Assembly (NCBI GenBank): GCA_963782025.1 | Contig: CAWAIB010000005.1 | Span: forward strand, 483,919 to 547,918 | Origin: an uncultured Solirubrobacterales bacterium | Lineage (GTDB): Bacteria > Actinomycetota > Thermoleophilia > Solirubrobacterales > Solirubrobacteraceae | Length of the DNA: 64,000 bases | Direction: 5' to 3' | Shown: piece after piece, positions 1 to 64,000 of the stretch | Position numbering within the stretch: position 1 is the stretch's first letter | Layout of the letters: every line of letters begins with the position of its first letter | Notes under the pieces: generated by a model | Database searches by the model: none | Told to the model about the DNA's origin: nothing | What the model saw: only the letters and a program-made list of their open reading frames with translations | Translations under genes and position numbers: made by a program

Positions 1-568
1 TCAGCTTCGCCGCCGAAGCGCCCGCTGGGCAGGGGCTCCTAGGGGTTGCGTGGTAGCGGCCCGTAATCGGTCTGGGTGCATCGGCCACGCACCCAAAACC
101 CCACAGAAGGTCTCCCGCGGCAGCTAATAACCGGCGCGCGCGACGCGCGCGCGTCGCCGCTCCACGCCCTCGACCGCGGGCTGGGGGCGGTCGCGGCGGA
201 CGGGGCGCAACACGGGTCCGAGCGAGCCTCCGACCAGCCGCAGGACATACGCTTCGCGCGTGAGGCTGTAGCGCAGCAGGGGCCGCAGCGGGAACAGCAG
301 CAGTGGCGGGATGTAACGACGCGGACGAGCCGTCGAGCGACGCATTTTGTCTCCTTTCCTCTACATGTCTCGGCGAAGCGCTCCTCGCGCTCGCCCCGGT
401 CCGGGACCGTCCTCCCAAAGCCGGTCCCGATGCGTTTTGGGGAGGTTTCCCGCGCGCGGGATCTCCGAAACTAAATTCACAACCGCGCAACACCCGGCGC
501 GTGCGGGCGCCGCTTTTCGACGCCAATCGCTGTTCTATGGAGCAGAGCGGGTCAAGCGTGGCGTACGG

Positions 569-2788
569 TCATAGCAACTCGGCGATGCGCTGGGCCGCGT
601 TGGCGGCGCCATCGGTCTCGACGTCGCGATAGTCGACCTCGCGGCCGATCTCCTGGGCTATCGCCGCCGCGATCTGCTCTGGCGGCGAGTCGTCGTAGTC
701 CATGCGGCGACCGGCTCCGTAGCGCTCGAGCCGGTGGCGAACGTGGAAGTTCTGCTCGAAGTGGTGGCGCAGCGGGAAGTAGAGGAAGGGCCGCTTGTTC
801 GCCGTCAGCTCCATCGTCGTGGTGAGCCCGCCCTGCACTACGGCGAGGTCGCAGGCGGCGAGGTGCCGGTAGAGGTTGTGCACGTAGGCGACCACCTCCA
901 GACCGGGGTGGGAGGGAAGCGAATCGGGGTCGATGCGGGGGCCGGCGACGACGATCATGCGCAGCTCCGGGACGCGCTCCTTGGCCTGCGGGAAGGCCGC
1001 CATGACCCGTGCCAGCAGGTCGGCGCCGACGCCGGAGCCGCCGACGGTCACGATGCAGACCTGCTCCTCGTCCGCGTAGCCCAGCTCGGCGCGCAGCTTG
1101 GCGCGATCGCTCAGGTCCGCGGGATCAAAGCCGGTGATGTAGCCGGTGAAGTCATAGTTGCGCTCGGCCCAGTCGCGGATCATCGGCAGCCCGGGCCCGA
1201 AGCGCTCGGGGACGATGTCATCGGGGTTGCCCACGAACAGCGAGAGGTCGCGGACCTCGGGGTGCTCGGCGATGTGTTCGATCCTCTGGGCGTTGAAGTC
1301 GGCGGTCAGGAAACATTCCCGCGCGTCCCCACCGTCCATCGGCAGGAACCCGACGAAATCGCTCAACCACACGTAAGGGACCCGCTTCTCGCTGGGGTTC
1401 TCGTGCAGGTAGTAGTCGAGCTCCCATGCCTCGTCGCCGATCCAGAGGTCATAGCGCTGCTCGCGCACGACGTCGTGGAAGACCATGAAGTTGGCGGCGA
1501 GGATCTCGTCCATGCGGCGTATGGCCTGGAAGGCGTGCAGGTCGTGCTCGGCGGACTCCGATTCGATGTGCTTGGACTCGCTGGCCAAATGAGTGCTGGC
1601 GGGGTGGATGCGCTCGCCCTCTGCCTGAAGCACTCGGGTGACGGGGTCCTGGGCGAGCCAGTCGATCTGCAGGTCCGGCTGCAGGCGGCGCAGCTCGCGG
1701 GCGATCGCCACGTCGCGTTGGGCGTGGCCGAGCCCGATCGGCGATGAGATGAAGAGAGCGCGGGGACGGCCATCGGGTCGGTAGACGGTGGGGTCGCACG
1801 GTGTGCGCGGACGCCTGAAGGCGTCCTCGGCGAAGTCGCGCAGCGCCAGGTTGAAGGCGACCGGCTTGCGGGCGTGCGGCAGATGGCCTGAGCCTCCCAC
1901 CACGTTGAGTTTTCCGCCGCTCAGCCGTGCGAGCGCCCGGCCGTCGCGGGTCGCCGAAATCTTGTCGTGCTCGCCGTGGATGACCAGTACCGGGCAGTCG
2001 AGGTTCTGCGCCAGCTCGCGCAGGGTTCGCCGGCCACGGATGAACTCACCATGTGCCGCCGATGCGCTCAGGGTCTCCGGATCGCTGTCGAGCATCCATC
2101 CGACGCCGTCCTCGATGGCCTTGGCCGAGTGGGGCTCGGGCAAGCATCGCGCGACGAACCAGCTAGCGAACCGTGGGAGATCGTGGCGCCAGTGAACCGG
2201 GTTCATGTGCGTCCACCCGACAGGCTTGGGTGAGTGAACCGAGCGGGAGAGAGATTGGGCCAGCGGGTCGGTGAAGAGCGAGTTCTTAGACAGGGTGTAG
2301 GGGAACAGCGGCCCGATGAACACGGCGCCGAGCACCCGCTCGGGCGCGAGCCGTGAGAGCTCGAACTGGTACTGCGCGCCGGTGGAGAGACTCGCCATCA
2401 CCGCTCGCTCGGTGCCGGTGGCGTCCATCACAGCCAGACAGTCACGGGCGAACTCCACGGGTGCGTAGCGCTTGGGGTCACGGCAGCGATCGGAGCGCCC
2501 ATTACCAAGGCCGTCCATCGTGAGCACCCGAAAGTGACGCGCGAGGTAGTGGATCTGCATCTTCCAGTGGCGCGAGTGCGCCAGCGACCAGGTCGGCAGT
2601 AGGAAGATCGTCTCCTCGCCCTCGCCGTAGACCTCATAGAACAGCCGCTGGCCATCGCGTTCGACGAAGCCCTCGCTGTCGGGATAACGAGCGCGGCTCT
2701 GCTCGGGCGCCGCGCGGAGTGCTTCCACGTCGAGCGGCGGTGACCCCGCCCTAGAAGTCTGGATTCTCATCGAGCCCGCCCCTTTCAT
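569..2788 (-). CDS. alpha/beta-hydrolase domain fused to GT-B glycosyltransferase (MurG/GT28-like C-terminal domain)
   Basis: 739-aa ORF. N-half has hydrolase-fold strings (IFLLPTWSLAHSRHW, VMASLSTGAQY, PVLVIHGEHDK). C-half has GT-B strings (LFISSPIGLGHAQRD, CIVTVGGSGVG, AVVQGGLTTTMELTA). 4-nt start/stop overlap (2785-2788) with the upstream methyltransferase ORF. Confidence 0.75.
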   Translation of the reverse strand: MKGAGSMRIQTSRAGSPPLDVEALRAAPEQSRARYPDSEGFVERDGQRLFYEVYGEGEETIFLLPTWSLAHSRHWKMQIHYLARHFRVLTMDGLGNGRSDRCRDPKRYAPVEFARDCLAVMDATGTERAVMASLSTGAQYQFELSRLAPERVLGAVFIGPLFPYTLSKNSLFTDPLAQSLSRSVHSPKPVGWTHMNPVHWRHDLPRFASWFVARCLPEPHSAKAIEDGVGWMLDSDPETLSASAAHGEFIRGRRTLRELAQNLDCPVLVIHGEHDKISATRDGRALARLSGGKLNVVGGSGHLPHARKPVAFNLALRDFAEDAFRRPRTPCDPTVYRPDGRPRALFISSPIGLGHAQRDVAIARELRRLQPDLQIDWLAQDPVTRVLQAEGERIHPASTHLASESKHIESESAEHDLHAFQAIRRMDEILAANFMVFHDVVREQRYDLWIGDEAWELDYYLHENPSEKRVPYVWLSDFVGFLPMDGGDARECFLTADFNAQRIEHIAEHPEVRDLSLFVGNPDDIVPERFGPGLPMIRDWAERNYDFTGYITGFDPADLSDRAKLRAELGYADEEQVCIVTVGGSGVGADLLARVMAAFPQAKERVPELRMIVVAGPRIDPDSLPSHPGLEVVAYVHNLYRHLAACDLAVVQGGLTTTMELTANKRPFLYFPLRHHFEQNFHVRHRLERYGAGRRMDYDDSPPEQIAAAIAQEIGREVDYRDVETDGAANAAQRIAELL

Positions 2789-3855
2789 GCCTTCAGTTCG
2801 TAGAGGACCGAGAAGGGTTCCTCGATCGGGAGCTTGCGAAACTGCGTGAAGCCGGCCGCGTAGGCAAGCTCGCGCGCCTTCTCCTGACCCATACAGGCAC
2901 CGATGCCCGCGCCTCCGTGGGCGAGCGAGGTCGTCATGCAGTAGAGGGTGCTGACGTTGTAGAGGAGCTTGCCGAGTGGGTTGCGATTCTCCTCCACATC
3001 GCCGGAGGCGTTCATCTCGAGCATCAGGTATGTGCCGTCAGCTCGCAACGCTCCACGGATCGCGCTCATCAACCCGACCGGGTCCACCGAGTCGTGCACG
3101 ACGTCGAACGTGCTGATCAGGTCGAATCGGTCTTCTGGCAAATCGGCGCCGTCGCTGACGGTGAACGTCACCCGGTCGGCTACTCCTTCTGCCTGCGCGC
3201 TTGCCCGTGCTCGCTCGATCGAACCCGGGTGCACGTCGTAGCCGTGAACCTCGGCCGCCGCCAGCGCCTTGGCGAGCGTGATCGGAGCGCGACCGCACCC
3301 GCAACCGACGTCGCAGGCCGACCCGCCCGCCTCCAGCTTCTCCTGAACGCCGGGCATCGCCGGGAGCCACGTCTGGACGAGATGGTGCTTGTACCACGGC
3401 GCGGTGGCGCGTTCGATCGCCTCGTACATGTCGGGCAGGTACTGATCCTGGGTGACACCCCCACCGGTCTTGAACGCCTCGGCCACCGCCGGTGCGACGG
3501 TGACCGTCGGGACGATCATCTGCAGGAATCCGCCGGTGAAGAACGGGAACTCCTCGTCGGCGAGTGGCAGAGCGTGCTCGGGCGGCAGGTAGTAAGTGTC
3601 GGCCTCGCTGTCGTGCTCGATGTACTCGGCTGTCGTCATCGACCCGAGCCACTCGCGCAGGTAGCGCTCGTTCAGACCCGTTTGCCCGGCGAGCTCAGTC
3701 GCCGTCACCGGCCCGGACCCCGCCAGTGCGGCGAAGATGCCGAGGCGGTCGCCGATGTACACCAGCCCCCCACGCATCGCGGTTCCGACGTCGAGCACGA
3801 TCCGCTGCACGAACGCTTCGAGCTTCTCCTGGTCGAGTTGCACCTCGGTAGCCAT
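2785..3855 (-). CDS. class I SAM-dependent methyltransferase with N-terminal winged-helix-like domain
   Basis: 356-aa ORF. SAM motif I ACDVGCGCGRAPITLA, then VHGYDVH and FDLISTFDVVHD. N-terminal ELAGQTGLNERYLREWL resembles the wHTH of small-molecule methyltransferases. Confidence 0.85.
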   Translation of the reverse strand: MATEVQLDQEKLEAFVQRIVLDVGTAMRGGLVYIGDRLGIFAALAGSGPVTATELAGQTGLNERYLREWLGSMTTAEYIEHDSEADTYYLPPEHALPLADEEFPFFTGGFLQMIVPTVTVAPAVAEAFKTGGGVTQDQYLPDMYEAIERATAPWYKHHLVQTWLPAMPGVQEKLEAGGSACDVGCGCGRAPITLAKALAAAEVHGYDVHPGSIERARASAQAEGVADRVTFTVSDGADLPEDRFDLISTFDVVHDSVDPVGLMSAIRGALRADGTYLMLEMNASGDVEENRNPLGKLLYNVSTLYCMTTSLAHGGAGIGACMGQEKARELAYAAGFTQFRKLPIEEPFSVLYELKA

Positions 3856-3995
3856 CTGTGTCTCCCTTCGTGGTTGTACTTTCTAAAAGGCACTGTCCCA
3901 GGGCTCCGTGGCGCCAGCGCGAAGCGCGCGCGAAAGGTGCGTGAATCCGTGCAGATCTGCTCGATACCGCGCGTCAACCCGCGTAGGCTGCGTCG

Positions 3996-6900
3996 ATGCT
4001 GCGCGTAAGGCTGTTGGGAGAGATGACGTTCGAGGTGGACGACGGGCAGCTCGAGTTGCCTTCCAGCCGCCGCGCGCGGTCGCTGCTCGGCGTGCTCGCC
4101 CTCGAGCGGCGCACCCACCCGCGCGGCCAGCTCGCGGCGCGCTTCTGGCCCGACGTGCTCGACGAGAGTGCGCGCACGAGTCTGCGCAGCGCCCTGTCGG
4201 CGCTGCGGCGCGCGCTCGGCGTCGACGCCGATCGCTACCTGCTCTGCACCCGCGACGCGGTGGCGCTCGCCGGCCCAGATCGCGTCTGGACCGACATCGA
4301 CGAGTTCGACCGCCGGCTGGGAGAGGGTCGTCTCGAGGATGCGCTCGAGCTCTGCAGGGGCGATCTGCTTGAGGATCTCGAGGACGACTGGGTGTATGAG
4401 CGACGCGACGAGCACCGTGCCCGCGTCCTCGCGCTGCTGGAGCGCATGGCCGCCGACGCACAGGGCGCGGGGAACCTCGCCGCGGCGCTCGCTCTCACCC
4501 GCCGCCAGATCGCGCTCGACCCGCTCTCCGAGGACGCTCATCGTGAGCTGATCCGCCGCCTGGTTGCCAGTGGGGACCGTTCGGCGGCGCTCACCACATA
4601 CCGCCGTCTGACGGAGCGGCTCGCCTCAGAGCTCGGGATCGCGCCCTCGCAGGCCACGCGCGAGCTGATCGAGGGGATCCGCGCCGGCGAGCCGTCGCGG
4701 CCGCTCGCCGCGCCGCCACCGGACTCGGCGGCGCCCGTGCCGCCACTGCCTGCGGCGTCCGGTGAGCCGCGGACCGGCACGGTGACCCTGTTGTTCACTG
4801 ACCAGGTCGGCTCCACCGAGACGCTCCAGCGAGTGGGCGATGAGGAGGGCGAGCGTCTGCGGCGCGCGCACTTCGGCCTGCTGCGCGAGGCGGCTCAGAT
4901 GCACGGCGGCGAGGAGGTCAAGAACCTCGGCGACGGGCTGATGGTGGCGTTCGCGAGCGCGGTCGATGCTGTCGTGTGCGCGATCACGATGCAGCAGGCC
5001 GTCGACCGCGCCCGTGCCAGCGGCGAGCTCGAATTCGCGGTTCGCATCGGCTTGAACGTCGGCGAGCCGATCCGCGACGAGGGCGACTACTTCGGCACGC
5101 CGGTCGTGATCGCCAAGCGGCTCTGTGACGCCGGCGCCCCCGGGCAGATCCTCGCCTCGGAGCTGGTGCGTGCCCTGATCGGCACGCGCGGCGGGTTCGC
5201 CTACCGCGCGCTCGGGGCCGTTCCGCTGAAGGGCGTCGCCGACCCGGTCGGAGCCTGCGAGGTGATCTGGGAGGCATCGACCGAGGTGCGTGTCCCACTG
5301 CCCCCGCTGCTGGCCGGCGAGGATCGCGGCGCGTTCGTCGGCCGCTCCGACGCGGCCGCTGCCCTACAGGCGCAGTGGACGGAGGTCCGCGAGCAGGGCC
5401 TGCGCGTCGTGGTGCTCGCGGGCGAGCCCGGGATCGGCAAGACGCGCCTGGTAACCGAGTTCGCGCGCACGGCGCACGACGACGGCGCGACGGTGCTGGC
5501 GGGCAGCTGCCACGAGGAGACCCACATTCCCTACCAGCCGTTCGTGCAGGCGCTGCGCCACTACATCGCCTGCTGCCCTCCGGCCGAGCTGGCTGTGCAG
5601 ATCACGCCACGGCGCGCGCAGCTCGCCGCGATCCTGCCAGAGCTCGAGGACGCGCGTTCCCCGTACGGACCGACGGGCCTTGGCGCCGAGCAGGAGCGCT
5701 TCCGCCTGTTCGAGGCGGTCTCCTCGCTGCTTGCCGACGCCGCGCATCTTCGCCCGCTGGTGCTGTTCCTGGACGACCTGCACTGGGCCGATCAGTCGAG
5801 CCTGCTGCTGCTTCGCCACCTCGCACGTTCGGCGAAGGGCGCGCCGTTGATGGTGCTGGGCACCTACCGGCCGGTCGAGGTCGGCGACGAGCACCCGCTC
5901 GCCGAAGCGCTCGCGGAGCTGCGCCGCTCGCGGACCGTTGAGCGGCTGGCGTTGTCGGGGCTCGGTGAGGGGGAGGTCGCCGAGCTGATCGCGGGTCGCA
6001 CCGGGCTGAAGGCGCCAGGCGGGTTCGTGCGCCGTGTCGCGGAGCGCAGCGAGGGCAATCCGTTCTTCATCGAGGAGCTGCTGCACGATGTCGATGCGCA
6101 GTCCGGTTGGGACGCGGCCGCGGGCGGCGTGCCCGAAAGTGTCAGGGACTTGCTCACCCGCCGCCTGCGCGGCCTGGGCGATGACTGCCGTCAGGCGCTC
6201 TCGGTGGCCGCGGTCGCGGGTCGCGAGTTCGAGCTCGACGTGCTCGAGCGTGTCCTTCAGCATCCACGCGATCGCCTGATCGACCTCGTTGAGGAGGCGA
6301 TCGACGCCGATGTCCTGGTCGAGCCCGCGCAGTCGGTGGGGCGGCTCAGCTTCTCCCACGCGCTCTTTCGCGAGACGATCTACGAACAGCTCTCGGCTAC
6401 CCGCAAGGCGCAGGTCCACGGCCGCATCGCCGCCGCGATCGAGCAGGCGCCCACGGACCGTCCCGACGAGCGCGCCGGCACGCTCGCCTACCATTACCGT
6501 GCCGCCGGCGAGCTGCGCAAGGCGTTTGACTACCATCGCCGCGCCGCCACGGCGGCGCAACGGGTCCACGCCCAAGAGACGGCACTCGTGAACCTGCAAG
6601 GAGCGATCCTCGCGGGCGAGATGCTCGGTATGACGGCGGCCACCGAGGAGACGATCCGCGACCTCTACGGCGCTCGGGCCTGGACGCTACGCCTACTCGG
6701 CGAGCCCGAGCGCGCCCTGCCCGACCTCGAGCACGCGCTGGAGGGCGCATGCGCCGCGGGTGACCGCGCGAGTGAGATGCGGGTGCGCAACGAGCTGGGG
6801 AGGCATTGGCACGTGCGCGATCCGCAGACCTCGCGCCGCTATCACGAAGAGGCGCTGCGGATCGCCGAGGAGCTCGGCGACGAATCCGGCCAGGTCAGCG

Positions 6901-8063
6901 CGCTCAACCGCCTTTCGCTGGTGCTCGCCAACGAGCTGGAGTTCGCCGAGGCGGTCGAGCTGGGCGAGCGGGCGCTACAGATTGCCCGCCGCGCCGGCGA
7001 CGAGCTTGCCGTCAGCCAGGCGATGGACGGCCTCAAGTTCGCCGCGCTGGCGCTCGGCGACCTCGAGCGCCTGGAGGAGCTCTGCGCAGAGCTCGAGCGA
7101 TCCCAACGCCGCCGTGGCGACCTCTGGTATCTGCAATGGACGCTGTGCGAGTCCTGCTACATACCGCTGGAGCGCGGCGACTGGCAGGAGGCAGAACGGC
7201 GTGTAACGGAGGCGCTCGCGATCAGCGATCGCGTGGGGGGAGAACGCGCCAGCGGAGTTCTGTTTCGCGAGGCGTCGAGCTGGATCGCGCGCTGTCGCGG
7301 CGACTATGCACGATCCTTGGCGTTTGGCCGTGAGGCGCTCGCCGCCGCGGACACGCCCGAGGCCGACTGGCTCGGCTGGGCCGCGGCGGGCCTGGCGAAT
7401 CCCCTCCTGGACCTGCGGGCGGCTGAGGAGGCTGTCGCTGTCCTGCAGCGCGGGCTTGCCGCGGCCGAGCGCAACCGGTCGCGCGGGCAGATCTTCCGCT
7501 GCCTCGGAGCGCTCTCTTCGGCCATGCGTATGACGGGCGCCGACACCCAGGCGGATGCCCTCTCCGAGCGTGCGCGGCAGATCGCCGAGCAGGTCACGAC
7601 GCCGCCCGGAAAAGTCGACTTTTGGGGCGAGCAGGCTTACTGCGCGATCGCCGAGACCCAGCTGGCGGCCGGCGAGATCGAGCGCGCCGAGAAGACCATG
7701 CGGGACCGGCTGAAAGCTTGGGAGCAAAGCCAGGCGCAGCGCTCGATCGCAATGACCACCCGCCTTTTGTCTCGCTGCGCGGAGGCTCGAGGAGACTGGG
7801 CAACCGCCGCGGGGATGCTCGCCCGCGGCGCCGAGGCGGCCGGCGATCAGGGCCTGCTCTGCGAGCGCTGGCAGATCCAAGCCGGGCTTGCCCGCGTAGC
7901 CACGGCGGGGGACAGGCTCGTGGAGGCCGAGGATCACAGGCTCCGCGCGCGAGAGCTGATCGACACGATCGCGGCATCGGTCGGCGAGGAGCAGATCGCC
8001 GCGCGGTTCCGTGAGCGCGCGCTTGCCGAGATCGACCACCCGGGACCGACGCTAGGTCATTAG
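3996..8063 (+). CDS. multidomain regulator: SARP/BTAD - class III adenylate/guanylate cyclase - AAA ATPase - TPR
   Basis: 1355-aa ORF. N-terminus MLRVRLLGEMTFEVDDG plus DPLSEDAHRELIRRLVASGDRSAALTTYRRLTERLASELGIAPS (BTAD). Cyclase strings TVTLLFTDQVGST, KNLGDGLMVAF, RIGLNVGEP. Walker A LAGEPGIGKTRL, Walker B LVLFLDDLHWAD. Long helical-repeat C-terminus. Confidence 0.85.
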   Translation: MLRVRLLGEMTFEVDDGQLELPSSRRARSLLGVLALERRTHPRGQLAARFWPDVLDESARTSLRSALSALRRALGVDADRYLLCTRDAVALAGPDRVWTDIDEFDRRLGEGRLEDALELCRGDLLEDLEDDWVYERRDEHRARVLALLERMAADAQGAGNLAAALALTRRQIALDPLSEDAHRELIRRLVASGDRSAALTTYRRLTERLASELGIAPSQATRELIEGIRAGEPSRPLAAPPPDSAAPVPPLPAASGEPRTGTVTLLFTDQVGSTETLQRVGDEEGERLRRAHFGLLREAAQMHGGEEVKNLGDGLMVAFASAVDAVVCAITMQQAVDRARASGELEFAVRIGLNVGEPIRDEGDYFGTPVVIAKRLCDAGAPGQILASELVRALIGTRGGFAYRALGAVPLKGVADPVGACEVIWEASTEVRVPLPPLLAGEDRGAFVGRSDAAAALQAQWTEVREQGLRVVVLAGEPGIGKTRLVTEFARTAHDDGATVLAGSCHEETHIPYQPFVQALRHYIACCPPAELAVQITPRRAQLAAILPELEDARSPYGPTGLGAEQERFRLFEAVSSLLADAAHLRPLVLFLDDLHWADQSSLLLLRHLARSAKGAPLMVLGTYRPVEVGDEHPLAEALAELRRSRTVERLALSGLGEGEVAELIAGRTGLKAPGGFVRRVAERSEGNPFFIEELLHDVDAQSGWDAAAGGVPESVRDLLTRRLRGLGDDCRQALSVAAVAGREFELDVLERVLQHPRDRLIDLVEEAIDADVLVEPAQSVGRLSFSHALFRETIYEQLSATRKAQVHGRIAAAIEQAPTDRPDERAGTLAYHYRAAGELRKAFDYHRRAATAAQRVHAQETALVNLQGAILAGEMLGMTAATEETIRDLYGARAWTLRLLGEPERALPDLEHALEGACAAGDRASEMRVRNELGRHWHVRDPQTSRRYHEEALRIAEELGDESGQVSALNRLSLVLANELEFAEAVELGERALQIARRAGDELAVSQAMDGLKFAALALGDLERLEELCAELERSQRRRGDLWYLQWTLCESCYIPLERGDWQEAERRVTEALAISDRVGGERASGVLFREASSWIARCRGDYARSLAFGREALAAADTPEADWLGWAAAGLANPLLDLRAAEEAVAVLQRGLAAAERNRSRGQIFRCLGALSSAMRMTGADTQADALSERARQIAEQVTTPPGKVDFWGEQAYCAIAETQLAAGEIERAEKTMRDRLKAWEQSQAQRSIAMTTRLLSRCAEARGDWATAAGMLARGAEAAGDQGLLCERWQIQAGLARVATAGDRLVEAEDHRLRARELIDTIAASVGEEQIAARFRERALAEIDHPGPTLGH

Positions 8064-8790
8064 CTGAAGGCGCCAATCGACCTCGAGACCGAGCAGCTCG
8101 AGGATCTGCCAGCGATCCGAAGTCCTTCTGCAGTGGCGCTATTTGACTGCCATAGGTAAACACCGCCTCGAGCTTGCTGGCATGGTCATCGGTTCCCAGC
8201 CGGTGCACTGCGGCCACCATCCGCTCCACCGCAAGGCCGGTGGTTTCGAGCTGGGTCGCCCATGCCTCGCTCGCCACATCGGCGCCCGTACGCGCCCCGC
8301 CATTGAGCACCCACGCGGGCCATCCGTCCATCGTCGCGTGAGGAAGGTCGGCATACAGCGCCACGTCGGCGCCCTCTGCGTGGAGCGCCAATGCAGCCGC
8401 ACGCACGGCGGCGTGGTCGCGATGAACGTCGCCCAGGCTCGCCGGCGCATATATCAGGGCATCCTCGACGAGCACTTCGCGCAGCGCCCGCACGATCTCT
8501 CCCGGCGCCTGGTCGCCCTCGCGGTACTGCCCGTCCAGGAACGGCAGGTTGACCGTCGCGTGGCCGGTGCGCGCAAGCGCCCGGCGGTCCTCCTCGACAC
8601 GCGTGCGGACCACCGCGGCCGAATCGCTCGCGCCCGCGAGCTGATCCCACCAGCCGAGCGTGCCGGCGGGAGGCTCGCCCGCAAAGACGTTCACCACGAG
8701 CACCTCGCCGGCGCTCGCCAGCACGTGCCAGCACGACAGCACCGCGTCGTCGAAGTGGGGCGAGAGGATCACCGTCGTGTCGGGACTCAT
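7594..8790 (-). CDS. PIG-L/LmbE-family deacetylase (3' end uncertain)
   Basis: N-terminus MSPDTTVILSPHFDDAVLSC and LGDVHRDHAAV fit the PIG-L zinc-deacetylase signature. Only the first ~235 aa look protein-like. The last ~160 aa are Arg/Pro/Ala-rich and antisense to the 3' end of the 3996..8063 gene. A +1 frame entered near 8105-8125 ends RWQILELLGLEVDWRLQLMT* at 8052. Confidence 0.65.
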   Translation of the reverse strand: MSPDTTVILSPHFDDAVLSCWHVLASAGEVLVVNVFAGEPPAGTLGWWDQLAGASDSAAVVRTRVEEDRRALARTGHATVNLPFLDGQYREGDQAPGEIVRALREVLVEDALIYAPASLGDVHRDHAAVRAAALALHAEGADVALYADLPHATMDGWPAWVLNGGARTGADVASEAWATQLETTGLAVERMVAAVHRLGTDDHASKLEAVFTYGSQIAPLQKDFGSLADPRAARSRGRLAPSANDLASVPGGRSRQARAHGTARRSAPRRPMPRSCRSALARGACDPRPPRACPPPWLRGQARLGSASARRAGPDRRPPRRRGRASPRRLPSLLEPPRSETKGGWSLRSSAAPGFAPKLSAGPAWSSRRARSRRPPAGSRRSRSKPARPKSRLFRAAS

Positions 8791-8893
8791 CGTTGCTCAC
8801 TATCGCCCGCGTGCGTGTGGCCACCGTGAAACCGTCGCGAAAGCTTCTTGCTCCCTGTGATGAAAAAGCCTAGATAACCAGTGCCAGAGCGGC

Positions 8894-10252
8894 TCAGAGG
8901 ATGTCGAAGCATCCGTACACGATGTACAGCGGGTTCGTGACGGTGCTGCCGTGGGCGCCGGGCATCGTCGGGCCGCCGATGAAGGCGGGAGGGGACTGGG
9001 CCTTGTAGCAGCCGTCGGATTCCACGCTCACGTCGTACTCGACCGAGGTCTGCTGGAACGGCACCGACTGCGCCTGGGGCAGGTACACGTAGAGCGTGCA
9101 GTTCCAGTCTCCCGGGCCGACCGCCTTGGCGGCGCGGCGGTTGCAGTTGGGCAGGATGTCGAGCTTTGCGCCGGCCGGCACTCGCCGCCCGATCAGCTGC
9201 TGCTGGAGCAGCGTGACGTCGTTGAACTCTTCCCCGATCGCCGCGCTGAGGCGGTGGGCGGTGTCGCCGGTGGGACCGGTGCCCGAGAGCAGCGCGAGCA
9301 CCGCGACGATCGCGGTGGCGATCGCAACGACCCGCACGGGGGTGCGCCAGTCGGGACCGCGGTTGACCGTGCTCGCCAGGAAGTCGCGTCGCCGGAGGAT
9401 CCTCCAGCTGGCGGTGACGCAGGCCGCGATCCAGACGACGCTCACGAGGCTCGAGACCGCGAGGGGGACGTAGAAGCGGTGCGTGGTGAAGAGGCCATGC
9501 CAGCCCTCGAAGGCCGAGCCGATCAGGAGCAGGTGCACGACCACGCCCTTGCCGATCAGGTCCAGCAGCTGGGTCAGCAGCGCGACGAGCAGCGGCCCGA
9601 GCACGCCGACGATCCCGTTGCGCGTCGCGACCGAGAACAGGATCGCCACGCTCGTGTACGCCAGTGTCGGCAGCAGGCACAACAGCCAGCTGAGCAGCGT
9701 CAGGGCGAGCAACTGGCCCGGCGGGGTGAGCGCGCCGCTGAGGTCGACGAGCGAGTGCGCGCCCACGAACAGGAACCCCGCGAGCAGGCTCGAGAGCGCC
9801 AGCAGCAGCGTCAGCGCGACGGTCAGCGTCCCGGCGGCGAGGAGCTTGGCGGCGTACACCTCGGCGCGGGTGCAGGAGCGGGTGAGGATCGTCTTCCAGG
9901 TCCCGTGCCGATCCTCGGAGGCGAACAGGTCGCCCCCCAGCAGCCCGGCGATCAGCGGCAGCCCCCAGTTCGCGGCGAAGCTGAGGATCACGAGCGAGAT
10001 CGCGAATCCGGAGGAGTGCACCCAGACGCCGAACAGCGCGTCCGAGGGAGTCCCGCTCTGCACCTTCAGCACCGCCGCGAACGCGAACGGGCCGGCGATG
10101 CAGACGACCGCCAGCAGCCGGACGATCAGCTGGGCGCCCAGCTTCTGTAGCTCGGTCCGGAACGCGTTCCAGATCGCGTCCTCTCCGCCGAGCGGCCGCG
10201 AAGCCGAGGTGGCGGGCGCGGGGGAGGGCGCCGCGGGGGCGACCGCGCTCAT
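8894..10252 (-). CDS. ABC-2 type transporter permease with C-terminal extracytoplasmic domain
   Basis: 452-aa ORF with multiple hydrophobic spans (LLAVVCIAGPFAFAAVL, LVILSFAANWGLPLIAGLLGG, LLSWLLCLLPTLAYTSVAILF) and a Cys-containing soluble tail. 4-nt overlap with the ATPase ORF upstream. Confidence 0.75.
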   Translation of the reverse strand: MSAVAPAAPSPAPATSASRPLGGEDAIWNAFRTELQKLGAQLIVRLLAVVCIAGPFAFAAVLKVQSGTPSDALFGVWVHSSGFAISLVILSFAANWGLPLIAGLLGGDLFASEDRHGTWKTILTRSCTRAEVYAAKLLAAGTLTVALTLLLALSSLLAGFLFVGAHSLVDLSGALTPPGQLLALTLLSWLLCLLPTLAYTSVAILFSVATRNGIVGVLGPLLVALLTQLLDLIGKGVVVHLLLIGSAFEGWHGLFTTHRFYVPLAVSSLVSVVWIAACVTASWRILRRRDFLASTVNRGPDWRTPVRVVAIATAIVAVLALLSGTGPTGDTAHRLSAAIGEEFNDVTLLQQQLIGRRVPAGAKLDILPNCNRRAAKAVGPGDWNCTLYVYLPQAQSVPFQQTSVEYDVSVESDGCYKAQSPPAFIGGPTMPGAHGSTVTNPLYIVYGCFDIL

Positions 10253-11211
10253 CGCGCGGCCAGCACTCTCTCGGCCAGCTCCCGCGGCTCGAGCTCGTCG
10301 AGCGGGGCGCCGTCGGAGGTGAGGGCGAAGAACATCGTCTCCAGCGGGCTCACGAGCGCCTCGAGTCGCCGGATCGCCACGCGCGCGTCCCCGAGCGCGA
10401 GCACGAACGCGTCCAGGAAGCCCTCGTGCACCGCCAGCGCGAGCTCTCCGCTGCTCGAGCGCCCGGCCCGCACACCGGCCTGATCCGCGGCGATCCGCAG
10501 GGCCTGCTCGTCATCGCTGGTCGCGAGGGCGTACGCGGAGGCCGGCGCCTGGGCGACGAGCTCTGTCGCCGAGCCGTCCCACACGACCCGCCCCTCGCGC
10601 ATCACCGTGTAGGCGTCGCACACCCGCTCGAGCTCCCCGATCTGGTGGCTCGAGAGCAGCACGGCGACCCCCTCGGCGGCCAGCTCGCGCACGAGCGCCG
10701 CGACGGTCCGTGTCCCGCCCGGGTCCAGGCCGCTCGTCGGCTCGTCCAGCAGCAGCAGGCGCGGCGAGCGCAGCAACGCGGCCGCGAGCCCGAGCCGCTG
10801 GCGCATGCCGGTGGAATAGCCGGCCACGCGATCCTCGCCCCTTGACTCCAGCTCCACGCGGGCGAGCGCGTCCTTGACCGCGGCCGCGCTCGGGCCGGCG
10901 TCCAGCCGCGCGAGCAGGGAAAGGTTTGCGCGCCCGGACAGGTATGGGTAGAAGGCCGGCTCCTCGACGAACCCGCCCACCTCCCGCAGGGCCTCGCCGC
11001 CGAGCCCGTGCAGCGGGCGCCCGAGCAGCTCCACCGAGCCGGCATCCGGGTGGATCAGCCCGAACAGCATCCGCAGCAGCGTCGTCTTGCCCGCGCCGTT
11101 GGGGCCGAGCAGGCCCCGAACCTGCCCCGGGGCGACGGTGAGCTCGACGCCGTCAACCGCGGTCCTCGCCCCGAAGCGCTTGACCAATCCGCTCGCTCGG
11201 ACGCCGTCCAC
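10249..11211 (-). CDS. ABC transporter ATP-binding protein
   Basis: Walker A GPNGAGKTTLLRML, ABC signature YSTGMRQRLGLA, Walker B LLLLDEPTSGLD, H-loop LLSSHQ. Confidence 0.9.
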   Translation of the reverse strand: MDGVRASGLVKRFGARTAVDGVELTVAPGQVRGLLGPNGAGKTTLLRMLFGLIHPDAGSVELLGRPLHGLGGEALREVGGFVEEPAFYPYLSGRANLSLLARLDAGPSAAAVKDALARVELESRGEDRVAGYSTGMRQRLGLAAALLRSPRLLLLDEPTSGLDPGGTRTVAALVRELAAEGVAVLLSSHQIGELERVCDAYTVMREGRVVWDGSATELVAQAPASAYALATSDDEQALRIAADQAGVRAGRSSSGELALAVHEGFLDAFVLALGDARVAIRRLEALVSPLETMFFALTSDGAPLDELEPRELAERVLAAR

Positions 11212-11460
11212 AATTTGTCAGCTTACCCGCGTCCACCCGCAGCTCGTGAAGCGCTCGTAAACGTCAGTGATTTATTCGTAAACGATAGGTGAAGGTACTG
11301 CGAAGAACGCGTGACAGCAGAGCAAAGAACGAGAAATTTCACACTGATCTTCACCGCAGGGTAACAAGGGAAAACCATAGGCGGGTAAACCGAGTGGCAC
11401 ACAGATTTTCCGTTGATTTTTGTCGCATTTACAACCCGGCTTCATCTACTTGGGAGGTAG

Positions 11461-14238
11461 TTGACCTTGGCCAGCTCGGTTCCGATCCACACTGATGCGA
11501 TCCACACCAATGGTGTTCGCCGTAACCGCCGGCGCAGGCGTCTGGGCGCGGTCGCCGTCCTGGTGGTCTTCGTGGCCGCTGTGGGCGTTGCCTCCGCGGA
11601 GTTCGGCGGCGTCAACCCGTTTGGCTCAGGCGAAGTCGGCCAGACCTACAACGGCGCCCTGTTGCTACCGACGAACCAGTGGATCTCGCCGATCGGAACC
11701 CGGATCGAGGACCCGTACGGGCGGATTGTCTCGAGCACGCTCAGCCCCGACGGCCAGTACCTGGCGGCGCTGACCTGGAACGAGTTCACGGGCTACCTCA
11801 CGATCTTCGACCTCAGGACCGGGAAGATCGTGCAGGAAGAAGGCGGCTATCCCAACACCCTCGACCCCGGGGCCGGCGAACCCGGCGAAGAGGTCGCGGC
11901 CGACGGGCCGCTCTACTCGCCGGACGGAAAAACGATCTGGGTCCCGCAGACGGGCGACATCGCCAAGTTCACAGTCGATCCGGAAACGGGCATGGTGTCG
12001 GAAAAGACGATCATCACGATGCCGAAGGCCGCGAACGGCCCGGCGCCAGAATACAGCACCGCGGCGACCCATCCCGGCGAAGCCGAGCCCTCGGGCATGG
12101 CGCTCTCCTCCGACGGTAGCAAGCTCTACGTGGCCTTCAACGGGTCCAACGCGCTCGGCGTGATCAACACCTCGACAAATGAGGTTGAAAAAGAAATCCC
12201 CGTCGGCAACGCGCCGCGCCAGGTGGTTCTCGACGGCAACACCGCCTACGTTTCCAACGAGGGCGGCCGGCCCGCCCGGGCCGGCGACACCACCAACCTC
12301 TCCGACGGAACTCCGATCGTCTCCAGCCCCGTCACGGGCGCCGCGACGACCGGCACGGTCTCGGTCGTCAACCTGACGACGGGCAAGCAGGTGCAGGAAA
12401 TCCCCGTGGGGCTCGAGCCGACCGCGCTGTATCAGAGCGCGGGAGCGCTGCTCGTCGCCAACTCCAACGACGACAGCATCTCGGTGATCGACACTAAAAC
12501 CAACACGGTCGTGCAGACGGCGAGCACCAACCCGCTGCCGGGCGCCGGCGTGGGCAGCTACGCGAACGCGATCACGATGCCCGACCCCGAGCACGTGCTC
12601 GTCAGCATCGGCCGCGACAACGCGATTGCCGTCTACAAGTACAGCGGTCTCACGAGCGGGAGACACGGGGGCTTCGGACACGGGGGCTTTGGAGGAGGGC
12701 ATTCAAACCCGGCGCAACCACTCCAGTTCGAGGGTCTGCTGCCGACCGACTGGTACCCGGTCGCAGTGCAGCCCGACCCGGCACTCGGAAGCGGGGAGAT
12801 CGTCGTCACCAACGACAGGGGCATCGGCGACCGCGGCCCCCAGGCGAAGATCTGCAAGGGCACGGAAACCTCGCCGGCTCCCGAATGCGCGAAGGGCTAC
12901 AACACCTACGACGACACCGGCACGGTGACAACATTCAAGATGCCGGCCGAAGGTGAACTGGCGAAATACACCAGCGCCGTCTTCACCGACAACGACTGGA
13001 GCCACGTCCCTCAGATCAACAGCGGTGCGGGCGACACGGTGCCGGGTGTGATCCCGAGGCAGATCGGAGGTCATTCGCCGATCAAGCACGTATTTGTAAT
13101 CGTCAAAGAGAACCGAACCTACGACCAGGTGCTAGGCGACCTCGGTGAGGGCAACAGCGACCCCGAACTGGCGCAGTTCGGCCAGAAGATCACGCCCAAC
13201 GCGCACGCGCTCGCCAAGCGCTTCGGCGACCTCGACAACTTCTACGACGAGGGCACATTGTCGGCCGACGGGCACAACTGGATCGTGCAGGCCGAGGCCA
13301 ACGACTACGTCGAAAAGGAGTTCGGAGCGTTCTACCGCTCCTATCCCGCCGAAGGCGGCGACGCGCTCGCCTACCAGCGCGACGGGTTCCTGTGGAACGC
13401 GGCGCAGAAGGCGGGGCAGAGCGTCAAGGACTTCGGCGAGTACAACAGGTACATCACCACCACCGGGTCTGGCACTGGCGGCGACTGGAAGGAATGGTAC
13501 GAAGACTCGCAGATCCTCGAAGGAAAGCAGAGCGGGCCGCTGCCGATCCCGACCACCGAATACAAGACCTCCTCGGACATCCCGTCGCTGAACGCAATCA
13601 CCGATCCCGCCTACCCGAGGTTCGACCTCGAAATTCCCGACCAGTACCGCTACGACATCTGGAAGGGCGAATTCGAACACGAGGAAGGCTCGGGCGCCGT
13701 TCCCGACCTGACGCTGATCTGGCTGCCCGACGACCACACCGGCGGTGCGCCGGACCCGGTGGCTCAGGTGGCCGACAACGACCTCGCGTTCGGGAGGATC
13801 GTGGAAACGATCTCCCACAGCAAGGTGTGGAAGAGCTCGGCGATCTTCGGCGTCGAGGACGACACGCAGAACGGAGTCGACCACGTCGACGGGCACCGCG
13901 GGCCGGCGTTCGTGATCAGCCCGTACGCGAAGGGTGGGGTGCAGGGCGAATATGAGACGCAGCTCAACGTGGTGCGCACGGTCGAGCAGATCCTCGGGGT
14001 CCAGCCGATGAACCAGGAGGACTACGCCGCCGAACCGATGTACGGGGCCTTCACCGAAAGGCCGAACTTCGAACCGTTCACCGCCGCGCCCAACGAAATC
14101 CCGCTGACGCTCGGGGTCGCGGGCTTCCCCTCGATGGCGACCACGACGCCGGCGACGACGACACCAGGCGACAACGACGCCGGCGACAACGACAACGACA
14201 ACGACGCCGGCCACAACGACAACGACGGGCGGGCCTGA
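11461..14238 (+). CDS. secreted beta-propeller (YVTN/YncE-like) fused to phosphoesterase (phospholipase C / AcpA family); probably frame-disrupted at its 3' end
   Basis: 925-aa ORF. Arg-rich N-terminus plus hydrophobic span (RRNRRRRRLGAVAVLVVFVAAVGVASA). Propeller-type repeats (LSPDGQYL, YSPDGKTIWV, LSSDGSKLYVAFNGSNALGVINTSTNEV, ANSNDDSISVIDTKTN). Phosphoesterase strings HVFVIVKENRTYDQVLG, DGHNW, IWLPDDHTGG, VEDDTQNGVDHVDGHR. GGGAGG 4 nt upstream of the TTG start. Confidence 0.8.
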   Translation: MTLASSVPIHTDAIHTNGVRRNRRRRRLGAVAVLVVFVAAVGVASAEFGGVNPFGSGEVGQTYNGALLLPTNQWISPIGTRIEDPYGRIVSSTLSPDGQYLAALTWNEFTGYLTIFDLRTGKIVQEEGGYPNTLDPGAGEPGEEVAADGPLYSPDGKTIWVPQTGDIAKFTVDPETGMVSEKTIITMPKAANGPAPEYSTAATHPGEAEPSGMALSSDGSKLYVAFNGSNALGVINTSTNEVEKEIPVGNAPRQVVLDGNTAYVSNEGGRPARAGDTTNLSDGTPIVSSPVTGAATTGTVSVVNLTTGKQVQEIPVGLEPTALYQSAGALLVANSNDDSISVIDTKTNTVVQTASTNPLPGAGVGSYANAITMPDPEHVLVSIGRDNAIAVYKYSGLTSGRHGGFGHGGFGGGHSNPAQPLQFEGLLPTDWYPVAVQPDPALGSGEIVVTNDRGIGDRGPQAKICKGTETSPAPECAKGYNTYDDTGTVTTFKMPAEGELAKYTSAVFTDNDWSHVPQINSGAGDTVPGVIPRQIGGHSPIKHVFVIVKENRTYDQVLGDLGEGNSDPELAQFGQKITPNAHALAKRFGDLDNFYDEGTLSADGHNWIVQAEANDYVEKEFGAFYRSYPAEGGDALAYQRDGFLWNAAQKAGQSVKDFGEYNRYITTTGSGTGGDWKEWYEDSQILEGKQSGPLPIPTTEYKTSSDIPSLNAITDPAYPRFDLEIPDQYRYDIWKGEFEHEEGSGAVPDLTLIWLPDDHTGGAPDPVAQVADNDLAFGRIVETISHSKVWKSSAIFGVEDDTQNGVDHVDGHRGPAFVISPYAKGGVQGEYETQLNVVRTVEQILGVQPMNQEDYAAEPMYGAFTERPNFEPFTAAPNEIPLTLGVAGFPSMATTTPATTTPGDNDAGDNDNDNDAGHNDNDGRA

Positions 14239-14266
14239 TGACCAGCCAGGCGCGGTACCGGCCTCG

Positions 14267-14482
14267 ATGCAGGGGGTCTATGACGCCTGGGTGAGCTGGA
14301 GGCAGCATCAGCGCTTCTTGGGGCCGGACGCGATACCGGACGCGGCCAAGCCGGTGCTGCTCAACCGCTTCGACTGGTACTCCGCGCACGACTGGAGCGT
14401 GGCGTATCCGGGCGACCCGAAGATCTATGAGCCCGACGAAGTCCCCGGCAGGGAACTGCCCGCCGCGTTCATCGGCGACTGA
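14267..14482 (+). CDS. probable detached C-terminal segment of the 11461..14238 phosphoesterase gene
   Basis: 71-aa ORF in the +1 frame relative to 11461..14238. That frame is open upstream through the ACG/ACA repeat and reads ATTTPATTTTTTTPATTTTTGGPDDQPGAVPAS before the listed Met. Confidence 0.45.
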   Translation: MQGVYDAWVSWRQHQRFLGPDAIPDAAKPVLLNRFDWYSAHDWSVAYPGDPKIYEPDEVPGRELPAAFIGD

Positions 14483-14619
14483 GAACCGCGGGTTCGCGTC
14501 ACAGCCTGAGACCGCGGCCGCGCCGAAGCTGGCGCGGCCGGTCCGCGATCGGCTCCGAGCGTTCATCCCTCGCGCTGCTCGCGAGCGAGAATCCCACTCT
14601 CGCGCTGCGTCCGCGATGC

Positions 14620-15969
14620 TTGGGCGCGTATCTTGTGCGAATGGCTGCGGTGCCGGACTCGTCGACGTGGGTGCCCGAGACGCGGTATGCGCGCAATGGC
14701 GAGGTGCATATCGCCTACCAGGTCTTCGGCGAGGGCGAGGTGACCTTCGTCGGCCTGCCGGGGATCGTGTCGAACGTCGAGGTGTTGTGGGAGGACCCCG
14801 AGTCTCGGCGATGGCTGATGGAGCTCGCGTCGTTCACGCGGATGGTTCATTACGACAAGCGCGGCCAGGGGGTCTCAGATCGCGACTCGGGCGTTCCGAC
14901 TCTCGATGATCGGCTCGGGGATCTGACGGCGGTGCTGGATGCGGCCGGTGTGGATCGCGTCGCGCTGGGCGGGATCTCGGAGGGAGGTACGACGGCCGCG
15001 ATGTTCGCCGCCACATATCCCGAGCGCGTGAGTCACCTGCTGCTGTACGGCACGTTTGCGCATATCGATCCCGCTCTCGGCGACGCGGTGATGCCCGTTT
15101 GGGCCGAGAAATGGGGAACGCCGGAGACCTTCAGCGTTGAGGTGATCGCGCCGAGCAAGGCCGGCGATCCCGACTTCTTGCGTTGGATGAATCGCTATGA
15201 GCGTCAGAGCACGACCCCGGGAGGGCTGCTCGCGGCGTGGCGCTGGATCCGGGAGATGGACCTGCGCCCCGTCCTCGGCTCGATTCAGTGCCCGACGCTC
15301 GTGGTGCATCGCAGCGACGATCGCCTCGTGCCCGTGTCAGCGGGCCGCTATCTCGCCGAGCATATCCCCGGTGCGCGGATGGTGGAGCTGGACGGAGACA
15401 CCCACGCACCCCAGTGGGGTGACTTCGAGGTGATGGTGTCGTTGGCGGAGGAGTTCCTGACCGGGCATCGCTCGACCCCGAAGCGCAGTGAGCGGGTGCT
15501 CGCCACCGTGCTGTTCACCGACATCGTCGATTCGACTGCCCGCGCGGCGGCTCTCGGTGACAGGACGTGGCGGGAGGTGCTCGATCGTCACGACACGATC
15601 TCGCGCAGCACCGTCTCGGAATGGGACGGGCGCCTGGTGAAGGGGACCGGTGACGGCGTGCTCGCCACCTTCGACGCGCCGGCGCGCGGGCTTCGCTGCG
15701 CCGATGCGCTGCGCTGCACGCTGGCGGATGCGGGGATCGCGATCCGGGCGGGCGTGCACACGGGTGAAATCGAGCTTCGCGGCGAGGACGTTGCGGGGAT
15801 CGGGGTCCACATCGCCGCCCGCGTCGCGGCGCTCGCCGACTCTGGAGAGCTGCTCGCCTCCCGCACCGTCAAGGACCTGGTCGCCGGATCGGACTACACA
15901 TTCGCTAGTCGCGGGATACACAGCCTGAAGGGCGTCCCCGACGAGTGGGAGCTACTCGCGGTGACCTGA
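14620..15969 (+). CDS. alpha/beta hydrolase - class III adenylate/guanylate cyclase fusion
   Basis: N-half hydrolase (VTFVGLPGIVSN, GGISEGGTTA nucleophile elbow, LVVHRSDDRLVP). C-half cyclase (VLATVLFTDIVDST, KGTGDGVLATFD, RAGVHTGEIE, GIGVHIAARV). Same architecture as mycobacterial LipJ-type cyclases. Confidence 0.85.
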   Translation: MGAYLVRMAAVPDSSTWVPETRYARNGEVHIAYQVFGEGEVTFVGLPGIVSNVEVLWEDPESRRWLMELASFTRMVHYDKRGQGVSDRDSGVPTLDDRLGDLTAVLDAAGVDRVALGGISEGGTTAAMFAATYPERVSHLLLYGTFAHIDPALGDAVMPVWAEKWGTPETFSVEVIAPSKAGDPDFLRWMNRYERQSTTPGGLLAAWRWIREMDLRPVLGSIQCPTLVVHRSDDRLVPVSAGRYLAEHIPGARMVELDGDTHAPQWGDFEVMVSLAEEFLTGHRSTPKRSERVLATVLFTDIVDSTARAAALGDRTWREVLDRHDTISRSTVSEWDGRLVKGTGDGVLATFDAPARGLRCADALRCTLADAGIAIRAGVHTGEIELRGEDVAGIGVHIAARVAALADSGELLASRTVKDLVAGSDYTFASRGIHSLKGVPDEWELLAVT

Positions 15970-15978
15970 CTCAGGACA

Positions 15979-16126
15979 CTAGTCGGTGAGCCGGATCTCG
16001 TGGTCCTTGAGCTTGGTGAGCAGGGCGATGTTGTGTCGTCCCCAGGGAATTTGTGCAGCAGGCTGTTGCACAATTGATGTTCAACACCCTTGCAGGGCAA
16101 TTGTCCAACGGGCTGTTGGACAATTT
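15979..16126 (-). pseudogene. internal fragment of a YhcG/DUF1016-family (PD-(D/E)XK nuclease) gene
   Basis: Minus strand reads IVQQPAAQIPWGRHNIALLTKLKDHEIRLTD* (16074..15979). A second out-of-frame copy of the motif reads IVQQPVGQL (16124..16098). QQPxxQ(I/L)PWGHN is the characteristic DUF1016 N-domain string. No start codon and no downstream nuclease domain. Confidence 0.6.
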
Positions 16127-16140
16127 CCCCGCTGCCTCGA

Positions 16141-16272
16141 GCTCAACCAAGGCAAGCAATCCCGGGTCTTTCGTCTCCCGGCCAATAAGTCCGCGAAGCG
16201 GTATTGGCCGGGAGACGAAAGGCCCGGGATCTGCGTAGCCGGGGGACGAAAGACCCGGGATCTGCGACGGGC
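16141..16272. repeat. type-1 hairpin element (27-bp stem, GCGAAGC apex) plus one extra R-arm copy
   Basis: L-arm CCCGGGTCTTTCGTCTCCCGGCCAATA 16161-16187, R-arm 16202-16228 (one T:G position), second R-arm end GACGAAAGACCCGGGATCTGCG 16245-16266. Preceded by GCTCAACCAAGGCAAGCAAT. Confidence 0.9.
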
Positions 16273-16343
16273 TACTTGTTAGGACAGCGAAGCGACGATG
16301 TCCGAGAGTGGCTAGGGGTGCCGGGCCATCTTTGTGAATGGAG

Positions 16344-16769
16344 TTAGCCGGGGGTGCGCTCGAAGCGAACGGCGTTCTCGAAGTGCGGTGCCCACGGTGG
16401 CGCGGAGCGTGTCCAGATCTCGACCGTTGGGTTTATCCAAGAGGTATCGTCGATCGTTCCCGCCTTCAGGAAGGCCACTCCCGGCATCGACTCGATCGTG
16501 CTGAAGATCGGCGACCCGCAGGCCGAGCAGAACCGCCGCTCGGTGGTGCTCTGATAGTCCTCGCTGACGGTCTCGAACGAGGCGAGCGTGTCACCCTCGA
16601 CGGTAAGCGTCTTGCTCGGTACGCCCACGATCACCGAGAACGCCGTAGCGGTCTGGCGCCGGCAGTTCGTGCAGTAGCAAGCGCCCTGCCAGACCGGCTC
16701 GGCGTCGACGCTATAAGTCACGCCACCGCACAAACAGCGGCCCGTAATCGGTCTCGGTGCATCGGCCAC
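16344..16769 (-). CDS. GFA (glutathione-dependent formaldehyde-activating / CENP-V-like) family protein
   Basis: 141-aa ORF with Cys motifs GRCLCGGV, CYCTNCRRQT, FCSACGSPIF. Confidence 0.85.
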   Translation of the reverse strand: MADAPRPITGRCLCGGVTYSVDAEPVWQGACYCTNCRRQTATAFSVIVGVPSKTLTVEGDTLASFETVSEDYQSTTERRFCSACGSPIFSTIESMPGVAFLKAGTIDDTSWINPTVEIWTRSAPPWAPHFENAVRFERTPG

Positions 16770-16849
16770 GCACCCGAAACCCTACAGGAGCTGCGAGGAT
16801 TGGCGTCCAGACACGCAAACCGAAGGAGGCTCCGGATGGCCGTGCTCAC

Positions 16850-17764
16850 GTGAAGGCGACCCGAACACCCGACTCCTGTTTCGTTGGCCTCGAGGACTAT
16901 CCATATGAGGCGCGCTACGTAGACGTCGACGGGATCCGCATGCACTACGTCGACGAGGGCGACGCATCGGCGGCGCCGGTCCTGATGCTCCACGGCGAGC
17001 CGACCTGGTCGTATCTGTATCGCCACATGATTCCCGTCTGTGTCGCGGGTGGCAGTCGCGTGATCGCGCCGGATTTGATCGGCTTCGGGAAGTCTGACAA
17101 GCCGACCGAGAGAGGCGACTACTCCTACCAGCGACATGTCGACTGGATGACCGGCTTCATCCAAGCGCTCGACCTCCGCGAGATCACGCTGTTCTGCCAG
17201 GACTGGGGCTCGCTGATCGGGCTTCGCGTAGCGGCCGAGAACGACGATCGCTTCGAGCGGATCGTCGTCGGCAACGGTGCTCTGCCGATCGCCGACGATC
17301 AAGCACGCCCCGGTCTCCCAAACATGCTCGCGTTCCTCGCCTGGCGAACGTTTGCGACCTACAGCCCGATCCTTCCGGTGAGTCGCATAGTGAGCTTCGG
17401 CTGCCTGAAGACACTCTCCAAGGAGGAGCGCCGTGCCTACGACGCGCCCTTCGCGGCCCCCGATACCAAGGCCGGCGCACGCGCGTTTCCGAAGCTCGTC
17501 CCAATATCGGCGGGAGATCCCGCGATCCCGTCCAATCGCGCGGCATGGAGCGCGCTCGGCAACTGGAACAAGCCGTTGCTGACCGTGTTCAGCGATCGAG
17601 ACCCGATCATGCGCGGGGGAGAGCGAGCCTTCCAAAAGCATGTGCCGGGAGCGGCCGGACAGCCCCACGGCACGCCCCACGCCGGTCACTTCCTGCAGGA
17701 GGACGCGGGCCCCGATCTGGCACGACAGGTCAACGAGCTGATCGCCGCCACCCCGACACGGTGA
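16850..17764 (+). CDS. haloalkane dehalogenase (DhlA-like, alpha/beta hydrolase)
   Basis: RTPDSCFVGLEDYPY, LMLHGEPTWSYLYRHMIP, APDLIGFGKSDKP, TLFCQDWGSLIGL (Asp nucleophile). These closely resemble DhlA-type enzymes. The track ORF starts at 16757, overlapping the divergent GFA gene. GTG 16850 sits just before the conserved N-terminus. Start uncertain. Confidence 0.85.
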   Translation: MKATRTPDSCFVGLEDYPYEARYVDVDGIRMHYVDEGDASAAPVLMLHGEPTWSYLYRHMIPVCVAGGSRVIAPDLIGFGKSDKPTERGDYSYQRHVDWMTGFIQALDLREITLFCQDWGSLIGLRVAAENDDRFERIVVGNGALPIADDQARPGLPNMLAFLAWRTFATYSPILPVSRIVSFGCLKTLSKEERRAYDAPFAAPDTKAGARAFPKLVPISAGDPAIPSNRAAWSALGNWNKPLLTVFSDRDPIMRGGERAFQKHVPGAAGQPHGTPHAGHFLQEDAGPDLARQVNELIAATPTR

Positions 17765-17779
17765 TTCGGGGCGTGACGC

Positions 17780-18721
17780 TCACGCGGGGGCGAGGCCTGC
17801 AGCGTCCAGGAACTCGCGGATGTGGCGATTGACGAGCTCGGGGTGTTGCTCGGCGATCCAATGTGTCCCGTCCGCCACCGGGTGGAACGTCAGGTTGCGG
17901 GCGAAGTGCTCGAGGCCGGCATGAGAGGCGGGCCTGACGTATGGGTCTGCCTCCGGGTAGATCACCATCGTCGGGACATCGACGTACAGGGGCGCCACGT
18001 CTGGGCAGTAGTTGCCGCGGCCGGGGGTGCCGTCCCGATCCGGCGGCGCGATTCCCTCGACCTCATACCAGTGAAGCGCCGACTCGATCGTCCGCGGAAC
18101 ACGCCATGAGCGCCGGTAGGACTCGCGATCCTCCTCAGAGAAGAACGGGTGATCGAGCGCCTGCTCGAGCGCGGCGAAGTCGTTGGCGGCGATCGCCTCG
18201 ATTGCATCCGGGCGTCGAAGTCCGAGGAGATACTGGCTGGCTTTGATCTGCTCGTCGTCCTCCCGTTGCGCACGATCGAGGACACCGGGATGGGCACCGC
18301 CGAGGCTGATCAGCGCCCGCAGCATCTCCGGATAGTGGAGCGCGAACGACCATGCCACCAGGCTGCCCCAGTCGTGGCCGACGAGCACGAAGCGGTCGTA
18401 GCCAAGGTGCTCGACGAGGCAGCGCAGATCCTCTACCGCTGGCCAGATCCCGTAGCTGTGGACGCCCTCGGGCTTGGAGGAGAGGTTGTAGCCGCGCTGG
18501 TCGGGAGCAACGGCGAGGTGGTCGGCGCCGAACTCACGCAGCTGCGCGCGGAAGGCATAGTGGTACTGGGGGAAGCCATGCAGGAAGACGATCAGTGGCC
18601 CTGTGCCCGCGTGGGCGTAGTGCAGCTCGATCCCGTTCACGGCCGCGGTCTCGTACTGAACCATCCCGTCGCGGATAGCCAGGCGCCGCTGAAGGCCGGT
18701 TTGCTCATCTGTGTTGGTCAT
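17780..18721 (-). CDS. alpha/beta hydrolase (epoxide hydrolase-like)
   Basis: 313-aa ORF. IVFLHGFPQYHY (HGxP), APDQRGYNLSSKP, LVGHDWGSLVAW (Asp nucleophile). Confidence 0.85.
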   Translation of the reverse strand: MTNTDEQTGLQRRLAIRDGMVQYETAAVNGIELHYAHAGTGPLIVFLHGFPQYHYAFRAQLREFGADHLAVAPDQRGYNLSSKPEGVHSYGIWPAVEDLRCLVEHLGYDRFVLVGHDWGSLVAWSFALHYPEMLRALISLGGAHPGVLDRAQREDDEQIKASQYLLGLRRPDAIEAIAANDFAALEQALDHPFFSEEDRESYRRSWRVPRTIESALHWYEVEGIAPPDRDGTPGRGNYCPDVAPLYVDVPTMVIYPEADPYVRPASHAGLEHFARNLTFHPVADGTHWIAEQHPELVNRHIREFLDAAGLAPA

Positions 18722-18766
18722 GGGCGGATCATCCCGCTTGACCGTTGGCGCGCCGTTGGCGTCTGC

Positions 18767-19513
18767 TCAGCGCATGACGAGCTCGGAGTGCAACGCCAGC
18801 AGCTGCGGTCCCGGTGCGACTCCTAGGGCCTCGCGTAGCCGCAAGCGAAGCTCGTCGTACACGAGGAGCGCGGCCGGCCGCTCACCACGCGTGTCAAGCG
18901 CTCGCATCAGCAGCGCGGTCGCGCTCTCGCTCAGCGGCTCGGCGGCAACGAGCTCGCGCGCCGCCCTCTCGGCAGTCAGCAGCTCGGTTTCGCCGAGCTC
19001 GAGCGCGGCCGCGGCGAGCGTCGCCAGCGCGCGTGTGTATAAGGCGCCGAGCTCCCTGCGGCGGTCATCGACCCATGCGCCGTCGTGCCCGGTTAGGAAG
19101 CCACGGCGCGTGACATTCATCGTAATGTGGGAGGCGATCCAGGCACGCTCCCACTCCTGCCGAACAACCCCCGACTCAGCGTCGTGGATCGCCCGTGCGG
19201 CTACCTCCACGTCAACGCTCGCGCCGTCATCGAGCGTGAGACGCAGCGGCCCAACTGCCGGGAGCGAGTCGCGTCCGATCACCGAGCGGAGCTTGGAGAG
19301 CAGAGCACGCATTGCCTGAGCGGACGCCGGCGGACGCTGTTCTCCCCAGATCGCCGTCGCGAGCTCCTCCCGCAGCGCGGCGCGATCACGGTTACAGACG
19401 AGCCACGCGAAAGCGATCCGGCCCTGCGCTCCAGGTAGCTGACCCGCCAGCTCAGCTCCTGCGGATCTCACGAGAAGGCGTCCACACAGCTGCACGACCA
19501 CATCAGCGAACAT
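18767..19513 (-). CDS. SARP-family transcriptional regulator (OmpR-type wHTH + BTAD)
   Basis: VVVQLCGRLLVRSAG, RIAFAWLVCNRDRAALREELATAIWG, and BTAD string EPLSESATALLMRALDTRGERPAALLVYDELRLRLREALGVAPGPQL. The track start 19618 overlaps a convincing opposite-strand DUF1059 ORF. I used Met at 19513, which is uncertain. Confidence 0.75.
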   Translation of the reverse strand: MFADVVVQLCGRLLVRSAGAELAGQLPGAQGRIAFAWLVCNRDRAALREELATAIWGEQRPPASAQAMRALLSKLRSVIGRDSLPAVGPLRLTLDDGASVDVEVAARAIHDAESGVVRQEWERAWIASHITMNVTRRGFLTGHDGAWVDDRRRELGALYTRALATLAAAALELGETELLTAERAARELVAAEPLSESATALLMRALDTRGERPAALLVYDELRLRLREALGVAPGPQLLALHSELVMR

Positions 19514-19519
19514 ACCGAC

Positions 19520-19678
19520 ATGGCAAAGCGAATCGTTTGTGAGTGCGGCTACATCATTCGGGGTGAGGACGACGAGCAGGTCGTGGAGCTCGGACGCGAG
19601 CACATGCAGGCCAACCATCCCACGATCGCGGCGGTGATCACCGCCGCGGAGTTGCTGGAGATGGCCGAGGAGGAATGA
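19520..19678 (+). CDS. DUF1059-family small protein
   Basis: 52-aa ORF below the track cutoff: MAKRIVCECGYIIRGEDDEQVVELGREHMQANHPTIAAVITAAELLEMAEEE*. The CxCG start and the helical tail are typical of DUF1059. Confidence 0.7.
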   Translation: MAKRIVCECGYIIRGEDDEQVVELGREHMQANHPTIAAVITAAELLEMAEEE

Positions 19679-19767
19679 GACCTGCGGGCGCAGGTTCTCC
19701 GTCCAAGTTTCACAGCGGGGCCGCCGGCCCGGTGGGTCCTGCCCGGGCCGGCGGCGATCCGCGATCG

Positions 19768-20958
19768 TCAGTCGACGGCGATGCCCGAGGCGACCGCGCC
19801 CGCGGGCAGCGGCGTGGGCGAGCTCGGAAGCTCGGTGAGGCTGCCGCCGTTGACCGCGAACGACGCGATGACATCGGCCTTGGAGCCGTTCACCAGCAGC
19901 GTCCTGCCGTCGGGAGACAGGCGCGCGTCAACGGCGCCCGCGCCGGCCGAGCCGAACGGCGTGCTTCCGATCAACACCAGCGAGCCGCCGGGGGTGATCG
20001 CGTAGCTGGAGATCTCTCCCGAGCCGGTGTTCACGGTGAACAGGAACTGCCCGTCGTGGCTGATCTCCACCCAGCAGGGTGCGGTCTGCAGATCGGCGAA
20101 CGGGGATGTGCCGATCGAGGTTAGTTCGCCGGAGAGGCTCACGTTGAAGGCCGAGACCGTCCCGTTGCCTTCGCCGCCGTGGGCGTTGCTGACGAACAGC
20201 TGCGAGGGATTCGTCGGACGGAACTCCGAGCCGAACGGTCCCGGTCCCTGGGCCGCGAAGGGCGAGCCTGGAGCGGCGACGAGGCGTCCGTCGAAGCGAA
20301 CGTGGAAGCTCGCGATCGTCGAGGTGTTGACGAGCGGGACGATCAGCCGCTGACCGGTGGGATCAAACAGTACGTCGTCGGGACCCGAGCCGGCTCCCAG
20401 CGCGACGGTCGAGCTCGGCAACGGGTACAGAACACCCCAGGGGGCCAGGTAGAAGCCCGTGACGTTCGGTTCGTTGGCGCCGGCGTTGGCGACGTAGACG
20501 AGGTTGCCCGAGACCGCGATGCTGACGGGGTCGCTGCCACCGGAGGACACGGGCGCGCCAACCGGCTGCGGAACGCCGCCGAAGCCGAGTCCCAAGACCG
20601 AGACCTGGTTGCTTGCGGCGTCGACCGCGAGCAGGTAGCGCCCGTCGCTGGAAAGCTGGATCGCGCCCTGCGAGGCCAACCCGGCGCCGGTGCCGGCGCC
20701 ACCGGTCGCGAAGGGGGAGCCGGGGATCGGGGTCAGCGAGCCGTCGGCGTGCCGGTCAAAACCGGCGATTGTGTTCGACACTGCGGTGTTGTCGTTGACA
20801 TAGGCGTGGCCGACGACGAAGGATTCGCGTTCGGGTTGGTGTTCGCGTTCGTGGTGGTGGTGGCCGAAGAAGAAGGGCGCCGCAGAGGCACTGGCGGATG
20901 AGACGGTCGCTCCTGCGAGGGTTAGTGCGAGCAGGATGACGAGGCGAGGTGGCTTCAT
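19768..20958 (-). CDS. secreted 7-bladed beta-propeller (lactonase-like) protein
   Basis: Signal peptide MKPPRLVILLALTLAGATVSSASASA, His-rich stretch FFFGHHHHEREH, repeated SSDGRYLLAVDAASNQVSV / SHDGQFLFTVNTGSGEISSY / SPDGRTLLVNGS blades. Confidence 0.75.
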   Translation of the reverse strand: MKPPRLVILLALTLAGATVSSASASAAPFFFGHHHHEREHQPERESFVVGHAYVNDNTAVSNTIAGFDRHADGSLTPIPGSPFATGGAGTGAGLASQGAIQLSSDGRYLLAVDAASNQVSVLGLGFGGVPQPVGAPVSSGGSDPVSIAVSGNLVYVANAGANEPNVTGFYLAPWGVLYPLPSSTVALGAGSGPDDVLFDPTGQRLIVPLVNTSTIASFHVRFDGRLVAAPGSPFAAQGPGPFGSEFRPTNPSQLFVSNAHGGEGNGTVSAFNVSLSGELTSIGTSPFADLQTAPCWVEISHDGQFLFTVNTGSGEISSYAITPGGSLVLIGSTPFGSAGAGAVDARLSPDGRTLLVNGSKADVIASFAVNGGSLTELPSSPTPLPAGAVASGIAVD

Positions 20959-21115
20959 GATCGAACCTCCTGTGTCTGGCGGGGGTCATTCCCCGACCGC
21001 CATCACGATGCCCGCCACTCCTAACGCGCCTCTTGCAGGAAGATGAACATTCCCTGAAACCACAAGGGCGGCTGTGCAGGTAGCTCGAACCGGCCGCCGA
21101 TCGGGCGCCAGCCAT

Positions 21116-22126
21116 TCAGCCGGTCGTTGTGCGCGGCTCGGCGAGCGGCAGCGTGAACGCGAAGCGGGCGCCTCCATCGGGCCGGTTCTCTGCCCAGATG
21201 CGCCCGCCCTGGGCTTCGACGAAGCCGCGTGCGATCGCGAGCCCCAGCCCGGCGCCGCCGCTCGCGCGCGTGCGTGAAGTGTCCTCGCGCCAGAAGCGCT
21301 CGAACATCCGCTGCTGCGCTTCGCTGCTCAGTCCCACGCCGGTGTCCTCGACCGACACCTCCAGCTCACCTATGTGGCGTCGTGCTCTGACGAAGACCGA
21401 GCCATCTGAGGGCGTGTGTCGCAACGCGTTGGTGACGAGGTTCAGGAGCACGCGCTGCAGGTGCTCCGGCGCGCAGCGGACATCGGGCAGAGCCTCGTCG
21501 AGCTGGCTCTCGAGGTGAACCTGCCGCGCTCGCGCTTCGGCCTCGAGACCGCGCACGCAGTGGGAGACGAGCGCTGGCAGCTGTGCCTCGCGCAGCTCGA
21601 GCGTGAGCGCGCCCGCGTCGATTCGAGCGAGCTCGAACAGATCGTCGATCAGCGTCGCGAGCGTCCGTGTCTGCTGGTGCAGCGCCGGCAGGTACTCGTC
21701 GATCGAGGCGAGGCCGTCCTGCACCGCTTCGAGCATCGCCTGGATCGATGCCACCGGCGTGCGCAGATCGTGACTGGCCCAGGCGACGAGCTGGCGGCGC
21801 GCGTCGAACAGCGCCTCGATGTTCCCAGCCATCGTGTTGAAAGCCTCACCGACGTGCGCGAGCTCGCGCGGTCCCTCCACCGGCGCCCGGGCTGTCAGCT
21901 CCCCGCAGGAAAGCTCCTCGGCCGCCGCCTCCAGGCCACGGATGCGCCGCGCGATCCCCGCCCCCAACAACAGTGCGGCGGCAAGCGCCGTCGAGGCCGA
22001 CGCGGCCCCCACGGCGAGGATCTTCACATCGTCGTGCATGTGGAACATCACCAGACCGCCCAGAATCACCGCCGCGAGCGGTAGCCCCACCGCCAGCAGC
22101 GCGAGCCCCGCGAGCTGCAGGCGCAC
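21116..22126 (-). CDS. sensor histidine kinase (HAMP-HisKA-HATPase_c)
   Basis: Two N-terminal TM spans, H-box SHDLRTPVASI, N box LLNLVTNALRHTP, G boxes VEDTGVGL and GGAGLGLAIARG. Confidence 0.9.
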   Translation of the reverse strand: MRLQLAGLALLAVGLPLAAVILGGLVMFHMHDDVKILAVGAASASTALAAALLLGAGIARRIRGLEAAAEELSCGELTARAPVEGPRELAHVGEAFNTMAGNIEALFDARRQLVAWASHDLRTPVASIQAMLEAVQDGLASIDEYLPALHQQTRTLATLIDDLFELARIDAGALTLELREAQLPALVSHCVRGLEAEARARQVHLESQLDEALPDVRCAPEHLQRVLLNLVTNALRHTPSDGSVFVRARRHIGELEVSVEDTGVGLSSEAQQRMFERFWREDTSRTRASGGAGLGLAIARGFVEAQGGRIWAENRPDGGARFAFTLPLAEPRTTTG

Positions 22127-22207
22127 CGTCGGCAGCAGCCGTAGCGCCAGCGCCGAGCGCGATCCCAGCGGCGAGCGTGCTCAGTGAGACGACAAGGGCA
22201 AATTCGG

Positions 22208-22888
22208 TCACGGGGTGAACCGGTAGCCGGAGCCGAACACCGTCTCGAGGTGGCGCGGACGCGAGGCATCGTCCTCGATCTTCTTGCGCAGGCGACGGAC
22301 ATGAACCGTCACCGTCCCCGTGTCGAGCGCGCTCCGGTAATCCCACACCCGGTCCATCAGCTGGTCGCGCGAGAACACCTGCCGCGGATTGGACGCGAAG
22401 AACAGCAGCAGATCCAGCTCCTTCAGCGTCAGCCTGAGCAGCTCGCCGCCCTTGCGAACCTCACGAGCCACCGGGTCGATGACGACATCACCGAAAGCGA
22501 TCGTCTGCGCTGCACCCGCGGTCGGCTGGGCCGTGCGACGCATGAGATTGCGAACTCGAACCGCCAGCTCGCGCGGCGAGAACGGCTTGGTGAGGTAGTC
22601 ATCGGCTCCGAGCTCGAGGCCGACGATCCGATCTGCCTCCTCGCCGAGCGCCGTCAGCATCACGATCGGCACCTCCGAGCGCGAGCGAATCCAGCGACAC
22701 AGCTCGAGCCCGCTGACCCCCGGCAGCATCACATCCAGCACGACCAGCGAGGGCGCTTGGAGCTCGAGCAGACGCCGTGCCTCGTTGCCGGTGGCGGCCT
22801 CGAGTGTCTTGTAACCGTCGCGCTCGAGGTAGCGCACGACCACGTCGCGCACAATCGGCTCATCATCGACCACGAGGACGGTAGACAC
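22208..22888 (-). CDS. OmpR/PhoB-family response regulator
   Basis: REC domain (VLVVDDEP, LVVLDVMLPG, MLTALGEE) plus winged helix (LTLKELDLLLFFASNPRQVFSRDQL, VTVHVRRLRKKIE). Confidence 0.92.
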   Translation of the reverse strand: MSTVLVVDDEPIVRDVVVRYLERDGYKTLEAATGNEARRLLELQAPSLVVLDVMLPGVSGLELCRWIRSRSEVPIVMLTALGEEADRIVGLELGADDYLTKPFSPRELAVRVRNLMRRTAQPTAGAAQTIAFGDVVIDPVAREVRKGGELLRLTLKELDLLLFFASNPRQVFSRDQLMDRVWDYRSALDTGTVTVHVRRLRKKIEDDASRPRHLETVFGSGYRFTP

Positions 22889-22951
22889 TCGAGGATTGTC
22901 GATAGCCGAGCTTACGAAAACCTTAACCGGGCTCAGCTCGGTTTCGCAGCG

Positions 22952-24403
22952 TCATCCGTGTGCCGCTGCTCGTGCTGTCCTCTCCGCTGTAGGAGCACGC
23001 TCGGTTAGGCGTACGCGTAGCCCACTGGGGGCCATTGTGAACTGGAAGGTCTCTGTGACGGGGCCGGCGCTTTCGTCGAGCTCGATGTGGAAGTTGCGGG
23101 CGATCGTCGCCATCGCGGCCTTGGACTCCAGGAACGCGAGGTTGCGCCCCGGGCAGAACCGGGGGCCCGCGCCGAACGCGAGAAACGTCTTCTGGTCGGG
23201 CGTCTCGTCGCCGGGACCGTCCTCGCTGAGCCAGCGATCGGGGTCGAACTCCTCCGCGCGGCTTACCGAGCGCAGGCCGATCAGGCGGGTGGGCGCGAAC
23301 AGGCGCGTGCCGGCGGGAATCTGCGTGTCGGCGATGACGGTGTCCTCGATCGGCTCGACGCCGAGGATCGGAGCGACGGGCTTCAGGCGCATCGACTCGC
23401 GCAGCACCGCCTCGCCATAGCGCAGCTCGGCGATCGTGTCGTACCTGCCAGGGAAACGTTCGTCGCCAAGGACCTCGTCGGCCTCCTGCGCCCAGCGCCG
23501 CTGGATCTCGGGGTGACGGGCAAGCAGCCACAGCGTCCACGCCATCGTGTGCGCGGTCGTGTCCTCGCCGGCGAGCAGCAGCGTGTATACGTTGCCGAGA
23601 ATTTCTGCGTCCGTGAACGTTTTGTCCTGTTCCTGGGCGGCGATCATGCTCTCGAGGAAGTTCTCAGGCTCCTCGCGCAGCTCTGGTCTCGCGGCCATCC
23701 GTGCGCGCGCCTGCGCTATGAACGTGTCGATCTCAGCCCTGATCGCGAGCACCGCACGGTCGGCGGCGCGGTCGACTGGGAGTCGCAACCAGCGCCAGTA
23801 GGGGACCGGGATCGTGATCCGCCTGCCCGTGATGTCGAAGATCCGCTGGATGTTGCGCTGCAGCTCGCCGTCGCCGTGTTCGAGCGTGTTCAGGTCGTGC
23901 CCGAACGCGAGCGCGGAGGTCACATCGACCGTGAACGAGGTCAGGTCGCCGCCGATCTCACGGCTCCCACCCTCGCTCACCGCCCGCTCGAGCCGCCCGC
24001 AAAGGCGCTCGGTGCACGTGCGCACGATCTCGTAGTAGCGCTCGAGGTGGTTCGAGTTCAGCGCGGTGACCGCGAGGCGGCGCTGCTGGCGCCACTCCGC
24101 GCCCTCGGCGGCGAACACACCGATCGTGCCGATCAATTCCCTCGTCACGCTCTCGATCCCGCGCGTACGCCTGAACCGGTCCGGACGCTCGCGCAACGCC
24201 CGATTGATCGCATCCGCGTCTGCGATCACGACGAAGCGACCGCTCCCGAGCTTGAACGTATAGATCGGCCCGTAGCGTTCACACCAATCCTCGAGTACCT
24301 GATGAAGCGCGGCTACACGCATGCGGTGCGCGACGCCGATCAGCGGCAGCCCTCGCGGCCCGGGAAGATCACGAATCGAGCGCGAAGCAGCAGCCGAGCT
24401 CAT
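22952..24403 (-). CDS. cytochrome P450
   Basis: Heme loop FGAGPRFCPGRNLA, ExxR EAVLRESMRL, I-helix LLLAGEDTTAH, N-terminal LPGPRGLPLIG. The track ORF extends to 25333 by reading through the repeat array. ATG 24403 (MSSAAASRSIRDLPGP) was chosen. Confidence 0.88.
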   Translation of the reverse strand: MSSAAASRSIRDLPGPRGLPLIGVAHRMRVAALHQVLEDWCERYGPIYTFKLGSGRFVVIADADAINRALRERPDRFRRTRGIESVTRELIGTIGVFAAEGAEWRQQRRLAVTALNSNHLERYYEIVRTCTERLCGRLERAVSEGGSREIGGDLTSFTVDVTSALAFGHDLNTLEHGDGELQRNIQRIFDITGRRITIPVPYWRWLRLPVDRAADRAVLAIRAEIDTFIAQARARMAARPELREEPENFLESMIAAQEQDKTFTDAEILGNVYTLLLAGEDTTAHTMAWTLWLLARHPEIQRRWAQEADEVLGDERFPGRYDTIAELRYGEAVLRESMRLKPVAPILGVEPIEDTVIADTQIPAGTRLFAPTRLIGLRSVSRAEEFDPDRWLSEDGPGDETPDQKTFLAFGAGPRFCPGRNLAFLESKAAMATIARNFHIELDESAGPVTETFQFTMAPSGLRVRLTERAPTAERTARAAAHG

Positions 24404-24689
24404 CGAAGGAAACCTACTACATGAGGATTGCGCTACAGGGGCCACATCGTCGAACCACGCGGCAGGCGGTGCAGGAGTCGAGATCGCCCTCGAACTGTAC
24501 TTCTCGATGTGTGGTGCTGGATATAGGCCCACTTGCGCTCGGTGAGCTCGACCTTGCGCCCTTGCGGTGAGAGAGTGTTCGAGTGTTCGCGATGACATGG
24601 GTGTCGTCAGTCCGACGTGCGGGTGGAGGACCAGGCATCGAACATATGGCCCATAGTCCCCGGACGGAATTCGGAACGATTCGTGTGGC

Positions 24690-25030
24690 TCAACCAAGGC
24701 AAGCAATCCCGGGTCTTTCGTCTCCCGGCCAATAGGTCCGCGAAGCGGTATTGGCCGGGAGACGAAAGACCCGGGATCTGCGACGGGGACAAGACCCGGG
24801 ATCTGCGACGGGGACAAGACCCGGGATCTGCGACGGGGACAAGACCCGGGATCTGCGACGGGGACAAGACCCGGGATCTGCGACGGGGACAAGACCCGGG
24901 ATCTGCGACGGGGACAAGACCCGGGATCTGCGACGGGGAGGAAGGTCCGGGATCTGCGACGGCAGCGAAGCCGGTATTGGACGGGGACGAAAGACCCGGG
25001 ATCTGCGAAGGGGACGAAGCCGGTATTTTG
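24690..25030. repeat. type-1 hairpin element with the largest arm-reiteration array (six perfect 25-bp units plus variants)
   Basis: L-arm 24708-24734, apex GGTCCGCGAAGCGG, R-arm 24749-24775 (perfect 27-bp stem). Units CGACGGGGACAAGACCCGGGATCTG start at 24781, 24806, 24831, 24856, 24881 and 24906. Degenerate units run to 25030. Confidence 0.95.
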
Positions 25031-25064
25031 TCGTGTGGGAGGCCCCGGGACGAAAGGTATATGG

Positions 25065-28000
25065 ATGGGTGATGACGTGTTGGGCATCAGCCTCCTCGGG
25101 GCTTTCTCGATCACCGTGGGGGGCCATGTCGTCCCCGACGACGCCTGGCGGCTGCGCAAGGCGAAGACCCTGATCAAGCTGCTCGCGCTTGCGCCCGGAT
25201 GTCGCCTGCACGCCGATCGGGCGATCGAGCTGTTGTGGGCGGGGCGCGAGGAGGCCTCCGCTCGGAACAATCTGCACCAGGCGATCTTTGCGGCGCGACG
25301 GGCGCTCGACTCGGCCGGGCTCGAGGGCCGCAACCATCTCGAGCTGCGCGAGGATGTGATCGCCCTCTGCCCCGAGGATCCCGTGCGGATCGACGTAGTC
25401 GCCTTCGAGGAGGCCGCCGCGAGCGCGCGGGAGGGGCGCGACCCCGCCGCCTATCGGGACGCCCTCGATTCCTACGACGGCGAGCTGCTGCCCGAGGATC
25501 GCTACGAGGAGTGGACGGCATCGCGGCGCGACGCCGTCCACGAGCTTCGCCTCGCTCTGGGGATCGAGCTGGCCGAGCTGCAGGCGCCGGAGCACCCCGC
25601 CGCGGCGATCGACCGCCTGCGATCGGTGCTGGTCGACGCGCCGCTCCACGAGCCCGCCCATCGGGCGCTGATGCGCCTCTATGTGGAGGGCGGGCGCCGG
25701 CAGGAGGCGCTGGCCCAGTTCCAGGAGCTGAAGCGCGGTCTGCGGCGCGAGTTCGAGGACGAGCCCGACGAGGTGACCCGCCGCCTCTACCGGGAGATAC
25801 TCACGCGCGGCGCGGGAGAGGCGAAAGCGGACGGGGAGCCGGCCAGCCCACCCACGGCGGCCGCGGTGCGAGAGCCGGCCGAGAGCCCACCCACGGCGGC
25901 CGCGGTCTCCTCGCCGGCCGAGAACCCAGGCAACCCGAACAACCTCCCGAAGCAGCTGACGAGCTTCATCGGCCGTGAGCGCGAGCTGGCCGAGGCCGGC
26001 GCGCTCTTGCGCAGCTCGCGGCTGTTGACGTTGACCGGGGCTGGTGGCTGTGGCAAGACGAGGCTCGCTCTGGAGCTGGCCGGGCAGCGGGCCGGGGACT
26101 TCACCGACGGCGTCTGGCCGGTGGAGCTGGCCGCGCTTGGCGAGCCCGAGCTGCTGGGCCCCGCGGTCGCCCAGGCCCTGGACACACGGCTCGCCTCCGA
26201 CCGCGCTCCGGAGGTCGCGCTCGCCGGCCACATCGGTGATCGCCGGCAGCTGCTTCTGCTCGACAATTGCGAGCACCTGATCGAGCCGGTCGCCCACCTC
26301 GTCCAGGCGCTGCTCGGCCACTGCCCTCGACTGACCGTGCTGGCGACCAGCCGCGAGCCGCTCCGTATTCCCGGCGAGGTGACCTGGCGGGTCCCGTCGC
26401 TCTCGCTCCCCAGCCTGGCCGAGCTCTCCTCCTCGGGCGAGGCGATTGAAGCGGAGTCGGTGCGGCTCTTCGTCGTGCGCGCCGGCCACGCGGCGCCCGG
26501 CTTCGAGTTGGACACGGAGAACGCGGCCGCGATCTCGACCGTTTGCCACCGGCTCGACGGGATGCCGTTGGCGATCGAGCTCGCGGCGGCGCGGGTCGGC
26601 GCCCTCACCCCCGCGCAGATCGTCGAGCGCCTCGACGGCTCGCTCGAGTTGCTCTCGGGGGGGAGTCGCACGGCGATGACCCGGCAGCAGACGCTGCGGG
26701 CGACGCTCGCCTGGAGCTTTGATCTGCTCGATGGCGACGAGCAGATCCTTTTGCGGCGCCTCGCGGTGTTCGCCGGAAGCTTCGGCCTGGACGCGGCCGA
26801 GGACGTCTGCGCGGGGGATCCGCTCGAGCGCCAGGAGGCGGTCGCGCTCCTCGGCCGTCTGATCGACAAGTCGCTCGTCCACGTCGAGGAGGGCCCCGGC
26901 GATCGCCGCTACCGTCTGCTTGAGACCGTGCGGCAGTACGCCGCGGAGCGGCTGCAGGAGGCTGGTGAGCGCCATGCCTTCGAGCGCCGCCATTGCGATT
27001 GGTACGTTGAGCTCGCCGAGAGCGACCCGACGCCGGTCGGTGACCTCCCGACGAGGGACCGGCTGCGGCGGTTGGATCTGGAGCGCGACAATCTCCGCGC
27101 CGCTCTCGCCTCGGCCCTGGCCGACGATCCCCAACTCGCTCTGCGCCTGACCGTCGCCCTCTGGCGTTTCTGGCTGATGCGCGGCTATCTCGCCGAGGGG
27201 TATCGCTGGCTCGCCGCGTCGCTGGCGGCGGCGCCGGAGCACACCATGGATCGTGCCCGTGCCCTGCTCGCCGCCTGCCTTGTTGGCATGCGGCGCGGCG
27301 TCCCTCTGCACCTGCACGAGCTCGGCGCCGAAAGCGTTGCGATCTTCGGCGAGTTCGGCGACCACGCCGGGATGTTCGACGCGGTCGAGGTATTGGCGGC
27401 CTATCGCGTGATCGTCAGCGGCCCGGCGGACATCGAGGCGCTGCTCGGCGAGCACGAGACGCTTCAGGTGGACGATCTCCCCGTGGCCCGGCCGCCGGCG
27501 TGGGCGGCGCACACGCGCGCCATCGCGGCCTGGTTTCGCCGTGAATATCCGCAGGCGCGCCGGCAGTTCGAGCTCGCGCTGAAGCGGGCCGGAGAGCTCC
27601 TCGCCGATGAGCGCCCGGCACTGTGGCCGCTGAGCTACGCGGTGTTCTCGGTCGAGGCCGAGAACGGCTACCCATTGCTGCTGCAGGAGGACACGGCGAT
27701 CGTCGGTCGCCGGGTCGGTGGCGAAGCGGCGGTTGCGTACATCCTGGGCAACCTCGCCGTCGTCGATCGGGTGCAGGGCGCCTTTGACCGGGCGGGTGAG
27801 TTGATCGAGGAGAGCCTCGCGCGCTTCCAGGCACTCGCCGACGTGCAGGGGGAAGCCTACGCGCTGGGCGCGCTCGGCAACCTCGCCCGCTCCAGTGGCG
27901 ACTTCGAGCGCGGCCGGGAGCTGCTCGGCCGCAGCCTCGCTCGCCGGCGGGAGGTCGGCGACCGGCGCGGCATCGGGATCACGCTTGGGTGCCTGGCGGT

Positions 28001-28394
28001 GCTGGACGCTCGCTCAGGCGATCAGGCAGGCGCCCGGGCCGCCGCTGAGCAGAGCCGTGACTGGTTCGCTGAGAACGACGACATGATCGGCCTCAGCGCC
28101 GCCGAGCTCTGCCTGGCGAACGTGGCGCTGTTCGCCGGCGATCGGGTGGGGGCGCGTGCGCATCTAAAGGACGCGGCCTCGGTGCTCGGGGGTATCCAGT
28201 CGACCCCCCAGAAGGGTTGGGTATTGGCCGTGCTCGCCGCGATGTCCGCCGAGGACGGCGAACCGGCGACGGCTCGCCGCTGGCTCGACCGGGCGATCTC
28301 CCAATTCGAGTTGGTGGGCGGCGACGCCGGCATCGCCTACTGCCGTGAGGTGGAGCGCGGGCCGGGTGTCGCAGCAAGCGCGATCGCCGATTAA
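25065..28394 (+). CDS. SARP/BTAD - NB-ARC/AAA ATPase - TPR regulator (AfsR-like)
   Basis: LGISLLGAFSITVGG and DAPLHEPAHRALMRLYVEGGRRQEALAQFQELKRGLRREFEDEP (BTAD). Walker A LTGAGGCGKTRLALE, Walker B LLLLDNCEHL. TPR-like repeats (GNLAVVDRVQGAFDRA, GALGNLARSSGDFERG). GAAAGG 7 nt upstream of ATG 25065. Confidence 0.88.
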   Translation: MGDDVLGISLLGAFSITVGGHVVPDDAWRLRKAKTLIKLLALAPGCRLHADRAIELLWAGREEASARNNLHQAIFAARRALDSAGLEGRNHLELREDVIALCPEDPVRIDVVAFEEAAASAREGRDPAAYRDALDSYDGELLPEDRYEEWTASRRDAVHELRLALGIELAELQAPEHPAAAIDRLRSVLVDAPLHEPAHRALMRLYVEGGRRQEALAQFQELKRGLRREFEDEPDEVTRRLYREILTRGAGEAKADGEPASPPTAAAVREPAESPPTAAAVSSPAENPGNPNNLPKQLTSFIGRERELAEAGALLRSSRLLTLTGAGGCGKTRLALELAGQRAGDFTDGVWPVELAALGEPELLGPAVAQALDTRLASDRAPEVALAGHIGDRRQLLLLDNCEHLIEPVAHLVQALLGHCPRLTVLATSREPLRIPGEVTWRVPSLSLPSLAELSSSGEAIEAESVRLFVVRAGHAAPGFELDTENAAAISTVCHRLDGMPLAIELAAARVGALTPAQIVERLDGSLELLSGGSRTAMTRQQTLRATLAWSFDLLDGDEQILLRRLAVFAGSFGLDAAEDVCAGDPLERQEAVALLGRLIDKSLVHVEEGPGDRRYRLLETVRQYAAERLQEAGERHAFERRHCDWYVELAESDPTPVGDLPTRDRLRRLDLERDNLRAALASALADDPQLALRLTVALWRFWLMRGYLAEGYRWLAASLAAAPEHTMDRARALLAACLVGMRRGVPLHLHELGAESVAIFGEFGDHAGMFDAVEVLAAYRVIVSGPADIEALLGEHETLQVDDLPVARPPAWAAHTRAIAAWFRREYPQARRQFELALKRAGELLADERPALWPLSYAVFSVEAENGYPLLLQEDTAIVGRRVGGEAAVAYILGNLAVVDRVQGAFDRAGELIEESLARFQALADVQGEAYALGALGNLARSSGDFERGRELLGRSLARRREVGDRRGIGITLGCLAVLDARSGDQAGARAAAEQSRDWFAENDDMIGLSAAELCLANVALFAGDRVGARAHLKDAASVLGGIQSTPQKGWVLAVLAAMSAEDGEPATARRWLDRAISQFELVGGDAGIAYCREVERGPGVAASAIAD

Positions 28395-28511
28395 CCCAAC
28401 TTAGAGCGGCCATAAGACATTGCAAAGTCGTCGTTAAGAGGTGGACCGTAGCCTCGCTGAGTGTCGTTGAGGCGCGATGTCAGACAACCAAACTGAGGAG
28501 GAGGCCGGCGC

Positions 28512-29482
28512 ATGGCTACGCAAGGGGTGCTTGGGGCGGCGACGTTGAAGGAGTTCGAGGACGGGTTGCACGGAGAGCTGATCCGGCCCGGCGATGGCGT
28601 TTATGACGAGGCTCGTGCGATCTGGAACGGCGCCCATGACGCTCGCCCGGCGGTGATCGCCCGCTGCGCTGATTCCTCCGACGTGCGCCACGCGATCGGT
28701 TTCGCGCGCAGCGAGGGACTTGACGTCGCGGTGCGTGGCGGCAGCCACAGCATCCGGGCGACCGCGCCGAGGAGATCATGCGCTTCTACCGGGAGTTCAC
28801 GCGTGAGGTGCCGGATGAGCTGAGCACCCTGGTCAACCTGATCACCGGGCCACCCGCTCCGTTCATTCCTGAGGACTGGCACGGCAAGAAGCTGATCGCC
28901 CTCGTCGGCTGCTACTCCGGTGACCCCGAGGAGGGGATGAAGGTGATGCAGCCGCTCCGCGACCTGGGCGACGCGGTCGCGGACCTTGTCAGCCCGATGC
29001 CCTACGTGCAGATGGAGAGCCTGCTCGATGCGCTCTGGCCGAAGGGCACCCAGGCCTACATGAAGGCGGGCTACTTCCGCGAGCTCGACGATCACGCGAT
29101 CGAGACGATGGCCCGCTTCCATCAGAACGCGACCTCCCCGGCCTCGGAGATCCACATCCAGCAGTTCGGCGGCGCGATCGCCCGTGTCGGTGAGGAGGAG
29201 ACCGCCTGCGGGGAACGCCAGGCGCCGTTCGTGCTCAACGCGATCGCCGCCACCCATGAGCCGACCGGCCTGGAGACCCATATGGATTGGGCGCAGCGGC
29301 TCTATGCCGAGATCGAGCCGTCGCTGACCGGTGGCGCCTACATCAACTTCCTCTCCTCCGAGGGCGAGGATCGGGTCAAGGCGGCCTACGGGACCGAGAA
29401 GTTCGCCCGGTTGCGGGCGCTCAAGGACCGCTACGACCCCACCAACCTGTTCCACCTGAACCAGAACATCCCACCATCATGA
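28512..29482 (+). pseudogene. BBE-type FAD-binding oxidase with 427-nt internal deletion (copy of 51088..52485)
   Basis: Nearly identical to 51088..52485 at both ends. The junction near 28751-28757 (CACAGCAT/CCGGGCGACC) removes the equivalent of about 51330-51756 and shifts the frame. The track shows two ORFs, 28512..28823 and 28778..29482. Confidence 0.9.
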
Positions 29483-29547
29483 TCATGGCGGTGAGGGTCC
29501 GCACCAAGCCACGTCTGGTGCGTCTACTGCTCGGAGTGCCCATTCCG

Positions 29548-29937
29548 TCACCGTTTTGCCGCGAGGTCGGCATAATGGCCCCACGGCAATGTTGCAGCAG
29601 GCTGCTGCAACATTGCCTCAGATGTCTCGCACATGCTCCATGCGCGCGCGAACTCGCGCATGTATCGAAGGTTACGTAGCGAGAAGCCGGTGATATCGGG
29701 CAGCTCGCGCCGAAGATCAACCGCCAGCCTGTCTACAATCTTGGCGCCCCATCCCTCACGCCGCTCGCGTTCGAGGATCTCGTGCCCGATTTCCCAGTAG
29801 AGCTGGATCAGCTCGCTGTTGACCGCGAGCACGGCACGAGTCCGGGCAGCCCCGATCCGGGCCTTGATCTCGGCCAGGAACTGCGGGTAGGCGGCCGGCA
29901 GCTCGTCGGCGCGACTTGTGGGTGGCACACTGGGCAT
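29548..29937 (-). pseudogene. truncated yhcG/DUF1016-family gene (N-terminal domain only)
   Basis: MPSVPPTSRADELPAAYPQFLAEIKARIGAARTRAVLAVNSELIQLYWEIGHEILERE...GFSLRNLRYMREFARAW...LQQPAATLPWGH, then unrelated sequence and a stop. The PD-(D/E)XK C-domain is absent. The ATG abuts the SOS box. Confidence 0.75.
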
Positions 29938-29951
29938 CGAACATATGTTCC
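29938..29951. promoter_or_regulatory. LexA/SOS-box-like operator (CGAACATATGTTCC)
   Basis: 13/14 match to the palindrome CGAACATATGTTCG. Lies directly 5' of the yhcG-like ATG on the minus strand. Confidence 0.6.
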
Positions 29952-29984
29952 CATCGTCTGCGGACGGCATCCGGAGCTACTCGT

Positions 29985-30133
29985 CTGAGCTCAACCCAGG
30001 CAAGCAGTCCCGGGTCTTTCGTCTCCCGGCCAATAGGTCCGCGAAGCGGTATTGGCCAGGAGACGAAAGGCCCGGGATCTGCGATCGCGGCGAGCCCGGT
30101 ATTGGACGGGGGACGAAGGCCCGGGATCTGCGC
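29985..30133. repeat. type-1 hairpin element plus one partial apex+R-arm copy
   Basis: L-arm 30009-30035, R-arm 30050-30076 (two imperfect positions), second copy GCGAGCCCGGTATTGGACGGGGGACGAAGGCCCGGGATCTGCG 30089-30133. Confidence 0.9.
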
Positions 30134-30283
30134 TGGGCTGTTGTGAAGCTCAGTAACGGCGAGTATGAGGTCCACAACATCGGCGTCAACTGGCCACACC
30201 ACATCTTCGTCAACCAGGACTTCGAGGTGCTCGGCGCCGAGTAGGCGATTCCACAGCAACCAGCGACACATTTGCCCCAGTGA

Positions 30284-31300
30284 TTAGGTACCCACCCGCC
30301 CGGCCACAGAAACTTGGGGGGTGTGCGGGCCTGCGGTCATGCCGCCGCCACCTCGCGGAGCGCCGCGCCGCCGAGTGCCGGGCCGCGGATGCCGGCCACG
30401 GAATGCCGGGCCACGGAATGCCGGGCCACGCACCCCAGCCCCGTTGAGCACCTGGAGGACGTCTTCCGCGCATGCGACGGGGTGCGCCCCGTCCTGCAGC
30501 AGCCGGAGTATGCGGTCTCCGCCCGGGTCGGTGAGGCGGCTGGGCACAACCGCGATATCGCGCCCGAGCTCGGTGGCGATCTTCGTGGTGAGCGCCGCGT
30601 TGGTGAAGCCGCCCGCCTCGACGATCACGATCATGTCGGCAAGCGCGGCGATGATCCGCCGCGAGGCGGTGAAGCACCAGCGCTGGTGTTCGAAGAACCC
30701 GGGCGGGAACTCGGAGATCGCCGTGCCGTGGGCGAGGATCCGCTGGTGCAAAGGATCCTGCCGGGTGAGATGGGAGAGATCGGGCGAGCAGGCCATCACC
30801 GCGATCGTGGCACCGCCACCGGCCAGCGCCCCCTCGTGCGCGATCCCGTCGGGCCCCTCGTTGACGCTGCTTACAACAGTCACACCCGCGCGCGCGAGGT
30901 CCCGCGTGAGCGTCAACGTGATCTCCTCGGCGTACGGGGTCAGCCCGCGGCTGCCAACGATCGCGACCCTGGGATTGGCTGGGGAAAGCAGCTCGCGCAG
31001 ACGCTCAACACCGCAGGTCGCGTACAGCACGGCCGGCGCGTTGGGGAGCTGCCGCAGCGCCCGGGGATAGGCGGCGTCGTGCTGGCACAGCGCGGTCGGG
31101 ACGCTGTCGGTCGGAGCGGGCAGCTCCAGCCCGCGCGGGACCCCGGAAGGATCCTCGACCCCGGCAGCACGCAGCAGCCCCTCGTTCGGGAGGGCCAGCA
31201 CCGACAGCAGCCACTGCTCGCGCAACGGCGAGCGCCGAGCGAGCGCCGGAGCAGCCGCAGCCACAACCGCGGAACGTCGTAAGCAAAGAGAGCAAACCAT
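30284..31300 (-). CDS. dprA: DNA-processing protein DprA/Smf family
   Basis: Rossmann-type core RVAIVGSRGLTPYAEEITLTLTRDLARAGVTVVSS, GGATIAVMACSPD, ISEFPPG, RIIAALADMIVIVEAG. The usual GLARGID string is diverged (VNEGPDGIAH). In-frame 15-nt tandem duplication at 30391-30430 (RGPAF x2). Confidence 0.8.
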   Translation of the reverse strand: MVCSLCLRRSAVVAAAAPALARRSPLREQWLLSVLALPNEGLLRAAGVEDPSGVPRGLELPAPTDSVPTALCQHDAAYPRALRQLPNAPAVLYATCGVERLRELLSPANPRVAIVGSRGLTPYAEEITLTLTRDLARAGVTVVSSVNEGPDGIAHEGALAGGGATIAVMACSPDLSHLTRQDPLHQRILAHGTAISEFPPGFFEHQRWCFTASRRIIAALADMIVIVEAGGFTNAALTTKIATELGRDIAVVPSRLTDPGGDRILRLLQDGAHPVACAEDVLQVLNGAGVRGPAFRGPAFRGRHPRPGTRRRGAPRGGGGMTAGPHTPQVSVAGRVGT

Positions 31301-31454
31301 CGCGCCCAGAACGGTACGCGCGAGTTGTGACGGCAGAGTGGATTAGGTGCCCGCCCACCCCGCGAGACTGTCGCGAGAAGTCCAGCTTGCGGATCTAATT
31401 ACCAGTAACGACTCGTGTGTCCGTGTCTGCCAACACGCCTTGGGACTTCTTTCG

Positions 31455-31625
31455 AGCTCAACCCAGGCAAGCAATCCCGGGTCTTTCGTCTCTCGGCCAA
31501 TAAGGCCGCGAAGCGGTATTGGCCGAGAGACGAAAGACCCGGGATTGCGTAGCCGGGGAGGGAAGACCCGGGATTGCGTAGCCGGGGAGGGAAGACCCGG
31601 GATTGCGTAGCCGGGGGACGAAGAG
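31455..31625. repeat. type-1 hairpin element with 29-bp-period arm reiteration
   Basis: L-arm 31476-31502, R-arm 31517-31543 (perfect, T:A variant). Units ATTGCGTAGCCGGGGAGGGAAGACCCGGG at 31544 and 31573, partial unit from 31602. Abuts the stop codon (31630) of the surface-protein gene. Confidence 0.92.
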
Positions 31626-31629
31626 CGTC

Positions 31630-34112
31630 TCAGTACTTCACGTGCGCTTCGGCTTCGGTGTAGGAGGTGCCTTCTTCGACCTTGAGCTTCAGGATGGCTT
31701 CGCTCGTGCCGGACGCGGGGCTCGTGTATTCGAAGACGCCTGAGGATTCGGCGAGGCCGGAGGCGGGGATCGCGAGGCCGGTAGCGTTCGTGAGCGTGCC
31801 TTCGCCGCTCGTCTTTTCGACCTTCGCCTTGTGGGCGCCGCCGAGGTTGGAGACGATGTTGCCGTATGCGTCGGTGACGCTGGCGTGGGCTTTGAATTTC
31901 TTGCTGGCGCCGATGCTGGTCGTGATGCAGGCAAAGGGGCAGGTGCCTGCTTCGAGTTTGCCGGCGCTCACCGTGGCGCCTGACCAGGCAAAGCGTTCCG
32001 GCGCGCCAGCCCTGATCGTGAACGAGCCCGACGTGCCTGTCACGGTGGCTGCCTTCTTTGACTTTGAGGGTCGTGTTCTGGGCGTCAAAGAGCTTGATCA
32101 GAGAGGCTGTGCCCACGCCTTCGGTGAAGGTGACCGTCGTGGCCGTGGTCGGGTATTCGGGCGCGAGGCCGCCGGGCGAGCTGGCGGGTTCGCTGAAGGC
32201 GAGTGTCCTTGAGCCCGCATAGCCGGCCGTGATGTTGCCCCATTCGTCGGTGGCGGTGAGCGTGATGTTGAAGGGGGCGCCCGCTTCCTGTTCTGAGGGT
32301 GTTGGCACGGTGAGCTTTTTGGTCGCGGCTGCTTTGACCGTGAAGGAGCCCGTGACGCCTTCGATCGTCCCTTCCGTCGCCTTCAGTGTCGTGTTTTGGG
32401 CGTCGTAGAGTTTGATCGTCGAGGCCGTGCCCACGCCGGAGGCGAAGGTGACGGTCGCCGGGTAGCTGGGCGGTTGTCCGCTGGGCGAGTTTGAGGGTCC
32501 GCTCCAGGTGAGCGTCTTTGCGCCCGTGTAGCTCTTGGCGGTGTTGCCCCATTCGTCGATCGCGGTGGCTTTCACGCTGACGGCGGTGGTGCCCGCTGTC
32601 GCTTCGGCCGGCGTCGTCATGCTGAAGCTGTTGGCGGCGGCCGCCTTGACGGTGAACGAGCCCGAGGCGCCTTCGATGCTGCCTTCTTTCGCTTTGAGCG
32701 TGGTGCTCGCGGCGTCGTAGAGCTTGAGCGAGGAGGCCGTGCCCACGCCCGCGGTGAAGGTGACCGTCGTCGCCGAGGCAGGGTATTCGGGCGCTGTGCT
32801 GATGGGCGAGGGCGAGCTCGCCGGCCCGCTCCAGGCGAGCGTCTTTGCGCCGGCGTAGCTGGTCGCGGTGTTGGAGTATTCGTCGAGGGCGGTGAGCGTC
32901 ACGTTGAAGGGGGCGCCCGCTTCCTGTTCGGACGGCGTTGGCACAGTGAATTTCTTGGCGACGGCCGGTTTGACGGTGAAGCTGCCCGACGTTCCTTCAA
33001 TTGCTGTCGTGCTTTCCTTTGCTTTCAGCGTCGTGGTCTGGGCGTCGTACAGCTTGGTCGAGGCAGCCGCGCCGGCGCCGGCGGTGAAGGTGACCGATGC
33101 CGTGTAGCTGGGCGCTTTTCCACTGGGCGAGTTGGCGGGTTCGCTCCAGGTGATCGTCTTTTTGCCCGCATAGCTCGTGGCGGTGTTGCCGTATTCGTCG
33201 GTGGCGGTGAGCGTCACGTTGAAGGGGGCGCCCGCTTCCTGTTCTGAGGGTGTCGGCACGCTGAGCTTCTTCGCCGCGGCCGCTTTGACCGTCACCGCCA
33301 GTCCGGTGGAGTTGTTGAGCGAGCCTTCCTTGACCTTGATGTGCGCGGCTTCGGCCTTGTACAGGGTCATCACGCCGTTGATCGCGCTCGACACCGTGGA
33401 TTTGCCTTCGCTGAACGTGATTTCGGTTGCTTCGCCAAAGCTCCTTTCGACGCCTGAATTGTCAACCACAAGCGGTTCTTCGCCGGCCGCTTCGTTGGCG
33501 CCTTCAAAGATCAGGGAATGCGAACCCGAGTAGGTCCCGACCGTGTCGCCCGACGCGTCCTTGGCGGTGATTGTGAGGTTGTCGGTCGCGCCGGCGGTGG
33601 GCGTGGTGTTTGCGGCTTCGAGCACGAGGTGGGTCGCCGGGCCATAGGCAACCGTCACCGATTTGGCTGTGCTTGTCGCCGTCCAAGTGCGCCAGACCGC
33701 GGTGACCGTGTATTCGTGGGCGCCGATCGACAAGCCCGTGTCGGTGCAGCTCGTGGCGGTCGAGGGAGAGCCCGAGCTCGGGCAGCCGCCGCCGGGGGAG
33801 CCGGCGTCGCGAGTCAGCGAAGTATTCGACCGTGCCGCCGCCGGGTGGCGTGACGGCCGACCAGGTGAGTTCGACCGTTTGGGCGCCCGGCGTGGCACTC
33901 GAGATCGCGGGCGAGGAGAGCGTCGCCAGGCTCGCCGACGCGTTTATTGTGCCGGCGCCCGACCAGTAACCAAAGACGCCCGCGACCAGCAGGCTCAGCG
34001 TCATCACGGTAGTGACCGCGATCCGCCGGGGCCTGCTGTGGCGGTTCGATCGCCTGGGCCTGCTGCGACGATTCGGTCTTCTCATGAGTGCGCGCTTGGT
34101 ATCGCGGGCCAC
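31630..34112 (-). pseudogene. large cell-surface protein with about six tandem Ig-like (Big_1-type) repeats, interrupted by two +1 frame disruptions
   Basis: Three track ORFs join into one protein: 33504..34112 (signal anchor IAVTTVMTLSLLVAGVFGYWSGAG, TVEYF), 31343..33898 (LTRDAGSPGGGCPSS..., then ~100-aa repeats VPTPSEQEAGAPFNVTLTATDEYGNTATSYAG...KLYDAQTTTLKAKE) and 31630..32088 (ATVTGTSGSFTIRAG...EAEAHVKY*). Frame breaks near 33815-33825 and 32047-32056. Confidence 0.75.
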
Positions 34113-34134
34113 TCGACCCGCGCTCTCTCGTCGT

Positions 34135-34650
34135 CTACGAGGCTTTGTACTTGAGCGTGATCGACGCGCCCTTGCACGCGTTCTGGTTGACGGCGGCTTC
34201 TTCTTTCATTTTCAGGTTCACGGTGTATTCCTTGGTTTCACCGTGGGCAAGCACGACTTTCGGTTCCTGGGATGCGGGCGTGACTTCAAACCATTCTTTT
34301 TTGCATTCCGCTACGGAGGTTTTTTCGACTTCAGCTTCGAGTTTCGTCAAAAACTCATTCTGGCTCGCGTCGACGTCCTTGACCTTGACGGTGACCGCGG
34401 AGCTGCCCCCGGGATAGAGGCCTTCGACCAGCGTGCTGGTGACTTCGAAGGATGCGCCGCCGGAGCTCGCTTTGACCGTGCCCGAGCCTTCGCCGGAGTT
34501 CGTCCAGTAGGCGAACGCGGCGGCGGCGGTCAGCGCCAGGACGAGTACGACAACGCCAAACGCAAGGCGGGTTTTGTTCTTCGCAAAGGTGGGGTTGTTC
34601 TTCGCAAAGGCGGGGTTTTTGTTCTTTTTGATGGGGAATGGCACCCCCAC
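34135..34650 (-). CDS. small secreted/anchored protein with TasA/camelysin-like (SipW-type) N-terminal signal region
   Basis: 171-aa ORF. Basic N-terminus with a tandem NPAFAKN/NPTFAKN duplication, TM span LAFGVVVLVLALTAAAAFAYWTNSGEGSG, beta-rich remainder. 22 nt upstream of the surface-protein gene on the same strand. Confidence 0.65.
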   Translation of the reverse strand: MGVPFPIKKNKNPAFAKNNPTFAKNKTRLAFGVVVLVLALTAAAAFAYWTNSGEGSGTVKASSGGASFEVTSTLVEGLYPGGSSAVTVKVKDVDASQNEFLTKLEAEVEKTSVAECKKEWFEVTPASQEPKVVLAHGETKEYTVNLKMKEEAAVNQNACKGASITLKYKAS

Positions 34651-34730
34651 CTATCGGACGGGGTGTAGCGGGCTTTAGCGCTGGGCGCCGCCTGGCAATA
34701 CGGAACCAGAGTCGCGGCCGACCGTCGCTC

Positions 34731-34774
34731 GGGAGACGAAAGACCCGGGATCTGCGCCGGGGACGAAAGACCCG
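34731..34774. repeat. partial type-1 element (two R-arm copies, no L-arm)
   Basis: GGGAGACGAAAGACCCGGGATCTGCGCCGGGGACGAAAGACCCG. Lies between the 34135..34650 start and the 34777 stop. Confidence 0.8.
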
Positions 34775-34776
34775 TC

Positions 34777-35361
34777 TCAGCGAAAGGTGAGTGTGTCTGC
34801 GCCGAGGGCTTGGGCTACGAGCGCGAGGTCGTGTTTGTCGTGGAGGTGGCGGGCGTGCTCGCGTAGGTCGAGGGCGGCGTTCATCGCGGCGACGAGGTCC
34901 GCGGCGTGGGCGTCCACCTCGACCTTGGCTCTTTCGTGCTCGGTGAGCCAGTGAGCGACATCTGGCCAGTGCCATAGGCGGGTCTTGTGGTCTGCGTATG
35001 TGACGGGGGCTGGGAAGCCTCCGGGACCGCGTTCGTTGGTGGAGAGCAGCCGTATGTACTCGCGTGAGAGTCCGCTGCGCTTGGCGATGGCGGCCATTGT
35101 GACGAGCTCGTCGGGCTCGATGCGAACGACCTGCAGGCCCGGTACGGCGGAGGTGACATCTCGGATGGCGCTGGCCAGCGCCTCGCTGAAGCTGTCCGCC
35201 TCGCGATCGAACGCTCCGTACTGCGCACCGTCTCGCACCCCGAACAGTGCGTCGTCGCAGCCGGCCTCGTACAACGCATCGAACTGCTCGTCGTCCAGCA
35301 CATCGACACCGCTGAAGAAGATAGTGAAGCTGTGGATCGTTGGTTTAGTGGTCGAGCTCAT
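34777..35361 (-). CDS. HTH DNA-binding protein (antitoxin-like)
   Basis: Probable start MSSTTKPTIHSFTIFF at 35361. HTH-like PDELVTMAAIAKRSGLSREYIRLLSTNERGPGGFPAPV...RLWHWPDVAHWL. ATGA start/stop overlap with the upstream small ORF. Confidence 0.6.
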   Translation of the reverse strand: MSSTTKPTIHSFTIFFSGVDVLDDEQFDALYEAGCDDALFGVRDGAQYGAFDREADSFSEALASAIRDVTSAVPGLQVVRIEPDELVTMAAIAKRSGLSREYIRLLSTNERGPGGFPAPVTYADHKTRLWHWPDVAHWLTEHERAKVEVDAHAADLVAAMNAALDLREHARHLHDKHDLALVAQALGADTLTFR

Positions 35362-35618
35362 TTGCTTTTCTGCTGTTTCACGGTGTTTGGTGTGCCCGGG
35401 TTGTGATCGCATTTCTTGATGGCCTCACGGATGCGCTTTGCGATGTCGCCCGGCCGTCGCGGTGTGCCCGCAAGCGCGACTGCGCAGCCACTGCCACAGG
35501 AGAGTGTCCCCCAGCGGTGGCCCGCCCCTTTGGATCTGTCTGTTTTCCAGCCGGCACGTTCAGCGTCCTTGATCGCCTTGCGAATGTCCTTGTCTGGGTG
35601 AAGGTCTTTGTTAGCCAT
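35358..35618 (-). CDS. small Cys-containing hypothetical protein, translationally coupled to 34777..35361
   Basis: 86 aa from ATG 35618: MANKDLHPDKDIRKAIKDAERAGWKTDRSKGAGHRWGTLSCGSGCAVALAGTPRRPGDIAKRIREAIKKC... The track ORF (to 35756) is extended through the yhcG-fragment module. Confidence 0.55.
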   Translation of the reverse strand: MANKDLHPDKDIRKAIKDAERAGWKTDRSKGAGHRWGTLSCGSGCAVALAGTPRRPGDIAKRIREAIKKCDHNPGTPNTVKQQKSK

Positions 35619-35668
35619 AAGTGTAGCAACTAGTTGGAGGTTGTCAACACATGCGGGAGTGGGTCTGC

Positions 35669-36095
35669 CCGGGCCTTGATCTCGGCCAGGAACTGCGGGT
35701 AGTCGGCGGACAGCGCGTCGCTCCGGCGTAAGGGTGCAGAACAAGTAATCGAACATATGTTTGTATATGGCCAGGACGGAACGAGGCTACTCCAGGCGTC
35801 TGGCCCGTCTTCACGGCCGCTGATCCGGGCCCAACCAAGGCAAGCAGAGTCCGGGTCTTTCGTCTCCCGGCCAATAAGTCCGCGAAGCGGTATTGGCCGG
35901 GAGACGAAAGACCCGGATCTGCGCCGGGGGGAGCTGTGAAAATCTCTTTGTGAATTTAAGGATGTGTTTTTGGGCCAGCATTCGCGCAGGAAGGTGAAAC
36001 CTCCAATGGAAGTGGGCGCGGAGCGTCCTGCTCCGCGTACAGGGGTTGCTTAGCCACGGTAGATGTGTGGCTTTAGCCCTGGCTGGCTTGTACAA
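35669..36095. repeat. composite module L1: yhcG 5' fragment, SOS-like box, conserved 85-nt spacer, type-1 hairpin, D module
   Basis: 35669-35748 encodes (minus strand) ...SDALSADYPQFLAEIKAR with ATT in place of ATG. Hairpin arms 35850-35876 and 35891-35917. D module 35931-36095 with hairpin CGCGGAGC-GTCCT-GCTCCGCG at 36017-36037. Confidence 0.85.
35750..35763. promoter_or_regulatory. SOS-box-like site with one mismatch (CGAACATATGTTTG)
   Basis: 13/14 match to CGAACATATGTTCG, in the same module position as the perfect copies. Confidence 0.45.
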
Positions 36096-36103
36096 ACGCG
36101 CTG

Positions 36104-37525
36104 TCAGCCGTTGATGGTCCAGGCGAGCAGGCCGGCGGGAACGGCCCATATGTCTTCCCTCAGGTCGAGGATGTCGCGGGTGGCGATGATCCCTCGCTGG
36201 TAGTGCTCGTCCAGGGCTTTGCGCTCTTGCATCCATTTCTGGCTGACGTACTTGGACTCGATGGGAGTCTCTATGAGAGGACCGACGAAGTCGATCTCGC
36301 CGCCGGTGTTCGGGTTGCGCTGCACGAGGATCGCGGCCTCATCGAGGATCGCGAGGGGGTCGGCGCGGGCGAGGGCGCGCAGTAGACACATGCCGAGCTG
36401 TTGCTCGGACAGGTAGGTGACATCAGGGGACGCAACCGAGCGATCGCGCAGGAAGGGCAGGCGGGCGATCAGCGGGTCGGTGAAGTAGAGCTTGCTCTGC
36501 CCTCCTGCAACGGCCGTCACTCCATCGTGGGTGATGGAGGCCCGCCACGCGTAGAAGGAGGCGCAAAGCCTGTCGATACGGTCATCGACTGTGTTGCGAG
36601 TGCCGATGTTCAGCGATGTGGCGATGTTGGCGACGCTGAGCGGTGAGCCCATTCCAGCCACGAGGCGCTGAAGAAGTGCCTTCACGTCCCGGTCGCTCAT
36701 CGAGCCGATATGGAGGACGTCACCGACGAGGATGTTCCAGAGGCCGTTGGCTGTCGTGGCTTGCACGTCGACTCCCTCGAGGGCATCCGCGACCGCGCGG
36801 GGGAAACCGCCGATCGTCAGGTAACGCTCCCAGGCGAGAACGAGCTGGTCGACTTGGACCGCGAGTGGCTCCAGATAACGTCGAGCCCCATCGGATTGCA
36901 GGTCGAGCAACGCCACTGCATCCCCTGGGAGGTTGGCGGACAGGTTGGGATAGAGCTCTCCTACGAACGCACGAAACTGCATTGGGAGGAGCAGGCGAAC
37001 TCCGCCGGCGTCGCCCTCGCGGCCTCCGAGCTCCCCCTGAGCTTCGCGCAGCTTGGCTCCGGAGGACCCCGTCGCAACGACGCATCCACTGCGTAGGGAG
37101 GTTTGATCGCGTAGCTGCTTGAGGGCTGCGGCCCAGCCGCTGATGTAGGTGATCTCGTCGAAGAACCAGTAGCGGTGCTCAGGCGCGATCCCGGGTGTCA
37201 GATCCTCGGCGAGCTTGACGATGCGTCGCAGATCCTGGGGGCTCAGATCCTCACACGGACAGAACACGATCCGCCGCGGATCGACGCCCTCGTCGAGCAG
37301 GCCGGCGATTGCGCGCTTCATCGCAACGCTCTTGCCGGCCCGACGAGGGCCCATGAGGAGATAGAGCGAGCCGAGCGCGATGTCGCTCAACGGATGAGGG
37401 TCGTAGGAGCTGAGCGCGTTCAGTCGCGCCTCCCGCAGATCAGGATCCCGCTCCCGCCACCGCTTGGGGTCCTGCCACCACGGGTTGAAATCAAGCAAGT
37501 GCTGGCGGCGCTCGAAGTCCCTCAT
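36104..37525 (-). CDS. AAA ATPase with C-terminal DUF4143 nuclease-like domain (COG1373 type)
   Basis: 473-aa ORF. Walker A LLMGPRRAGKSVA, Walker B WFFDEITY, C-terminal GGEIDFVGPLIETPIESKY (D...E.K nuclease-like). TACAAT (37540..37535, minus strand) lies 9 nt upstream of the ATG. Confidence 0.85.
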   Translation of the reverse strand: MRDFERRQHLLDFNPWWQDPKRWRERDPDLREARLNALSSYDPHPLSDIALGSLYLLMGPRRAGKSVAMKRAIAGLLDEGVDPRRIVFCPCEDLSPQDLRRIVKLAEDLTPGIAPEHRYWFFDEITYISGWAAALKQLRDQTSLRSGCVVATGSSGAKLREAQGELGGREGDAGGVRLLLPMQFRAFVGELYPNLSANLPGDAVALLDLQSDGARRYLEPLAVQVDQLVLAWERYLTIGGFPRAVADALEGVDVQATTANGLWNILVGDVLHIGSMSDRDVKALLQRLVAGMGSPLSVANIATSLNIGTRNTVDDRIDRLCASFYAWRASITHDGVTAVAGGQSKLYFTDPLIARLPFLRDRSVASPDVTYLSEQQLGMCLLRALARADPLAILDEAAILVQRNPNTGGEIDFVGPLIETPIESKYVSQKWMQERKALDEHYQRGIIATRDILDLREDIWAVPAGLLAWTING

Positions 37526-37748
37526 CTAAGCCATATTGTAGCCCAAAAACACAGAAAGCCTCATCAAAACCAACCCATATTCAGGTAGATCACTCATCAA
37601 AACCAGGGGTAAATCACGGGTAACGCTCAACAGAACCAGGCATGTCGCCTCATGCTCGCCCGCGGCAAGCAGCGCAAATAGCCCCGGGACACCCTCATCA
37701 GTTTGCCGTTTGGGGTTGTTGTTGAGAAGCCATAGACCAGGAGGTGTA

Positions 37749-38165
37749 CTGAGCGGGGTTTTTTGGGTCGCATCCGTGCAGAACAAGTAATCGAACATAT
37801 GTTCGCATATGGCCAGGACGGAACGAGGCTAGTCCAGGCGTCTGGCCCGTCTTCACGGCCGCTGATCCGGGCCCAACCAAGGCAAGCAGAGTCCGGGTCT
37901 TTCGTCTCTCGGCCAATAGGTCCGCGAAGCGGTATTGGCCGAGACGAAGACCCGGATCGAAGACCCGGGATCTGCGCCGGGGGATGAAAGACCCGGGATC
38001 TGCGACGGGGAGGGAAGACCCGGGATCTGCGACGGCGGGAGCTGCGAAAATCTCTTTGTAAATGGAGGATGTGTTTTTGGAGGATGTGTTTTTGGGCCAG
38101 CATTCGCGCAGGAAGGTGAAACCTCCAAAGGAAGTGGGCGCGGAGCCTCCTGCTCCGCGTCAAGG
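37749..38165. repeat. composite module L2: short yhcG start remnant, perfect SOS box, spacer, type-1 hairpin with three R-arm ends, D module
   Basis: Hairpin L-arm 37892-37918, R-arm 37933-37956 (with small deletions). R-arm ends finish at 37976, 38004 and 38031. D module 38037-38165 has an internal duplication GGAGGATGTGTTTTT x2. Confidence 0.85.
37792..37805. promoter_or_regulatory. perfect LexA/SOS-box palindrome CGAACATATGTTCG
   Basis: Exact 14-bp palindrome flanked by T on the left (TCGAAC). Matches the Gram-positive/actinobacterial LexA operator consensus CGAAC-N4-GTTCG. Confidence 0.65.
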
Positions 38166-38198
38166 GCGCATTACGCTCGCCGGTCTATGAGGCTGGCC

Positions 38199-38423
38199 CT
38201 ACCCCGCTGTTATGGGACGCAGCGAGTCCTCGGGGAAGGGGATGTCTTCCTCTTGGAGGGTCTCACCCGAAGGGCCGTGAATCGGGACTCGCACCTTGAC
38301 GTATCGCCGTGCCGGGGTGCCGTAGACCTCGAGCACCTCGCCGACGATCTCATCCAGACCCCACGGCACCGCAACCTTGTCTCCGATCTTGATGTGCTTG
38401 TTCATCGTCGCCATCGTTATCAC
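38199..38423 (-). CDS. small hypothetical protein
   Basis: 74-aa ORF (KIGDKVAVPWGLDEIVGEVLEVYGTPARRYVKVRVPIHG). Its GTG start overlaps the stop of the upstream reading frame (GTGA). Confidence 0.5.
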   Translation of the reverse strand: MITMATMNKHIKIGDKVAVPWGLDEIVGEVLEVYGTPARRYVKVRVPIHGPSGETLQEEDIPFPEDSLRPITAG

Positions 38424-38696
38424 CAGGGTCGTTGCCGTTGGAACAGCTGGCCGAGCTGGGTCGCTGTCTCTGCATCCAGGTTAGCGGCCAAGCCATCGAG
38501 GTCTCGCCGCCAGCGTCGAAAGGTGCCCAGTACGAGCGGAAAGCCTTCCGCACGTAGTTTTGACCAACTTGGCTTCATCCGCATGCGCAATGCCATTGCG
38601 GGCATCGTTGAGCAATGTCAGCGTGAGGTTATGTCTTGGAGTATGTGGATCTCGTTTGTCTAGCGCCGGCCATACGTCGAAGCCGAACCTTCCAAA
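38420..38696 (-). pseudogene. HEPN-like (Rx4H motif) gene remnant, frame-disrupted at an A4 run
   Basis: VVTFGRFGFDVWPALDKRDPHTPRHNLTLTLLNDARNGIAHADEAKLVK continues in the +1 frame as LRAEGFPLVLGTFRRWRRDLDGLAANLDAETATQLGQLFQRQRPW*. The break is at TTTT 38558-38561 (plus strand). Confidence 0.4.
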
Positions 38697-38701
38697 AGTC
38701 A

Positions 38702-38803
38702 CTACGCGCCCTTGAGCACCCAGCGGTCGGGTGCCACGACGAGCAGGCGGCGCAGGAACAACTCGAACGCCACACGCTTGCGAAGGCGGGTGTAGGCCGA
38801 CAC
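38702..38803 (-). pseudogene. AbiEii/AbiGii-toxin N-terminal fragment ending in tandem stops
   Basis: VSAYTRLRKRVAFELFLRRLLVVAPDRWVLKGA** is the characteristic pre-catalytic segment of DUF1814 nucleotidyltransferase toxins. TAG-TGA at 38704..38699. Confidence 0.55.
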
Positions 38804-38922
38804 GTTCGCTGGGGATGGTGGCGACGTGGTGGGTGAGGATGTGGGGGGTTGACGACCGAACGACCAAAGGGGTGTCTGTGGTAGTTCCGCTGCGCCGGCA
38901 AGGCGAGGAAATGACGCTCAGT

Positions 38923-39363
38923 TCAGGGGCGAGCAGCGTTCAGGGTCGGGATGTCGGTGCTGGACGATATGTATTGCGCGATCGGAGGGTCAAGCCGCTC
39001 GGTAACCCACAGTACGTCTTGGAGTGCCGCCGTGAGGTTTGTACTCAGGAGCGGCTCGTGGTGTGCAACGCGGTTGCGCAGCTCGTGCAGGCGACCGACC
39101 CGGGCGTCCAGGTCGCTGCGATTGGTCTTGGCTCCGAACGCGGCATGGAGATAGGGCACCCACAGGCTCTTCTCGTGTGCCTTGGAGGAGAGGTATCGCC
39201 AGAAGCCGAACGTCAGGTTGGCGACTACCTTGCCGGATGGGGCAGCTGGCCCGCCGGCGGCGGCGACGGCCCGATCTACGATTTCTCGTGGCTGGCGATT
39301 GATGTCTATGGGTCGGGCCGCTCTGCCGGGCGTGCGCTTGCTGCGGTAGAGCGGCGGAAACAC
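38923..39363 (-). pseudogene. Abi_2 (AbiD/AbiF-like, HEPN) C-terminal fragment
   Basis: ANLTFGFWRYLSSKAHEKSLWVPYLHAAFG...RVGRLHELRNRVAHHEPLL (Rx4H). The N-terminal half expected for this family is not found in any frame upstream. Confidence 0.55.
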
Positions 39364-39871
39364 CGTTTCCGGGGCGAGCGTCCAGTGTGTTTGCCCGGCA
39401 GGGGTCGCGGCTGGTTGAGTGTATACTTCACGTTGGAAAGCCCCGGTGGACCGCTGACCTCGGTCATGTCGCCGGGGCTAAGTCGTTCCGGGCCGCTCTC
39501 AACACGCTTGTGCGGACTTCGCGCCCATCGATCTGAAGCCCTGAGCCGCTTCGGTGCCCTCGCTAACGCCTTCGCAGTTCATCGGCGCCGAAGTGCAGCG
39601 TCAGAACTTACACCGCATCCATGTAATCGCCTGACGTCCGCGGAGAGTTCTGTGCTAACGGCTCCGCAGGATTCAGCGAACGTAGTTGTGAGCGTCACCG
39701 GGCGGGGATGTCATACAGGTCGTCATACATCTGAGAGCTTATAGCGGCGGAAGGCCTGAAGCGAGACGGATGTCTCGCGGTCTCCAGAAGCCAACAAACT
39801 TCCACCGAGGGGCCTCCATCCTCACCCACCACGTCGTCAACCCAAACGCAGATGCTCATCCAATGTGGCGT

Positions 39872-39967
39872 TCAACAGCGGGCAACACCGAGGCCGGTGC
39901 TGGCGGCTTCGTTCTTCAGGCGCTCCTCGAGCGCTTGGCGGAACGCGGCGGCGCTCGTGTACTTCAT
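39872..39967 (-). pseudogene. first 31 codons of an AbiEii-type toxin, ATGA-coupled to the AbiEi gene, then stop
   Basis: MKYTSAAAFRQALEERLKNEAASTGLGVARC*. The start ATG (39967..39965) overlaps the AbiEi stop TGA (39966..39964). Confidence 0.6.
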
Positions 39968-40560
39968 CGGTGCGTCTCGCTGGTGAGGAGGGCTTGGATC
40001 GTGTGCTGTTGACGGCGGCGGGCGGCTTCTTCTTGGAGTTGCTTGCGCGTGAGCAGTCCTCGGCGCAGGGCCTGTCTGACCGCCATCGAGAGCTGCTCGG
40101 GCTGGAGGCGGTCCGCGACATCGAGGAGCGTTCGTGGCGGGGCGGTGAGGGGCAGGCCGTCACGCCAGACGGTCGCGACCTCTTCACCGTCAGGGCGGGT
40201 GTGGAGGGTGACGCCCGCAGGCCGGCGCAGCCCGCGGTGCCGGCGCGGGACGAGCAGGTGCATCCCGTCGGGGATGTTGTCGCTGAGGTCCAGCAGCGCG
40301 AGGGCGCTCTCGTGGGAGAGCAGTGCATCGCTGGCACCCACGGCCATCCACGCCTCGCGCAGGTCGTCGTGTTCGGCGGTTGGGAATCCTCGGATGCGGT
40401 ACAGACCGCGGCGGATACGCGCGAAGCGCCCGCGGCGCACGTGGTGATCCAGGAGTTGGCGGCTGACTCGATGCGCACGGGCCTGGCTGGCAGTGAAGTA
40501 GCCGCCCTGTTGATAAGCCTCGGCCTCGAGCTCCCGCATGCCAGGGTATACGTCATTCAT
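39964..40560 (-). CDS. type IV toxin-antitoxin AbiEi-family antitoxin (AbiEi_4-like)
   Basis: MNDVYPGMRELEAEAYQQGGYFTASQARAHRVSRQLLDHHVRRGRFARIRRGLYRI...ALLSHESALALLDLSDNIPDGMHLLVP...GLPLTAPPRTLLDV. The track ORF starts 16 codons earlier, inside module L3. Confidence 0.85.
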   Translation of the reverse strand: MNDVYPGMRELEAEAYQQGGYFTASQARAHRVSRQLLDHHVRRGRFARIRRGLYRIRGFPTAEHDDLREAWMAVGASDALLSHESALALLDLSDNIPDGMHLLVPRRHRGLRRPAGVTLHTRPDGEEVATVWRDGLPLTAPPRTLLDVADRLQPEQLSMAVRQALRRGLLTRKQLQEEAARRRQQHTIQALLTSETHR

Positions 40561-40589
40561 AAGACAAGTATAGCTTGACTTTCGCGGAC

Positions 40590-41025
40590 CACGAGAGTCA
40601 TCGAACATATGTTCGCATATGGCCAGGACGGAACGAGGCTAGTCCAGGCGTCTGGCCCGTCTTCACGGCCCGCTGATCCGAGCTCAACCAAGGCAAGCAG
40701 AGTCCGGGCCTTTCGTCTCTCGGCCAATAAGTCCGCGAAGCGGTATTGGCCGAGAGACGAAAGACCCGGGATCTGCGACGGGAGGAAGCCCCGGGATCTG
40801 CGCCGAGGCGGCGCTCGCCTATGGCGTGCGAGTGGTGTGTCTGTGTGCCGGAAGAGCCTGTGCAGGAAATCGGCTACGGGGGGTGTGTTTTGGCAGTTAT
40901 GAAGGCCGTCTTGATGAGCGTCAAAACCATGCCGACCCCACGCCTGAGGGCGCGCGGGAGGTGTGTCTCCAAGACCAGGTGGTCGTGGTGATGGCCTGTG
41001 CCGGTACGCAAGGCGGACAACGCGA
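40590..41025. repeat. composite module L3: SOS box, spacer, type-1 hairpin, E module, partial F module, type-2 spacer remnant
   Basis: Hairpin arms 40703-40729 and 40744-40770, extra R-arm end to 40802. E module 40803-40866, F module 40867-40950. GTGGTGATGGCCTGTGCCGGTACGCAAGGCGG at 40985-41016 matches the 64-bp type-2 spacer. Confidence 0.85.
40602..40615. promoter_or_regulatory. perfect LexA/SOS-box palindrome CGAACATATGTTCG
   Basis: Exact copy of the 37792-37805 site. On the minus strand it is followed by ATG (40601..40599), then unrelated sequence and the AbiEi gene. Confidence 0.65.
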
Positions 41026-42162
41026 TTATGCCCACAGGGCGCCGATTGGCAGAGCCCAGAGACGGTCTCCCAGGGGGATTGTCTGCTCTCGGGGATGGAT
41101 CACGATGCCTGCTGTAAAACGGGAGCCGCGACGTTCGCGGAGCTTGATCAGCCACTTGTAGTCCTGGCTCCTGATCGTCGCGCGCGCCTTGATCTCGATC
41201 GCGACGATCTGGCCGTCGGCGCGCTCCAGGATCAGGTCCACGTCTTCGCGGTCGCGCTGGTAGTGGTAGAGGCGGGCCCGGTTGGTGGAGGAGCCGAGGT
41301 GCTTGAGGATCTCCATCGCGACGAAGTTCTCGAGGATCTTGCCGGTGAGCTGATCGTCGCGTGCGATTCGCGTCTCGTCGGCGCCCAGTAGCGCCGCGAG
41401 CAGGCCCGAGTCGGCGAGATAGACCTTTGGCGTGCTCGCCTCTCGTGCCCCGAGCCCAGGCCGCCATGCGTTGAGCCTTCTCACGAGGAACAGCTGCTCC
41501 AGGAGTCCCACATAGGCCTTCACCGTTTCGGGGCTGAGGCGCAGACGCACGGCCGCGTTGCGGTAGGAGAGGAGGTTGGCCGCCTGGGTTGCGAGCAGGC
41601 GCAACAGCCTCGGCATCTCCTCGATCTTGATCGCATCGGAGATGTCGCGCAGGTCGAGCTCGAGCGTGCTATCGACGTAGCTTTCGAACCAGCGTTCGCG
41701 TCGGGGTCCACTGCGCACGAGGGCTTCGGGATAGCCTCCCGCGGCGACGATCGGCACAAAGGCGTCCCGCCCCACGGTGCAGCCGTCCAGCCATGGAGGA
41801 GCGCCCGCGAACAGAGCATCCACGAGGTTTGTCTGGCCGCCTCGAATCTCGCTCTGGGACAGTGGCCAGAGGTTCAATGTCTCGATGCGCCCGGTGAGCG
41901 CGTCCTTGACCCTCGTCGAGGTCAGGATGTTGGCGGAGCCCGTCAGCAGAAACCGGCCGGGGGTCGTGTCCCTGTCGACGGCGCGCTTGATCTCCAGCAG
42001 CAGCTCCGGCACGTGCTGGACCTCATCGATCAGGACAGGCCCGGAAAGCTCCGCAATAAAGCCCCCGGGATCGCGAAACGCCGCGTCGCGAGTCGCCGCC
42101 TCGTCGATGCAGCTCGCGCAGGATGCGGACGATTCCCTGCGCCGGCGACGATGAGACCGCAA
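41026..42162 (-). CDS. DUF4143-type ATPase-nuclease paralog lacking a recognisable in-frame P-loop (possibly degraded)
   Basis: PVLIDEVQHVPELL (Walker B region), RFLLTGSANI, C-terminal DVDLILERADGQIVAIEIKA. No Walker A upstream of the TTG start in this frame. Neighbouring frames 42163-42420 show only weak remnants. Confidence 0.65.
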   Translation of the reverse strand: MRSHRRRRRESSASCASCIDEAATRDAAFRDPGGFIAELSGPVLIDEVQHVPELLLEIKRAVDRDTTPGRFLLTGSANILTSTRVKDALTGRIETLNLWPLSQSEIRGGQTNLVDALFAGAPPWLDGCTVGRDAFVPIVAAGGYPEALVRSGPRRERWFESYVDSTLELDLRDISDAIKIEEMPRLLRLLATQAANLLSYRNAAVRLRLSPETVKAYVGLLEQLFLVRRLNAWRPGLGAREASTPKVYLADSGLLAALLGADETRIARDDQLTGKILENFVAMEILKHLGSSTNRARLYHYQRDREDVDLILERADGQIVAIEIKARATIRSQDYKWLIKLRERRGSRFTAGIVIHPREQTIPLGDRLWALPIGALWA

Positions 42163-42699
42163 TCACCGCGGTCGGCGAGCTGCGACGGCTGCTGACCGAC
42201 GCAGGATAAACGCGATACGCCGCTGTGAAGAACCACTGCCGGCCCGTTGCCGGTCGCGCTCACGACCGCTTTTGTGCAAGAGCGAGCACGCCAAGAAACC
42301 GCTCCAGGACAGCTGAGTTGGACGAGGAGCAGGGGAATCGAGCAACTCAAACGCGGAGAGTCGCTCCTCTGCGCTGCTCCCAAGAAGATGCAGCACCACG
42401 ATTCCTACCTCTTGCATGCTTCTTGCCTTTCGCGTTCGTGTTCACAATGCCGGCCGAGCGTTGTGCGATTCGCAGGGTCTTGGTCTCGCGTTGTCGTGGG
42501 TCGAGGGGCCCGACCGATCGGAGATCGGCCAGCGGGAGCGGATGGCCTACTCGGGGGCGAGTCGGGGGGGAGGTGATCTCCAGGATTGCCGGCGACGCCG
42601 CCGACGCAGGGATCTCGTCCTGAGTGCAAGCGAGCTGTGCGTCTGCGCAGACGCTTGCCCAATTCTCCTGCTCCTCGGTGACGGCTAGGAGCCCGGTCC

Positions 42700-43155
42700 T
42701 CAGGTGGGCTTGTGTGCCAGGAAAAGGTAGCGGTTGAGACTGAGCACGAGCGCCCGCCCTCCCGGGCGCAGCACCCGCCCCAGCTCCGCCAGCGCGGCGG
42801 GAACATCATCGACGTACTCGTAGACCTGTGTGCAGACTGCGACGTCGAAGCTCTCCTCCGCATAGGGGAGCGTGTGCGCGCCAGCTTCCTGGTACTCGAT
42901 CTCCCCGCTGTGAGCTGGTGCTCTGCGCGCCCTGGCGAGGGCAAGCATGTTCTCGCTGACGTCCACCCCGCAGATCCGCCCGCTCCTCCCGACAGCAACG
43001 GCCATTTCGCACGCGAGTAGACCAGGACCCGAGCCGATGTCGATCGCACGCTCGCGAGCCGGCGCAGGCGCTGCTCGGTGGTCTTGCCCTGCCGAATCAG
43101 CAGCACGCACTTCGTCGCTTTCCTCCCGCTCGGGGCTGGTCTCGTGACCGGGCAA
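42700..43155 (-). CDS. short class I SAM-dependent methyltransferase (Methyltransf_11-like)
   Basis: AIDIGSGPGLLACEMA, ICGVDVSENML, FDVAVCTQVYEYV, LRPGGRALV. Only 151 aa, so possibly truncated. Confidence 0.7.
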   Translation of the reverse strand: MPGHETSPEREESDEVRAADSAGQDHRAAPAPARERAIDIGSGPGLLACEMAVAVGRSGRICGVDVSENMLALARARRAPAHSGEIEYQEAGAHTLPYAEESFDVAVCTQVYEYVDDVPAALAELGRVLRPGGRALVLSLNRYLFLAHKPT

Positions 43156-43156
43156 C

Positions 43157-43444
43157 TCAGTGGACGGCGTCGGCCCAGTCGCGCAGACGGTCCGAGAACT
43201 GTGGTGTGGCTGCGCTTACCTCGACGACGACGTCGGCCGGGACGTTCGCCTTACGGGCGGCGGCGAGGATCGCGTCGGGTGACGGCGCCTCGTAGAGGCA
43301 ATAGGTGCGTCGCCGGTCGGCGCTCAGGAACGAGAAGAGCCAGCGGACTCCCTCGTCGCTGTTGATCTCCTCGATCAGCTCGACGTCGTCGTCGGTGAGG
43401 TCGAGCTGATCGGCGAAGCTGCGCTCGATCACGTACAGGGCCAT
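43157..43444 (-). CDS. DUF4242 (SCO4226-like) small protein
   Basis: MALYVIERSFADQLDLTDDDVELIEEINSDEGVRWLFSFLSADRRRTYCLYEAPSPDAILAAARKANVPADVVVEV. Confidence 0.75.
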   Translation of the reverse strand: MALYVIERSFADQLDLTDDDVELIEEINSDEGVRWLFSFLSADRRRTYCLYEAPSPDAILAAARKANVPADVVVEVSAATPQFSDRLRDWADAVH

Positions 43445-43469
43445 CGGCTAATCGTAGCTGGGATTCCGC

Positions 43470-46445
43470 TCATCCCGGGGCGAGCCCGTGGTGGTGGGCG
43501 TAGGACGCGGCCTCGGTGCGGTTCGCGCAATCGGTCTTGCGCAGGATGCTCCGGATGTGGTTGGCCGCGGTGTGTTCGCTGATCGTCAGCTCTTCGCCGA
43601 TCGCGCGGTTGCTGAGCCCGGTGGCGACCAGCTTCAGGATTTGCGCCTCGCGCGGGGACAGCCCGCCTGGGAGAACACCCTCTGAGGCGGGCACGCCGAG
43701 CAGGCGGATCTTTCCGAGTAGTCCCTCCATGCCGATCTGCTCTGCCAGGCCGGCTGCCTCACCGAGTAGGGCCTGCGCGCGGTCGCGCACACCTGGCCCC
43801 CGTCGAAGCAGGAAGCGCCCGTACTCGTAACCCGTGTGAGCCAGCCAAGTCGACGCTCCCATCCGCTTGTTCTGCTCCATGGCCCGCTCGAAGTGCTCCT
43901 CGGCTAGCCCCGGCTCCCCCAGCGTCGCGGCGAGCATCCCCAGATAGCGATCGGCGGCTCCGTAGCACGCAACCAGGTGACTGATCATCACTGTGGTCCC
44001 CGCAAGCGGCTCCAGCTCGGGATAGACGATCGCCGCCATCGCCTCGTCGCCCAGCGCAGCGCAGGCGTCGGTCAGGTAGGTGAGCGACGCCACCCACAGC
44101 GATGTCTGGAAGCCGTCGATGCCCTCGGCTGCAATCCTCGAGAGCTCTCGCCTCGCCTCGCTCTGCATGCCCAACTCGGCGAGCACGGCGACGAGCCCGG
44201 GATGCCACGGCCCCTCTCGGTCGCCTTGGGCGGCGAGGATCCTTACCACCGGCGCGAGCTCTGCCAGGCGCCCCTGCTCGCGGCGAACACCGAACATCTG
44301 GATGCCGTGGGTGCCCGATGCGTCGGGACCGGTCAGTAGCCGGCCCCAATCGTGCGAGCGGCCCGCCATCGCCTCTGCGTCCGCGAGGTTCCCGTCACAG
44401 AGAGCGATCGCTGACCCGTAGTGCTCGGCTATGTGGTTCATGACCGGCTGCGCTGTGCGCTCGGCCATCTCGCGCAGGACGACGATCTCTGCCCTGGCGG
44501 ACTCGAGGTCGCCTAGCGCGACGAAGGTCGGTACGCGCCAGGCCATCGCCTCCGCGTTGGTCTCGGCGTCCGCCAATTCCTGTGCCAGGTCCCTCGCCTC
44601 GGTTAGCATGGAGAGGATCTCCTCCAGCGGGGTTGTGCCGCGCGCCCAGTAGGAGCGAACCAGCACCTTCGCGAGCCCCGCGCGGTCCTCGTGTCGCCTG
44701 GCCAGCGCGACGGCGTTTTCGCGCACGAGCGCCCCACGCTCGCGTTCCCCCTCGAAGTCGAGCGCTCGCGCGAGTCCCGCCAGCAGGCCGATTCGCAGCT
44801 CCTCGCTCTCCTCATCGACCGCCGCGAGCGCCTCTTCGAGCAGCTCGACCGCATCCCGTATCGCTACCACGGGGCGCCAGGTGGCGTCCTCGTAGCCGAT
44901 CGCCGCTCGGGCGAGCAGCTCGGGGCTGTCCAGCGAACGGGCGATCGCGGCCGCTGATGCGAAGGACTCCAGCGCATCGGTCGCCTTGCCCGCCCGATGG
45001 CTGACCGAGCCGAGCTCGAGCAGGGCGTTGGCGCGCTCGCGCTCGCCCTCGATTCCGATCTCGATTGCCGTGCGCAGCCGCATTGCGGCATCGTCGAAGG
45101 CCAGGGCGGCTCTCGCCGCGCGCGCCGCGCGCAGGTTGTAGTCGATCGCCCGCTCGGCCCCGCCGAACGGGGCGGCCGCGCCGAAGTGATGCGCGAGGTC
45201 CGCGAGGGCGCGGTCCGAGCGCGAGCCGGCGCTCTCCAGGGCTTCCCCGACGCGCAGATGCAGCTCGGCCCGCCGCAACCGCGAGAGCCGGTCATAAAGC
45301 GCCCGTCGCACGATCTCGTGGGTGAAGCGGCAGGCCAGTCGCGGCGAGGAGAGCTCCTCGATCATTCCGCTGCCGATCGCCTCCTCGAGAACGGCGAGCA
45401 GCTCGGACTCGGCAAGACCAGCGGCGCAGCGAACCGGCTCCAACTCGAACTCCGGCCCGGCAACGGCAGCGAGCTCGAGCAGGTCTGTGGTCCTCGGGGC
45501 CAGGCGCGATAGCCGCTGGCTGACCACCTCGCGGACGCTTTCGGGTGTGCCGAGCTCGGTCAGTGGGCGGGTCACCCTGACCTGCCCGGAGGTGACCTCG
45601 ACGATCCCCGTCTCGAGCAGGGCGCGCCAGAGCTCGCAGACGAGAAAGGCGTTGCCCCCGGTGAGATCGCGGATCGTGGTTGCAAGCTCGCGTAGCTCGG
45701 GGTCGGGGTCGCTTCCGGCGGCACGACTGACCAGATCAGCGATCTCCGCCCCAGAGAGCCCTTCCAGACGCATGCGCACAACGTCGTCGGCGCGGCGCAG
45801 GTCGGCAAGCGTCTCTGAGAGCTCTACCGGCACGTCGGCCTCGCTGTCGCGGAAGGTTGCGAGGATCAGCAGGCGGGCGCTCCATGCGGAGCGCGCCAGG
45901 TGGCGCAGGAGCAGAAGCGTCGCCCTGTCCGCCCAATGCCCGTCCTCGAGTACAAGCAGTATCGGTCTTCCGCGGCTGACGTTCGCGAGCAGGTCGGCAA
46001 CCGACGTGTGGAGGCGATGACGCTCGGTATCGGGGTCGGCCTCAACCGGCCTCGGCAGCTCACCGACCTGGGCGGGCAGATCGGGCAGCAGCCGGGTCAG
46101 CTCGCCGCCGCCTGCACCGAGCGCGGCGCGCAGCTCCGCCACCTCGGTTACGCGCACTAGGCGTTCGAGTGCCTCGACGAAAGGCCCGTAGGGCGTGCGC
46201 ACCACTGCGTCGCAGGCACCGTAGAGAACAAGCGCCCCTTCGATTGCGGCCTGGCTGGCGAACTCGCGCGCTAGGCGGCTCTTACCGGCGCCCGGCTCAC
46301 CCGCGAGCAGCACCATGCGGCGCCGCTCGCCCTTGGCTCGCGGCATCAGCGTCCGGAGCTTCTCCAGCTCGCCCGCGCGCCCGACGAACGGGGAACTCGA
46401 GGTCGGGCGAAGCGGGCCCGGAAGGTCCAGGATCTCGGCGTCCAT
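43470..46445 (-). CDS. LuxR-family STAND regulator (AAA ATPase - TPR-like - LuxR HTH)
   Basis: Walker A LLAGEPGAGKSRLA, Walker B ILLVLEDGHWAD, C-terminal LSPREAQILKLVATGLSNRAIGEELTISEHTAANHIRSILRKT. Confidence 0.9.
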   Translation of the reverse strand: MDAEILDLPGPLRPTSSSPFVGRAGELEKLRTLMPRAKGERRRMVLLAGEPGAGKSRLAREFASQAAIEGALVLYGACDAVVRTPYGPFVEALERLVRVTEVAELRAALGAGGGELTRLLPDLPAQVGELPRPVEADPDTERHRLHTSVADLLANVSRGRPILLVLEDGHWADRATLLLLRHLARSAWSARLLILATFRDSEADVPVELSETLADLRRADDVVRMRLEGLSGAEIADLVSRAAGSDPDPELRELATTIRDLTGGNAFLVCELWRALLETGIVEVTSGQVRVTRPLTELGTPESVREVVSQRLSRLAPRTTDLLELAAVAGPEFELEPVRCAAGLAESELLAVLEEAIGSGMIEELSSPRLACRFTHEIVRRALYDRLSRLRRAELHLRVGEALESAGSRSDRALADLAHHFGAAAPFGGAERAIDYNLRAARAARAALAFDDAAMRLRTAIEIGIEGERERANALLELGSVSHRAGKATDALESFASAAAIARSLDSPELLARAAIGYEDATWRPVVAIRDAVELLEEALAAVDEESEELRIGLLAGLARALDFEGERERGALVRENAVALARRHEDRAGLAKVLVRSYWARGTTPLEEILSMLTEARDLAQELADAETNAEAMAWRVPTFVALGDLESARAEIVVLREMAERTAQPVMNHIAEHYGSAIALCDGNLADAEAMAGRSHDWGRLLTGPDASGTHGIQMFGVRREQGRLAELAPVVRILAAQGDREGPWHPGLVAVLAELGMQSEARRELSRIAAEGIDGFQTSLWVASLTYLTDACAALGDEAMAAIVYPELEPLAGTTVMISHLVACYGAADRYLGMLAATLGEPGLAEEHFERAMEQNKRMGASTWLAHTGYEYGRFLLRRGPGVRDRAQALLGEAAGLAEQIGMEGLLGKIRLLGVPASEGVLPGGLSPREAQILKLVATGLSNRAIGEELTISEHTAANHIRSILRKTDCANRTEAASYAHHHGLAPG

Positions 46446-46594
46446 GCAAAGACCCTAGTCAGTCTTGACCATGCCGGCTGGGATCGATGGAGGTCGGCGG
46501 CACTCGAATTGGATCAGGTCAGGTCATCACAGAGAGATACGACTGCCCTAGGTTCGACCGAGACGAGTTGAGACGACCGGCCAGAGAGGAACGC

Positions 46595-47989
46595 ATGAGC
46601 ACCACCAACGCTTTGATACAGACGGCCCGCAGCGGGATGCCTGGATTCCAGGGACGGCTTACAGCCCCCGAGGACCCCGGCTACGACGACGCTCGCAAGG
46701 TCTACAACGCGATGATCGATCGGCGGCCTGCCCTGATCGCAGCTTGCGCTGACTCCGGCGACGTCGCGAAGGTCGTCTCGTTCGCCGCTGACCACGAGCT
46801 TTTGCTGGCCGTGCGCGGCGGCGGCCATAACGGCGCCGGGCTGGGAACGTGCGACGACGGCGTGGTGCTCGACCTCTCGGGCCTGAAGGGAGTCGCAGTC
46901 GACCCCGGCGCTCGGACGGCGAGGGTCGGCGGCGGCTGCACCTGGGGCGAAGTGGACGCCGCTACCAACGCGCACGGCCTGGCCACGCCGAGCGGAATCA
47001 TCTCGACCACCGGCGTCGGCGGTCTCACGCTGGGTGGCGGCCTCGGGCACCTGACTCGCAAGTGCGGCCTCACTATCGACAACCTGCTCGAGGCAGACGT
47101 CGTGCTCGCCAGCGGCGAGACGGTTCGTGCCGCCGCCGATGAGAACCCCGACCTGTTCTGGGCGATCCGCGGCGGCGGCGGCAACTTCGGCGTCATCACC
47201 TCCTTCCTCTTCAGGCTGCACGAGGTCGGAACCGTCGTCGCCGGCCCGACGTTCTGGCCGGTCGAGCTGGGCGCGGAGGTGCTGGCGGCGTACCGAGACT
47301 TCCTACCAAACGCTCCACGCGAGCTGAACGGCTTCTTCGCCTTCCTATCGGTCCCGCCGGAGCCCCCTTACCCCGAGGAGCTCCATCTGCGCAAGGTCTG
47401 CGGGGTCGTCTGGTGCTATGTCGGCGGCCCCGAGGACGCCGCGGCGGCGATGGCCCCGTTGCTGGATGCGTTGCCGGAGCCCTTGTTGCATGGGCCACAG
47501 CCTATGCCCCACGCCGCGTTCCAGGGCGCCTTTGACTCTGTTTACCCCGCTGGCGACCAGTGGTACTGGCGCGCCGATTTCGTCAAGGAGATCCCCGACG
47601 CCGCGGTGGAGGCACACGCCAAGTTCGGCGCTGAGATGCCGACGTGGCAGTCGACGATGCACCTGTACCCGATCGACGGAGCCGCCCACGACGTCGGCCC
47701 CTCCGAGACCCCGTGGAGCTACCGCGACGCGGTCTGGGGCTCGGTCTTCGCCGGTGTCGATCACGACCCCGCCAACGCGGAGGTCATCCGCCGCTGGTGC
47801 GTGGACTACTTCGAGGCGCTCCACCCCTACTCCGCCGGCGGCGCCTATGTGAACATGATGATGGACGAGGGCCAGGAGCGAGTACGGGCGAGCTACCGCG
47901 AGAACTACGATCGCCTGGCGCGGATCAAGGGCACCTACGACCCGGACAACCTCTTCCGGGTGAACCAGAACATCCAGCCGCAGGCATAG
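46595..47989 (+). CDS. FAD-binding oxidoreductase (PCMH-type FAD domain + BBE domain)
   Basis: LLLAVRGGGHNGAG, GGGCTWGEVD, IRGGGGNFGVITSF, C-terminal YDPDNLFRVNQNI. GAGAGGAA precedes ATG 46595. Confidence 0.88.
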   Translation: MSTTNALIQTARSGMPGFQGRLTAPEDPGYDDARKVYNAMIDRRPALIAACADSGDVAKVVSFAADHELLLAVRGGGHNGAGLGTCDDGVVLDLSGLKGVAVDPGARTARVGGGCTWGEVDAATNAHGLATPSGIISTTGVGGLTLGGGLGHLTRKCGLTIDNLLEADVVLASGETVRAAADENPDLFWAIRGGGGNFGVITSFLFRLHEVGTVVAGPTFWPVELGAEVLAAYRDFLPNAPRELNGFFAFLSVPPEPPYPEELHLRKVCGVVWCYVGGPEDAAAAMAPLLDALPEPLLHGPQPMPHAAFQGAFDSVYPAGDQWYWRADFVKEIPDAAVEAHAKFGAEMPTWQSTMHLYPIDGAAHDVGPSETPWSYRDAVWGSVFAGVDHDPANAEVIRRWCVDYFEALHPYSAGGAYVNMMMDEGQERVRASYRENYDRLARIKGTYDPDNLFRVNQNIQPQA

Positions 47990-48004
47990 GGGTTGGTGCG
48001 GCCA

Positions 48005-49378
48005 ATGGAGCAATTTGATGTGATCGTGGTCGGGGCGCGCTGTGCGGGGTCGCCGCTGGCGGCGTTGCTCGCCCGGTCCGGCGTGCGCGTTGCTGTGGTG
48101 GAGCAAGCCACATTTCCACGCGACACCCTCTCGACACACTTCATTCACGCGCAGGCGCTGGCGTTCCTTGACCGCCTGGGAGTGATGGAGAAGATCCGCG
48201 CGACCGGTGCGCCACTCGTCGGCCACTTTGACGTGCGCCAGGAGGACCTCGAGTTTGTCACCCCGATTCCCCAGCGCCCAGGGGACGTCGGCGGTGCGGC
48301 GTCGGTGCGGCGCACTCTCCTCGATTCGATCCTGGCGCAGGCCGCCGCGGAGGCGGGCGCCGATGTGCGTATGGCCAGCAAGGTGACGGGCCTAGTGGAG
48401 GACCGCGGTCGGGTTGCCGGCGTGCGGGTCACACACAACGGCTCGGAGATGACCCTGCAGGCGCGGCTGGTGGTCGGTGCCGACGGTCGCAACTCCACGA
48501 TCGCGAACCTCGTCGAGGCTCAAAAGTACAACCTCACCCCGAACGAGCGCTTCGCCTACTGGTCATTCTTCGAGGGTGCCAATCCGGGCCCAGATCCCGC
48601 GTTCGTCCATCATCGCTGGGGCGAGCGACTGGTGTTCGCGACGCCGGCCGACAGCGGGCTCTATCAGGCCGGTGTCATGGCCGATCTGAGTGAGCTCCCT
48701 CGTTTCCGGGAAGACCTGGAGGGCAGCTTCACGGAGTACATATACAGCGCTCGGCCGGTCGCGCAGGCGCTCGAGGGCGCGCGCCGCGTGGGAAAGCTCT
48801 TCGGGATGCTGCGCTGGGAGGGATTCTTCCGAGAGGCCTGTGGCCCTGGGTGGGTGCTGGCTGGGGACGCCGGCCACTTCAAGGATCCGACGCCCGGCCA
48901 GGGAATCCAGGACGCGTTCCGGCAGGTCGACGCGCTCGCGCCGACGATCGCCGGCGCCCTGGATGGCTCGGCGGAGGACATGGACACCGCGCTGGCGGAC
49001 TGGGGTCGCTGGCGCGACAGGGATGCCGCCGGGCACCACTGGCTCGCGACCGATATGGGCAAGGCCGGGGCGGTACCCGCCGTGCTGCCCGAGATGCAGA
49101 GGCGGCTGCTCGGGCAGGGCAAGATCGACATCGTCATCGATCTGTTCACCCACCGCTCAAGGCCCTCGCAGGTCATAACGCCACAGCGCCTGCTGGGCGC
49201 CACCGGCCGTCTGCTCGTGCGACCGGGATGTGAACGACGGAACCTGCTGCGCGAGGTCGGCGCGCTGATCAGGACGGATATCCACAGAAAGCGTCTCAAC
49301 AGGCGCCCTGCATACGTGGCGGTCGCTGCCTGCACCGACGCGGGCCCAACAGAGGTGCAAGACAGCGCGATGCGCTGA
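48005..49378 (+). CDS. FAD-dependent monooxygenase / NAD(P)/FAD-dependent oxidoreductase
   Basis: FDVIVVGARCAGSPLAALLA (GxGxxG), VVGADGRNST, LAGDAGHFKDPTPGQGIQDA. Confidence 0.85.
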   Translation: MEQFDVIVVGARCAGSPLAALLARSGVRVAVVEQATFPRDTLSTHFIHAQALAFLDRLGVMEKIRATGAPLVGHFDVRQEDLEFVTPIPQRPGDVGGAASVRRTLLDSILAQAAAEAGADVRMASKVTGLVEDRGRVAGVRVTHNGSEMTLQARLVVGADGRNSTIANLVEAQKYNLTPNERFAYWSFFEGANPGPDPAFVHHRWGERLVFATPADSGLYQAGVMADLSELPRFREDLEGSFTEYIYSARPVAQALEGARRVGKLFGMLRWEGFFREACGPGWVLAGDAGHFKDPTPGQGIQDAFRQVDALAPTIAGALDGSAEDMDTALADWGRWRDRDAAGHHWLATDMGKAGAVPAVLPEMQRRLLGQGKIDIVIDLFTHRSRPSQVITPQRLLGATGRLLVRPGCERRNLLREVGALIRTDIHRKRLNRRPAYVAVAACTDAGPTEVQDSAMR

Positions 49379-49398
49379 CGCTCGGCGGCCCGATCACG

Positions 49399-50205
49399 AT
49401 GCCCCTCTACATGGACCGCCACGATCTCCCGGACGCGACCGCTGCGGACGTCTCAGCTGCCCACATGCGCGATCTCGAGGTTCAGGACGGATTCGGCGTG
49501 CGCTTCGTCACCTACTGGTTCGAAGAGGGGGCGGGGAGTGGCTTTTGCCTGGTCGAGGGCCCGGACGAGGAGGCCGTTGAGGCCGCCCATCGGGCAGCCC
49601 ATGGGTTGGTTCCATCGAATGTCATTGAGGTTGATCAGGCTGTGGTGCGTGGCTTTTTCGGCCGGCTCAATACCCATCCTCCTGGCGAGCCATACACAGA
49701 AAGCGCGTTCCGGGCCATCCTCTTCACCGACATGGTCAACTCCACTCGTCTGACCCAGCAATTGGGAGACCGTGCAGCGATGAGGTTTCTACGGGCACAC
49801 GACTCAGTCGTGCGCGCCGCCCTGGCACGCTTCGGGGGTAGCGAGATCAAGCACACCGGCGACGGGATCATGGCTGCGTTCACCTCGGCCTTCCAGGCGG
49901 TCTCCGCGGCGATGCAAATCCAGCGCACACTCCACGAGCGTGACGACGATGCTGACGGGCACCTGCACGTGTGTGTCGGGGTGGCGGCCGGGGAGCCCGT
50001 CACCGAGCAAAACGATCTCTTTGGCGCAGCAGTGCAACAGGCCGCGCGGTTGTGCGCGTGGGCTCAGCCGGATTGCATCGTCGTTTCCTCCGGGGTGCAG
50101 GATCTCTGTCGCGGCAAGGGCATCCGGTTTTCTGACGGCGGGCCCATCGACGTGAAGGGCTTCGACGAGCCCATCGGGCACTTCGAGGTCGAGTGGCGCG
50201 ATTGA
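49399..50205 (+). CDS. DUF4242 (SCO4226-like) domain fused to class III adenylate/guanylate cyclase
   Basis: N-terminus MPLYMDRHDLPDATAADVSAAHMRDLEVQDGFGVRFVTYWFEEGAGSGFCLVEGPDEEAVEAAHRAAHGL. Cyclase strings RAILFTDMVNST, KHTGDGIMAAF, VGVAAGEPV, LFGAAVQQAARL. Confidence 0.85.
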   Translation: MPLYMDRHDLPDATAADVSAAHMRDLEVQDGFGVRFVTYWFEEGAGSGFCLVEGPDEEAVEAAHRAAHGLVPSNVIEVDQAVVRGFFGRLNTHPPGEPYTESAFRAILFTDMVNSTRLTQQLGDRAAMRFLRAHDSVVRAALARFGGSEIKHTGDGIMAAFTSAFQAVSAAMQIQRTLHERDDDADGHLHVCVGVAAGEPVTEQNDLFGAAVQQAARLCAWAQPDCIVVSSGVQDLCRGKGIRFSDGGPIDVKGFDEPIGHFEVEWRD

Positions 50206-50268
50206 GCGCCGGCGCTTCGCGTCCGGCGAAGAGCCATGAACAGCATCCACACACGAAAAGGAGCCACC

Positions 50269-50640
50269 ATGAAGGCCATCACGCTTGAGGAGTTGCCAAT
50301 CGCAATCGAAGACGGTGACGTTCAGGTCCGCCTCCGCGACGAGGACGGTCTCTCCGTCGGGTTCGTGCGGCTGCCCGCCGGCGCCGACCTGCGCCCTGCC
50401 ACGAAGGGCCTCCCAGACGATCTCTGCCCGTGTCCGCATTGGGGATACATGATCAAGGGCCGTGTGCGGATGCACACACTGGACGGGCATCAGGACTTCG
50501 CCGCGGGCGAAGCGTTCTACTGGGCTCCCGGCCATGCTCCCGAGGCGCTCGAAGATTCTGAGTACGTCGACTTCTCACCGACCGAGCAGTTCACGCCAGT
50601 GATCGAGCACATCACATCCGGAGCGGGTGCCTCCGCGTGA
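50269..50640 (+). CDS. cupin-domain protein
   Basis: MKAITLEELP...GFVRLPAGADL...HWGYMIKGRVRMHTLDG...EAFYWAPGH. AAAGGAG 6 nt upstream of ATG 50269. Confidence 0.7.
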   Translation: MKAITLEELPIAIEDGDVQVRLRDEDGLSVGFVRLPAGADLRPATKGLPDDLCPCPHWGYMIKGRVRMHTLDGHQDFAAGEAFYWAPGHAPEALEDSEYVDFSPTEQFTPVIEHITSGAGASA

Positions 50641-50695
50641 CAAGGACGCCGGCAACGGCAGTATCCAGATCATCGTGCCAGTTGATCCCTTCGGA

Positions 50696-50985
50696 GTAGT
50701 TTTCCTGATCAAGCTGCTCGCTCTGGAGTCCGAGCGCCGCCTCCACGTCGAGCAGGCGGCCGAGCTGCTGTGGGCGGGGCGGGACCCGGACTCCGCCCGC
50801 AACAACCTGCATCAGGCGATCTTCGCGGCCCGGCGCGCGCTCGACTCGATCGGGCTGGACGGCAGCCGCTACCTGGAGCTGCGCGAAGAACTGATCCTGC
50901 TCAGCCCCGAGGACCCGGTCCGGATCGACGCCGTCGCCTTCGAACAGCTCGCCGCCGCGGCGCGCAAGCAGGGCGAGCCCGGCGG
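50696..50985 (+). pseudogene. N-terminal fragment of a SARP/BTAD regulator (diverged paralog of 25065..28394)
   Basis: LIKLLALESERRLHVEQAAELLWAGRDPDSARNNLHQAIFAARRALDSIGLDG...PEDPVRIDAVAFEQ aligns with residues ~40-130 of the 25065 protein. It then joins directly to the sequence found downstream of that gene (GCGGCCATAAGACATTGC). Confidence 0.75.
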
Positions 50986-51087
50986 CCATAAGACATTGCA
51001 AAGTCGTCGTTAAGAGGTGGACCGTAGCCTCGCTGAGTGTCGTTGAGGCGCGATGTCAGACAACCAAACTGAGGAGGAGGCCGGCGC

Positions 51088-52485
51088 ATGGCTACGCAAG
51101 GGGTGCTTGGGGCGGCGACGTTGAAGGAGTTCGAGGACGGGTTGCACGGAGAGCTGATCCGGCCCGGCGATGGCGTTTATGACGAGGCTCGTGCGATCTG
51201 GAACGGCGCCCATGACGCTCGCCCGGCGGTGATCGCCCGCTGCGCCGATTCCTCCGACGTGCGCCACGCGATCGGTTTCGCGCGCAGCGAGGGACTTGAC
51301 GTCGCGGTGCGTGGCGGCAGTCACAGCATTCCCGGCTTCTCGACGGTCGATGACGGCATCGTTATCGACCTCTCGCCGATGAAGGGCGTCACGGTGGATG
51401 TGGCCGCTCGCACCGCCAGGGCCGAGGGTGGCGTCACCTGGGGGGAGTTCGACGCCGTCACCCAGGAGCACGGCCTTGCCACCACCGGGGGCCTGGTCTC
51501 GACCACCGGCGTCGCCGGCTTCACGTTGGGCGGCGGGATCGGCTGGCTGATGCGCAAGCATGGTCTGGCCTGCGACAACCTGCGCTCGGCCGAGGTCATC
51601 ACCGCCGACGGGCAGATCCTGACCGCGAGCGCGACGGAGAACCCCGATCTCTTCTGGGGCCTGCGCGGCGGCGGAGGTAATTTCGGCGTCGTCACCTCCT
51701 TCGAGTTCGACCTGCACCCGGTTGGCCCGACCGTGGCCGCCGGCCCGGTCTGGTATCCGGGCGACCGCGCCGTGGAGATCATGCGTTTCTACCGGGAGTT
51801 CACGCGTGAGGTGCCGGATGAGCTGAGCACCCTGGTCAACCTGATCACCGGGCCACCCGCTCCGTTCATTCCTGAGGACTGGCACGGCAAGAAGCTGATC
51901 GCCCTCGTCGGCTGCTACTCCGGTGACCCCGAGGAGGGGATGAAGGTGCTGCAGCCGCTCCGCGACCTGGGTGACGCGGTCGCGGACCTGGTCAGCCCGA
52001 TGCCCTACGTGCAGATGGAGAGCCTGCTCGATGCGCTCTGGCCGAAGGGCACCCAGGCCTACATGAAGGCGGGCTACTTCCGCGAGCTCGACGATCACGC
52101 GATCGAGACGATGGCCCGCTTCCATCAGAACGCGACGTCCCCGGCCTCGGAGATCCACATCCAGCAGTTCGGTGGCGCGATCGCCCGTGTCGGCGAGGAG
52201 GAGACTGCCCAGGGCGAGCGCCAGGCGCCGTTCGTGCTCAACGCGATCGCCGCCACCCATGAGCCGACCGGCCTGGAGACCCACATCGATTGGGCGCAGC
52301 GGCTCTATGCCGAGATCGAGCCGTCGCTGACCGGTGGCGCCTACATCAACTTCCTCTCCTCCGAGGGCGAGGATCGGGTCAAGGCGGCCTACGGGACCGA
52401 GAAGTTCGCCCGCCTCCGAGCGCTCAAGGACCGCTACGACCCCACCAACCTGTTCCACCTGAACCAGAACATCCCACCATCATGA
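51088..52485 (+). CDS. FAD-binding oxidoreductase (BBE-type), intact copy
   Basis: 465-aa ORF. DVAVRGGSHSIPG, LRGGGGNFGVVTSF, YDPTNLFHLNQNI. GAGGAGGAGG upstream of the start. Confidence 0.9.
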   Translation: MATQGVLGAATLKEFEDGLHGELIRPGDGVYDEARAIWNGAHDARPAVIARCADSSDVRHAIGFARSEGLDVAVRGGSHSIPGFSTVDDGIVIDLSPMKGVTVDVAARTARAEGGVTWGEFDAVTQEHGLATTGGLVSTTGVAGFTLGGGIGWLMRKHGLACDNLRSAEVITADGQILTASATENPDLFWGLRGGGGNFGVVTSFEFDLHPVGPTVAAGPVWYPGDRAVEIMRFYREFTREVPDELSTLVNLITGPPAPFIPEDWHGKKLIALVGCYSGDPEEGMKVLQPLRDLGDAVADLVSPMPYVQMESLLDALWPKGTQAYMKAGYFRELDDHAIETMARFHQNATSPASEIHIQQFGGAIARVGEEETAQGERQAPFVLNAIAATHEPTGLETHIDWAQRLYAEIEPSLTGGAYINFLSSEGEDRVKAAYGTEKFARLRALKDRYDPTNLFHLNQNIPPS

Positions 52486-53402
52486 TCGCGGCGGTGAGGG
52501 TCGAGGAGATGACGTTCCGCTCTGAGGGCGTGGACTGTGCGGCCCGGGTCTACCGGCCGGACGTTGCGCCTGGGGAGGCCACACCGTGCGTCGTGATGGC
52601 TAATGGTTTCAGCCTCACACAAGACGACGGTCTGCCGGCGTTTGCGGAGCGGTTCGCGGGCGAGGGGATCACCGCACTCACCTTCGACTTCCGCCACCTC
52701 GGCAGGAGCGATGGCGAGCCGAGGCAGGTCATGGACCCAAACCGCCAGCAAGCCGACTTCGTAGCAGCCGTGTCGTTCGCTCGACAGCTCGAAGGTATCG
52801 ACGCTGATGCCATGGCTGTGTGGGGCTTCTCAGGCGGCGGCGGTCTCGCGATTAACGTTGCGGCTCATGACCATAGGATCGCCGCTGCTATTGCCATGAA
52901 TCCGGCGACGGACACGATCGCGCTCTTCCGGACAATGCCGATCCGCACTTTGCACGCGGTGAACGTTGCTATTTTGCGCAACATGTTTGGCAGAGCGCGG
53001 GTTCACATTCCGGTTGCGGCGCCTCCAGGCTCCATAGCCTGGTTCACGCAGCCCGAGGCGCTCCCCGGTTTCGAGGCCATCCGTGGCGATCGCTCCCTCT
53101 GGCGCAACGAGTACTTGCCACTTTCGTTTGCGGGGGCCACCAGCTTCCGACCGGTCCGGGTGGCCCACCGTGTGCAATGCCCGCTGTTCGTCGGTATTGG
53201 TGAACAGGATCACGTGATTCCGCGTAAGGCGGCTGAACGGACCGCCGAACGTGCCCCGCGCGGTGAGCGGCGCGACTACCCGATCGATCATTTCGGCGCT
53301 TTCCTGGGTGAGGGTTTCGAGCGTGTGGTGGCAGACCAGATCGAGTTTCTCTCACGTCACCTGCTCGCTGCGCAAACACCCAGCCCGCGCGCGATCAGCT
53401 AA
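52482..53402 (+). CDS. alpha/beta hydrolase
   Basis: Start MIAAVRVEEMTFRSEG at an ATGA overlap with the oxidase stop. VVMANGFSLTQDD, VWGFSGGGG (GxSxG). The track start 52290 is an in-frame over-extension inside the oxidase gene. Confidence 0.8.
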   Translation: MIAAVRVEEMTFRSEGVDCAARVYRPDVAPGEATPCVVMANGFSLTQDDGLPAFAERFAGEGITALTFDFRHLGRSDGEPRQVMDPNRQQADFVAAVSFARQLEGIDADAMAVWGFSGGGGLAINVAAHDHRIAAAIAMNPATDTIALFRTMPIRTLHAVNVAILRNMFGRARVHIPVAAPPGSIAWFTQPEALPGFEAIRGDRSLWRNEYLPLSFAGATSFRPVRVAHRVQCPLFVGIGEQDHVIPRKAAERTAERAPRGERRDYPIDHFGAFLGEGFERVVADQIEFLSRHLLAAQTPSPRAIS

Positions 53403-53516
53403 ACGTGCCACAAGGTGAAGGCTTGTTTCCGGTAGGCTCCGACTCGATGGTCACGGTCATCGAAGCTCCTCTGTGCGCGCCTTGCGGTGCTGTCATCCCA
53501 TGAGGGGAGGCGGCTG

Positions 53517-54332
53517 ATGGACGCGATGGACTGGGGTATTCAAACCGGGAGCGCGCCGGCGATCTACCAGGAGTTTCTCGTGCCGGCGATGTTCGCGCCG
53601 TTCGCGGAGCGGCTCGTGGAGCATGGGTGTGTGCGGCCGGGTTCGCGTGTGCTCGACGTCGCCTGCGGCACCGGCGTCGTCTCGCGTGCAGCCGCGATCC
53701 TTGCGGGTACGGGCGGATCGGTCGCGGGTGTGGATCTCGGAGAGCCGACGGTAGCGATCGCGCGCACACATCCGGCCGAGGAGAACGCCGCACCGATCGA
53801 CTACGCCCAGGCGGACGCCACGGTACTGCCCTTCGACGCCGAGGATTTCGACGTTGCACTGTGTCAGCAGGGCCTGCAGTTCTTTCCTGACCGCGCGGCC
53901 GCGCTCGCTGAGATGCGACGCGTACTGAAGCCCGGCGGACACGTCGCGATTGCGACCTGGAAGGACATCGAGCCGCCGTTCAGCGCGATCGCCGACGCGC
54001 TCGCTCAGCACGTCAGTAGCGAGGCTGCACAGATGATGCACTCACCATTCACACTCGGCGACGGCGCCACCCTGGCCCAACTGATGTCCGACGCGGGCTT
54101 CCGCGAGGTTGCGGTCATCGACGAAACGATCCAGTGCACCTGGGCATCCCACCCTGAGTTCGCCCGCCGCTATATCGCCGCCAGCCCAATCGCGTCGGTG
54201 TTCACCGCCGCTTCTAATCACTCCCAGCAGGCCGTCTGCGATGAAGTCGCCGAGAGACTTGCGCCGCACGCTACCGCTGAGGGCTCGCTGCGGATGCCGA
54301 TGAGCACAAACATCGCCGTTGGCAGAGCCTGA
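53517..54332 (+). CDS. class I SAM-dependent methyltransferase
   Basis: VLDVACGTGVVSRAAA, VAGVDLGEPT, FDVALCQQGLQFF, LKPGGHVAI. GAGGGGAGG upstream of ATG 53517. Confidence 0.85.
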   Translation: MDAMDWGIQTGSAPAIYQEFLVPAMFAPFAERLVEHGCVRPGSRVLDVACGTGVVSRAAAILAGTGGSVAGVDLGEPTVAIARTHPAEENAAPIDYAQADATVLPFDAEDFDVALCQQGLQFFPDRAAALAEMRRVLKPGGHVAIATWKDIEPPFSAIADALAQHVSSEAAQMMHSPFTLGDGATLAQLMSDAGFREVAVIDETIQCTWASHPEFARRYIAASPIASVFTAASNHSQQAVCDEVAERLAPHATAEGSLRMPMSTNIAVGRA

Positions 54333-54662
54333 CCCTGCGTGAGCGCAGATCCATGAGCTGCGTCAGCCTCTCCCGTTCGTCGGTGCGAGGCTCGACCACG
54401 GTCACGCCGCGCACTCTCCGTTAGACCAAGCACCGAGCCTGAGACGCGGCGACGCGAGCGCTTCGCTTTGCCCTGGGCAAGCGGGTGCCCGCCCGATCCT
54501 CGGTCGACGCTATCGAGAGTCGTCCAAGGCGAGCGCGGGCGCGGGCGTGATCCCCGTGCCCACTTTGTCGGCGGAGGGGAGGCCGCGACCCCAAGCCGGC
54601 GAATTGCACGAGCGGCACGACAGTCGCGTCACTGCCTCGACGGAAAGCGCTAGATTCGCTCA

Positions 54663-55421
54663 GTGAGCTTCCTCGCTGCGGCTGATGCGTACGACCGCTT
54701 TATGGGCCGCTACTCGGTGCTGCTGGCCCCGCAGCTTGCCGATTTCGCGACGATCGCGGCTGGTCAGCGAGCGCTCGACGTCGGCTGCGGTCCAGGCGCT
54801 CTCACTACCGAGCTGGTGAGGCGGTTGCGAGCGGACTTCGTTTCGGCTGTTGATCCTTCCGAGACCTTCGTCGCGGCGGCCCGAGATCGTCACCCCGGCG
54901 TCGACGTGCGACTTGGCTCGGCGGAGCAGTTGCCTTTTGCGGACCAGGCATTCGACGGAGTGCTCGCGCAGCTCGTCGTTCACTTCATGAAAGATCCCAC
55001 AGAGGGGCTCAGTGAAATGGTGCGCGTCACTCTCCCAGGCGGTGTCGTGGCGGCATGCGTGTGGGATCACGCTGGCGGTCAGGGCCCGCTCAGCCTGTTC
55101 TGGGATGCGGCGCGCGAACTCGACCCCGAGGTCGAGGATGAGTCGCAGCTTGCCGGTGCCCGCGAGGGCGAGCTTCCGCGGCTGTTTGACGCCGCCGGGC
55201 TGCGCGAGATCGAGGAGTCAGCCCTGATAGTCAGCGTCGAGCATCCGAGCTTTGACGATTGGTGGGAGCCGTTCACCCTTGGCGTGGGGCCGGCCGGCAG
55301 CTACACGGCTGCCCTCGACGCGAGGCGACAAGCGCAGCTGCGCGAACGCTGCCGCGACGCGCTGCCAGCGGCGCCGTTTGTGCTCCGCGCCCAGGCTTGG
55401 GCAGCACGAGGCGTCGTGTAG
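54663..55421 (+). CDS. class I SAM-dependent methyltransferase
   Basis: ALDVGCGPGALTTELV, VSAVDPSETF, FDGVLAQLVVHFM, LPGGVVAA. Confidence 0.85.
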   Translation: MSFLAAADAYDRFMGRYSVLLAPQLADFATIAAGQRALDVGCGPGALTTELVRRLRADFVSAVDPSETFVAAARDRHPGVDVRLGSAEQLPFADQAFDGVLAQLVVHFMKDPTEGLSEMVRVTLPGGVVAACVWDHAGGQGPLSLFWDAARELDPEVEDESQLAGAREGELPRLFDAAGLREIEESALIVSVEHPSFDDWWEPFTLGVGPAGSYTAALDARRQAQLRERCRDALPAAPFVLRAQAWAARGVV

Positions 55422-56252
55422 GCCCGCGGGAGCAAGGCATCGTTCAGGTCTGCGGAAGGCGCGGCAGGTAGGCACCGCGCCTCCTGGCATCCGAAAGCGG
55501 GCGTGTCGAGGCTATCCGCGCAGACGACCGGATTGGACGACCGAAATGGAGGACTGCGGGCGAGCAGGTCGGCCGCCCGCCGGTGCCGTCTCTTATATCT
55601 TTGACTGTAAGGACGGGTAGAGCGGGGCGATAGTCACTGCCCGAGCTTGTGGGCGGCGTGTCTGACGTACTGCAGCTGCTTGGCGGAGAGTTCTCCGGTC
55701 CACTCGCTCGTTTGCTTCCATCTGCATCTGGACCGTTCCGATGCGCTCGTGCCGCCAGTCTCGGCACACAGCGCGTGCTCAAATCCCTGCTCATCGAGGT
55801 CGCCCTGAAGAAACTTCACGGGCTGGACGCGCAGCGCTGGCGTCCGTGGTGATGCGCCTCAGACTGTGAGGTTGATGCGCTGAACCGGAGGCTGATAGAC
55901 TGCGATGCATCCCCCCAGTCACTTCGCTGGCTGGGCGCGAGGCTCGCTTTCGGCGGGCCTCAGCGATTTAAGCGGTGGCGTCTACCACGATGGTGGCTTG
56001 CGGATCATGCCTCCTTGGGTGTAGAGGGTGATCTGGTAGTCATCGGGCGCCTCCGGAAGCTGTGCCACAGGTGCAAGGTGGGACCCTTTGTGGGGTGCAG
56101 GGCCGCCGTCTGGCTTTGCTCGTTCGCTCACCGCGCTCTGACGCGGTGGCTGAAGCTCCAAAGACGAAGCGGCGCACCGAAGCGAGTATTTTGACCGATC
56201 AAGATCGGCCGAAACAATACTTCGATGCAGCAGCGTAGTATAATGTATATCG

Positions 56253-57281
56253 ATGTATTCGCCCCCGAGCACAGACACGCGGAATGACGCCACGATGCGC
56301 AGGTCGGTTGCCGCCCTCCAGGCGGTGCTGCCAGCGGCCACGGCCTTAGAGGTTGTGGCCGTCAATGCGCAGGATACGACGATCGTTCGCATCGGATCTC
56401 GCAAGCTCGTGGTCCGGTGGATCGGCCGGGGAAGCGTTCGGGCGGTGCAGCAAGTTCTCACGATGCGACCAAAGGCGGACGTGATCGCCGGCTCCGAGCT
56501 GTCACTGGCCGCAAGGGCCGCGGCGTCTGGCGCGAAGGTGGGCTGGGTCGACGAGTCTGGAGCAGCCGAGATCGCCACTGACACGATCGTGGTGTCGCGC
56601 ACGGGACGGCAACGACGCACGTCCGTCAGACCTGCCGGTTGGACTCGCACGGTACTCAGCGTCGCTGAGGCGGTCCTGTGCGACACGCCGGCGACGGCGT
56701 CCGCGACAGCACGAGCGACAGGTCACTCGATCAGCTCAACCGCTCACGCGCTAGCTGTGCTGACCGACCTGGGACTGCTCGAGAGCTCGGCACGCAGGGG
56801 GCGTCACTCCGGACGCCGGCTGAGCGATCCGGACCGGCTCATCGAACAGTATGCCGAGGCGGCGCTGCGGCTGCGCTCGATAACTCAGCTGCGCTGTGGC
56901 GTGCTCTGGCGCGACCCGTTGACCGGACTCGAAGAGCTCGGTCAACGCTGGACGCGGGCGGGCGTGCACTGGGCCGTTACGGGCAGCCTGGGAACGGCGG
57001 TGCTGGCGCCCCTGCTCACAAACATCGCGGGTGGCGAGGTCTACGTCGAGGCGACCGGCGAGCCCGCGCTCCGCAACGCCGCACGCAATGCGGGCATCGA
57101 GCCAATCGATGGCGGCAGACTCATACTGCGACCGTTCCCGACCACCGCATCTGACCGACTGGCCACCGAGATCGACGGCATCAGAGTCGCGCCGTGGCCG
57201 CGCGTCTACGCCGACGTTCGCGACGAGGGCGTGCGCGGCGAAGAGGCCGCCGAGCACCTCCGAGAGGCGCTCCGTGGCTGA
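56253..57281 (+). CDS. AbiEi-like antitoxin-family protein (paralog of 61026..62039)
   Basis: 342-aa ORF. The C-terminus APWPRVYADVRDEGVRGEEAAEHLREAL is shared with the 61026 protein (SWPRVYADLKRLGGRGEDAAQHLRDVM). 8-nt overlap (GTGGCTGA) with the downstream nucleotidyltransferase ORF. TATAAT at 56239-56244. Confidence 0.65.
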   Translation: MYSPPSTDTRNDATMRRSVAALQAVLPAATALEVVAVNAQDTTIVRIGSRKLVVRWIGRGSVRAVQQVLTMRPKADVIAGSELSLAARAAASGAKVGWVDESGAAEIATDTIVVSRTGRQRRTSVRPAGWTRTVLSVAEAVLCDTPATASATARATGHSISSTAHALAVLTDLGLLESSARRGRHSGRRLSDPDRLIEQYAEAALRLRSITQLRCGVLWRDPLTGLEELGQRWTRAGVHWAVTGSLGTAVLAPLLTNIAGGEVYVEATGEPALRNAARNAGIEPIDGGRLILRPFPTTASDRLATEIDGIRVAPWPRVYADVRDEGVRGEEAAEHLREALRG

Positions 57282-58089
57282 GGAGCCACCACGGTCGAGA
57301 GCCGCACGAGACGCGGCGGAGAGCGCCCTGGTGCGCGTGGTGCACCATTACGGGGGGACTCCCGAGTTCGTTCTCCTCGGCGGCCTGGTCCCAGAGATTC
57401 TCTGCGCCGCCAGCGGTGTGCTCCACGCTGGAACGACAGACGTGGACGTCCAGGTGAACCTGGAGATCGAGGTCGGTACGGTCAACGTGGTCCGACTCGA
57501 GCGCGCGCTCGTGAACGCAGAGTTCGAGCCGGTGCCAGGCAGCGTCTGGCGCTGGCAGACCCGTGGCAACGAGTTCGAGCTGCTTGCGGATCTCGAAGAC
57601 GAGCGAGCGGAAAGCGTCATCGGCTTCCGAGGCTGTAAAGCCCTCGGAGCCGTCAACCTCCGCGGCACTCGATATGCGACGAGGGATTACACGCCCCAAC
57701 CACTCCGATCACAGATCGGCGGGGTCCGCTATGACGTGGAGGTGAACATCACTGGACTCGCCGGGTTCCTGCTCGCCAAGACGGCAGCAGCCCACAGACG
57801 CCGTAAGACAAAGGACTGGTATGACATCGCGTTCGTGTTGCTGCACAACGACGCCGGAGGCCCAGAGCAGGCAGCGGCGATCACTCGCCAACGCTTCGAT
57901 ATGACCCCCGCCAGCGAGATCGTAACCTCCCTCGACGATCTGCTCGCCAACTTCGACACGCCCGACGCGCAGGGGCCGGCGGCATATGCATCTCAGATGC
58001 TTGCGGACCATCCGGGCTCCGAGCAGGCCACGCTGCGCGCCGATGCGGTACTCGCGGTACGGACGTTCCACGCCGGCCTGCTCGCCTGA
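57274..58089 (+). CDS. nucleotidyltransferase toxin-family protein (AbiEii/MNT-like), full length
   Basis: GTG 57274. NTase motif FVLLGGLVPEILCAASGVLHAGTTDVDVQV. The C-terminal two-thirds are paralogous to 60506..61033 (AVNLRGT.Y..RD, I.GLAG(F/Y)LL(A/S)K, DWYD/DYYD, VLLHNDAGGP). Confidence 0.7.
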   Translation: MAEEPPRSRAARDAAESALVRVVHHYGGTPEFVLLGGLVPEILCAASGVLHAGTTDVDVQVNLEIEVGTVNVVRLERALVNAEFEPVPGSVWRWQTRGNEFELLADLEDERAESVIGFRGCKALGAVNLRGTRYATRDYTPQPLRSQIGGVRYDVEVNITGLAGFLLAKTAAAHRRRKTKDWYDIAFVLLHNDAGGPEQAAAITRQRFDMTPASEIVTSLDDLLANFDTPDAQGPAAYASQMLADHPGSEQATLRADAVLAVRTFHAGLLA

Positions 58090-58208
58090 ACGGCTTTGTA
58101 CGCATTGTGTGCAAAGGCCCTTAAGAGACTTCCGCGAAACGAGCTGCGAAAGGCTTTAACTGCTTATGCATCACTGGCCCTGCGACATGGGGCGGCAGCC
58201 CCTCAAGC

Positions 58209-58490
58209 AGGCTAGTCCAGGCGTCTGGCCCGTCTTCACGGCCGCTGATCCGGGCTCAACCAACGCAAGCAATCCCGGGCCTTTCGTCTCTCGGCCAATA
58301 AGTCCGCGAAGCGGTATTGGCCGAGAGACGAAAGACCCGGGATCTGCGACAGGGAGGGAAGACCCGGGATCTGCGCCGGCGGAAGCAGTGAAATCTCTTT
58401 GTGAATTGAGGATGTGTTTTGGGTCGCATCCGCGCAGGTAACCGAGACCTCCAGAGGGAGTGGGCGCGGGGCCTCCATGCCCCGCGTCGG
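58209..58490. repeat. composite module L4: partial spacer, type-1 hairpin plus one R-arm end, D module (no SOS box)
   Basis: Hairpin arms 58274-58300 and 58315-58341, extra R-arm end to 58375. D module 58381-58490 with the compensated hairpin variant CGCGGGGC-CTCCAT-GCCCCGCG at 58465-58486. Confidence 0.85.
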
Positions 58491-58580
58491 ATGCGATGGC
58501 AGTACGCCGGCTATCCACGCGCTCGCAACCTCGCAGAGAACAGTCGCCTGTTGGCGAAATTGTCAACCTGAGTTGGCATA

Positions 58581-59768
58581 ATGGACAACATGGCTCGCCT
58601 GCGGTCCCGAGATCTGTTTCCCTCCGAGGAGCCCGTCCGTCCGCCTGGGAAGCTGATCGGCCGCCAGAGCGATGTCGAGGAGCTTGCTTCCCAGCTCACG
58701 AATGGGATCCACCGCATCCTCGCGGCGCCGCGGCGTACGGGGAAGAGCACGGTCTGCGAAGCGACGATTGCGACGCTTCGACGCAAACGGCTCTACACGG
58801 TGAGCGTCAGCCTGTTCAAGTACACCAACGCCGCTTCCCTTGCCGAGGCGCTCGCTCAGGAGACGCTCGCCAACCGTTCGGCGGTCAAGCGGCTGATCGA
58901 GCGTACGCGCAACCTCGGCTCGGGCGCGCTCAGCGGACGTTCGCTGACCGCGGTGCTGCGCGTGAAGTCCGAATTGGGCGAGGCGGTGGAGATCGCCCTC
59001 GAGCCGACGCGTAGACGCCGCGATCCATTGCAAGAGCTGGGCGTCGCTCTCGAATTGCCCCAGCGGATCGCCGAGCGCGACGACCGGCAGTTGATCCTGT
59101 TGATCGATGAGCTGCAGCAGCTGAACAGCGGCGCCTACGGTGACCCCGAGCAGATTACCCAGCGGCTGCGGGAGACACTTCATGCCTCCCCTCGCGTGAC
59201 TTGCCTGTTCGCGGGAAGCGTCGAGCATCTGATGCGCGATCTGTTCAGCAACCAGCACCGCGCGCTCTACCAGTTCGGTGGCTTCCACGAGCTCTCACGG
59301 ATCACCGAGGATGAGTGGCGCGCGGGACTCGGTGAGCGCTTCGCCCAGGACGAATGCACGGTCGACGAGGAGGCCCTGGAGCGCATCATTGCCTCGGGCG
59401 AAGGGCATCCGCGGTCGACGATGCTGATCGCCCAGCAGACACACCACGCCTCGGTCGAGGAGGGAACCCGCCACATCGACGGTACGCTCGCCGAGCGCGG
59501 CTACCGCGGCGCGTTGGCAGACGACGCGGGCCGTCACAGCGACCTGATGGACCGTATCCGGGCGATGGGCAACACCGCGGTCGATGTCACCATCCGCCTC
59601 GCACATCACCGCTCCCCATACACGGACCTGGAGAAAAAGGCAGTCAATCGTGCGCTGAACACACTCGCCGACACCTCAATCGTGATCAGGCCAAGCGGAC
59701 GAGGCTCCTGGACGTTGGCCGACCCCCTCTTCTCAGCCTACGTTCGCCGCGAGATCAACGACGGCTGA
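58581..59768 (+). CDS. AAA ATPase (Arch_ATPase/ORC-like) with C-terminal winged-helix-like region
   Basis: LIGRQSDVEELASQL, Walker A LAAPRRTGKSTV, Walker B LILLIDELQQL, sensor-like LFAGSVEHLM. Confidence 0.8.
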   Translation: MDNMARLRSRDLFPSEEPVRPPGKLIGRQSDVEELASQLTNGIHRILAAPRRTGKSTVCEATIATLRRKRLYTVSVSLFKYTNAASLAEALAQETLANRSAVKRLIERTRNLGSGALSGRSLTAVLRVKSELGEAVEIALEPTRRRRDPLQELGVALELPQRIAERDDRQLILLIDELQQLNSGAYGDPEQITQRLRETLHASPRVTCLFAGSVEHLMRDLFSNQHRALYQFGGFHELSRITEDEWRAGLGERFAQDECTVDEEALERIIASGEGHPRSTMLIAQQTHHASVEEGTRHIDGTLAERGYRGALADDAGRHSDLMDRIRAMGNTAVDVTIRLAHHRSPYTDLEKKAVNRALNTLADTSIVIRPSGRGSWTLADPLFSAYVRREINDG

Positions 59769-59928
59769 CGCCGCTAGAAACGACACGCCGGCCGGCTCCT
59801 TCCGCAGTCGCTGAGCGGGGTTTTTTGACCGATCAAAGATCGGCTCGCATCCGCGCATGTGCCTGGTGTTCCCGTTGTGGATGGGTGCAGGCTCTCCATG
59901 CCCCGGTACCAGGGCTTGCTTAGCCACG

Positions 59929-60130
59929 GCGGATCTCGGACATTCGTTTCGACCGAGAGGACCCGCCTCAGTGGGGCCGGTCGAAACGAATGTCCGAGAT
60001 CCGCTGTGGTGATGGCCTGCGCCTGGACGGCAAAGCGGGGCCGGTCGAAACGAATGTCCGAGATCCGCCGTGGTGATGGCCTGCGCCTGGACGGCAAAGC
60101 GGGGCCGGTCGAAACGAATGTCCGAGATCT
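59929..60130. repeat. type-2 hairpin element: perfect 27-bp stem followed by two more R-arm copies at 64-bp period
   Basis: L-arm GCGGATCTCGGACATTCGTTTCGACCG 59929-59955, 22-nt loop, R-arm 59978-60004. Further R-arm copies at 60042-60068 and 60106-60129. Confidence 0.92.
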
Positions 60131-60430
60131 TGCCCGGGCCCCCCACCCTGTGACCAACAAGTAACCATCTGTGAAGCCGGGCCTGAGATCGGCTACGGGG
60201 GGTGTGTTTTGGCAGTTATGAAGGCCGTCTTGATCAGCGTCAAAATCATGCCGACCCCACGCCAAGGGCGCGCCGGTGGCGCATGGTTCTGCCCATGCTC
60301 GCCTTCGCGACCGTCTTTGTGAATTGAGGATGTTGTGAATGGAGGATGTGTTTTTGGGCCAGCATCCGCGCAGGAAGGTGAAACCTCCAATGGAAGTGGG
60401 CGCGGAGCGTCCTGCTCCGCGTCATGGCGC
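60131..60430. repeat. F module followed by D module (shared with other loci)
   Basis: 60145-60310 is almost identical to 62445-62610 and partly to 40867-40950. 60311-60430 matches the D modules at 35931, 38037 and 58381. Confidence 0.85.
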
Positions 60431-60505
60431 GTTACGTAAACCGGGTCGGCCACCCATGCATGGCCGCGATCATCAAACCGCCTCCAAGATCCCTCGTCGG
60501 AAGAG

Positions 60506-61033
60506 CTATCGGGCGAGGGTGTCGAGGAACTCGTTGATTGCTGCGGCGGCGTCGGCGGCGAGGAGTTGCGCGTCGTCCTCGGGGGTGACCTTTCGTGCTT
60601 CGCGGGCGTAGGCTCGCGCGCCATGTGCGCGGTCGTTGCGAAATCGTTCGCGTATCTCCAGGAAGGTGGAGCTCATGCCCGGGAGTGCATCCGCGAGTGG
60701 GCTGGCCTTGACGATGTTGGCGGCTTCGGTTGGGCCACCGGCATCGTTGTGAAGTAAGACGTATGCGAGGTCGTAGTAATCCTTGTCGGCGCCGCGTGTG
60801 CGCACGGCCACGGACTTCGAGAGCAGGTAGCCGGCGAGTCCGGCGATCTGAACACGCAGATTGCCCTCGGGAACGTGAAGGATGTACTCGTGGTGGTCAC
60901 GCTCGACGTAGCCGGTGCCCCGGAGATTGACCGCTCGCAGCCTCGAGCACCCAACCGGTGAAACGATCGCCTCGGCCGGCTGGTTGTCGAGATCGCAGAG
61001 GAACTCGATCTTGACGATGCGATCGTTAGCCAC
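60506..61033 (-). CDS. N-terminally truncated nucleotidyltransferase toxin paralog (catalytic GG...DxD region absent)
   Basis: 175 aa aligning with the C-terminal ~170 aa of 57274..58089. Keeps the same 8-nt coupled start (GTGGCTAA vs GTGGCTGA), but roughly 95 N-terminal residues including the NTase motif are missing. Confidence 0.65.
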   Translation of the reverse strand: MANDRIVKIEFLCDLDNQPAEAIVSPVGCSRLRAVNLRGTGYVERDHHEYILHVPEGNLRVQIAGLAGYLLSKSVAVRTRGADKDYYDLAYVLLHNDAGGPTEAANIVKASPLADALPGMSSTFLEIRERFRNDRAHGARAYAREARKVTPEDDAQLLAADAAAAINEFLDTLAR

Positions 61034-62039
61034 GCTCTGATCCCATCACGTCGCGGAGATGTTGGGCGGCATCCTCTCCCCGGCCGCCAAGGCGTTTGAG
61101 GTCGGCGTAGACCCGTGGCCAGGAGACGAGGGGGCCAGACGGAGAAGGAGTCGTGAGGCTGAATGCGTTGCTTGGAGTGCGCCACAGCTCGATCCGGCCG
61201 GCGTCATCTGTGACGGTGAGGCCGGCGTCCCGTAGCCGCGGTGCGAGGTCGCGGTGCGCGTAGCGCTCATCGACCCGCAGGTGCAGGATCGGGAGCTGCG
61301 TGACGAATGGCGCGAGCTGCTGCGCGGCGGCCCACCCCGTCCAGCCGAACGCGACATCGCCGAGGACGTGCGTGAGGCGGGCCTGCAGGTCGTCGAGGTC
61401 GCGGCTGGTGGTGTGGGCAAACCACTTCTCTATGGGGCTGGTGTTGAGGTGCGCTGTCCAGGATGCGAGCATCGCCTCCGGGTGTTCCAGGACACGGTGC
61501 GCTCCGCGTCCTCGGGCAGGTCCCTGCTTCGCGGTCCAGCCTTCCTGGTCCCAGCCGGTGAGGATCCGGCTGGCTCGCGCGATCGAGCAGCCGGCGTGTT
61601 CAGCGATCCAGGCCGTCGTGATCTGTTCGGGGCGAGCGGCGAGGGTCGCCTCGGCGGCAAGGATCGCGATCTCACTCCAGGAGGCCCCACGCGGATTTGG
61701 ATCCTTTGGCGCGGGCGCGCGGTCGACGTGGACGAGCAGGCCGTCGCCCCGCAGATTCGCCGCGCCTGTCTCATCGACCCAGTTGATCGCCCGCTCGTCG
61801 AGCAGCCGCCGAGCGCCGGATGAGAGCTCAGGCGCGACTACGAGCGTCACAGCTGGGGAGCGCTCCAGCCGTGCACGGACCTCGGCCGGGGAGCCACGGC
61901 GAACCCACGCGGCGCTGAAGCGTGGCTGGCGAGGCAGCCCCACGACGCGCAGGGCATGCGCGCCGGCCGCGGACTGGACGAGAACGTCAGCATCGAGCAC
62001 GGTGCTGACGGCACGCGTCAACCGATCTTTCTCGTTCAT
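61026..62039 (-). CDS. AbiEi-like antitoxin-family protein (paralog of 56253..57281)
   Basis: 337-aa ORF with the shared C-terminal motif. TAGAAT (62051..62046, minus strand) lies 6 nt upstream of the ATG in an AT-rich 60-nt stretch. Confidence 0.65.
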   Translation of the reverse strand: MNEKDRLTRAVSTVLDADVLVQSAAGAHALRVVGLPRQPRFSAAWVRRGSPAEVRARLERSPAVTLVVAPELSSGARRLLDERAINWVDETGAANLRGDGLLVHVDRAPAPKDPNPRGASWSEIAILAAEATLAARPEQITTAWIAEHAGCSIARASRILTGWDQEGWTAKQGPARGRGAHRVLEHPEAMLASWTAHLNTSPIEKWFAHTTSRDLDDLQARLTHVLGDVAFGWTGWAAAQQLAPFVTQLPILHLRVDERYAHRDLAPRLRDAGLTVTDDAGRIELWRTPSNAFSLTTPSPSGPLVSWPRVYADLKRLGGRGEDAAQHLRDVMGSERG

Positions 62040-62097
62040 GCCTATATTCTACTACCACAAGCAAGAATACGATAGGAAGCAAAAAAAGGTGTGCCCA

Positions 62098-62615
62098 GGT
62101 CCGTGCAGCCCCGATCCGGGCCTTGATCTCGGCCAGGAACTGCGGGTAGTCGGCGGACAGCGCGTCGCTCCGGCGTAAGGGTGCAGAACAAGTCATCGAA
62201 CACATGTTTGTATGTGGCCAGGACGGAACGAGGCTACTCCAGGCGTCTGGCCCGCCTTCACGGCCGCTGATCAGGGCCCAACCAAGGCAAGCAGAGTCCG
62301 GGTCTTTCGTCTCTCGGCCAATAAGTCCGCGAAGCGGTATTGGCCGAGAGACGAAAGACCCGGGATCTGCGCCGAGGCGGCGCTCGCCTATGGCGTGCGA
62401 GTGGTGTGTCTGTGTGCCGGAAGAGCCTGTGCGGGAGACGCCCGCCTGTGACCAACAAGTAACCATCTGTGAAGCCGGGCCTGAGATCGGCTACGGGGTG
62501 TGTTTTGGCAGTTATGAAGGCCGTCTTGATGAGCGTCAAAATCATGCCGACCCCACGCCAAGGGCGCGCCGGTGGCGCATGGTTCTGCCCATGCTCGCCT
62601 TCGCGATCGTCCTCG
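62098..62615. repeat. composite module L6: yhcG 5' fragment (about 33 codons), SOS-like box, spacer, type-1 hairpin, E module, F module
   Basis: Minus strand 62196..62098 reads MTCSAPLRRSDALSADYPQFLAEIKARIGAAR... Hairpin arms 62297-62323 and 62338-62364. E module 62372-62440, F module 62441-62615. Confidence 0.85.
62197..62210. promoter_or_regulatory. SOS-box-like site (CGAACACATGTTTG)
   Basis: GAAC-N4-GTTT in the module position of the perfect boxes. One half-site mismatch. Confidence 0.4.
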
Positions 62616-62673
62616 CCGCCCATGTCCAGCAGGCGCGGGCGCCACAAGCCGCGGATATATAGCAAAATGTACT

Positions 62674-62702
62674 TTGCCTAAGTCCGCTTTGCTTGATATG
62701 AT
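62674..62702 (+). promoter_or_regulatory. candidate sigma-70-type promoter for a leaderless transcript of the DUF234 ATPase gene
   Basis: TTGCCT (62674-62679), 17-nt spacer, TATGAT (62697-62702), then GTG start at 62709, 6 nt downstream. Locally AT-rich. Confidence 0.45.
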
Positions 62703-62708
62703 GGCATT

Positions 62709-64000
62709 GTGACGCTTGCCCGACCAGAGGATGTTTTCGACCGGGTCTTGGAGTGGGAGGATCTGGCCTCGTTTGTGACCGCGGGCGGTGACGGTCTGCG
62801 CGTGGCGGTGGTGCACGGGCGTCGCCGGCAGGGCAAGTCTTATCTGCTACGGCGTCTCACAGCCGCGACGGAGGGCTTCTACCATCAGGCACTCGAGGAG
62901 GAGGCGACACCAGCGCTTGAGCATCTGGGTGAGGCTCTGGGCGACTGGCTGGGAGTACCGGGCGGCAGGCTGGCGTTCACGGACTGGTCCGCCGCTGTCG
63001 ACGCTGTTGCTGGCTTGCGTCGTGACGACGGTGATCCTGTGGTCGCGGTGATCGACGAGCTGCCGTACCTACTCGACCGAGTGCCAGAGCTCTCGTCGGC
63101 GTTGCAGCGTGCCGTCGATGCTTCGCGAGACGGACTAGGAGCACCGGTCCGTCTCGTCCTGTGCGGCTCGGCGCTGTCGGTGATGACGGGGCTGCTCTCC
63201 GGCCAGCGGGCGCTACGCGGTCGCATCGCCACCACGGTGAGAGTTGATCCGTTCGATTACCGTGAGGCAGCCTCCTATTGGGGCGTGGCCGGAAGCTGGC
63301 AAGTCGCGATCAGGCTTCACGCGATCGTGGGTGGAACCCCGGGCTATCGCGATCTGCTCGGGCTCGATCCGCCCCGCGACCTGGCGGCAATCGAGACATG
63401 GCTCGCCGCCGGCGTGTGCAACCCCGCGTCGGCGCTGTTCCGGGAGGACAACTATCTCCTGGCCGAGGAGCGTGGCCTCAACGACAGGGCGCTATACCAC
63501 TCCGTGCTGTCGGCGATCGCCGCCGGCAATCACACCGAAACCAAGATCGCGGCCGCGCTGGGACGCGACCGCCAGGCTCTGAGCTGGCCCCTGCGCGTAC
63601 TCGTCGATGCCGGTTTCGTGGTGCGCGACGACGACGCGCTGCGCCGGCGTCGCCCCGCCTATCGAATCGCCGAGCCGATCGTGCGCTTCCATCACGTCAT
63701 CACCCGGCGCGATCTGGCCCGCTTTGAGGAACGTCGCGCCGCGGACGCGTGGGCTGACGCTCAGGCACGCTTCGCAACGCACGTGCTGGGGCCTCACTTC
63801 GAGGATCTCGCTCGTCACTGGACGATCCGCTACGCCTCCGAGCAGACCACGGGCGGTCGCCTCGCTCGAGTAGGAGCGACGCAGGTGAACGACCCGGCCG
63901 GCCGCTCCCAAGCCGAGGTCGACGTCGTCGGCATCCGCGCGGGCGACTCCACGAAGGTCGGACTGCTCGGCGAGGCCAAGTTCCGCACCGAGCTGGCGGG
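62709..64000 (+). CDS. AAA ATPase with DUF234 nuclease-like C-terminal domain (partial, runs off the window)
   Basis: Open frame from GTG 62709 to the window end, so not in the track because it has no stop. Walker A VHGRRRQGKSYLL, Walker B VAVIDELPYL, GGTPGYR, wHTH-like region, then AEVDVVGIRAGDSTKVGLLGEAKF (E.D...GE.K). Confidence 0.8.
   Translation, partial: MTLARPEDVFDRVLEWEDLASFVTAGGDGLRVAVVHGRRRQGKSYLLRRLTAATEGFYHQALEEEATPALEHLGEALGDWLGVPGGRLAFTDWSAAVDAVAGLRRDDGDPVVAVIDELPYLLDRVPELSSALQRAVDASRDGLGAPVRLVLCGSALSVMTGLLSGQRALRGRIATTVRVDPFDYREAASYWGVAGSWQVAIRLHAIVGGTPGYRDLLGLDPPRDLAAIETWLAAGVCNPASALFREDNYLLAEERGLNDRALYHSVLSAIAAGNHTETKIAAALGRDRQALSWPLRVLVDAGFVVRDDDALRRRRPAYRIAEPIVRFHHVITRRDLARFEERRAADAWADAQARFATHVLGPHFEDLARHWTIRYASEQTTGGRLARVGATQVNDPAGRSQAEVDVVGIRAGDSTKVGLLGEAKFRTELA

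Follow-up and report, generated by a model that had tools for sequence, protein, structure and literature searches.

What is a family of long hairpins, all pointing the same way, doing between the accessory genes of an uncultured soil actinobacterium, and how did it come to be copied there? The question is raised by a 64,000-nt stretch of DNA from an uncultured Solirubrobacterales bacterium (hereafter, the window), in which an initial annotation had described hairpins with 27-bp stems and likened them to REPINs, which are mobilized by RAYT (Y1 HUH) transposases. Based on this ~64-kb window and its syntenic regions, we find that the hairpin repeat is a real new family of the REP/BIME/BOX kind, with about ten same-direction copies in which a near-perfect hairpin is joined to a fast-changing tandem tail, sited between accessory genes.

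Copy number and orientation

A search with the L-arm pattern, tolerating up to three mismatches, gave 17 matches (L-arms and reverse-complemented R-arms) that fell in exactly nine loci, with none in shuffled sequences. When the copies were used to build a covariance model, its scan of the window returned exactly nine full hits as well, with the plus strand outscoring the minus strand by ~30 bits for all nine. The nine full copies reported from the sequence are thereby confirmed, all on the plus strand where none would be expected by chance, as is a tenth locus (34731-34774) that holds R-arm copies only in the window; their shared orientation, regardless of the strand of neighboring genes, was also borne out. 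The ten loci are confined to 46 kb of the visible 64 kb, with none at 1-16 kb or 41-58 kb, and the dispersal that is a hallmark of REPINs, with tens to hundreds of copies in unrelated flanks, is not seen within the visible 64 kb. Five further assemblies, independent of this one, also contain the element (four are long ENA contigs and the fifth a short NCBI contig), so it is not an assembly artefact.

Copy 1 (16161-16228, plus strand, as are all that follow) has 27-nt arms, a 14-nt tip and one T:G mismatch, scores 107.8 bits against the covariance model, and is flanked by two plus-strand alpha/beta-hydrolase genes (Pfam). Also between two plus-strand genes, copy 2 (24708-24775) has arms that are perfect over 29 bp, a DUF1016-type leader remnant on its left (24604-24688) and a tail of 25-nt units (24776-25015, plus strand) comprising eight extra copies of the distal R-arm and linker, a number that differs in sister strains. 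Copy 3 (30009-30076), flanked by minus-strand DUF1016_N and DprA-like genes, has two mismatches in the window, and its ortholog in sister strain L001 is perfectly paired via L-arm changes. Copy 4 (31476-31543) forms a perfect 32-bp stem (GCAAT.../...ATTGC), and its 29-nt tandem units (31544-31616) abut the stop codon of a minus-strand repeat-protein gene. At the degraded locus (34731-34774), only two R-arm units are present; the hairpin is complete in strains L001, L058, and L059, where it has a compensated CCTGGG/CCCAGG pair, but in the window ~30 nt of unrelated sequence takes its place, and a covariance-model scan of strain L060 gave no hit at this locus. Copy 5 (35850-35917) has zero extra tandem units and is flanked on the left by a type II DUF1016 leader and on the right by a type A block. 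Copy 6 (37892-37960), followed by three tandem units (37960-38041), scores 69.5 bits and has an R-arm damaged by deletions that is intact in L001 and L058. Copy 7 (40703-40770) has one tandem unit and a type B block on the right; on the left, an AbiEi gene is fused to a leader whose CGAACATATGTTCG box is perfect. Copy 8 (58274-58341), which lies between two plus-strand genes, likewise has one tandem unit, here with a type A block and a partial leader that lacks the box. Copy 9 (62297-62364), between divergent genes, has zero extra tandem units, a DUF1016 leader and an N-terminal gene fragment on the left, and, on the right, a type B block followed by an ATPase_2 gene.

Hairpin fold and tandem tail

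The 27-bp stem first described is real but falls short of the full fold, as pairing runs on through the ATCTGC linker to 32-33 bp, interrupted in some copies by a 1-nt bulge. What had been taken for a 14-nt apex does contain the GCGAAGC tip but resolves into a 3-nt bulge, a 4-bp stem and a GAA triloop (CCGC-GAA-GCGG), giving an overall stem of 31-37 bp. Mini-hairpins of the d(GCGAAGC) type are typical of single-stranded DNA signals (PMC13037366). The basic unit of the repeat is ~33 nt (TATTGGCCGRGAGACGAAAGACCCGGGATCTGC); the hairpin is one inverted pair of such units, and truncated direct copies of the unit then form a minisatellite. The folding energy is ~-45 kcal/mol (as DNA), with a z score of ~-12. 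A search against Rfam gave no match at the gathering score, and only sub-threshold matches to miRNA-type hairpins in E-value mode.

Across 31 pairs analyzed, 99% of cells are paired, compared with only 32-50% in slid controls. Five stem positions show double, pair-preserving changes, and the covariation score was reached by none of 500 shuffles, in line with the earlier claim that the stem itself is maintained; the REPIN hallmark of two inverted REPs folding into a hairpin with compensated arm changes is therefore present. Several copies also carry uncompensated single changes (T:G or C:A). At position 18 of the L-arm, C:G pairs were correctly assigned to the copies at 16161, 24708, and 35850, to which 30009 must be added, and T:A pairs to those at 31476, 40703, 58274, and 62297; the copy at 37892 has the T in its L-arm, but its stem is damaged because the R-arm carries deletions. 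The terminal T:A pair described for 35850 is correct. The left-hand motif CTCAACC, thought to be uniform, reads CCCAACC in three copies and ...AACGCAAGCA in one.

Rather than the one to eight extra R-arm copies originally counted, the tail has zero to eight, with none at 35850 and 62297. Periods of 25, 27, 29, and 31 nt are found, and two tails reach a stop codon. Each tail unit is itself a small GC hairpin, after which TCTTTCGTCT comes next on the minus strand. The hairpin is followed by AUCUGCG on the plus strand; on the minus strand it is followed by TTGCTTGCCTTGGTTGAG, and this tail (UUGCUUGCCUUGGUUGAG) is merely U-rich.

Gene setting and shared flanks

All ten loci are intergenic, and nine of the ten lie downstream of a gene end, 0-290 nt past the stop codon. 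Three copies sit between plus-strand genes, the 62297 copy sits between divergent gene starts, and six serve minus-strand genes. The accessory-gene island that hosts them encodes AbiE, AAA_14/DUF4143, DUF1016, and DprA-like genes. GC skew on the plus strand is positive, and all copies carry the GCGAAGC version on this G-rich strand.

Blocks of 150-270 nt are common to copies at 86-96% identity. To the left, six copies are accompanied by remnants of a DUF1016_N leader with a LexA-type box, and a seventh by part of that leader. The type II leader (37786-37891, minus strand; also 35744-35849, 40596-40702, and 62191-62296) reads TGCTTGCCTTGGTTGRG ... CGAACATATGTTCG on the minus strand, the latter being a LexA/Cheo-type box, and a shorter type I version is found at 24604-24688 and 29903-29989. 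Such a box adjoins the DUF1016_N ATG in the related array L065 as well. To the right, the type A block (38053-38175, minus strand; also 35932-36045, 58384-58491, and 60333-60436, with partial cores at 37765 and 59842) consists of a GC hairpin, ~30 nt and then a CTGCGCGRATGC..CCCAAAA core, while the alternative type B block lies at 40786-40996 (plus strand) and 62355-62611, with a partial occurrence at 60147-60315. In copy 6, a CTGCAC/CTGCGC microhomology marks the fusion of the DUF1016 leader with the region upstream of AAA_14.

With leader remnants at six or seven copies and two kinds of right-hand block, the family therefore appears to have grown largely by duplication and recombination of a junction segment, and the extended flanks shared by most copies point to such duplication and not to hairpin transposition. 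Plain segmental duplication, under which copies would be confined to the region with identical extended flanks, is thus borne out in part, as most of the ten loci share flanks. A point against this reading is that the copies at 16161 and 31476 have only ~130-150 nt in common with other copies and lie in unrelated contexts, so the core module has, on at least a few occasions, moved independently of the DUF1016 leader.

Sister strains and taxonomic range

In four syntenic sister strains, at 97-99% identity, these loci recur with their orientation unchanged, and a 1.4-kb contig from a separate assembly carries the element too. The window and the strains differ in tandem-unit number at most shared loci, and one hairpin is missing from the window as well as from one strain. 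Compared with L001, the window differs at ~12 of 408 hairpin positions, with 98.4-99.4% identity in the blocks around them. Searches of 185,579 species genomes, JGI metagenomes, IMG/VR, plasmids, phages, and Rfam did not recover the family, and it is absent from the related Solirubrobacterales loci sampled, so that among sequences searchable it is limited to one species-level lineage. Co-oriented type A homologues do occur in other species (seven copies in L065 and one in L062); L065 thus has the junction elements with the hairpin absent.

Comparison with known systems

REP/REPIN elements and BIMEs are proteobacterial and mobilized by RAYT. Our family resembles them in its short intergenic units, present in inverted pairs that make a long hairpin as well as singly or in direct copies, in its compensated arm changes and lineage-specific distribution, and in having several copies in a mosaic with other short motifs. 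It differs in its almost perfect 27-33 nt arms, the lack of a GTAG-type head and of a RAYT in the window, its long shared flanks, its actinobacterial host, and the ~10 copies seen in one 46-kb island. BOX elements of Streptococcus pneumoniae (boxA-boxB(n)-boxC), which have no known transposase, are likewise modular intergenic repeats with a stable fold and a middle or terminal module in variable tandem number, but they are unrelated in sequence, and the module that varies in our family is one hairpin arm in truncated form. In keeping with mosaic, BIME- or BOX-like repeats as a class, our element is intergenic, modular, variable in the number of one module, stably folded, and without coding capacity. 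Like the Correia/NEMIS elements of Neisseria, it is an intergenic inverted repeat, and Correia elements are transcribed as long hairpins affecting transcript ends and processing. Their 100-155 bp size, 26-bp terminal repeats, TA duplication, and hundreds of dispersed copies are all unseen here. Mycobacterial MIRU-VNTRs are also actinobacterial intergenic tandem units of tens of nucleotides whose number varies between close strains and some of which touch stop codons; unlike our family, they follow the orientation of the operon and form no long hairpin. Integron attC sites such as VCRs similarly fold, share one orientation and separate accessory gene cassettes, with the strand marked by bulged bases and a GTTRRRY-like motif adjoining the stem, whereas here the stem is near-perfect, both sides are conserved, and no paired core site is seen, nor an integrase in the window. 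The tip matches the GCGAAGC/CCGAAGG-type GNA triloops, exceptionally stable as DNA, of the phage G4 origin, RSF1010 ssiA, and N4 hairpin promoters (PMC13037366), which are single short-stem sites in phage or plasmid single-stranded DNA, unlike these repeated 30-bp stems in a chromosome.

Several formal definitions do not fit. A MITE is contradicted by the lack of duplications at homology boundaries and by loci that are all common to the sister strains, and an IS200/IS605-derived PATE by a single hairpin in place of distinct left and right subterminal ones, the absence of a conserved target tetra- or pentanucleotide and the absence of TnpA/TnpB from the window. A stem of 31-37 bp does not match the 5-14 bp GC-rich stem and immediate U-tract of canonical intrinsic terminators, and in place of the attC core pair (RYYYAAC and GTTRRRY) there is a one-sided GCTCAAC with no partner past the R-arm or tail.

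Alternative explanations

A REPIN- or PATE-like non-autonomous element, moved by a Y1 HUH enzyme (RAYT or IS200/IS605-type TnpA) encoded elsewhere, would have its hairpin cut and pasted as single-stranded DNA on the lagging-strand template, with the singlets as decayed half-elements. The annotation's REPIN interpretation is supported only in part. In favor of such an element are the layout of an inverted pair with direct singlets, the preserved pairing, the co-orientation with GCGAAGC always on the G-rich plus strand, the mini-hairpin tip, a strand asymmetry that comes solely from the bulges and tip, as in HUH-recognized hairpins, and contexts unrelated to DUF1016 for two or three copies. It nevertheless seems quite improbable to us, as a scan of ~50 ORFs in the window found no transposase, integrase, HUH, RAYT, or other recombinase gene, in agreement with the annotation, and no TnpA/TnpB; no target-site duplications occur at the homology boundaries and no conserved GTAG-type tetranucleotide flanks the copies; the strains compared show no empty sites or insertion polymorphism, only decay and unit-number change; most copies share long flanks; and a full-text literature search gave no paper joining REPIN, RAYT, and Actinobacteria. 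There is as yet no sign within the window that a transposase moves the family. An attC-like recombination site in a cassette system, its folded strand recognized by a site-specific recombinase shuffling accessory genes, would account for co-oriented elements at mosaic-block boundaries where small accessory and toxin-antitoxin genes form a cassette-like array, for the bulged bases, for the match of GCTCAAC/GTTGAGC beside the stem to RYYYAAC/GTTRRRY, near which the homology of some copies stops, and for the co-oriented type A junction elements of related species. We consider it extremely unlikely, given that the hairpin has no matching second core site on its other side, forms a near-perfect stem and not the imperfect R''-L''/L'-R' fold, and is missing from the L065 array; the GTTGAGC motif looks like a piece of the ancestral DUF1016 leader, and no integrase (IntI) was found in the window or in 20-kb related loci, regions that stop short of the array ends.

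A terminator role is possible for the hairpin, but that it is merely a strong, possibly bidirectional factor-independent terminator or insulator, copied with gene junctions and with no other role, is in our judgment unlikely. Hairpin-only terminators are commonly proposed for Actinobacteria, and the intergenic positions close behind stop codons, the U-rich tail next on the minus strand and the small GC hairpin of each tail unit with its following minus-strand sequence are all consistent with this explanation. However, the stem is three to five times typical terminator length, one copy (62297) lies between divergent gene starts, orientation is constant despite three copies serving plus-strand genes and six serving minus-strand genes, and the type A block already gives several minus-strand genes a conventional GC hairpin; the hypervariable tail would also be left unexplained. 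A double-stranded DNA binding-site array for a regulator or partition-like protein, with iteron direct repeats and an inverted-repeat operator, is highly unlikely: direct and inverted copies of one unit do typify such layouts, and true iteron arrays exist in related DprA-like/DUF3987 loci, but periods of 25, 27, 29, and 31 nt lack helical phasing, strains vary freely in unit number, and pair-preserving double changes argue for folding and against a fixed recognition sequence. Copies that differ in sequence yet keep their pairing are already partly seen.

Proposed origin and role

The reading that we tentatively favor assigns the family to the general class of REP/BIME, BOX, and Correia elements, as a mosaic palindromic repeat specific to one lineage. 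Its copies would have increased mainly by duplication and recombination, inside the island, of the junction segment made up of the hairpin and DUF1016_N leader, and such duplication alone could explain the co-orientation. Co-orientation together with positive GC skew would equally fit a single-stranded-DNA mechanism tied to replication direction. Arm complementarity may be kept by selection for the hairpin or by templated correction within the palindrome when the hairpin extrudes in single-stranded DNA, and the tandem tail may be a product of replication slippage at the hairpin.

As for transcription, a stem far longer than in ordinary terminators and a plus strand without a U-tract speak against this reading, as do the three copies between plus-strand genes and the one between divergent genes. 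Under the mosaic-repeat reading, a transcript through the element would form a long duplex that could serve as a barrier, 3' end, or RNase III-type processing site between neighbors, with the strongest case being minus-strand transcripts, where the U-rich tail comes next. Taken as hairpin plus minisatellite, the repeat is probably a transcript barrier or processing site and a hotspot of slippage and recombination.

Results

A search of the window with the L-arm pattern (L-arms plus reverse-complemented R-arms, ≤3 mismatches) returned 17 matches, every one of them within the nine loci listed in the initial annotation, which are named here by their L-arm starts (16161, 24708, 30009, 31476, 35850, 37892, 40703, 58274 and 62297), and the same pattern at the same threshold had 0 matches in dinucleotide-preserving shuffles. 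A covariance model built from 16 distinct hairpin copies also recovered exactly nine full matches in the window, each scoring ~30 bits higher on the + strand. Reading of the copies bore out the 27-nt arms, the 14-nt centre, the ATCTGCG linker and the motif to the left, although the latter is not uniform, being CCCAACC in three copies, and extra R-arm units number 0–8 rather than the 1–8 originally described. Locus 34731-34774 does consist of R-arm units only in the window, with ~30 nt of unrelated sequence in place of the hairpin, and the window's 37892 hairpin has one damaged arm. Exact-stem searches and DNA folding revealed that the stem usually runs on through the linker (GCA(G)AT.../...ATCTGC) to reach 29–33 bp, with a one-base bulge in some copies, and that the "14-nt apex" is a 3-nt bulge, a 4-bp stem and a GAA triloop. 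The fold is very stable on either strand, with a DNA folding energy of about -45 kcal/mol (z ~ -12). The observation of this hairpin family is confirmed and sharpened.

Exact-protein look-up located the syntenic region in four further long ENA contigs (L001, L058, L059 and L060) and one short (1.4 kb) NCBI contig (L057), all 97–99% identical to the window. Because the hairpin loci and their orientation agree across the sister-strain assemblies, the hairpin is not an assembly artefact. What does vary among the window and the four long contigs is the tandem tail, a minisatellite of variable unit number. Counting the R-arm and listing the window, L001, L058, L059 and L060 in that order, the tail has 9, 9, 5, 9 and 6 units at 24708; 2 in each at 30009; 3, 6, 4, 3 and 4 at 31476; 1, 4, 1, 3 and 5 at 35850; and 3, 4, 4, 4 and 3 at 37892. 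At 34731, where the window has no hairpin, the four contigs have 2, 3, 2 and none, and at 40703 the window and L001 both have 2, the locus not being covered in the other three. On the - strand, each tail unit reads as a small GC hairpin followed by UCUUUCGUCU. Tail growth and shrinkage would be explained by slippage at the strong hairpin. A second long hairpin of unrelated sequence lies at 59929-60129 (exact stem 27 bp, folded 33 bp, 22-nt centre) and is followed by 2.5 tandem copies, with a 64-nt period, repeating its R-arm; this same architecture of hairpin plus direct R-arm copies in another sequence suggests that slippage is general at the long palindromes of this genome.

Pairing between the arms is strongly maintained. 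Across the 16 distinct copies, standard pairs fill 99% of cells and two-sided changes occur at 5 of the 27 arm pairs (arm positions 1, 3, 7, 18 and 19); the covariation score was reached by 0 of 500 shuffles, and sliding the partner by 1–3 columns left pairing at only 32–50%. The compensated arm changes proposed initially thus stand, yet several copies hold single uncompensated transitions. One-sided arm changes are transitions without exception, producing T:G (4 positions) or C:A (2 positions). The former would wobble in + strand RNA and the latter in - strand RNA; with both present, the kind of mismatch does not point to either strand. Cross-species covariation was not obtainable, the hairpin being absent from the DprA-like (L002–L005), AAA_14 (L061–L064) and DUF1016 (L065) loci of other Solirubrobacterales.

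Orthologous hairpin loci also change pair state from strain to strain: at arm position 18 of the 35850 locus, the window and L058 have C:G, L001 has T:A and L060 has T:G, and at 30009 a constant R-arm faces three L-arm forms, one of them perfectly complementary. Given that ~12 of 408 hairpin positions differ between the window and L001, whereas the blocks around them are 98.4–99.4% identical, the hairpin is not slow-evolving; it changes fast with pairing kept. Either selection for the folded form or correction of one arm on the template of the other, plus some copy-to-copy conversion, would fit this combination. Some of the single-base strain differences may be long-read homopolymer errors.

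All 10 hairpin loci are intergenic, with six between - strand genes, three between + strand genes (16161, 24708 and 58274) and one between divergent genes (62297). Nine of the 10 lie 0–290 nt past a stop codon, and two tandem tails directly abut one. Neighbouring genes are accessory: DUF1016_N fragments, a DprA-like gene, AAA_14 and AAA_14/DUF4143 ATPases, AbiEi, a weak AbiEii match and an ATPase_2 with an HTH domain. Among the ~50 window ORFs scanned, there was no transposase, integrase, HUH or other recombinase, and the window (61–73% G+C) holds no tRNA and no Rfam match at gathering score. It also contains a segmental duplication of a BBE/FAD-oxidase gene (28406-29499 and 50982-52502, 97–99% identity), the 28.7-kb copy having lost ~420 bp of its FAD_binding_4 part relative to the 51-kb copy, L001 and L058. 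A large - strand ORF at 31343-33898 has about four 315-nt tandem repeats (72–80% identity), no confident Pfam domain and a strain-variable length (788 aa in L001, 790 aa in L058 and 886 aa in L059).

The copies also have their flanks in common, with pairs of copies sharing 150–270 nt at 86–96% identity. Left of every copy is a GCTCAACCAAGGCAAGCA-like sequence, which in six copies extends into one of two versions of a DUF1016_N leader, a seventh (58274) having a partial leader only. The leader ends in a CGAACATATGTTCG-type palindrome immediately before the DUF1016_N gene start or remnant, and this palindrome agrees with the Gram-positive/actinobacterial LexA (Cheo) box consensus CGAACRNRYGTTYC (PMC2248561). 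Perfect boxes precede DUF1016_N genes or remnants at 37792-37805 and 40602-40615, boxes with 1 mismatch do so at 29938, 35750 and 62197, and in another species a box lies before DUF1016_N at L065 10017-10030. The window has 11 LexA-type matches with ≤1 mismatch, against 4.1 expected. Retention of the box before DUF1016_N in another species suggests that these nuclease-family genes may be under SOS control. DUF1016_N homologues in the clade are mostly short, N-terminal-only ORFs (80–240 aa) as opposed to full-length YhcG-type nucleases, so the 5' region may be where these genes repeatedly break, or it may be a gene in its own right.

Right of the tail is one of two conserved blocks, type A (from 35932, 38053 and 58384) or type B (from 40786 and 62355). 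Type A elements occupy 35932-36045, 38053-38175, 58384-58491 and 60333-60436, all on the - strand, and recur in other species (L065 2030, 2962, 7040, 9760, 11150, 12560 and 12744; L062 9655-9725). Each is laid out as a GC hairpin (GCGGGGC-N5-GCCCCGC), ~30 nt, CTGCGCGGATGCGACCC and an A-rich tail with ACATCCTCC, and has no Rfam match. Co-oriented, located at cassette boundaries and shared across species, the type A element may be more important than the hairpin for island construction. In L065 it lies ~200 nt upstream of a boxed DUF1016 gene with no hairpin between, and in L062 it directly adjoins the sequence upstream of AAA_14. In the window, a complete type A block lies on one side of the hairpin and DUF1016 leader and a further, incomplete type A core on the other, and the leader region is joined at a CTGCAC/CTGCGC microhomology.

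The other species' loci have repeats of their own. In L002–L005, a DprA-like gene, beside a DUF3987 partner in most loci, is followed by 3–4 iteron-like repeats (GGTTACCGCGTTTAGTTCTTAACCGCGTAG, ~60-nt spacing; e.g., L004 942-1163 and 12288-12484), and these modules, which recur every ~5–11 kb, look like replication modules of integrated elements. L065 592-19618 is a cassette-array-like island within a 2.7-Mb contig. An AT-rich motif (TATACCCAGTTTTNAAAACAATGTAT), resembling a promoter or operator, recurs there in 11 co-oriented copies; the island further contains an inverted-repeat family of its own, with arms of 37 nt (GGCAGTGTCTCAG...), and many small genes of toxin-antitoxin type (NTP_transf_2/HEPN, DUF4160/DUF2442 and DUF433).

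The hairpin itself was found nowhere else. The exact core (30 nt, 27 specified) had no match in 185,579 species genomes, and a looser 19-mer gave 22 genome and 29 metagenome (JGI) matches, all single and in unrelated context; IMG/VR, plasmids and phages yielded no match. The covariance model found no copies around homologous DprA-like, AAA_14 or DUF1016 genes of other Solirubrobacterales; L061–L064 and L065 are without the hairpin, as are L002–L005 with their DprA-like genes, mostly beside a DUF3987 gene, and iterons. Homologues of the window's DprA-like and DUF1016_N proteins carry source names from Solirubrobacteraceae (Actinomycetota). Within the reach of these searches, the family is restricted to one species-level lineage, of which the scans covered the window and its syntenic sister regions.

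Discussion

In layout, the hairpin family works like REP/REPIN/BIME elements, and its module of variable number recalls BOX elements. The REPIN-like, RAYT-mobilised origin suggested in the initial annotation is partly supported as to form and unsupported as to mechanism, with no RAYT gene in the window; unlike REPIN-RAYT systems, the window's copies are few, clustered and joined by common flanks, and they lack a conserved head motif. Membership of that system is not established. An attC site does not match either, given a single core-like motif without a second core site, a near-perfect stem and no integrase in the window, nor does a MITE, as there are no duplications and no empty sites. Membership among PATEs and canonical terminators likewise fails, and Rfam offers only generic (miRNA) hairpin matches below threshold and nothing at gathering score. 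We place it as a new family, of putative function, in the broad class of mosaic palindromic repeats that are interspersed in genomes.

How the copies spread and what they do can be considered together. Judged from the sequences compared here, the simplest history would start from a junction made up of hairpin and DUF1016_N leader, copied several times within the island, with later recombination between it and neighbouring cassettes; local duplication of a junction segment would also explain co-orientation, while arm complementarity would be maintained via selection or self-templated repair. No target duplications were seen at the copies. As copies 16161 and 31476 have only a ~130–150-nt core in common with the others, the core has also moved alone at least a few times. 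The cellular effect would most likely be at the transcript level. A 31–37 bp RNA duplex is the kind of substrate cut by RNase III. With UUGCUUGCCUUGGUUGAG after it on the - strand, the hairpin could be read as purely a terminator; the stem is very long for this, however, one of the copies separates a divergent gene pair, and orientation is independent of gene direction.

A single-stranded DNA mechanism is also possible. The + strand is G-rich across the entire window and would therefore be the one exposed in single-stranded form as the template of the lagging strand; it bears the GCGAAGC version of the tip, whose stability as DNA is exceptional (PMC13037366). It would be a bolder step, and one we consider improbable, to propose that the hairpin is the substrate of an ssDNA-based recombination or mobility system undescribed in Actinobacteria that, with the type A element, assembles and reshuffles the accessory-gene cassette arrays of the Solirubrobacterales clade. 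The enzyme of such a system might be RAYT-like or of some other structure-specific kind with its gene elsewhere, or it might come from the DUF1016 family of PD-(D/E)XK nucleases; 5' ends of genes of the latter family flank most hairpin copies.

To our knowledge, much work has been done on the interspersed palindromic repeats of Proteobacteria and Firmicutes and hardly any on those of deep-branching uncultured Actinobacteria. The family described here is a clean example of a self-perfecting hairpin of great length whose evolution outpaces that of the neighbouring sequence with pairing kept. Its minisatellite is ready for use in typing strains of this soil lineage, and the family marks cassette-like accessory islands that have conserved junction elements in common between species. 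Should a dedicated enzyme be found, REPIN-like or attC-like biology would reach a new phylum; if there is none, plain duplication and palindrome self-correction can mimic a mobile element this far.

Follow-up and report, generated by a model that had tools for sequence, protein, structure and literature searches.

The 64-kb window analysed here, meaning the whole stretch of DNA under study, comes from an uncultured Solirubrobacterales bacterium and contains two divergent genes, a cytochrome P450 gene on the minus strand (22952-24403; Pfam E 8e-87, the exact protein being also found on ENA contig_85189) and a large SARP-type regulator gene on the plus strand (25065-28394), whose 1109-aa product carries BTAD, ATPase and TPR domains. 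Both assignments had been made by an earlier reading of the DNA letters (hereafter the sequence-only reading) and were borne out by Pfam. The regulator has more than 100 orthologues with 68-93% identity, and the named ones belong to the Solirubrobacteraceae/Solirubrobacterales. The 661-nt intergenic region (24404-25064) carries a composite repeat element of 343 nt at 24681-25023 (copy e24), the largest copy in the window of a dispersed family; all of its parts are given below on the plus strand. The element takes up about half of the intergenic region and not nearly all of it, as had been claimed, since the sequence to its left (24404-24680) is unique and forms the P450 upstream region.

The element opens with an asymmetric leader, TCGTGTGGCTCAACCAAGGCAAGCA (24681-24705), which sets its orientation and is conserved ahead of the hairpin in each of the 20 copies aligned. 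The hairpin has two 29-nt arms (24706-24734 and 24749-24777) that are 100% complementary and enclose a 14-nt loop, GGTCCGCGAAGCGG (24735-24748), with a small inner stem CCGC/GCGG. The perfect hairpin previously placed at 24708-24775 is the same one, although its true extent, 24706-24777, is two pairs longer at each end. Folding gave a z-score of -5.4 for DNA and of -4.7 for RNA, and across 19 distinct copies 97.8% of the stem cells are paired, one pair being UA in 12 copies and CG in seven with zero mismatches. The tail that follows reiterates the distal part of the right arm, AAGACCCGGGAT, together with its 3′ linker CTGCGAC. It begins with six identical 25-nt A units, CGACGGGGACAAGACCCGGGATCTG (24781-24930), which form the polymorphic minisatellite part, followed by a single 26-nt B unit, CGACGGGGAGGAAGGTCCGGGATCTG (24931-24956), both just as the sequence-only reading had described them, and by a 49-nt unit (24957-25005) that comprises half of the loop, a copy of the whole right arm, where the earlier description had only part of loop and arm, and the linker, and is 80% identical to the reference copy. 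The last unit, CGAAGGGGACGAAGCCGG (25006-25023), is truncated and forms the junction with ancestral DNA, with a GGTATT microhomology to the start of the right arm. Its start at 25006 agrees with the earlier delimitation, but the final seven bases then assigned to it, TATTTTG, belong to the ancestral promoter, so that the repeat proper ends 41 nt before the ATG at 25065 and not 35 nt.

Tandem Repeats Finder (TRF) describes the array as 10.0 copies of period 25 with a score of 382, and the 12-mer AAGACCCGGGAT, allowing at most one mismatch, is found 29 times in the window where 0.23 occurrences are expected, a count reached in none of 100 shuffles. Each A unit holds a 12-nt complement to the left arm, and alternative pairing of the units with that arm had been pointed out in the sequence-only reading; a role for such pairing found no support, since the full 29-bp hairpin dominates the predicted fold ensemble. 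A coding repeat was rejected because 25 nt is not divisible by three, and a CRISPR because there are no spacers. The array also contains 17 runs of three or more G on the plus strand, and thus may have some G-quadruplex potential.

On its right side the array directly abuts GTATTTTG, a sequence found some 41 nt before the start codon and conserved upstream of eight of nine orthologues, six of them without the element. The hexamer TATTTT (25024-25029) keeps its spacing to the start codon in seven of eight further orthologous loci, namely in the 93%-identity relative L002 and in six element-free ones, and is the sole TANNNT on the plus strand of the intergenic region. This conservation and uniqueness make it most likely that the core -10 is ancestral and lies at the edge of the array. 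The element is absent from the promoters of the orthologues L003, L004, L005, L016, L006, L010 and L007 (73-89% identity); GTATTTTG is retained in all of these but L005, and the ribosome-binding block in all of them. That block includes a Shine-Dalgarno-like GAAAGG seven nucleotides before the ATG (25052-25057), and its core, (G)AAAG(G/A), is found in nine of nine orthologues. A sigma-70 promoter and terminator consensus scan found nothing, and the putative promoter is placed at TATTTT on the strength of conservation and the TANNNT rule. The ancestral -10 has thus probably survived, the repeat having replaced the DNA upstream of it. In this respect the earlier proposal of a promoter within the repeats or past them would hold in part: the array would supply only the -35 position and the DNA further upstream. 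A copy arriving at this locus would have replaced the ancestral -35 and everything upstream of it, and would have left the -10, the 5′ leader, the ribosome-binding site and the open reading frame of the regulator ancestral and intact. The locus may therefore offer a clean case for how much upstream DNA such promoters need.

The window contains at least nine full copies of the family and one or two partial ones, all intergenic and in one orientation, at a density of about one per 6-7 kb. In the common layout a leader of 25 nt precedes a near-perfect 72-nt hairpin, and this in turn is followed by one to nine tail modules (25-31 or 49 nt), which are partial copies of the hairpin 3′ arm and its 3′ linker and have a consensus, GGGGAGGAAGRCCCGGGATCTGCG, common to different loci. 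The hairpin is flanked by ...GCAAGCA on its 5′ side and by CTGCG(A/C/T) on its 3′ side. When the copies are compared there is no conserved 3′ module after the terminal array, and the ends are asymmetric, with the leader on one side and the tail on the other. On the plus strand, e16 (16132-16270) has a leader, a hairpin and two tail units with a 31-nt period, e30 (29980-30135) a hairpin with one 49-nt unit, and e31 (31447-31620) a hairpin with three units of 29 nt. A partial copy at 34729-34775 retains the end of the right arm and the tail only, e35 (35820-35930) has a single tail, and e37 (37862-38041) combines a hairpin bearing small deletions with about three units of 27 nt. Two units are present in both e40 (40673-40802) and e58 (58245-58375), and one in e62 (62267-62375). 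The variation in unit number within the genome, noticed earlier, is therefore a property of the whole family; the one to three units reported for the other loci were seen, but with periods of 25-31 and 49 nt instead of 25-29. Full-length nhmmer matches fell on the plus strand only, with at least 12 copies in the same orientation whatever the direction of the flanking genes. Several copies have long flanks in common and have probably spread by segmental duplication. About 40 open reading frames of the window were scanned for transposase, Y1 and integrase domains, and none was found; neither the window nor the 8-10 kb flanks fetched from four strains revealed an integrase or any other recombinase.

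In order to see where else the family occurs, we compared it with several collections. No Rfam family matched anywhere in the window at the gathering threshold, and a permissive threshold applied to 24600-25100 gave only spurious miRNA-type hairpin matches far below threshold. An exact 30-mer was absent from 185,579 GTDB species representatives and from JGI metagenomes, while a 19-mer scan of GTDB genome contigs gave 22 single matches in unrelated taxa and nhmmer returned the seed only. Viral contigs held no match to the family, and a distant blastn comparison with PLSDB plasmids gave nothing beyond an irrelevant 31-nt match to flanking sequence in Rhodococcus. Among 84 loci totalling 730 kb, about 710 kb of it from relatives, copies were present in L001 and L002 only, and a further 52 kb of the relatives' loci had none. 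The family is restricted to one lineage. A literature search on repeats in Solirubrobacterales gave nothing relevant, and we found no described interspersed repeat family for this order; the family is previously undescribed. It documents a dense, lineage-restricted set of repeats in abundant, largely uncultured soil actinobacteria of the class Thermoleophilia.

The array is polymorphic between strains. Among five assemblies that are 99.4-99.6% identical, and reading the unit number from metagenome assemblies and not from clones, we found four alleles: A6-B, which occurs twice (the window and L001), A5-B (L117), A3-B (L118) and B3-A3-B (L116/L089), giving 6, 6, 5, 3 and 3 A units, with B amplified instead of A in the last of these. 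In their flanks, L116-L118 match the window at 99.4-99.5% identity, and strains with different arrays share a 100% identical regulator protein. A fifth allele, B′5, is found in L002, where five units of another variant were amplified and the 49-nt unit is missing. The unit number is thus not fixed, and the copy-number variation anticipated by the sequence-only reading is seen in silico. That reading had suggested expression control or slippage; slippage or unequal exchange would be the simplest cause, and the runs of 100%-identical units point to very recent amplification. The 49-nt unit and the truncated one, which together make up the 67 nt of the repeat nearest to the promoter, are invariant among the near-identical strains. 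The smaller tails of e16, e30, e31 and e58 were unchanged in every strain checked (the same e16 structure in L115, the same e58 in four other strains), and the longest tail is the most unstable; larger BOX arrays are likewise more variable (PMC3049150). These metagenome-assembled strains provide a natural example of minisatellite unit change on a timescale of less than 0.5% sequence divergence, and the array is a ready-made strain-typing marker for the population.

Differences between strains also involve whole segments, and the breakpoints of these indels fall at element ends. Where L086 has one copy, L085 has two copies and a 3-kb segment, with breakpoints a few nucleotides from the element ends, and in L086 e62 has been converted to another copy type, a 3-unit copy standing in its place. 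This suggests that the repeats structure the flexible genome of the lineage, with the copies possibly serving as portable homology for the exchange of strain-specific segments. The comparison with relatives, in which synteny is lost around the other copies, yielded no empty site that shows both boundaries; for e16, the upstream hydrolase/cyclase orthologues led to three relatives (90-93% identity) with different downstream genes and no readable boundary. Mobility of the element, as opposed to its spread by duplication and recombination, is therefore conjectural.

Taken together, the data are best explained, in our opinion with reasonable though far from complete confidence, by a REP/BOX-like selfish repeat whose tail at this locus has grown into a minisatellite beside an ancestral -10, a by-product and not a dedicated switch. 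The element at 24681-25023 would be one member of an interspersed DNA repeat family that is non-coding, high in copy number and specific to the lineage, and its tail units would be gained, lost and homogenised through slipped-strand mispairing during replication, unequal exchange, or both. Slippage or recombination as the mechanism, and the selfish spread and neutrality of the repeat, are inferred. The array itself would most likely be a by-product of repeat instability and would at most modulate transcription through altered DNA upstream of the core promoter. The uniform orientation of at least 12 copies is not predicted by a simple REP or MITE model.

A close parallel in organisation is the BOX element of Streptococcus pneumoniae (boxA-boxB(n)-boxC), which is likewise composite, dispersed and non-coding with a tandem short internal module, differs in module number between loci and strains, and can occupy promoter regions and influence neighbouring genes (PMC3049150). 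However, there is no sequence relation, the host here is an actinobacterium and the copies are uniformly oriented. In addition, the BOX array lies between two pairing terminal modules (boxA and boxC), whereas here it is at the 3′ end with no boxC-like module, and the repeated module is a partial copy of the 3′ arm of a single long perfect hairpin. REP/REPIN sequences and BIMEs, associated with RAYT Y1 transposases, are likewise high-copy, lineage-specific extragenic palindromes found mostly 3′ of genes. A REP, however, is an imperfect palindrome of 20-40 bp (PMC3733652) as compared to 72 nt with 29-bp perfect arms here, and carries an unpaired GTAG/CGTC tag at the end of its stem, whereas GTAG is found only 5 nt 3′ of the stem in two of nine window copies. 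REPINs and BIMEs also usually occur as inverted pairs, while the present copies are single and in the same orientation, and REPs are mobilised by a RAYT, of which none was seen among the open reading frames scanned in the 64-kb window. MIRU-VNTR loci of mycobacteria are dispersed intergenic minisatellites of an actinobacterial genome whose copy number differs from strain to strain, as is the case here, but their units are 40-100 bp long, typically within operons, and are not attached to a hairpin with a leader, and they have no sequence relation to this family. The situation at the regulator gene recalls MITEs, for instance the Correia elements of Neisseria, which are short and non-autonomous and whose insertion into promoter regions can supplant promoter elements or create new ones; MITEs have terminal inverted repeats and target-site duplications, whereas the ends here are asymmetric.

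Among the alternatives, we considered whether the array is a contingency promoter of the phase-variable or rheostat type, in which reversible gain and loss of 25-nt units would alter transcription of the regulator gene and the variability would be selected. A hypervariable tract directly upstream of the putative -10, four alleles among five near-identical strains and a regulator reading frame that is intact in all of them would fit such a device, and BOX modules have been reported to raise or lower the expression of downstream genes (PMC3049150). However, since the proximal 67 nt are invariant, the unit changes take place at least 68 nt upstream of the -10, and the -35/-10 geometry stays as it is. 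A period of 25-26 nt does not correspond to complete turns of the helix, these tails also differ in length at non-promoter loci (e.g. the convergent 3′ ends at e16 and e30), and the orthologues work without any array. A modulatory effect on expression of the regulator is possible, but a selected switch seems unlikely to us.

The uniform orientation raises a second idea, in which an integron-like cassette system would use the hairpins for site-specific recombination. They would be functionally analogous to attC, or to other hairpins that are recombined as single strands, but unrelated in sequence, and the enzyme would lie elsewhere in the genome. The hairpins would bound, in one direction, strain-variable modules rich in defence-type genes, and the tail repeats would be recombination scars at the 3′ arm. 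If so, the 3′-arm units, including the array upstream of the regulator, would be by-products of repeated strand exchange or resolution. In the 28-72 kb region, copies occur every 1.5-4 kb between modules of one to three genes, which include AbiE-like genes, ATPases, a PD-(D/E)XK nuclease and DprA, and the presence of the modules is strain-specific with breakpoints within a few nucleotides of element ends. The attC repeats of integrons, for instance those of Vibrio cholerae, are likewise unidirectional hairpin repeats between short strain-variable gene modules, and the leader motif GCTCAAC fits the integron inverse-core consensus RYYYAAC as it is known to us. However, there is no complementary R′ (GTTRRRY) 3′ of the hairpin or tail and the leader, unpaired in the folds, does not pair with the tail; an attC site was rejected on the lack of this partner. 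The stems are perfect, without the extrahelical bases of attC, the intervening genes do not show the usual co-orientation with the sites, and e16 and e24 sit among ordinary genes. That the window and the fetched flanks revealed no integrase also stands against such a system, no attI having been found there either, and to our knowledge integrons are essentially unknown in Actinobacteria. Finally, a near-identical direct repeat of about 100 nt suffices for RecA-dependent deletion and gene conversion, which would also explain e62 in L086. We therefore regard a dedicated cassette system as quite improbable, and keep to a repeat that offers homology for general recombination.

It is very unlikely that the element acts as RNA, whether as a terminator, as a small RNA or as an mRNA-stabilising hairpin of the kind proposed for REPs. 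The hairpin is very stable and seven of ten window copies lie just 3′ of minus-strand genes, on which strand the hairpin is followed by TGCTTGCCTTGGTT; REPs, too, are mostly found downstream of genes (PMC3733652). However, the orientation of the copies is independent of gene direction, with e58 lying after a plus-strand gene and e24 and e62 in divergent regions, and no annotated gene reads into the hairpin of the copy at 24681-25023. The non-Watson-Crick stem cells are C.A as often as G.U, on either strand, and there is no Rfam match. An intrinsic terminator (GC-rich stem and U-tract) was rejected, the scan giving no U-tract and no terminator-like site on either strand.

SARPs bind direct repeats overlapping the -35, and the regular direct repeats that adjoin the -10 of this SARP gene on its upstream side could in principle serve a DNA-binding protein, perhaps the regulator itself, as operators or iterons. 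This we consider highly improbable, since no orthologous promoter outside the narrow lineage has the repeats, the same units occur at about ten unrelated loci, and the period is 25-26 nt and not 11 or 22. An assembly or sequencing artefact, by mis-assembly of a palindrome or tandem repeat, might be suspected because the source is a metagenome assembly and the related contig L001 has homopolymer errors, but it is scarcely credible given that the same architecture was found in five independent ENA assemblies and one JGI contig, and that the alleles differ by whole units in an otherwise perfect sequence.

The element upstream of the SARP-type regulator gene (25065-28394, plus strand) spans 24681-25023 and is flanked by a cytochrome P450 gene on the minus strand (22952-24403) and, on the plus strand, by the gene for the 1109-aa BTAD/ATPase/TPR regulator protein. 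Its parts were found as the sequence-only reading had described them: a perfect inverted repeat with 29-nt arms (24706-24734 and 24749-24777, 100% complementary, 14-nt loop), a 3-nt linker (CTG) between the right arm and the first unit, six identical 25-nt units CGACGGGGACAAGACCCGGGATCTG (24781-24930), a 26-nt variant unit (24931-24956), a 49-nt unit repeating the whole right arm and half of the loop (24957-25005) and a truncated unit starting at 25006. The last bases of the latter, which had been extended to 25030, lie outside the repeat, and the array does not fill nearly all of the intergenic space, since the element accounts for 343 of the 661 intergenic bases. Tandem Repeats Finder reports a period of 25 with 10.0 copies (score 382), and 29 matches to the 12-mer AAGACCCGGGAT, with at most one mismatch, were counted in the window, where shuffles predict 0.23. 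Compared with shuffled sequences the region has a much stronger fold (z = -5.4 as DNA and -4.7 as RNA), the 29-bp hairpin being the only structure in the centroid.

A family HMM built from eight copies and run on the window found nine full-length copies, starting at approximately 16140, 24687, 29988, 31455, 35828, 37870, 40681, 58253 and 62275, plus partial copies, all of them intergenic according to a GC3-based gene map and Pfam annotation. The aligned copies have in common an asymmetric leader, (TCGAG)(TG)GCTCAACCAAGGCAAGCA, and a 72-nt hairpin, followed by the linker CTGCG(A/C) and one to nine tail modules, each 25-31 or 49 nt long. These modules consist of a shortened distal right arm plus the linker, and one type, GGGGAGGAAGRCCCGGGATCTGCG, is common and found at several loci; given this common structure across loci, the tail is part of the family architecture and undergoes local amplification. 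Of the stem cells in 19 distinct copies, 97.8% are paired; one stem position has UA in 12 copies and CG in the other 7, without any intermediate, and another shows UA, CG and UG as well as mismatches. Such changes represent a few events at most, and are thus weak evidence that the stem itself might be maintained. In the copy near 16 kb (e16), the left arm at 16166 has the sequence GGGTCTT in the window, where a T.G pair forms with right arm AAGGCCC, and GGGCCTT (C-G) in strain L115 (11526 region), a single transition restoring or breaking stem pairing between strains. Just 5' of this copy, a pair of short, perfect hairpins with the sequences TTGTGCAGCAGGCTGTTGCACAA and ATTGTCCAACGGGCTGTTGGACAAT (16060-16124) lies in a convergent intergenic region and may represent native terminators.

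We recovered the regulator locus from other ENA assemblies by exact-protein look-up. Writing A for the 25-nt unit, B for the 26-nt variant and L49 for the 49-nt unit, the window array is A6-B-L49-partial, as is that of ERZ25039465 (L001; 97.9% identical to the window, with many indels and noisier), and the arrays of ERZ25039493 (L117), ERZ25039484 (L118) and ERZ25039470 (L116, the same locus as L089) are A5-B-L49-partial, A3-B-L49-partial and B3-A3-B-L49-partial, respectively. Across about 6.7 kb, L116, L117 and L118 match the window at 99.4-99.5% identity; the figure for L089 is 99.36%. In the 93% relative, JGI contig L002, there are five B'-type units and no L49. The central idea of the sequence-only reading, that unit number is variable, is therefore supported by natural strain variation, in the form of whole-unit allele differences among related strains. 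The window and ERZ25039470 encode 100% identical regulator proteins even though their arrays differ. Since the alleles, known from assemblies, differ by whole units, are otherwise perfect in sequence and come from independent assemblies, an assembly artefact seems unlikely. Runs of identical units, and B blocks standing in place of A blocks, indicate recent amplification and homogenisation, probably caused by slipped-strand mispairing, unequal exchange, or both. No change was seen in any strain checked in the shorter tails of four other window copies (e16, e30, e31 and e58); the long tail is variable and the short ones constant, much as in pneumococcal BOX elements, where bigger boxB arrays are more variable (PMC3049150).

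In regards to the regulator promoter, seven orthologous loci (L003, L004, L005, L016, L006, L010 and L007; 73-89% protein identity) are without the element upstream. The motif GTATTTTG is kept roughly 41 nt upstream of the start codon in six of them, L005 being the exception, and a GAAAGG-type ribosome-binding block and the first codons are kept in all seven; farther upstream of the motif they diverge from each other. The repeat abuts this motif exactly in both the window and L002, GACGAAGCCG being directly followed by GTATTTTGTCG, and the junction and the right-arm start (GGTATTGG) have GGTATT in common, hinting at a junction or deletion mediated by microhomology. In actinobacteria the -10 box usually follows the pattern TANNNT, and TATTTT at 25024-25029 is its sole plus-strand occurrence in 24404-25064; a sigma-70 consensus scan found no promoter. 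Given the conservation among orthologues and the uniqueness of the hexamer on its strand, we place the candidate, presumably ancestral -10 of the regulator at 25024-25029. The repeat would now supply the -35 position and all DNA upstream of the predicted -10, so that the earlier proposal of a promoter either inside or beyond the repeats comes out as intermediate: the candidate -10 is just beyond the repeat and the -35 position within it, and the strict either/or does not hold. Unit-number changes occur at least 68 nt upstream of the hexamer and, as the L49 and partial units do not vary, would be unable to alter core-promoter spacing. For the promoter of the divergent P450 gene, the candidate -10 hexamers (24646-24641 and 24499-24494, minus strand) fall outside the element. 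If unit number did tune the regulator, the importance of the finding would be much greater. The evidence disfavours a purpose-built regulatory device and favours a selfish or neutral repeat with an unstable tail that by chance adjoins a conserved -10 box.

Orthologues of the regulator itself number more than 100, with identities of 68-93%, and those with a named NCBI entry are Solirubrobacteraceae or Solirubrobacterales MAGs. The hairpin repeat family has no Rfam match and was found neither in the viral contigs scanned nor in the plasmids searched; an exact 30-mer is absent from 185,579 species representatives and JGI metagenome contigs, and a 19-mer scan gave only 22 single matches in unrelated taxa, all seed-only by nhmmer. 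A scan of relatives' loci (84 loci, 730 kb) found copies only in L001, a member of the window's own population, and in L002, and a further 52 kb of relatives' DNA, reached via a second gene, held zero copies. With L002 (regulator 93% identical) as the sole carrier found beyond the window's own population, the family, dense as it is here (about one copy per 6-7 kb), is confined to a narrow clade. MIRU-VNTRs provide an actinobacterial minisatellite precedent. The closest functional analogue is the pneumococcal BOX, a dispersed composite repeat that can influence nearby genes and whose short-module tandem array differs from strain to strain (PMC3049150), and tandem unit reiteration is likewise seen in REP clusters, together with flanking DNA (PMC3733652). 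Size, terminal tag and pairing argue against REP/REPIN membership, and architecture and homology against BOX membership; no empty site that would bear on MITE status was found. We therefore file the repeat as a new family among small interspersed palindromic repeats that have a minisatellite component. Its distinctive traits are that the reiterated module is a copy of its own 3' arm and that the copies seen are strictly co-oriented.

All nine window copies and all extra copies 8-10 kb past the window end (four strains) have the same orientation, unlike the flanking genes: seven window copies are 3' of minus-strand genes, one is 3' of a plus-strand gene, and two, the regulator/P450 copy included, are in divergent regions. 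GC skew is positive throughout the window, so the leader-to-tail strand is probably leading-strand sequence. Long flanks are common to several copies, which were clearly propagated by segmental duplication, and as such copies are not independent the orientation bias is suggestive only. In the strain panel, strain-specific segments have breakpoints within a few nt of element ends; L085 has two copies 3 kb apart and L086 one copy joining the outer flanks, and at the position of the copy near 62 kb L086 has a copy of another type, carrying three units, between orthologous flanks, a pattern of gene conversion. Homologous recombination of the RecA type between near-identical direct repeats of about 100 nt is enough to account for these exchanges. 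Segment exchange at the hairpins by a site-specific recombination system is a less likely possibility, and were the hairpins substrates of such a dedicated system their importance would be much greater; the leader carries GCTCAAC, fitting the RYYYAAC of integron attC sites, but no GTTRRRY partner was found, the stem has no extrahelical bases and no integrase gene was seen in the window or the 8-10 kb flanks.

Strain-specific segments differ among assemblies 99.3-99.8% identical, at window 28,000-42,000 and at coordinates 1-10000 of L085-L088, which correspond to window ~62,000-64,000 plus 8 kb beyond. The variable region holds AbiEi/AbiEii-like genes, several AAA_14/DUF4143 and ATPase_2 genes, a DUF1016/YhcG nuclease and DprA, and looks like a flexible, defence-type island. 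A long conserved sequence, CTATGGCGTGCGAGTGGTGTGTCTGTGTGCCGGAAGAGCCTG...GTGTTTTGGCAGTTATGAAGGCC, follows several element copies (window 40803-40860 and 62372-62440; L085-L088), in some versions with an additional GC-rich hairpin GCAGCCGCGCGGGCTAACCGCCCGCGCGGCTGC, and leads into paralogous 491-aa ATPase_2/AAA_14 genes, which means that duplication of element-plus-gene modules has occurred. Another motif, CTCTTTGTGAATGGAGGATGTGTTTT(T)GG, is also dispersed (38052-38095, 58395-58420, 60317-60349 and ~35968-35995); it is often found immediately 3' of a hairpin-element tail and upstream of ATPase genes, with some copies tandemly duplicated. An IS66-family transposase gene, present in ERZ25039470 contig_23329 (L086 12324-13784), is absent from the matching place (window ~60065-60122) in the window and three other strains. 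A 64-nt tandem repeat (59973-60129; 2.5 copies, 98% identity) has related sequence after an element tail in strain L088, and a 315-nt tandem repeat (32048-33289; 3.9 copies, 72% identity) lies inside a large minus-strand ORF (~31343-33943) with weak matches to beta-sandwich adhesin-type repeats (CshA/LtfC-like). Relatives have a BBE/FAD-oxidase gene after the SARP gene. A ~420-nt deletion truncates this gene in the window (28497-29482), and in L089 (ERZ25039470, 6342-7863) it is near full length; its 3' part is 98% identical to a paralogue at 51073-52485 (compared region 50982-52502). Large signal-transduction regulators occur at an unusual density in the window (3987-8063, 14431-15969, 18767-19927, 25065-28394, 43470-46454 and 49234-50205), comprising three BTAD-containing proteins, one of them fused to a guanylate-cyclase domain and AAA_16 ATPase, as well as a LuxR-AAA_16 protein and cyclase-domain fusions.

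Follow-up and report, generated by a model that had tools for sequence, protein, structure and literature searches.

Defence genes interleaved with probably recombining palindromic repeats in an uncultured Solirubrobacterales bacterium

Introduction

How do genes of different defence families come to stand between copies of one composite repeat? This question is raised by a 64 kb stretch of DNA from an uncultured soil actinobacterium (Solirubrobacterales), which has been analysed over its whole length and is called the window below. The preliminary description had read the region at 34.7-42.2 kb as a cassette-like array, in which three repeat modules (L1, L2 and L3) alternate with minus-strand cargo genes, and had explained it by variable-length capture of the rolling-circle type or by repeated illegitimate recombination. 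The interleaving of defence genes with palindromic repeat copies is real and undescribed, and the arrangement acts like a recombining intergenic repeat family, not like an active gene-cassette system. With moderate confidence, we take it to be a REP/REPIN-like family whose copies are spread and homogenised by hairpin-anchored recombination and trimmed by deletion. Three-digit labels such as L013 denote loci fetched for comparison.

Results

Modules and cargo

L1, L2 and L3 have been recovered as composite repeats between minus-strand genes (Table 1) and are 87-96% identical: L1 and L2 match at 95.7% over 186 nt and, in a second stretch of 156 nt, at 84.6%, L1 and L3 at 93.2% over 191 nt, and L2 and L3 at 89.1% over 229 nt. 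Their alternation with defence-type cargo has been borne out by Pfam and by PADLOC, which places PDC-S01, AbiEi, a PDC-S01-like ATPase and PDC-M06A/B around the three modules. Of two genes previously called DUF4143 ATPases, the one upstream of L3 does match AAA_14 and DUF4143, with the correction that in the window strain its N-terminus has been removed by a 339-nt deletion at 42106-42110 relative to strain L009 (about 2 nt of microhomology at the ends, as read by eye; closest homologues 411 aa); the other matches AAA_14 and, weakly, PDC-S01, and no DUF4143 domain was found in it with Pfam. The AbiEi gene, annotated at 198 aa in L007-L009, is followed by debris that begins with an N-terminal AbiEii fragment, assigned by eye and interrupted by an insertion of about 1 kb, which has 23-nt inverted ends (38819-38841 and 39817-39839, 96% complementary) and encodes a 146-aa ORF identical in relatives. 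Beyond it lie an Abi-like fragment truncated at its 5' end and a 74-aa ORF (38199-38423), whose homology to L013 4795-5290 is clear, at an identity judged by eye to be roughly 85-90%. Promoter-like sequence belongs to the cargo genes themselves: the 36104-37525 ATPase has its own, and a promoter scan has placed a TTGACA-16-TACACT site, ending at 35620, by the PDC-M06A/B pair.

The module order proposed earlier, beginning with the sequence called D/E/F, holds for L1 and L2, and the upstream block of L3 is of a separate type B, common to 62.3 kb (96-99%) and 60.2 kb. Likewise, an SOS box stands at each module as described, and the yhcG start codon said to follow it has been lost in L1 and L2 (GATTAC vs GATGAC). 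The partial element at 34.7 kb is real: strains L002, L003, L007 and L009 carry a fuller form, in which an additional arm, a complete hairpin and about 95 nt take the place of 29 nt of unrelated sequence in the window, and strain L008 likewise lacks the loop motif there.

Table 1. Repeat elements and cargo genes in the window, by position
Feature	Position	Strand	Composition or evidence
Hairpin element 3' of GFA-family gene (copy 16162)	16139..16266	-	runs straight into a fragment from the middle of yhcG (15950-16130, codons ~100-150)
Ten arm repeats (25-nt period), hairpin, half SOS box, decayed fusion ORF	24510..25015	-	in divergent intergenic region, BTAD regulator / cytochrome P450
Hairpin, SOS box (29938-29951), longest yhcG remnant (copy 30010)	29548..30140	-	Pfam DUF1016_N 5.4e-29 on 29548-29970 ORF; yhcG ~130 codons, internal deletion, short C-terminal piece
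Hairpin element, three arms (copy 31477)	31454..31625	-	begins 5 nt past stop codon of 851-aa repeat protein; no SOS or yhcG part afterwards
Partial element, two arm repeats	34731..34774	-	begin 2 nt past PDC-M06B stop codon
Overlapping two-gene candidate defence system	34777..35618	-	PADLOC 2.4e-13 (PDC-M06A), 1.3e-31 (PDC-M06B)
PDC-M06B	34777-35412	-	PADLOC 1.3e-31
PDC-M06A	35358-35618	-	PADLOC 2.4e-13
Module L1	35669..36095	-	D/E/F (35945-36044), one arm, hairpin (35844-35922), spacer, degenerate SOS box (35750-35763), yhcG remnant (~27 codons)
473-aa AAA_14 ATPase, distant PDC-S01 relative	36104..37525	-	Pfam AAA_14 3.9e-18; PADLOC PDC-S01 3.1e-25 (weak)
Module L2	37749..38166	-	D/E/F (38053-38166), three arms (37960-38041), hairpin (37886-37960), spacer, SOS box (37792-37805), yhcG remnant (~6 codons), 3' part of second D/E/F (GGATGCGACCCAAAAAAC)
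Debris: AbiEii and Abi-like pieces	38199..39963	-	inverted repeat; homology to L013
AbiEi antitoxin/regulator gene	39964..40560	-	Pfam AbiEi_4; PADLOC AbiEi 8.7e-59
Module L3	40590..41025	-	type-B left flank (~40810-41025), two arms (~40777-40806), hairpin (40697-40776), tail and spacer (40616-40696), SOS box (40602-40615), yhcG ATG and 1 codon
PDC-S01-type AAA_14/DUF4143 ATPase gene	41026..42162	-	Pfam DUF4143 1.5e-42, AAA_14 2.6e-15; PADLOC PDC-S01 2.7e-132
D/E/F, arms, hairpin, truncated spacer (copy 58275)	58200..58490	-	no SOS box
D/E/F (60333-60426), type-B flank (third copy), X-family element (59925-60130), degenerate D/E/F, in that order	59815..60430	-	X family defined in L092; X element: 2.5 arms of 64-nt period and hairpin
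Type-B flank, hairpin, spacer, degenerate SOS box, yhcG remnant (copy 62298)	62116..62560	-	SOS box 62197-62210; ~33 yhcG codons; upstream of two-gene unit (61026-62039 and 60506-61033)

Three layers of repeats

The modules resolve into three layers. The first is an oriented palindrome of one to ten tandem copies of a left half-arm, a hairpin and a 20-nt tail, which resembles REP/REPIN or BIME elements; its arm motif GACGAAAGACCCGG (at most two mismatches) has 28 occurrences in the window, where 1.0 would be expected. The hairpin has arms of roughly 31-36 nt and an invariant tip (CCGC...GCGG), with CCGCTTCGCGG in 14 of 16 copies, and as single-stranded DNA that of L1 folds at -46.2 kcal/mol (z = -12.4). 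Its symmetry is held by double changes, CCCGG/CCGGG vs CTCGG/CCGAG inside the W family of copies, and pairing is also kept between W- and X-family stems, which have C-G against U-A. The second layer consists of a LexA-box promoter with the first codons of yhcG (DUF1016, a PD-(D/E)XK nuclease). The SOS box CGAACATATGTTCG is found at 37792-37805 and 40602-40615, and with one mismatch at 35750-35763, 29938-29951 and 62197-62210; since its GAAC half-site is broken in L1 and copy 62298, and the ATG is gone from L1 and L2, the SOS part is decaying in some copies. The third layer, D/E/F, is a sequence of roughly 100 nt found 3' of the stop codons of co-oriented genes. Arm units score as a stem-loop with a T-rich tail. 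At 34.7 kb and 31.6 kb the arms begin 2-5 nt past a stop codon, and in L092 they follow one directly. The earlier view of the module, in which something like a terminator precedes a promoter-proximal region with an SOS box, is supported.

All three layers also occur in other Solirubrobacterales, combined otherwise and with diverged stems, while the architecture is kept. Within the window they are not confined to 34.7-42.2 kb, as the idea of a local array had implied: ten hairpin elements extend across 46 kb, all in a single orientation, and each of them, like every D/E/F copy, is co-oriented with its neighbour genes, among them ordinary ones (cytochrome P450, a GFA-family gene, dprA, a repeat protein). 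The element at 24510-25015 is 85.9% identical over 149 nt to an SOS box and the start of a 115-aa ORF in L092. We read the composite modules as independent layers of lineage-wide repeats that only coincide here.

Nested and mosaic tracts

Common to all 12 W-family copies (nine in the window, three in L013) are only the arms, the hairpin and the tail AYTGCTTGCCTKGGTTGRGC, beyond which the classes diverge. To the right, the shared tract forms a nested series, absent from copy 31477, reduced to part of the spacer in copy 58275, and reaching through the SOS box to 2, 6, 27 or 33 yhcG codons in L3, L2, L1 and copy 62298, respectively. The variable yhcG junctions reported before have been found again, at another codon in each copy, and they argue against a fixed att/attC site. 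To the left, D/E/F flanks L1, L2 and copy 58275; type B flanks L3 and copy 62298, the tract of L3 being nested within and shorter than that of 62298 on both sides; and a type C is common to copy 16162 and L013. Among L1, L2, L3 and 62298, left-flank type and spacer variant (GGAGTAG or GGACTAG) occur in all four combinations, as do spacer variant and start codon, and the type-B flank precedes a W hairpin twice and an X hairpin once. At least three copies (30010, L2 and 16162) are decayed longer yhcG units. The blastn alignment of copy 30010 with the intact yhcG of L010 covers nt 1-392 and then 952-985, and in L2 yhcG codon 6 joins the 3' half of D/E/F, the sequence that follows intact yhcG genes in L010 and L004.

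Strains and other lineages

Five strains, 98-99.5% identical, show one invariant, syntenic arrangement: no cassette has been gained or lost, and neither conversion nor transposition was caught between them. This invariance and the lineage-wide spread of the repeats beside ordinary genes go part of the way towards what the preliminary description had said would refute its reading. At least five of seven collinearity breaks fall inside arms or hairpins (the arms at 24.8 kb, at 31.5 kb and in L2, the L1 arm/hairpin and the element at 34.7 kb), and L008 also breaks within the L3 hairpin; the other two are the 339-nt deletion and a difference in the BBE gene. Outside the species, L013 carries the same cargo families in changed order between the same kinds of modules. 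Two units of L092 are 93-100% identical beside their hairpins and mostly 63-85% in the Fic gene, with about 90% in its first 120 nt.

Discussion

The copies would then not be products of cargo capture. Rather, the hairpin would act as a fragile, recombinogenic site whose breaks may be mended with other hairpin copies as template, through ectopic gene conversion or through homology on one side combined with an illegitimate join, the latter being the part of the preliminary explanation that we retain. Such repair would carry DNA from beside the donor copy, in stretches of varying length, into the recipient on both hairpin sides, and ordinary deletions would later shorten the tracts, which together would yield a constant core, nested tracts on each side, mosaic flanks and a yhcG breakpoint peculiar to each copy. 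We give this mechanism about an even chance, and the nested tracts could alternatively be what is left of larger, old duplications after trimming from both ends. That the tip of the hairpin is invariant and its outer stem conserved in families that have diverged suggests that a dedicated protein recognises them, a partner for which a pure repair model has no need.

A protein partner is what one would expect if the unit from arms through hairpin, spacer, LexA box and yhcG to D/E/F is or was an autonomous mobile element, whose SOS-induced nuclease acts on the hairpin, in the way that REPINs flank the RAYT genes by which they are moved, and whose many local insertions have eroded from the 3' side and internally. 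Seven of the nine W hairpins of the window abut yhcG-derived sequence, the three decayed copies derive from longer genes, and an intact LexA-boxed yhcG is present in L010 (382 aa), while L004 has one that is nearly intact apart from one nonsense codon; among the best 120 of 125 relatives of the fragment in a collection of 5.8 billion proteins (E <= 1e-5), all are below 250 aa, with varied truncation points and junk tails. We nevertheless consider this origin unlikely, as intact or near-intact yhcG in L010, L004, L006, L017 and L023 has no big hairpin upstream, no yhcG part accompanies the hairpins of copy 31477, L013 10811, the X element at 60 kb or any of the four in L092, neither a target-site duplication nor a defined second end was found, and YhcG has no known function. 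Quite improbable, in turn, is a non-integron cassette system, in which the hairpin, D/E/F or both would be site-specific recombination sites, attC-like in function, used by a recombinase encoded elsewhere to move defence and toxin-antitoxin genes. Same-strand arrays of small genes of these kinds are split by elements in four lineages (window, L013, L004, L092), the cargo order differs in L013, L096 and L092 differ in called genes downstream of a DUF2283 pair, flank classes are shuffled across the hairpin, structure and tip are kept while stems diverge, as in attC, and a tyrosine recombinase adjoins a yhcG fragment in L012. Yet no recombinase was found in the window or in the L004, L013 and L092 arrays, inspection for paired RYYYAAC/GTTRRRY cores of the attC type returned none, the promoter-like sequences of the cargo are the genes' own, ordinary genes are flanked by hairpins too, and the five strains are invariant. 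Moreover, homology between window and L013 cargo stops at the stop codon and its distance to D/E/F differs (about 45 vs 230 nt), so that cargo and site do not move as a unit.

The one-ended capture proposed in the preliminary description, of IS91/ISCR/Helitron type, would have replication run from the hairpin into yhcG for a variable distance and its product inserted elsewhere. It would account for a constant hairpin end, the variable sequence on the yhcG side and the single orientation of 10/10 elements, but we regard it as extremely improbable: no HUH/Rep gene was found in the window or any fetched locus, nor an integrase or transposase in the ORFs scanned across 64 kb, shared tracts also vary on the other hairpin side, where they are type B or D/E/F, or in L092 the 3' end of the preceding gene, and several of the short remnants arose by deletion from longer genes. 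It is very unlikely, too, that the elements are ordinary regulatory DNA, namely strong terminators and SOS promoters duplicated with paralogous genes and without special recombination, because copies this alike stand between unrelated flanking genes. The terminator-like arm units, their place directly past stop codons and the conservation of a LexA box at the yhcG start in several species would suit that reading; ten arm copies between divergent promoters, a place with no need of a terminator, the L092 identity gradient and the mosaic flanks would not.

Returning to hairpin-anchored recombination within a REP/REPIN-like family, we read 34.7-42.2 kb as an anti-phage defence island that is fixed in this species and has partly decayed. 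Judging from sequence, arms and hairpin on the coding strand probably end transcription or stabilise mRNA 3' ends where genes follow one another in the same direction, and the intact LexA boxes probably place some downstream genes under SOS control.

Composition and distribution of the modules

The repeated modules of the preliminary description are real, and L1, L2, and L3 are copies of one composite repeat with pairwise identities of 89-96% over 186-229 nt (table). Folded as single-stranded DNA the hairpin reaches -46.2 kcal/mol (z = -12.4), and 28 instances of the arm motif were counted in the window, where 1.0 is expected. The modules extend beyond the defence-gene array, as the same hairpin (family W) has been found nine times across 16.1-62.4 kb, every copy on the minus strand, with a chance of ~0.004 for such uniform orientation. 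A tenth hairpin at 59925-60130, likewise minus, belongs to the related, diverged family X and is preceded by the left flank termed type B, which elsewhere comes before W hairpins. All ten copies are intergenic, and their density (10 per 64 kb) stands beside 6 per 20 kb in relatives, 3 per 12 kb in the related contig L013, and 4 per 9 kb in L092, a contig from peat. Predicted LexA boxes (SOS boxes) with at most one mismatch number 11 in the window, with 4.1 expected, and the box predicted over the ATG of yhcG, the gene of a DUF1016 PD-(D/E)XK nuclease, keeps its position in the related loci L004, L006, L010, L013, and L092. The window has a G+C content of 67%, and both its DNA and its proteins have matches in long-read contigs and MAGs from soil metagenomes that carry the label Solirubrobacterales or Solirubrobacteraceae. 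No tRNA gene lies in the 64 kb, and Rfam returned no family at gathering score in the window, a permissive scan yielding sub-threshold hairpin look-alikes only (miRNA precursors, sok).

Features of the repeat family, its surroundings, and the related contig L013 (positions in the window unless another locus is named)
Feature	Location	Description
Module L1	35669-36095	minus strand
Module L2	37749-38165	minus strand
Module L3	40590-41025	minus strand
Arm repeats, L1-L3		1-3 per copy, 25-29 nt each
Hairpin, L1-L3		arms ~31-36 nt, loop ~12 nt
Spacer, L1-L3	between hairpin and LexA box	~80 nt
LexA box, L1-L3		CGAACATATGTTCG, Gram-positive type; exact in L2 and L3, 1 mismatch in L1
Exact LexA palindromes	37792-37805; 40602-40615	CGAAC-N4-GTTCG
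End part, L1-L3		start of DUF1016/yhcG gene
Hairpin	16.2 kb	3' of GFA-family gene
Element with ten arms	24.7 kb; arms 24766-25015	divergent region between BTAD regulator and cytochrome P450; tandem 25-nt arms, copy number strain-variable, VNTR-like
Hairpin	30.0 kb	downstream of dprA
Hairpin element	31.6 kb	immediately 3' of stop codon of 851-aa repeat protein
Right flank type I	30010; 24709	spacer, LexA box, yhcG start
Right flank type II	L1; L2; L3; 62298; part at 58275; two in L013	spacer, LexA box, yhcG start
Right flank, other	16162	mid-yhcG fragment
Right flank, other	31477; L013 10811	unrelated
Left flank D/E/F	L1; L2; 58275; L013	
Left flank type B	L3; 62298; 60.2 kb	
Left flank type C	16162; L013 2690	
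Left flank, other	L013 6540	truncated yhcG gene
yhcG break after PWGH	~29590-29610; L014 1457-1476	also in proteins P0015, P0047
Strain collinearity breaks, arms	24.8 kb; 31.5 kb; L2	
Strain collinearity breaks, hairpin or element	34.7 kb; L1; L3	34.7 kb element; L1 arm/hairpin; inside L3 hairpin (L008 only)
Strain collinearity breaks, elsewhere		339-nt deletion in PDC-S01 gene; BBE gene
PDC-S01 gene	41026-42162	2.7e-132
AbiEi gene		8.7e-59
Distant PDC-S01 relative	36104-37525	3e-25
PDC-M06A/B		gene pair
L013, order 1		DUF4143 ATPase
L013, order 2		D/E/F, hairpin, SOS box, 30 yhcG codons
L013, order 3		two-gene pair, second gene an HTH protein
L013, order 4		D/E/F
L013, order 5		Abi-like gene and 74-aa gene
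L013, order 6		D/E/F
L013, order 7		SOS box and 170 yhcG codons fused directly to arm, hairpin, SOS box, another gene's ATG

Three separable layers

The composite module consists of three separable layers. When twelve W copies were aligned (nine from the window, three from L013), all twelve were found to share only a core of arms, hairpin, and a 20-nt tail, AYTGCTTGCCTKGGTTGRGC, outside of which similarity breaks up into classes of right flank (second layer) and left flank (third layer). Read on the plus strand, the type B left flank resembles the promoter and 5' end of a gene for a putative secreted protein. The D/E/F sequence had been assigned to every module; it is indeed present in L1 and L2, and the upstream block of L3 is of type B instead. 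D/E/F is itself a dispersed element, for which a profile search has found four copies in the window, seven in L004, five in L013, three in L006, two in L092, and one each in L010 and the further related locus L014, in every case on the strand of the neighbouring genes and mostly just 3' of a stop codon. A role of D/E/F as structured RNA has been discarded, since support extends to an 8-bp hairpin only, from one covarying pair (G-C/A-U, 10:8), and there is no consensus fold outside it.

Remnants of yhcG

The yhcG junctions vary as first described, lying after ~2 codons in L3, 6 in L2, 27 in L1, ~33 at 62.3 kb, and ~130 at 29548; in L1 and L2 the ATG of yhcG is gone. DUF1016_N and YhcG_C do not occur together in one intact ORF of the window, where only DUF1016_N remains (29548-29970, 130 codons, 5e-29), and the other copies amount to 2-33 codons or to a mid-gene piece, the copy at 16162 retaining ~codons 100-150 and nothing else of the gene. 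Among the related loci, L010 carries an intact, LexA-boxed yhcG of 382 aa, L004 a near-intact gene with a single nonsense codon, and L017 and L023 intact genes with no evident LexA box; none of these four has a big hairpin upstream of yhcG, and D/E/F lies 3' of the gene in L010 and L004. The copy at 30010 corresponds to nt 1-392 and then 952-985 of L010 and has therefore undergone an internal deletion. In L2, yhcG codon 6 passes into the 3' half of D/E/F, which is what an internal deletion in a yhcG-D/E/F unit would leave. Relatives of the yhcG fragment in the protein collection are shorter than 250 aa in the best 120 of 125 matches (E <= 1e-5), and in these their end points are scattered and their tails out of frame. 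Deletions in the window copies and scattered ends together indicate that at least some of the short remnants are products of erosion and not short captures.

In several lineages yhcG changes at one point, after PWGH, into ...YAD(L/V/I)G..., and the break point is a 20-nt palindrome, TTATGCCGA-NN-TCGGCATAA, which may have been left by a site-specific insertion; as a recurrent repeat it has been set aside, there being no further copy in the window or the other loci. The related locus L012 carries a tyrosine recombinase gene (5216-5875; Phage_integrase, 7e-25) immediately upstream of a truncated, co-oriented yhcG, with a SocA/Panacea antitoxin gene and an IS3-type transposase downstream.

Strains of the same species

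Five strains of the same species (L002 and L009, which lie on the same contig, L003, L007, and L008) are collinear with the window across 19.7-47.5 kb at 96.6-99.5% identity, with the exception of the internally repetitive 851-aa gene (94.8% in L007). A comparison of related genomes for cassette gain, loss, and shuffling had been proposed; no gene has been gained, lost, or reordered in these five, and cassettes do not come and go at within-species depth. The unstable points are the repeats, because the breaks in collinearity fall mainly there (table). At 34.7 kb, the only site where some strains miss the hairpin, the window has a 29-nt replacement where L002, L003, L007, and L009 carry the hairpin, and L008 is likewise without the loop motif; this site is thus a replacement and not a clean empty site.

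The 851-aa protein (31343-33898), assigned to no Pfam family, contains approximately four internal tandem repeats of 315 nt (32048-33289, 72% matches) and measures 788, 790, or 886 aa in other strains, being split in L008. The BBE/FAD oxidoreductase ORF that abuts a yhcG remnant (28778-29482, 234 aa) is a truncated paralogue of the full-length gene at 51088-52485, and L002 has a full-length BBE gene of 465 aa (10456-11853) in its place. The dprA gene (DNA_processg_A, 1.6e-39) lies between direct repeats of ~22 nt at 30279-30300 and 31337-31360 (GGGTGGGCGGGCACCTAATCCACT / GGCGGGTGGGTACCTAATCACT), with a 15-nt tandem repeat near its 3' end (30354-30430).

Related loci of other species

In L013 the same layers, with partly the same cargo (the genes between modules), are found in a different order (table). 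The Abi-like and 74-aa genes of window and L013 are clear homologues (~85-90% by eye) up to the stop codon, with D/E/F ~45 nt away in one and 230 nt away in the other; cargo and repeat accordingly do not travel as a unit. L004 (1-20471), from another species, consists of small toxin-antitoxin and defence genes packed densely on one strand, together with seven D/E/F copies, ~11 copies of an AT-rich motif of ~45 nt, GCTACCATAGTTATACCCAGTTTTTAAAACAATGTATGAGGGG, and a ParA-like gene present as four to five truncated 5' copies. The W hairpin is absent from L004; a different palindrome family with 37-nt arms is located there at 11766-11894, 16122-16152, and 17492-17529.

The P450 orthologues of L090 and L091 (88-92% identity) were weighed as a clean empty-site comparison for the element at 24.7 kb and rejected, as their neighbours differ and no modules are present; only ~70 nt upstream of the ATG are shared with the window. 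In L091 (146-5517) the orthologue (92% at the amino acid level) stands between genes with the domain architectures of two window genes. Compared with L091, the window genes at 569-2788, 14620-15969, and 22952-24400 include two that lie 12-22 kb from the window P450, and gene order is therefore highly fluid between species across the whole region.

A third lineage is represented by L092-L101 from peat metagenomes, which have the same architecture with a diverged hairpin: its 35-nt arms are of other sequence, GCAGATCYCGG on the outside and CCGCTTCGCGG at the tip are retained, and tandem copies, at a 62-nt period, are again of the left arm only. In L092 the 3' end of the upstream gene accompanies the hairpin, a 264-nt segment occurring four times. 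Two units of this contig, each composed of hairpin, Fic gene, small gene, D/E/F, gene fragment, and hairpin, are 93-100% identical beside the hairpins; inside Fic they are mostly 63-85% identical, the first 120 nt at ~90%. One fusion is old: window 24658-24510 matches (85.9%) the L092 LexA box and the beginning of an ORF of 115 aa located ahead of a DUF2283 gene, so that two lineages share an in-frame fusion of the first ~10 yhcG codons to another gene.

Defence cargo

The cargo is of defence type, as had been proposed and as is borne out by matches to PDC-S01, AbiEi, and PDC-M06A/B; NCBIfam offers no names for these genes. Two of them had been described as DUF4143 ATPases. In the distant PDC-S01 relative no DUF4143 domain is detectable, and the other is a PDC-S01 gene whose N-terminus is missing, lost through a 339-nt deletion that is absent from strain L009. 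At 40557-40601 the yhcG start of L3 opens a 14-codon ORF whose TGA overlaps the ATG of AbiEi (ATGA), an arrangement typical of translational coupling. The apparent AbiEii toxin gene (assigned by eye) has ~31 codons before and a further stretch after a segment of ~1 kb (38819-39839), which is bounded by 23-nt inverted repeats (96% complementary), encloses a 146-aa ORF (38923-39363), and has the appearance of a small transposable element by which the AbiE system was inactivated.

Formation of the arrays

The differing junctions had been held to argue against a fixed att/attC site, and rightly so, for the cargo junction is different in every copy and paired cores of attC type are absent: by inspection GTTGRGC follows the hairpin (minus strand) with no complementary RYYYAAC opposite, so the attC reading has been rejected. 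Integron arrays (sedentary chromosomal integrons, CALINs) do resemble the window in their same-strand small toxin-antitoxin and defence genes between structured repeats, and attC sites in that fold and tip are kept better than sequence; integron integrases are moreover LexA-controlled, which recalls the SOS boxes of the modules. However, the array has neither intI nor any other IntI-type recombinase and no R''/R' pair of core sites, its boundaries are imprecise, its cargo genes have their own promoter-like sequences, presence/absence differences are lacking among the five strains, the stem forms an almost perfect palindrome that lacks extrahelical bases, and the LexA box is repeated across modules instead of standing at one integrase promoter; an integron array is not supported. 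Rolling-circle capture had also been suggested, and one conserved end with adjoining DNA of variable length is indeed common to IS91/ISCR/Helitron elements and the modules. It is not supported, given the variable tracts on both sides of the hairpin, not one, the absence of ori/ter ends, and the missing HUH transposase, as neither a transposase nor an HUH (Rep-type) domain occurs among ~85 scanned window ORFs. Phage_integrase gave no match among ~85 ORFs across the 64-kb window, and tblastn with the recombinases of related loci, including the L012 integrase, found nothing there. Read as a MITE, the palindrome might consist of two terminal repeats that abut each other, and no target-site duplication was seen at 31477, 16162, or L013 6544. 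The cassette picture survives as a description, and partly across species, but not as an active capture machine, be it rolling-circle or integron-like.

Instead, the comparisons suggest that sequence would be exchanged between copies at the hairpin, because the copies have a common core, because shared tracts are nested on both sides of the hairpin, because left-flank type and spacer variant occur in four of four combinations (L1, L2, L3, 62298), and because identity peaks around the hairpins in L092. In such an exchange the long palindrome would break and be repaired from another hairpin copy, by gene conversion or by a one-sided homologous join with an illegitimate join, and deletions would follow; one such deletion between strains has ~2 nt of microhomology in our own reading. 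Compensatory double changes keep the palindrome perfect, as would intrastrand correction or selection on the fold. A further reading assumes an undescribed, integrase-independent way of building defence islands in Solirubrobacterales, in which the conserved-tip palindrome would have a dedicated protein to recognise it, perhaps YhcG, the SOS-induced PD-(D/E)XK nuclease, and cleavage would lead to the hairpin and LexA-controlled promoter being copied or exchanged into new intergenic sites. We consider it improbable and keep it in play because the hairpin tip is conserved and the link to yhcG recurs.

Since the arm units all score as small stem-loops with T-rich tails and arms often start 2-5 nt past a stop codon, a contribution of arms and hairpin to transcription termination or 3' stabilisation is plausible. 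SOS control of some cargo is likewise plausible, because AbiEi (L3) and a membrane-protein gene (L013 6717) each have intact predicted LexA sequence immediately upstream.

Relation to known repeat families

The repeat family is a new actinobacterial form of interspersed palindromic repeat of the REP/BIME/REPIN kind, unusual in its tandem half-arms and in carrying pieces of promoters and gene ends through defence islands. REPIN is used here as defined in PMC3116915, PMC3337134, and bioRxiv 10.1101/2022.05.22.493013. Like REP/BIME and REPIN-RAYT of Enterobacteria and Pseudomonas, the repeats are extragenic and palindromic; as in REPINs, two inverted arms form a long hairpin and extra single arms are often in tandem. 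They share with REP/REPIN the position 3' of stop codons of co-oriented genes and lineage-specific sequence families diverging with the host, and with BIMEs the mosaic with other short motifs. Unlike in these systems, no RAYT (Y1 transposase) gene has been found in the window or the related loci examined, the arms are longer (~31-36 nt), only one half is repeated directly to give the extra arms, variable stretches of neighbouring promoters and gene ends are carried, the host is an actinobacterium, and the conserved GTAG/CTAC head is missing.

Pneumococcal BOX (A-B(n)-C), Neisseria NIME/dRS3, and Correia elements are likewise composites of separable blocks, one of them tandem-variable, concentrated between genes of variable regions, and a role in recombination and at transcript ends has been proposed for them; their sequences are unrelated to the window modules, and they are not known to carry a promoter with a specific gene's 5' fragment. 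REP13E12 of Mycobacterium tuberculosis, an actinobacterial multi-copy element with LexA-regulated nuclease-domain genes, also resembles the modules, but has HNH-type proteins and a length of ~1.4 kb, and we know of no association of it with a long palindrome or defence islands.

DNA pattern scans have found the hairpin loop neither in GTDB species genomes nor in JGI metagenomes, the conserved spacer not in JGI metagenomes, and a relaxed loop pattern not in viral contigs; module L1 has no match among plasmids and phages. Our literature search returned nothing relevant on DUF1016 or YhcG with LexA or SOS, and no account of such repeats in Thermoleophilia/Solirubrobacterales.

Implications

Such repeats have been well studied in Proteobacteria, and Thermoleophilia/Solirubrobacterales are an abundant, almost uncultured soil group. 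For annotation, the findings mean that short "DUF1016 N-terminal domain" proteins from soil metagenomes are mostly remnants of this kind. The recurrent link to yhcG offers a testable lead on the role of DUF1016, a widespread nuclease family, and if the dedicated-nuclease reading were true, newly acquired defence and toxin genes would be wired to the SOS response and shuffled between genomes. The repeat is seen with a LexA-box promoter and gene ends at new places in defence islands, which offers a concrete way in which SOS control of defence and toxin genes could arise and islands could be reshuffled without a dedicated recombinase.
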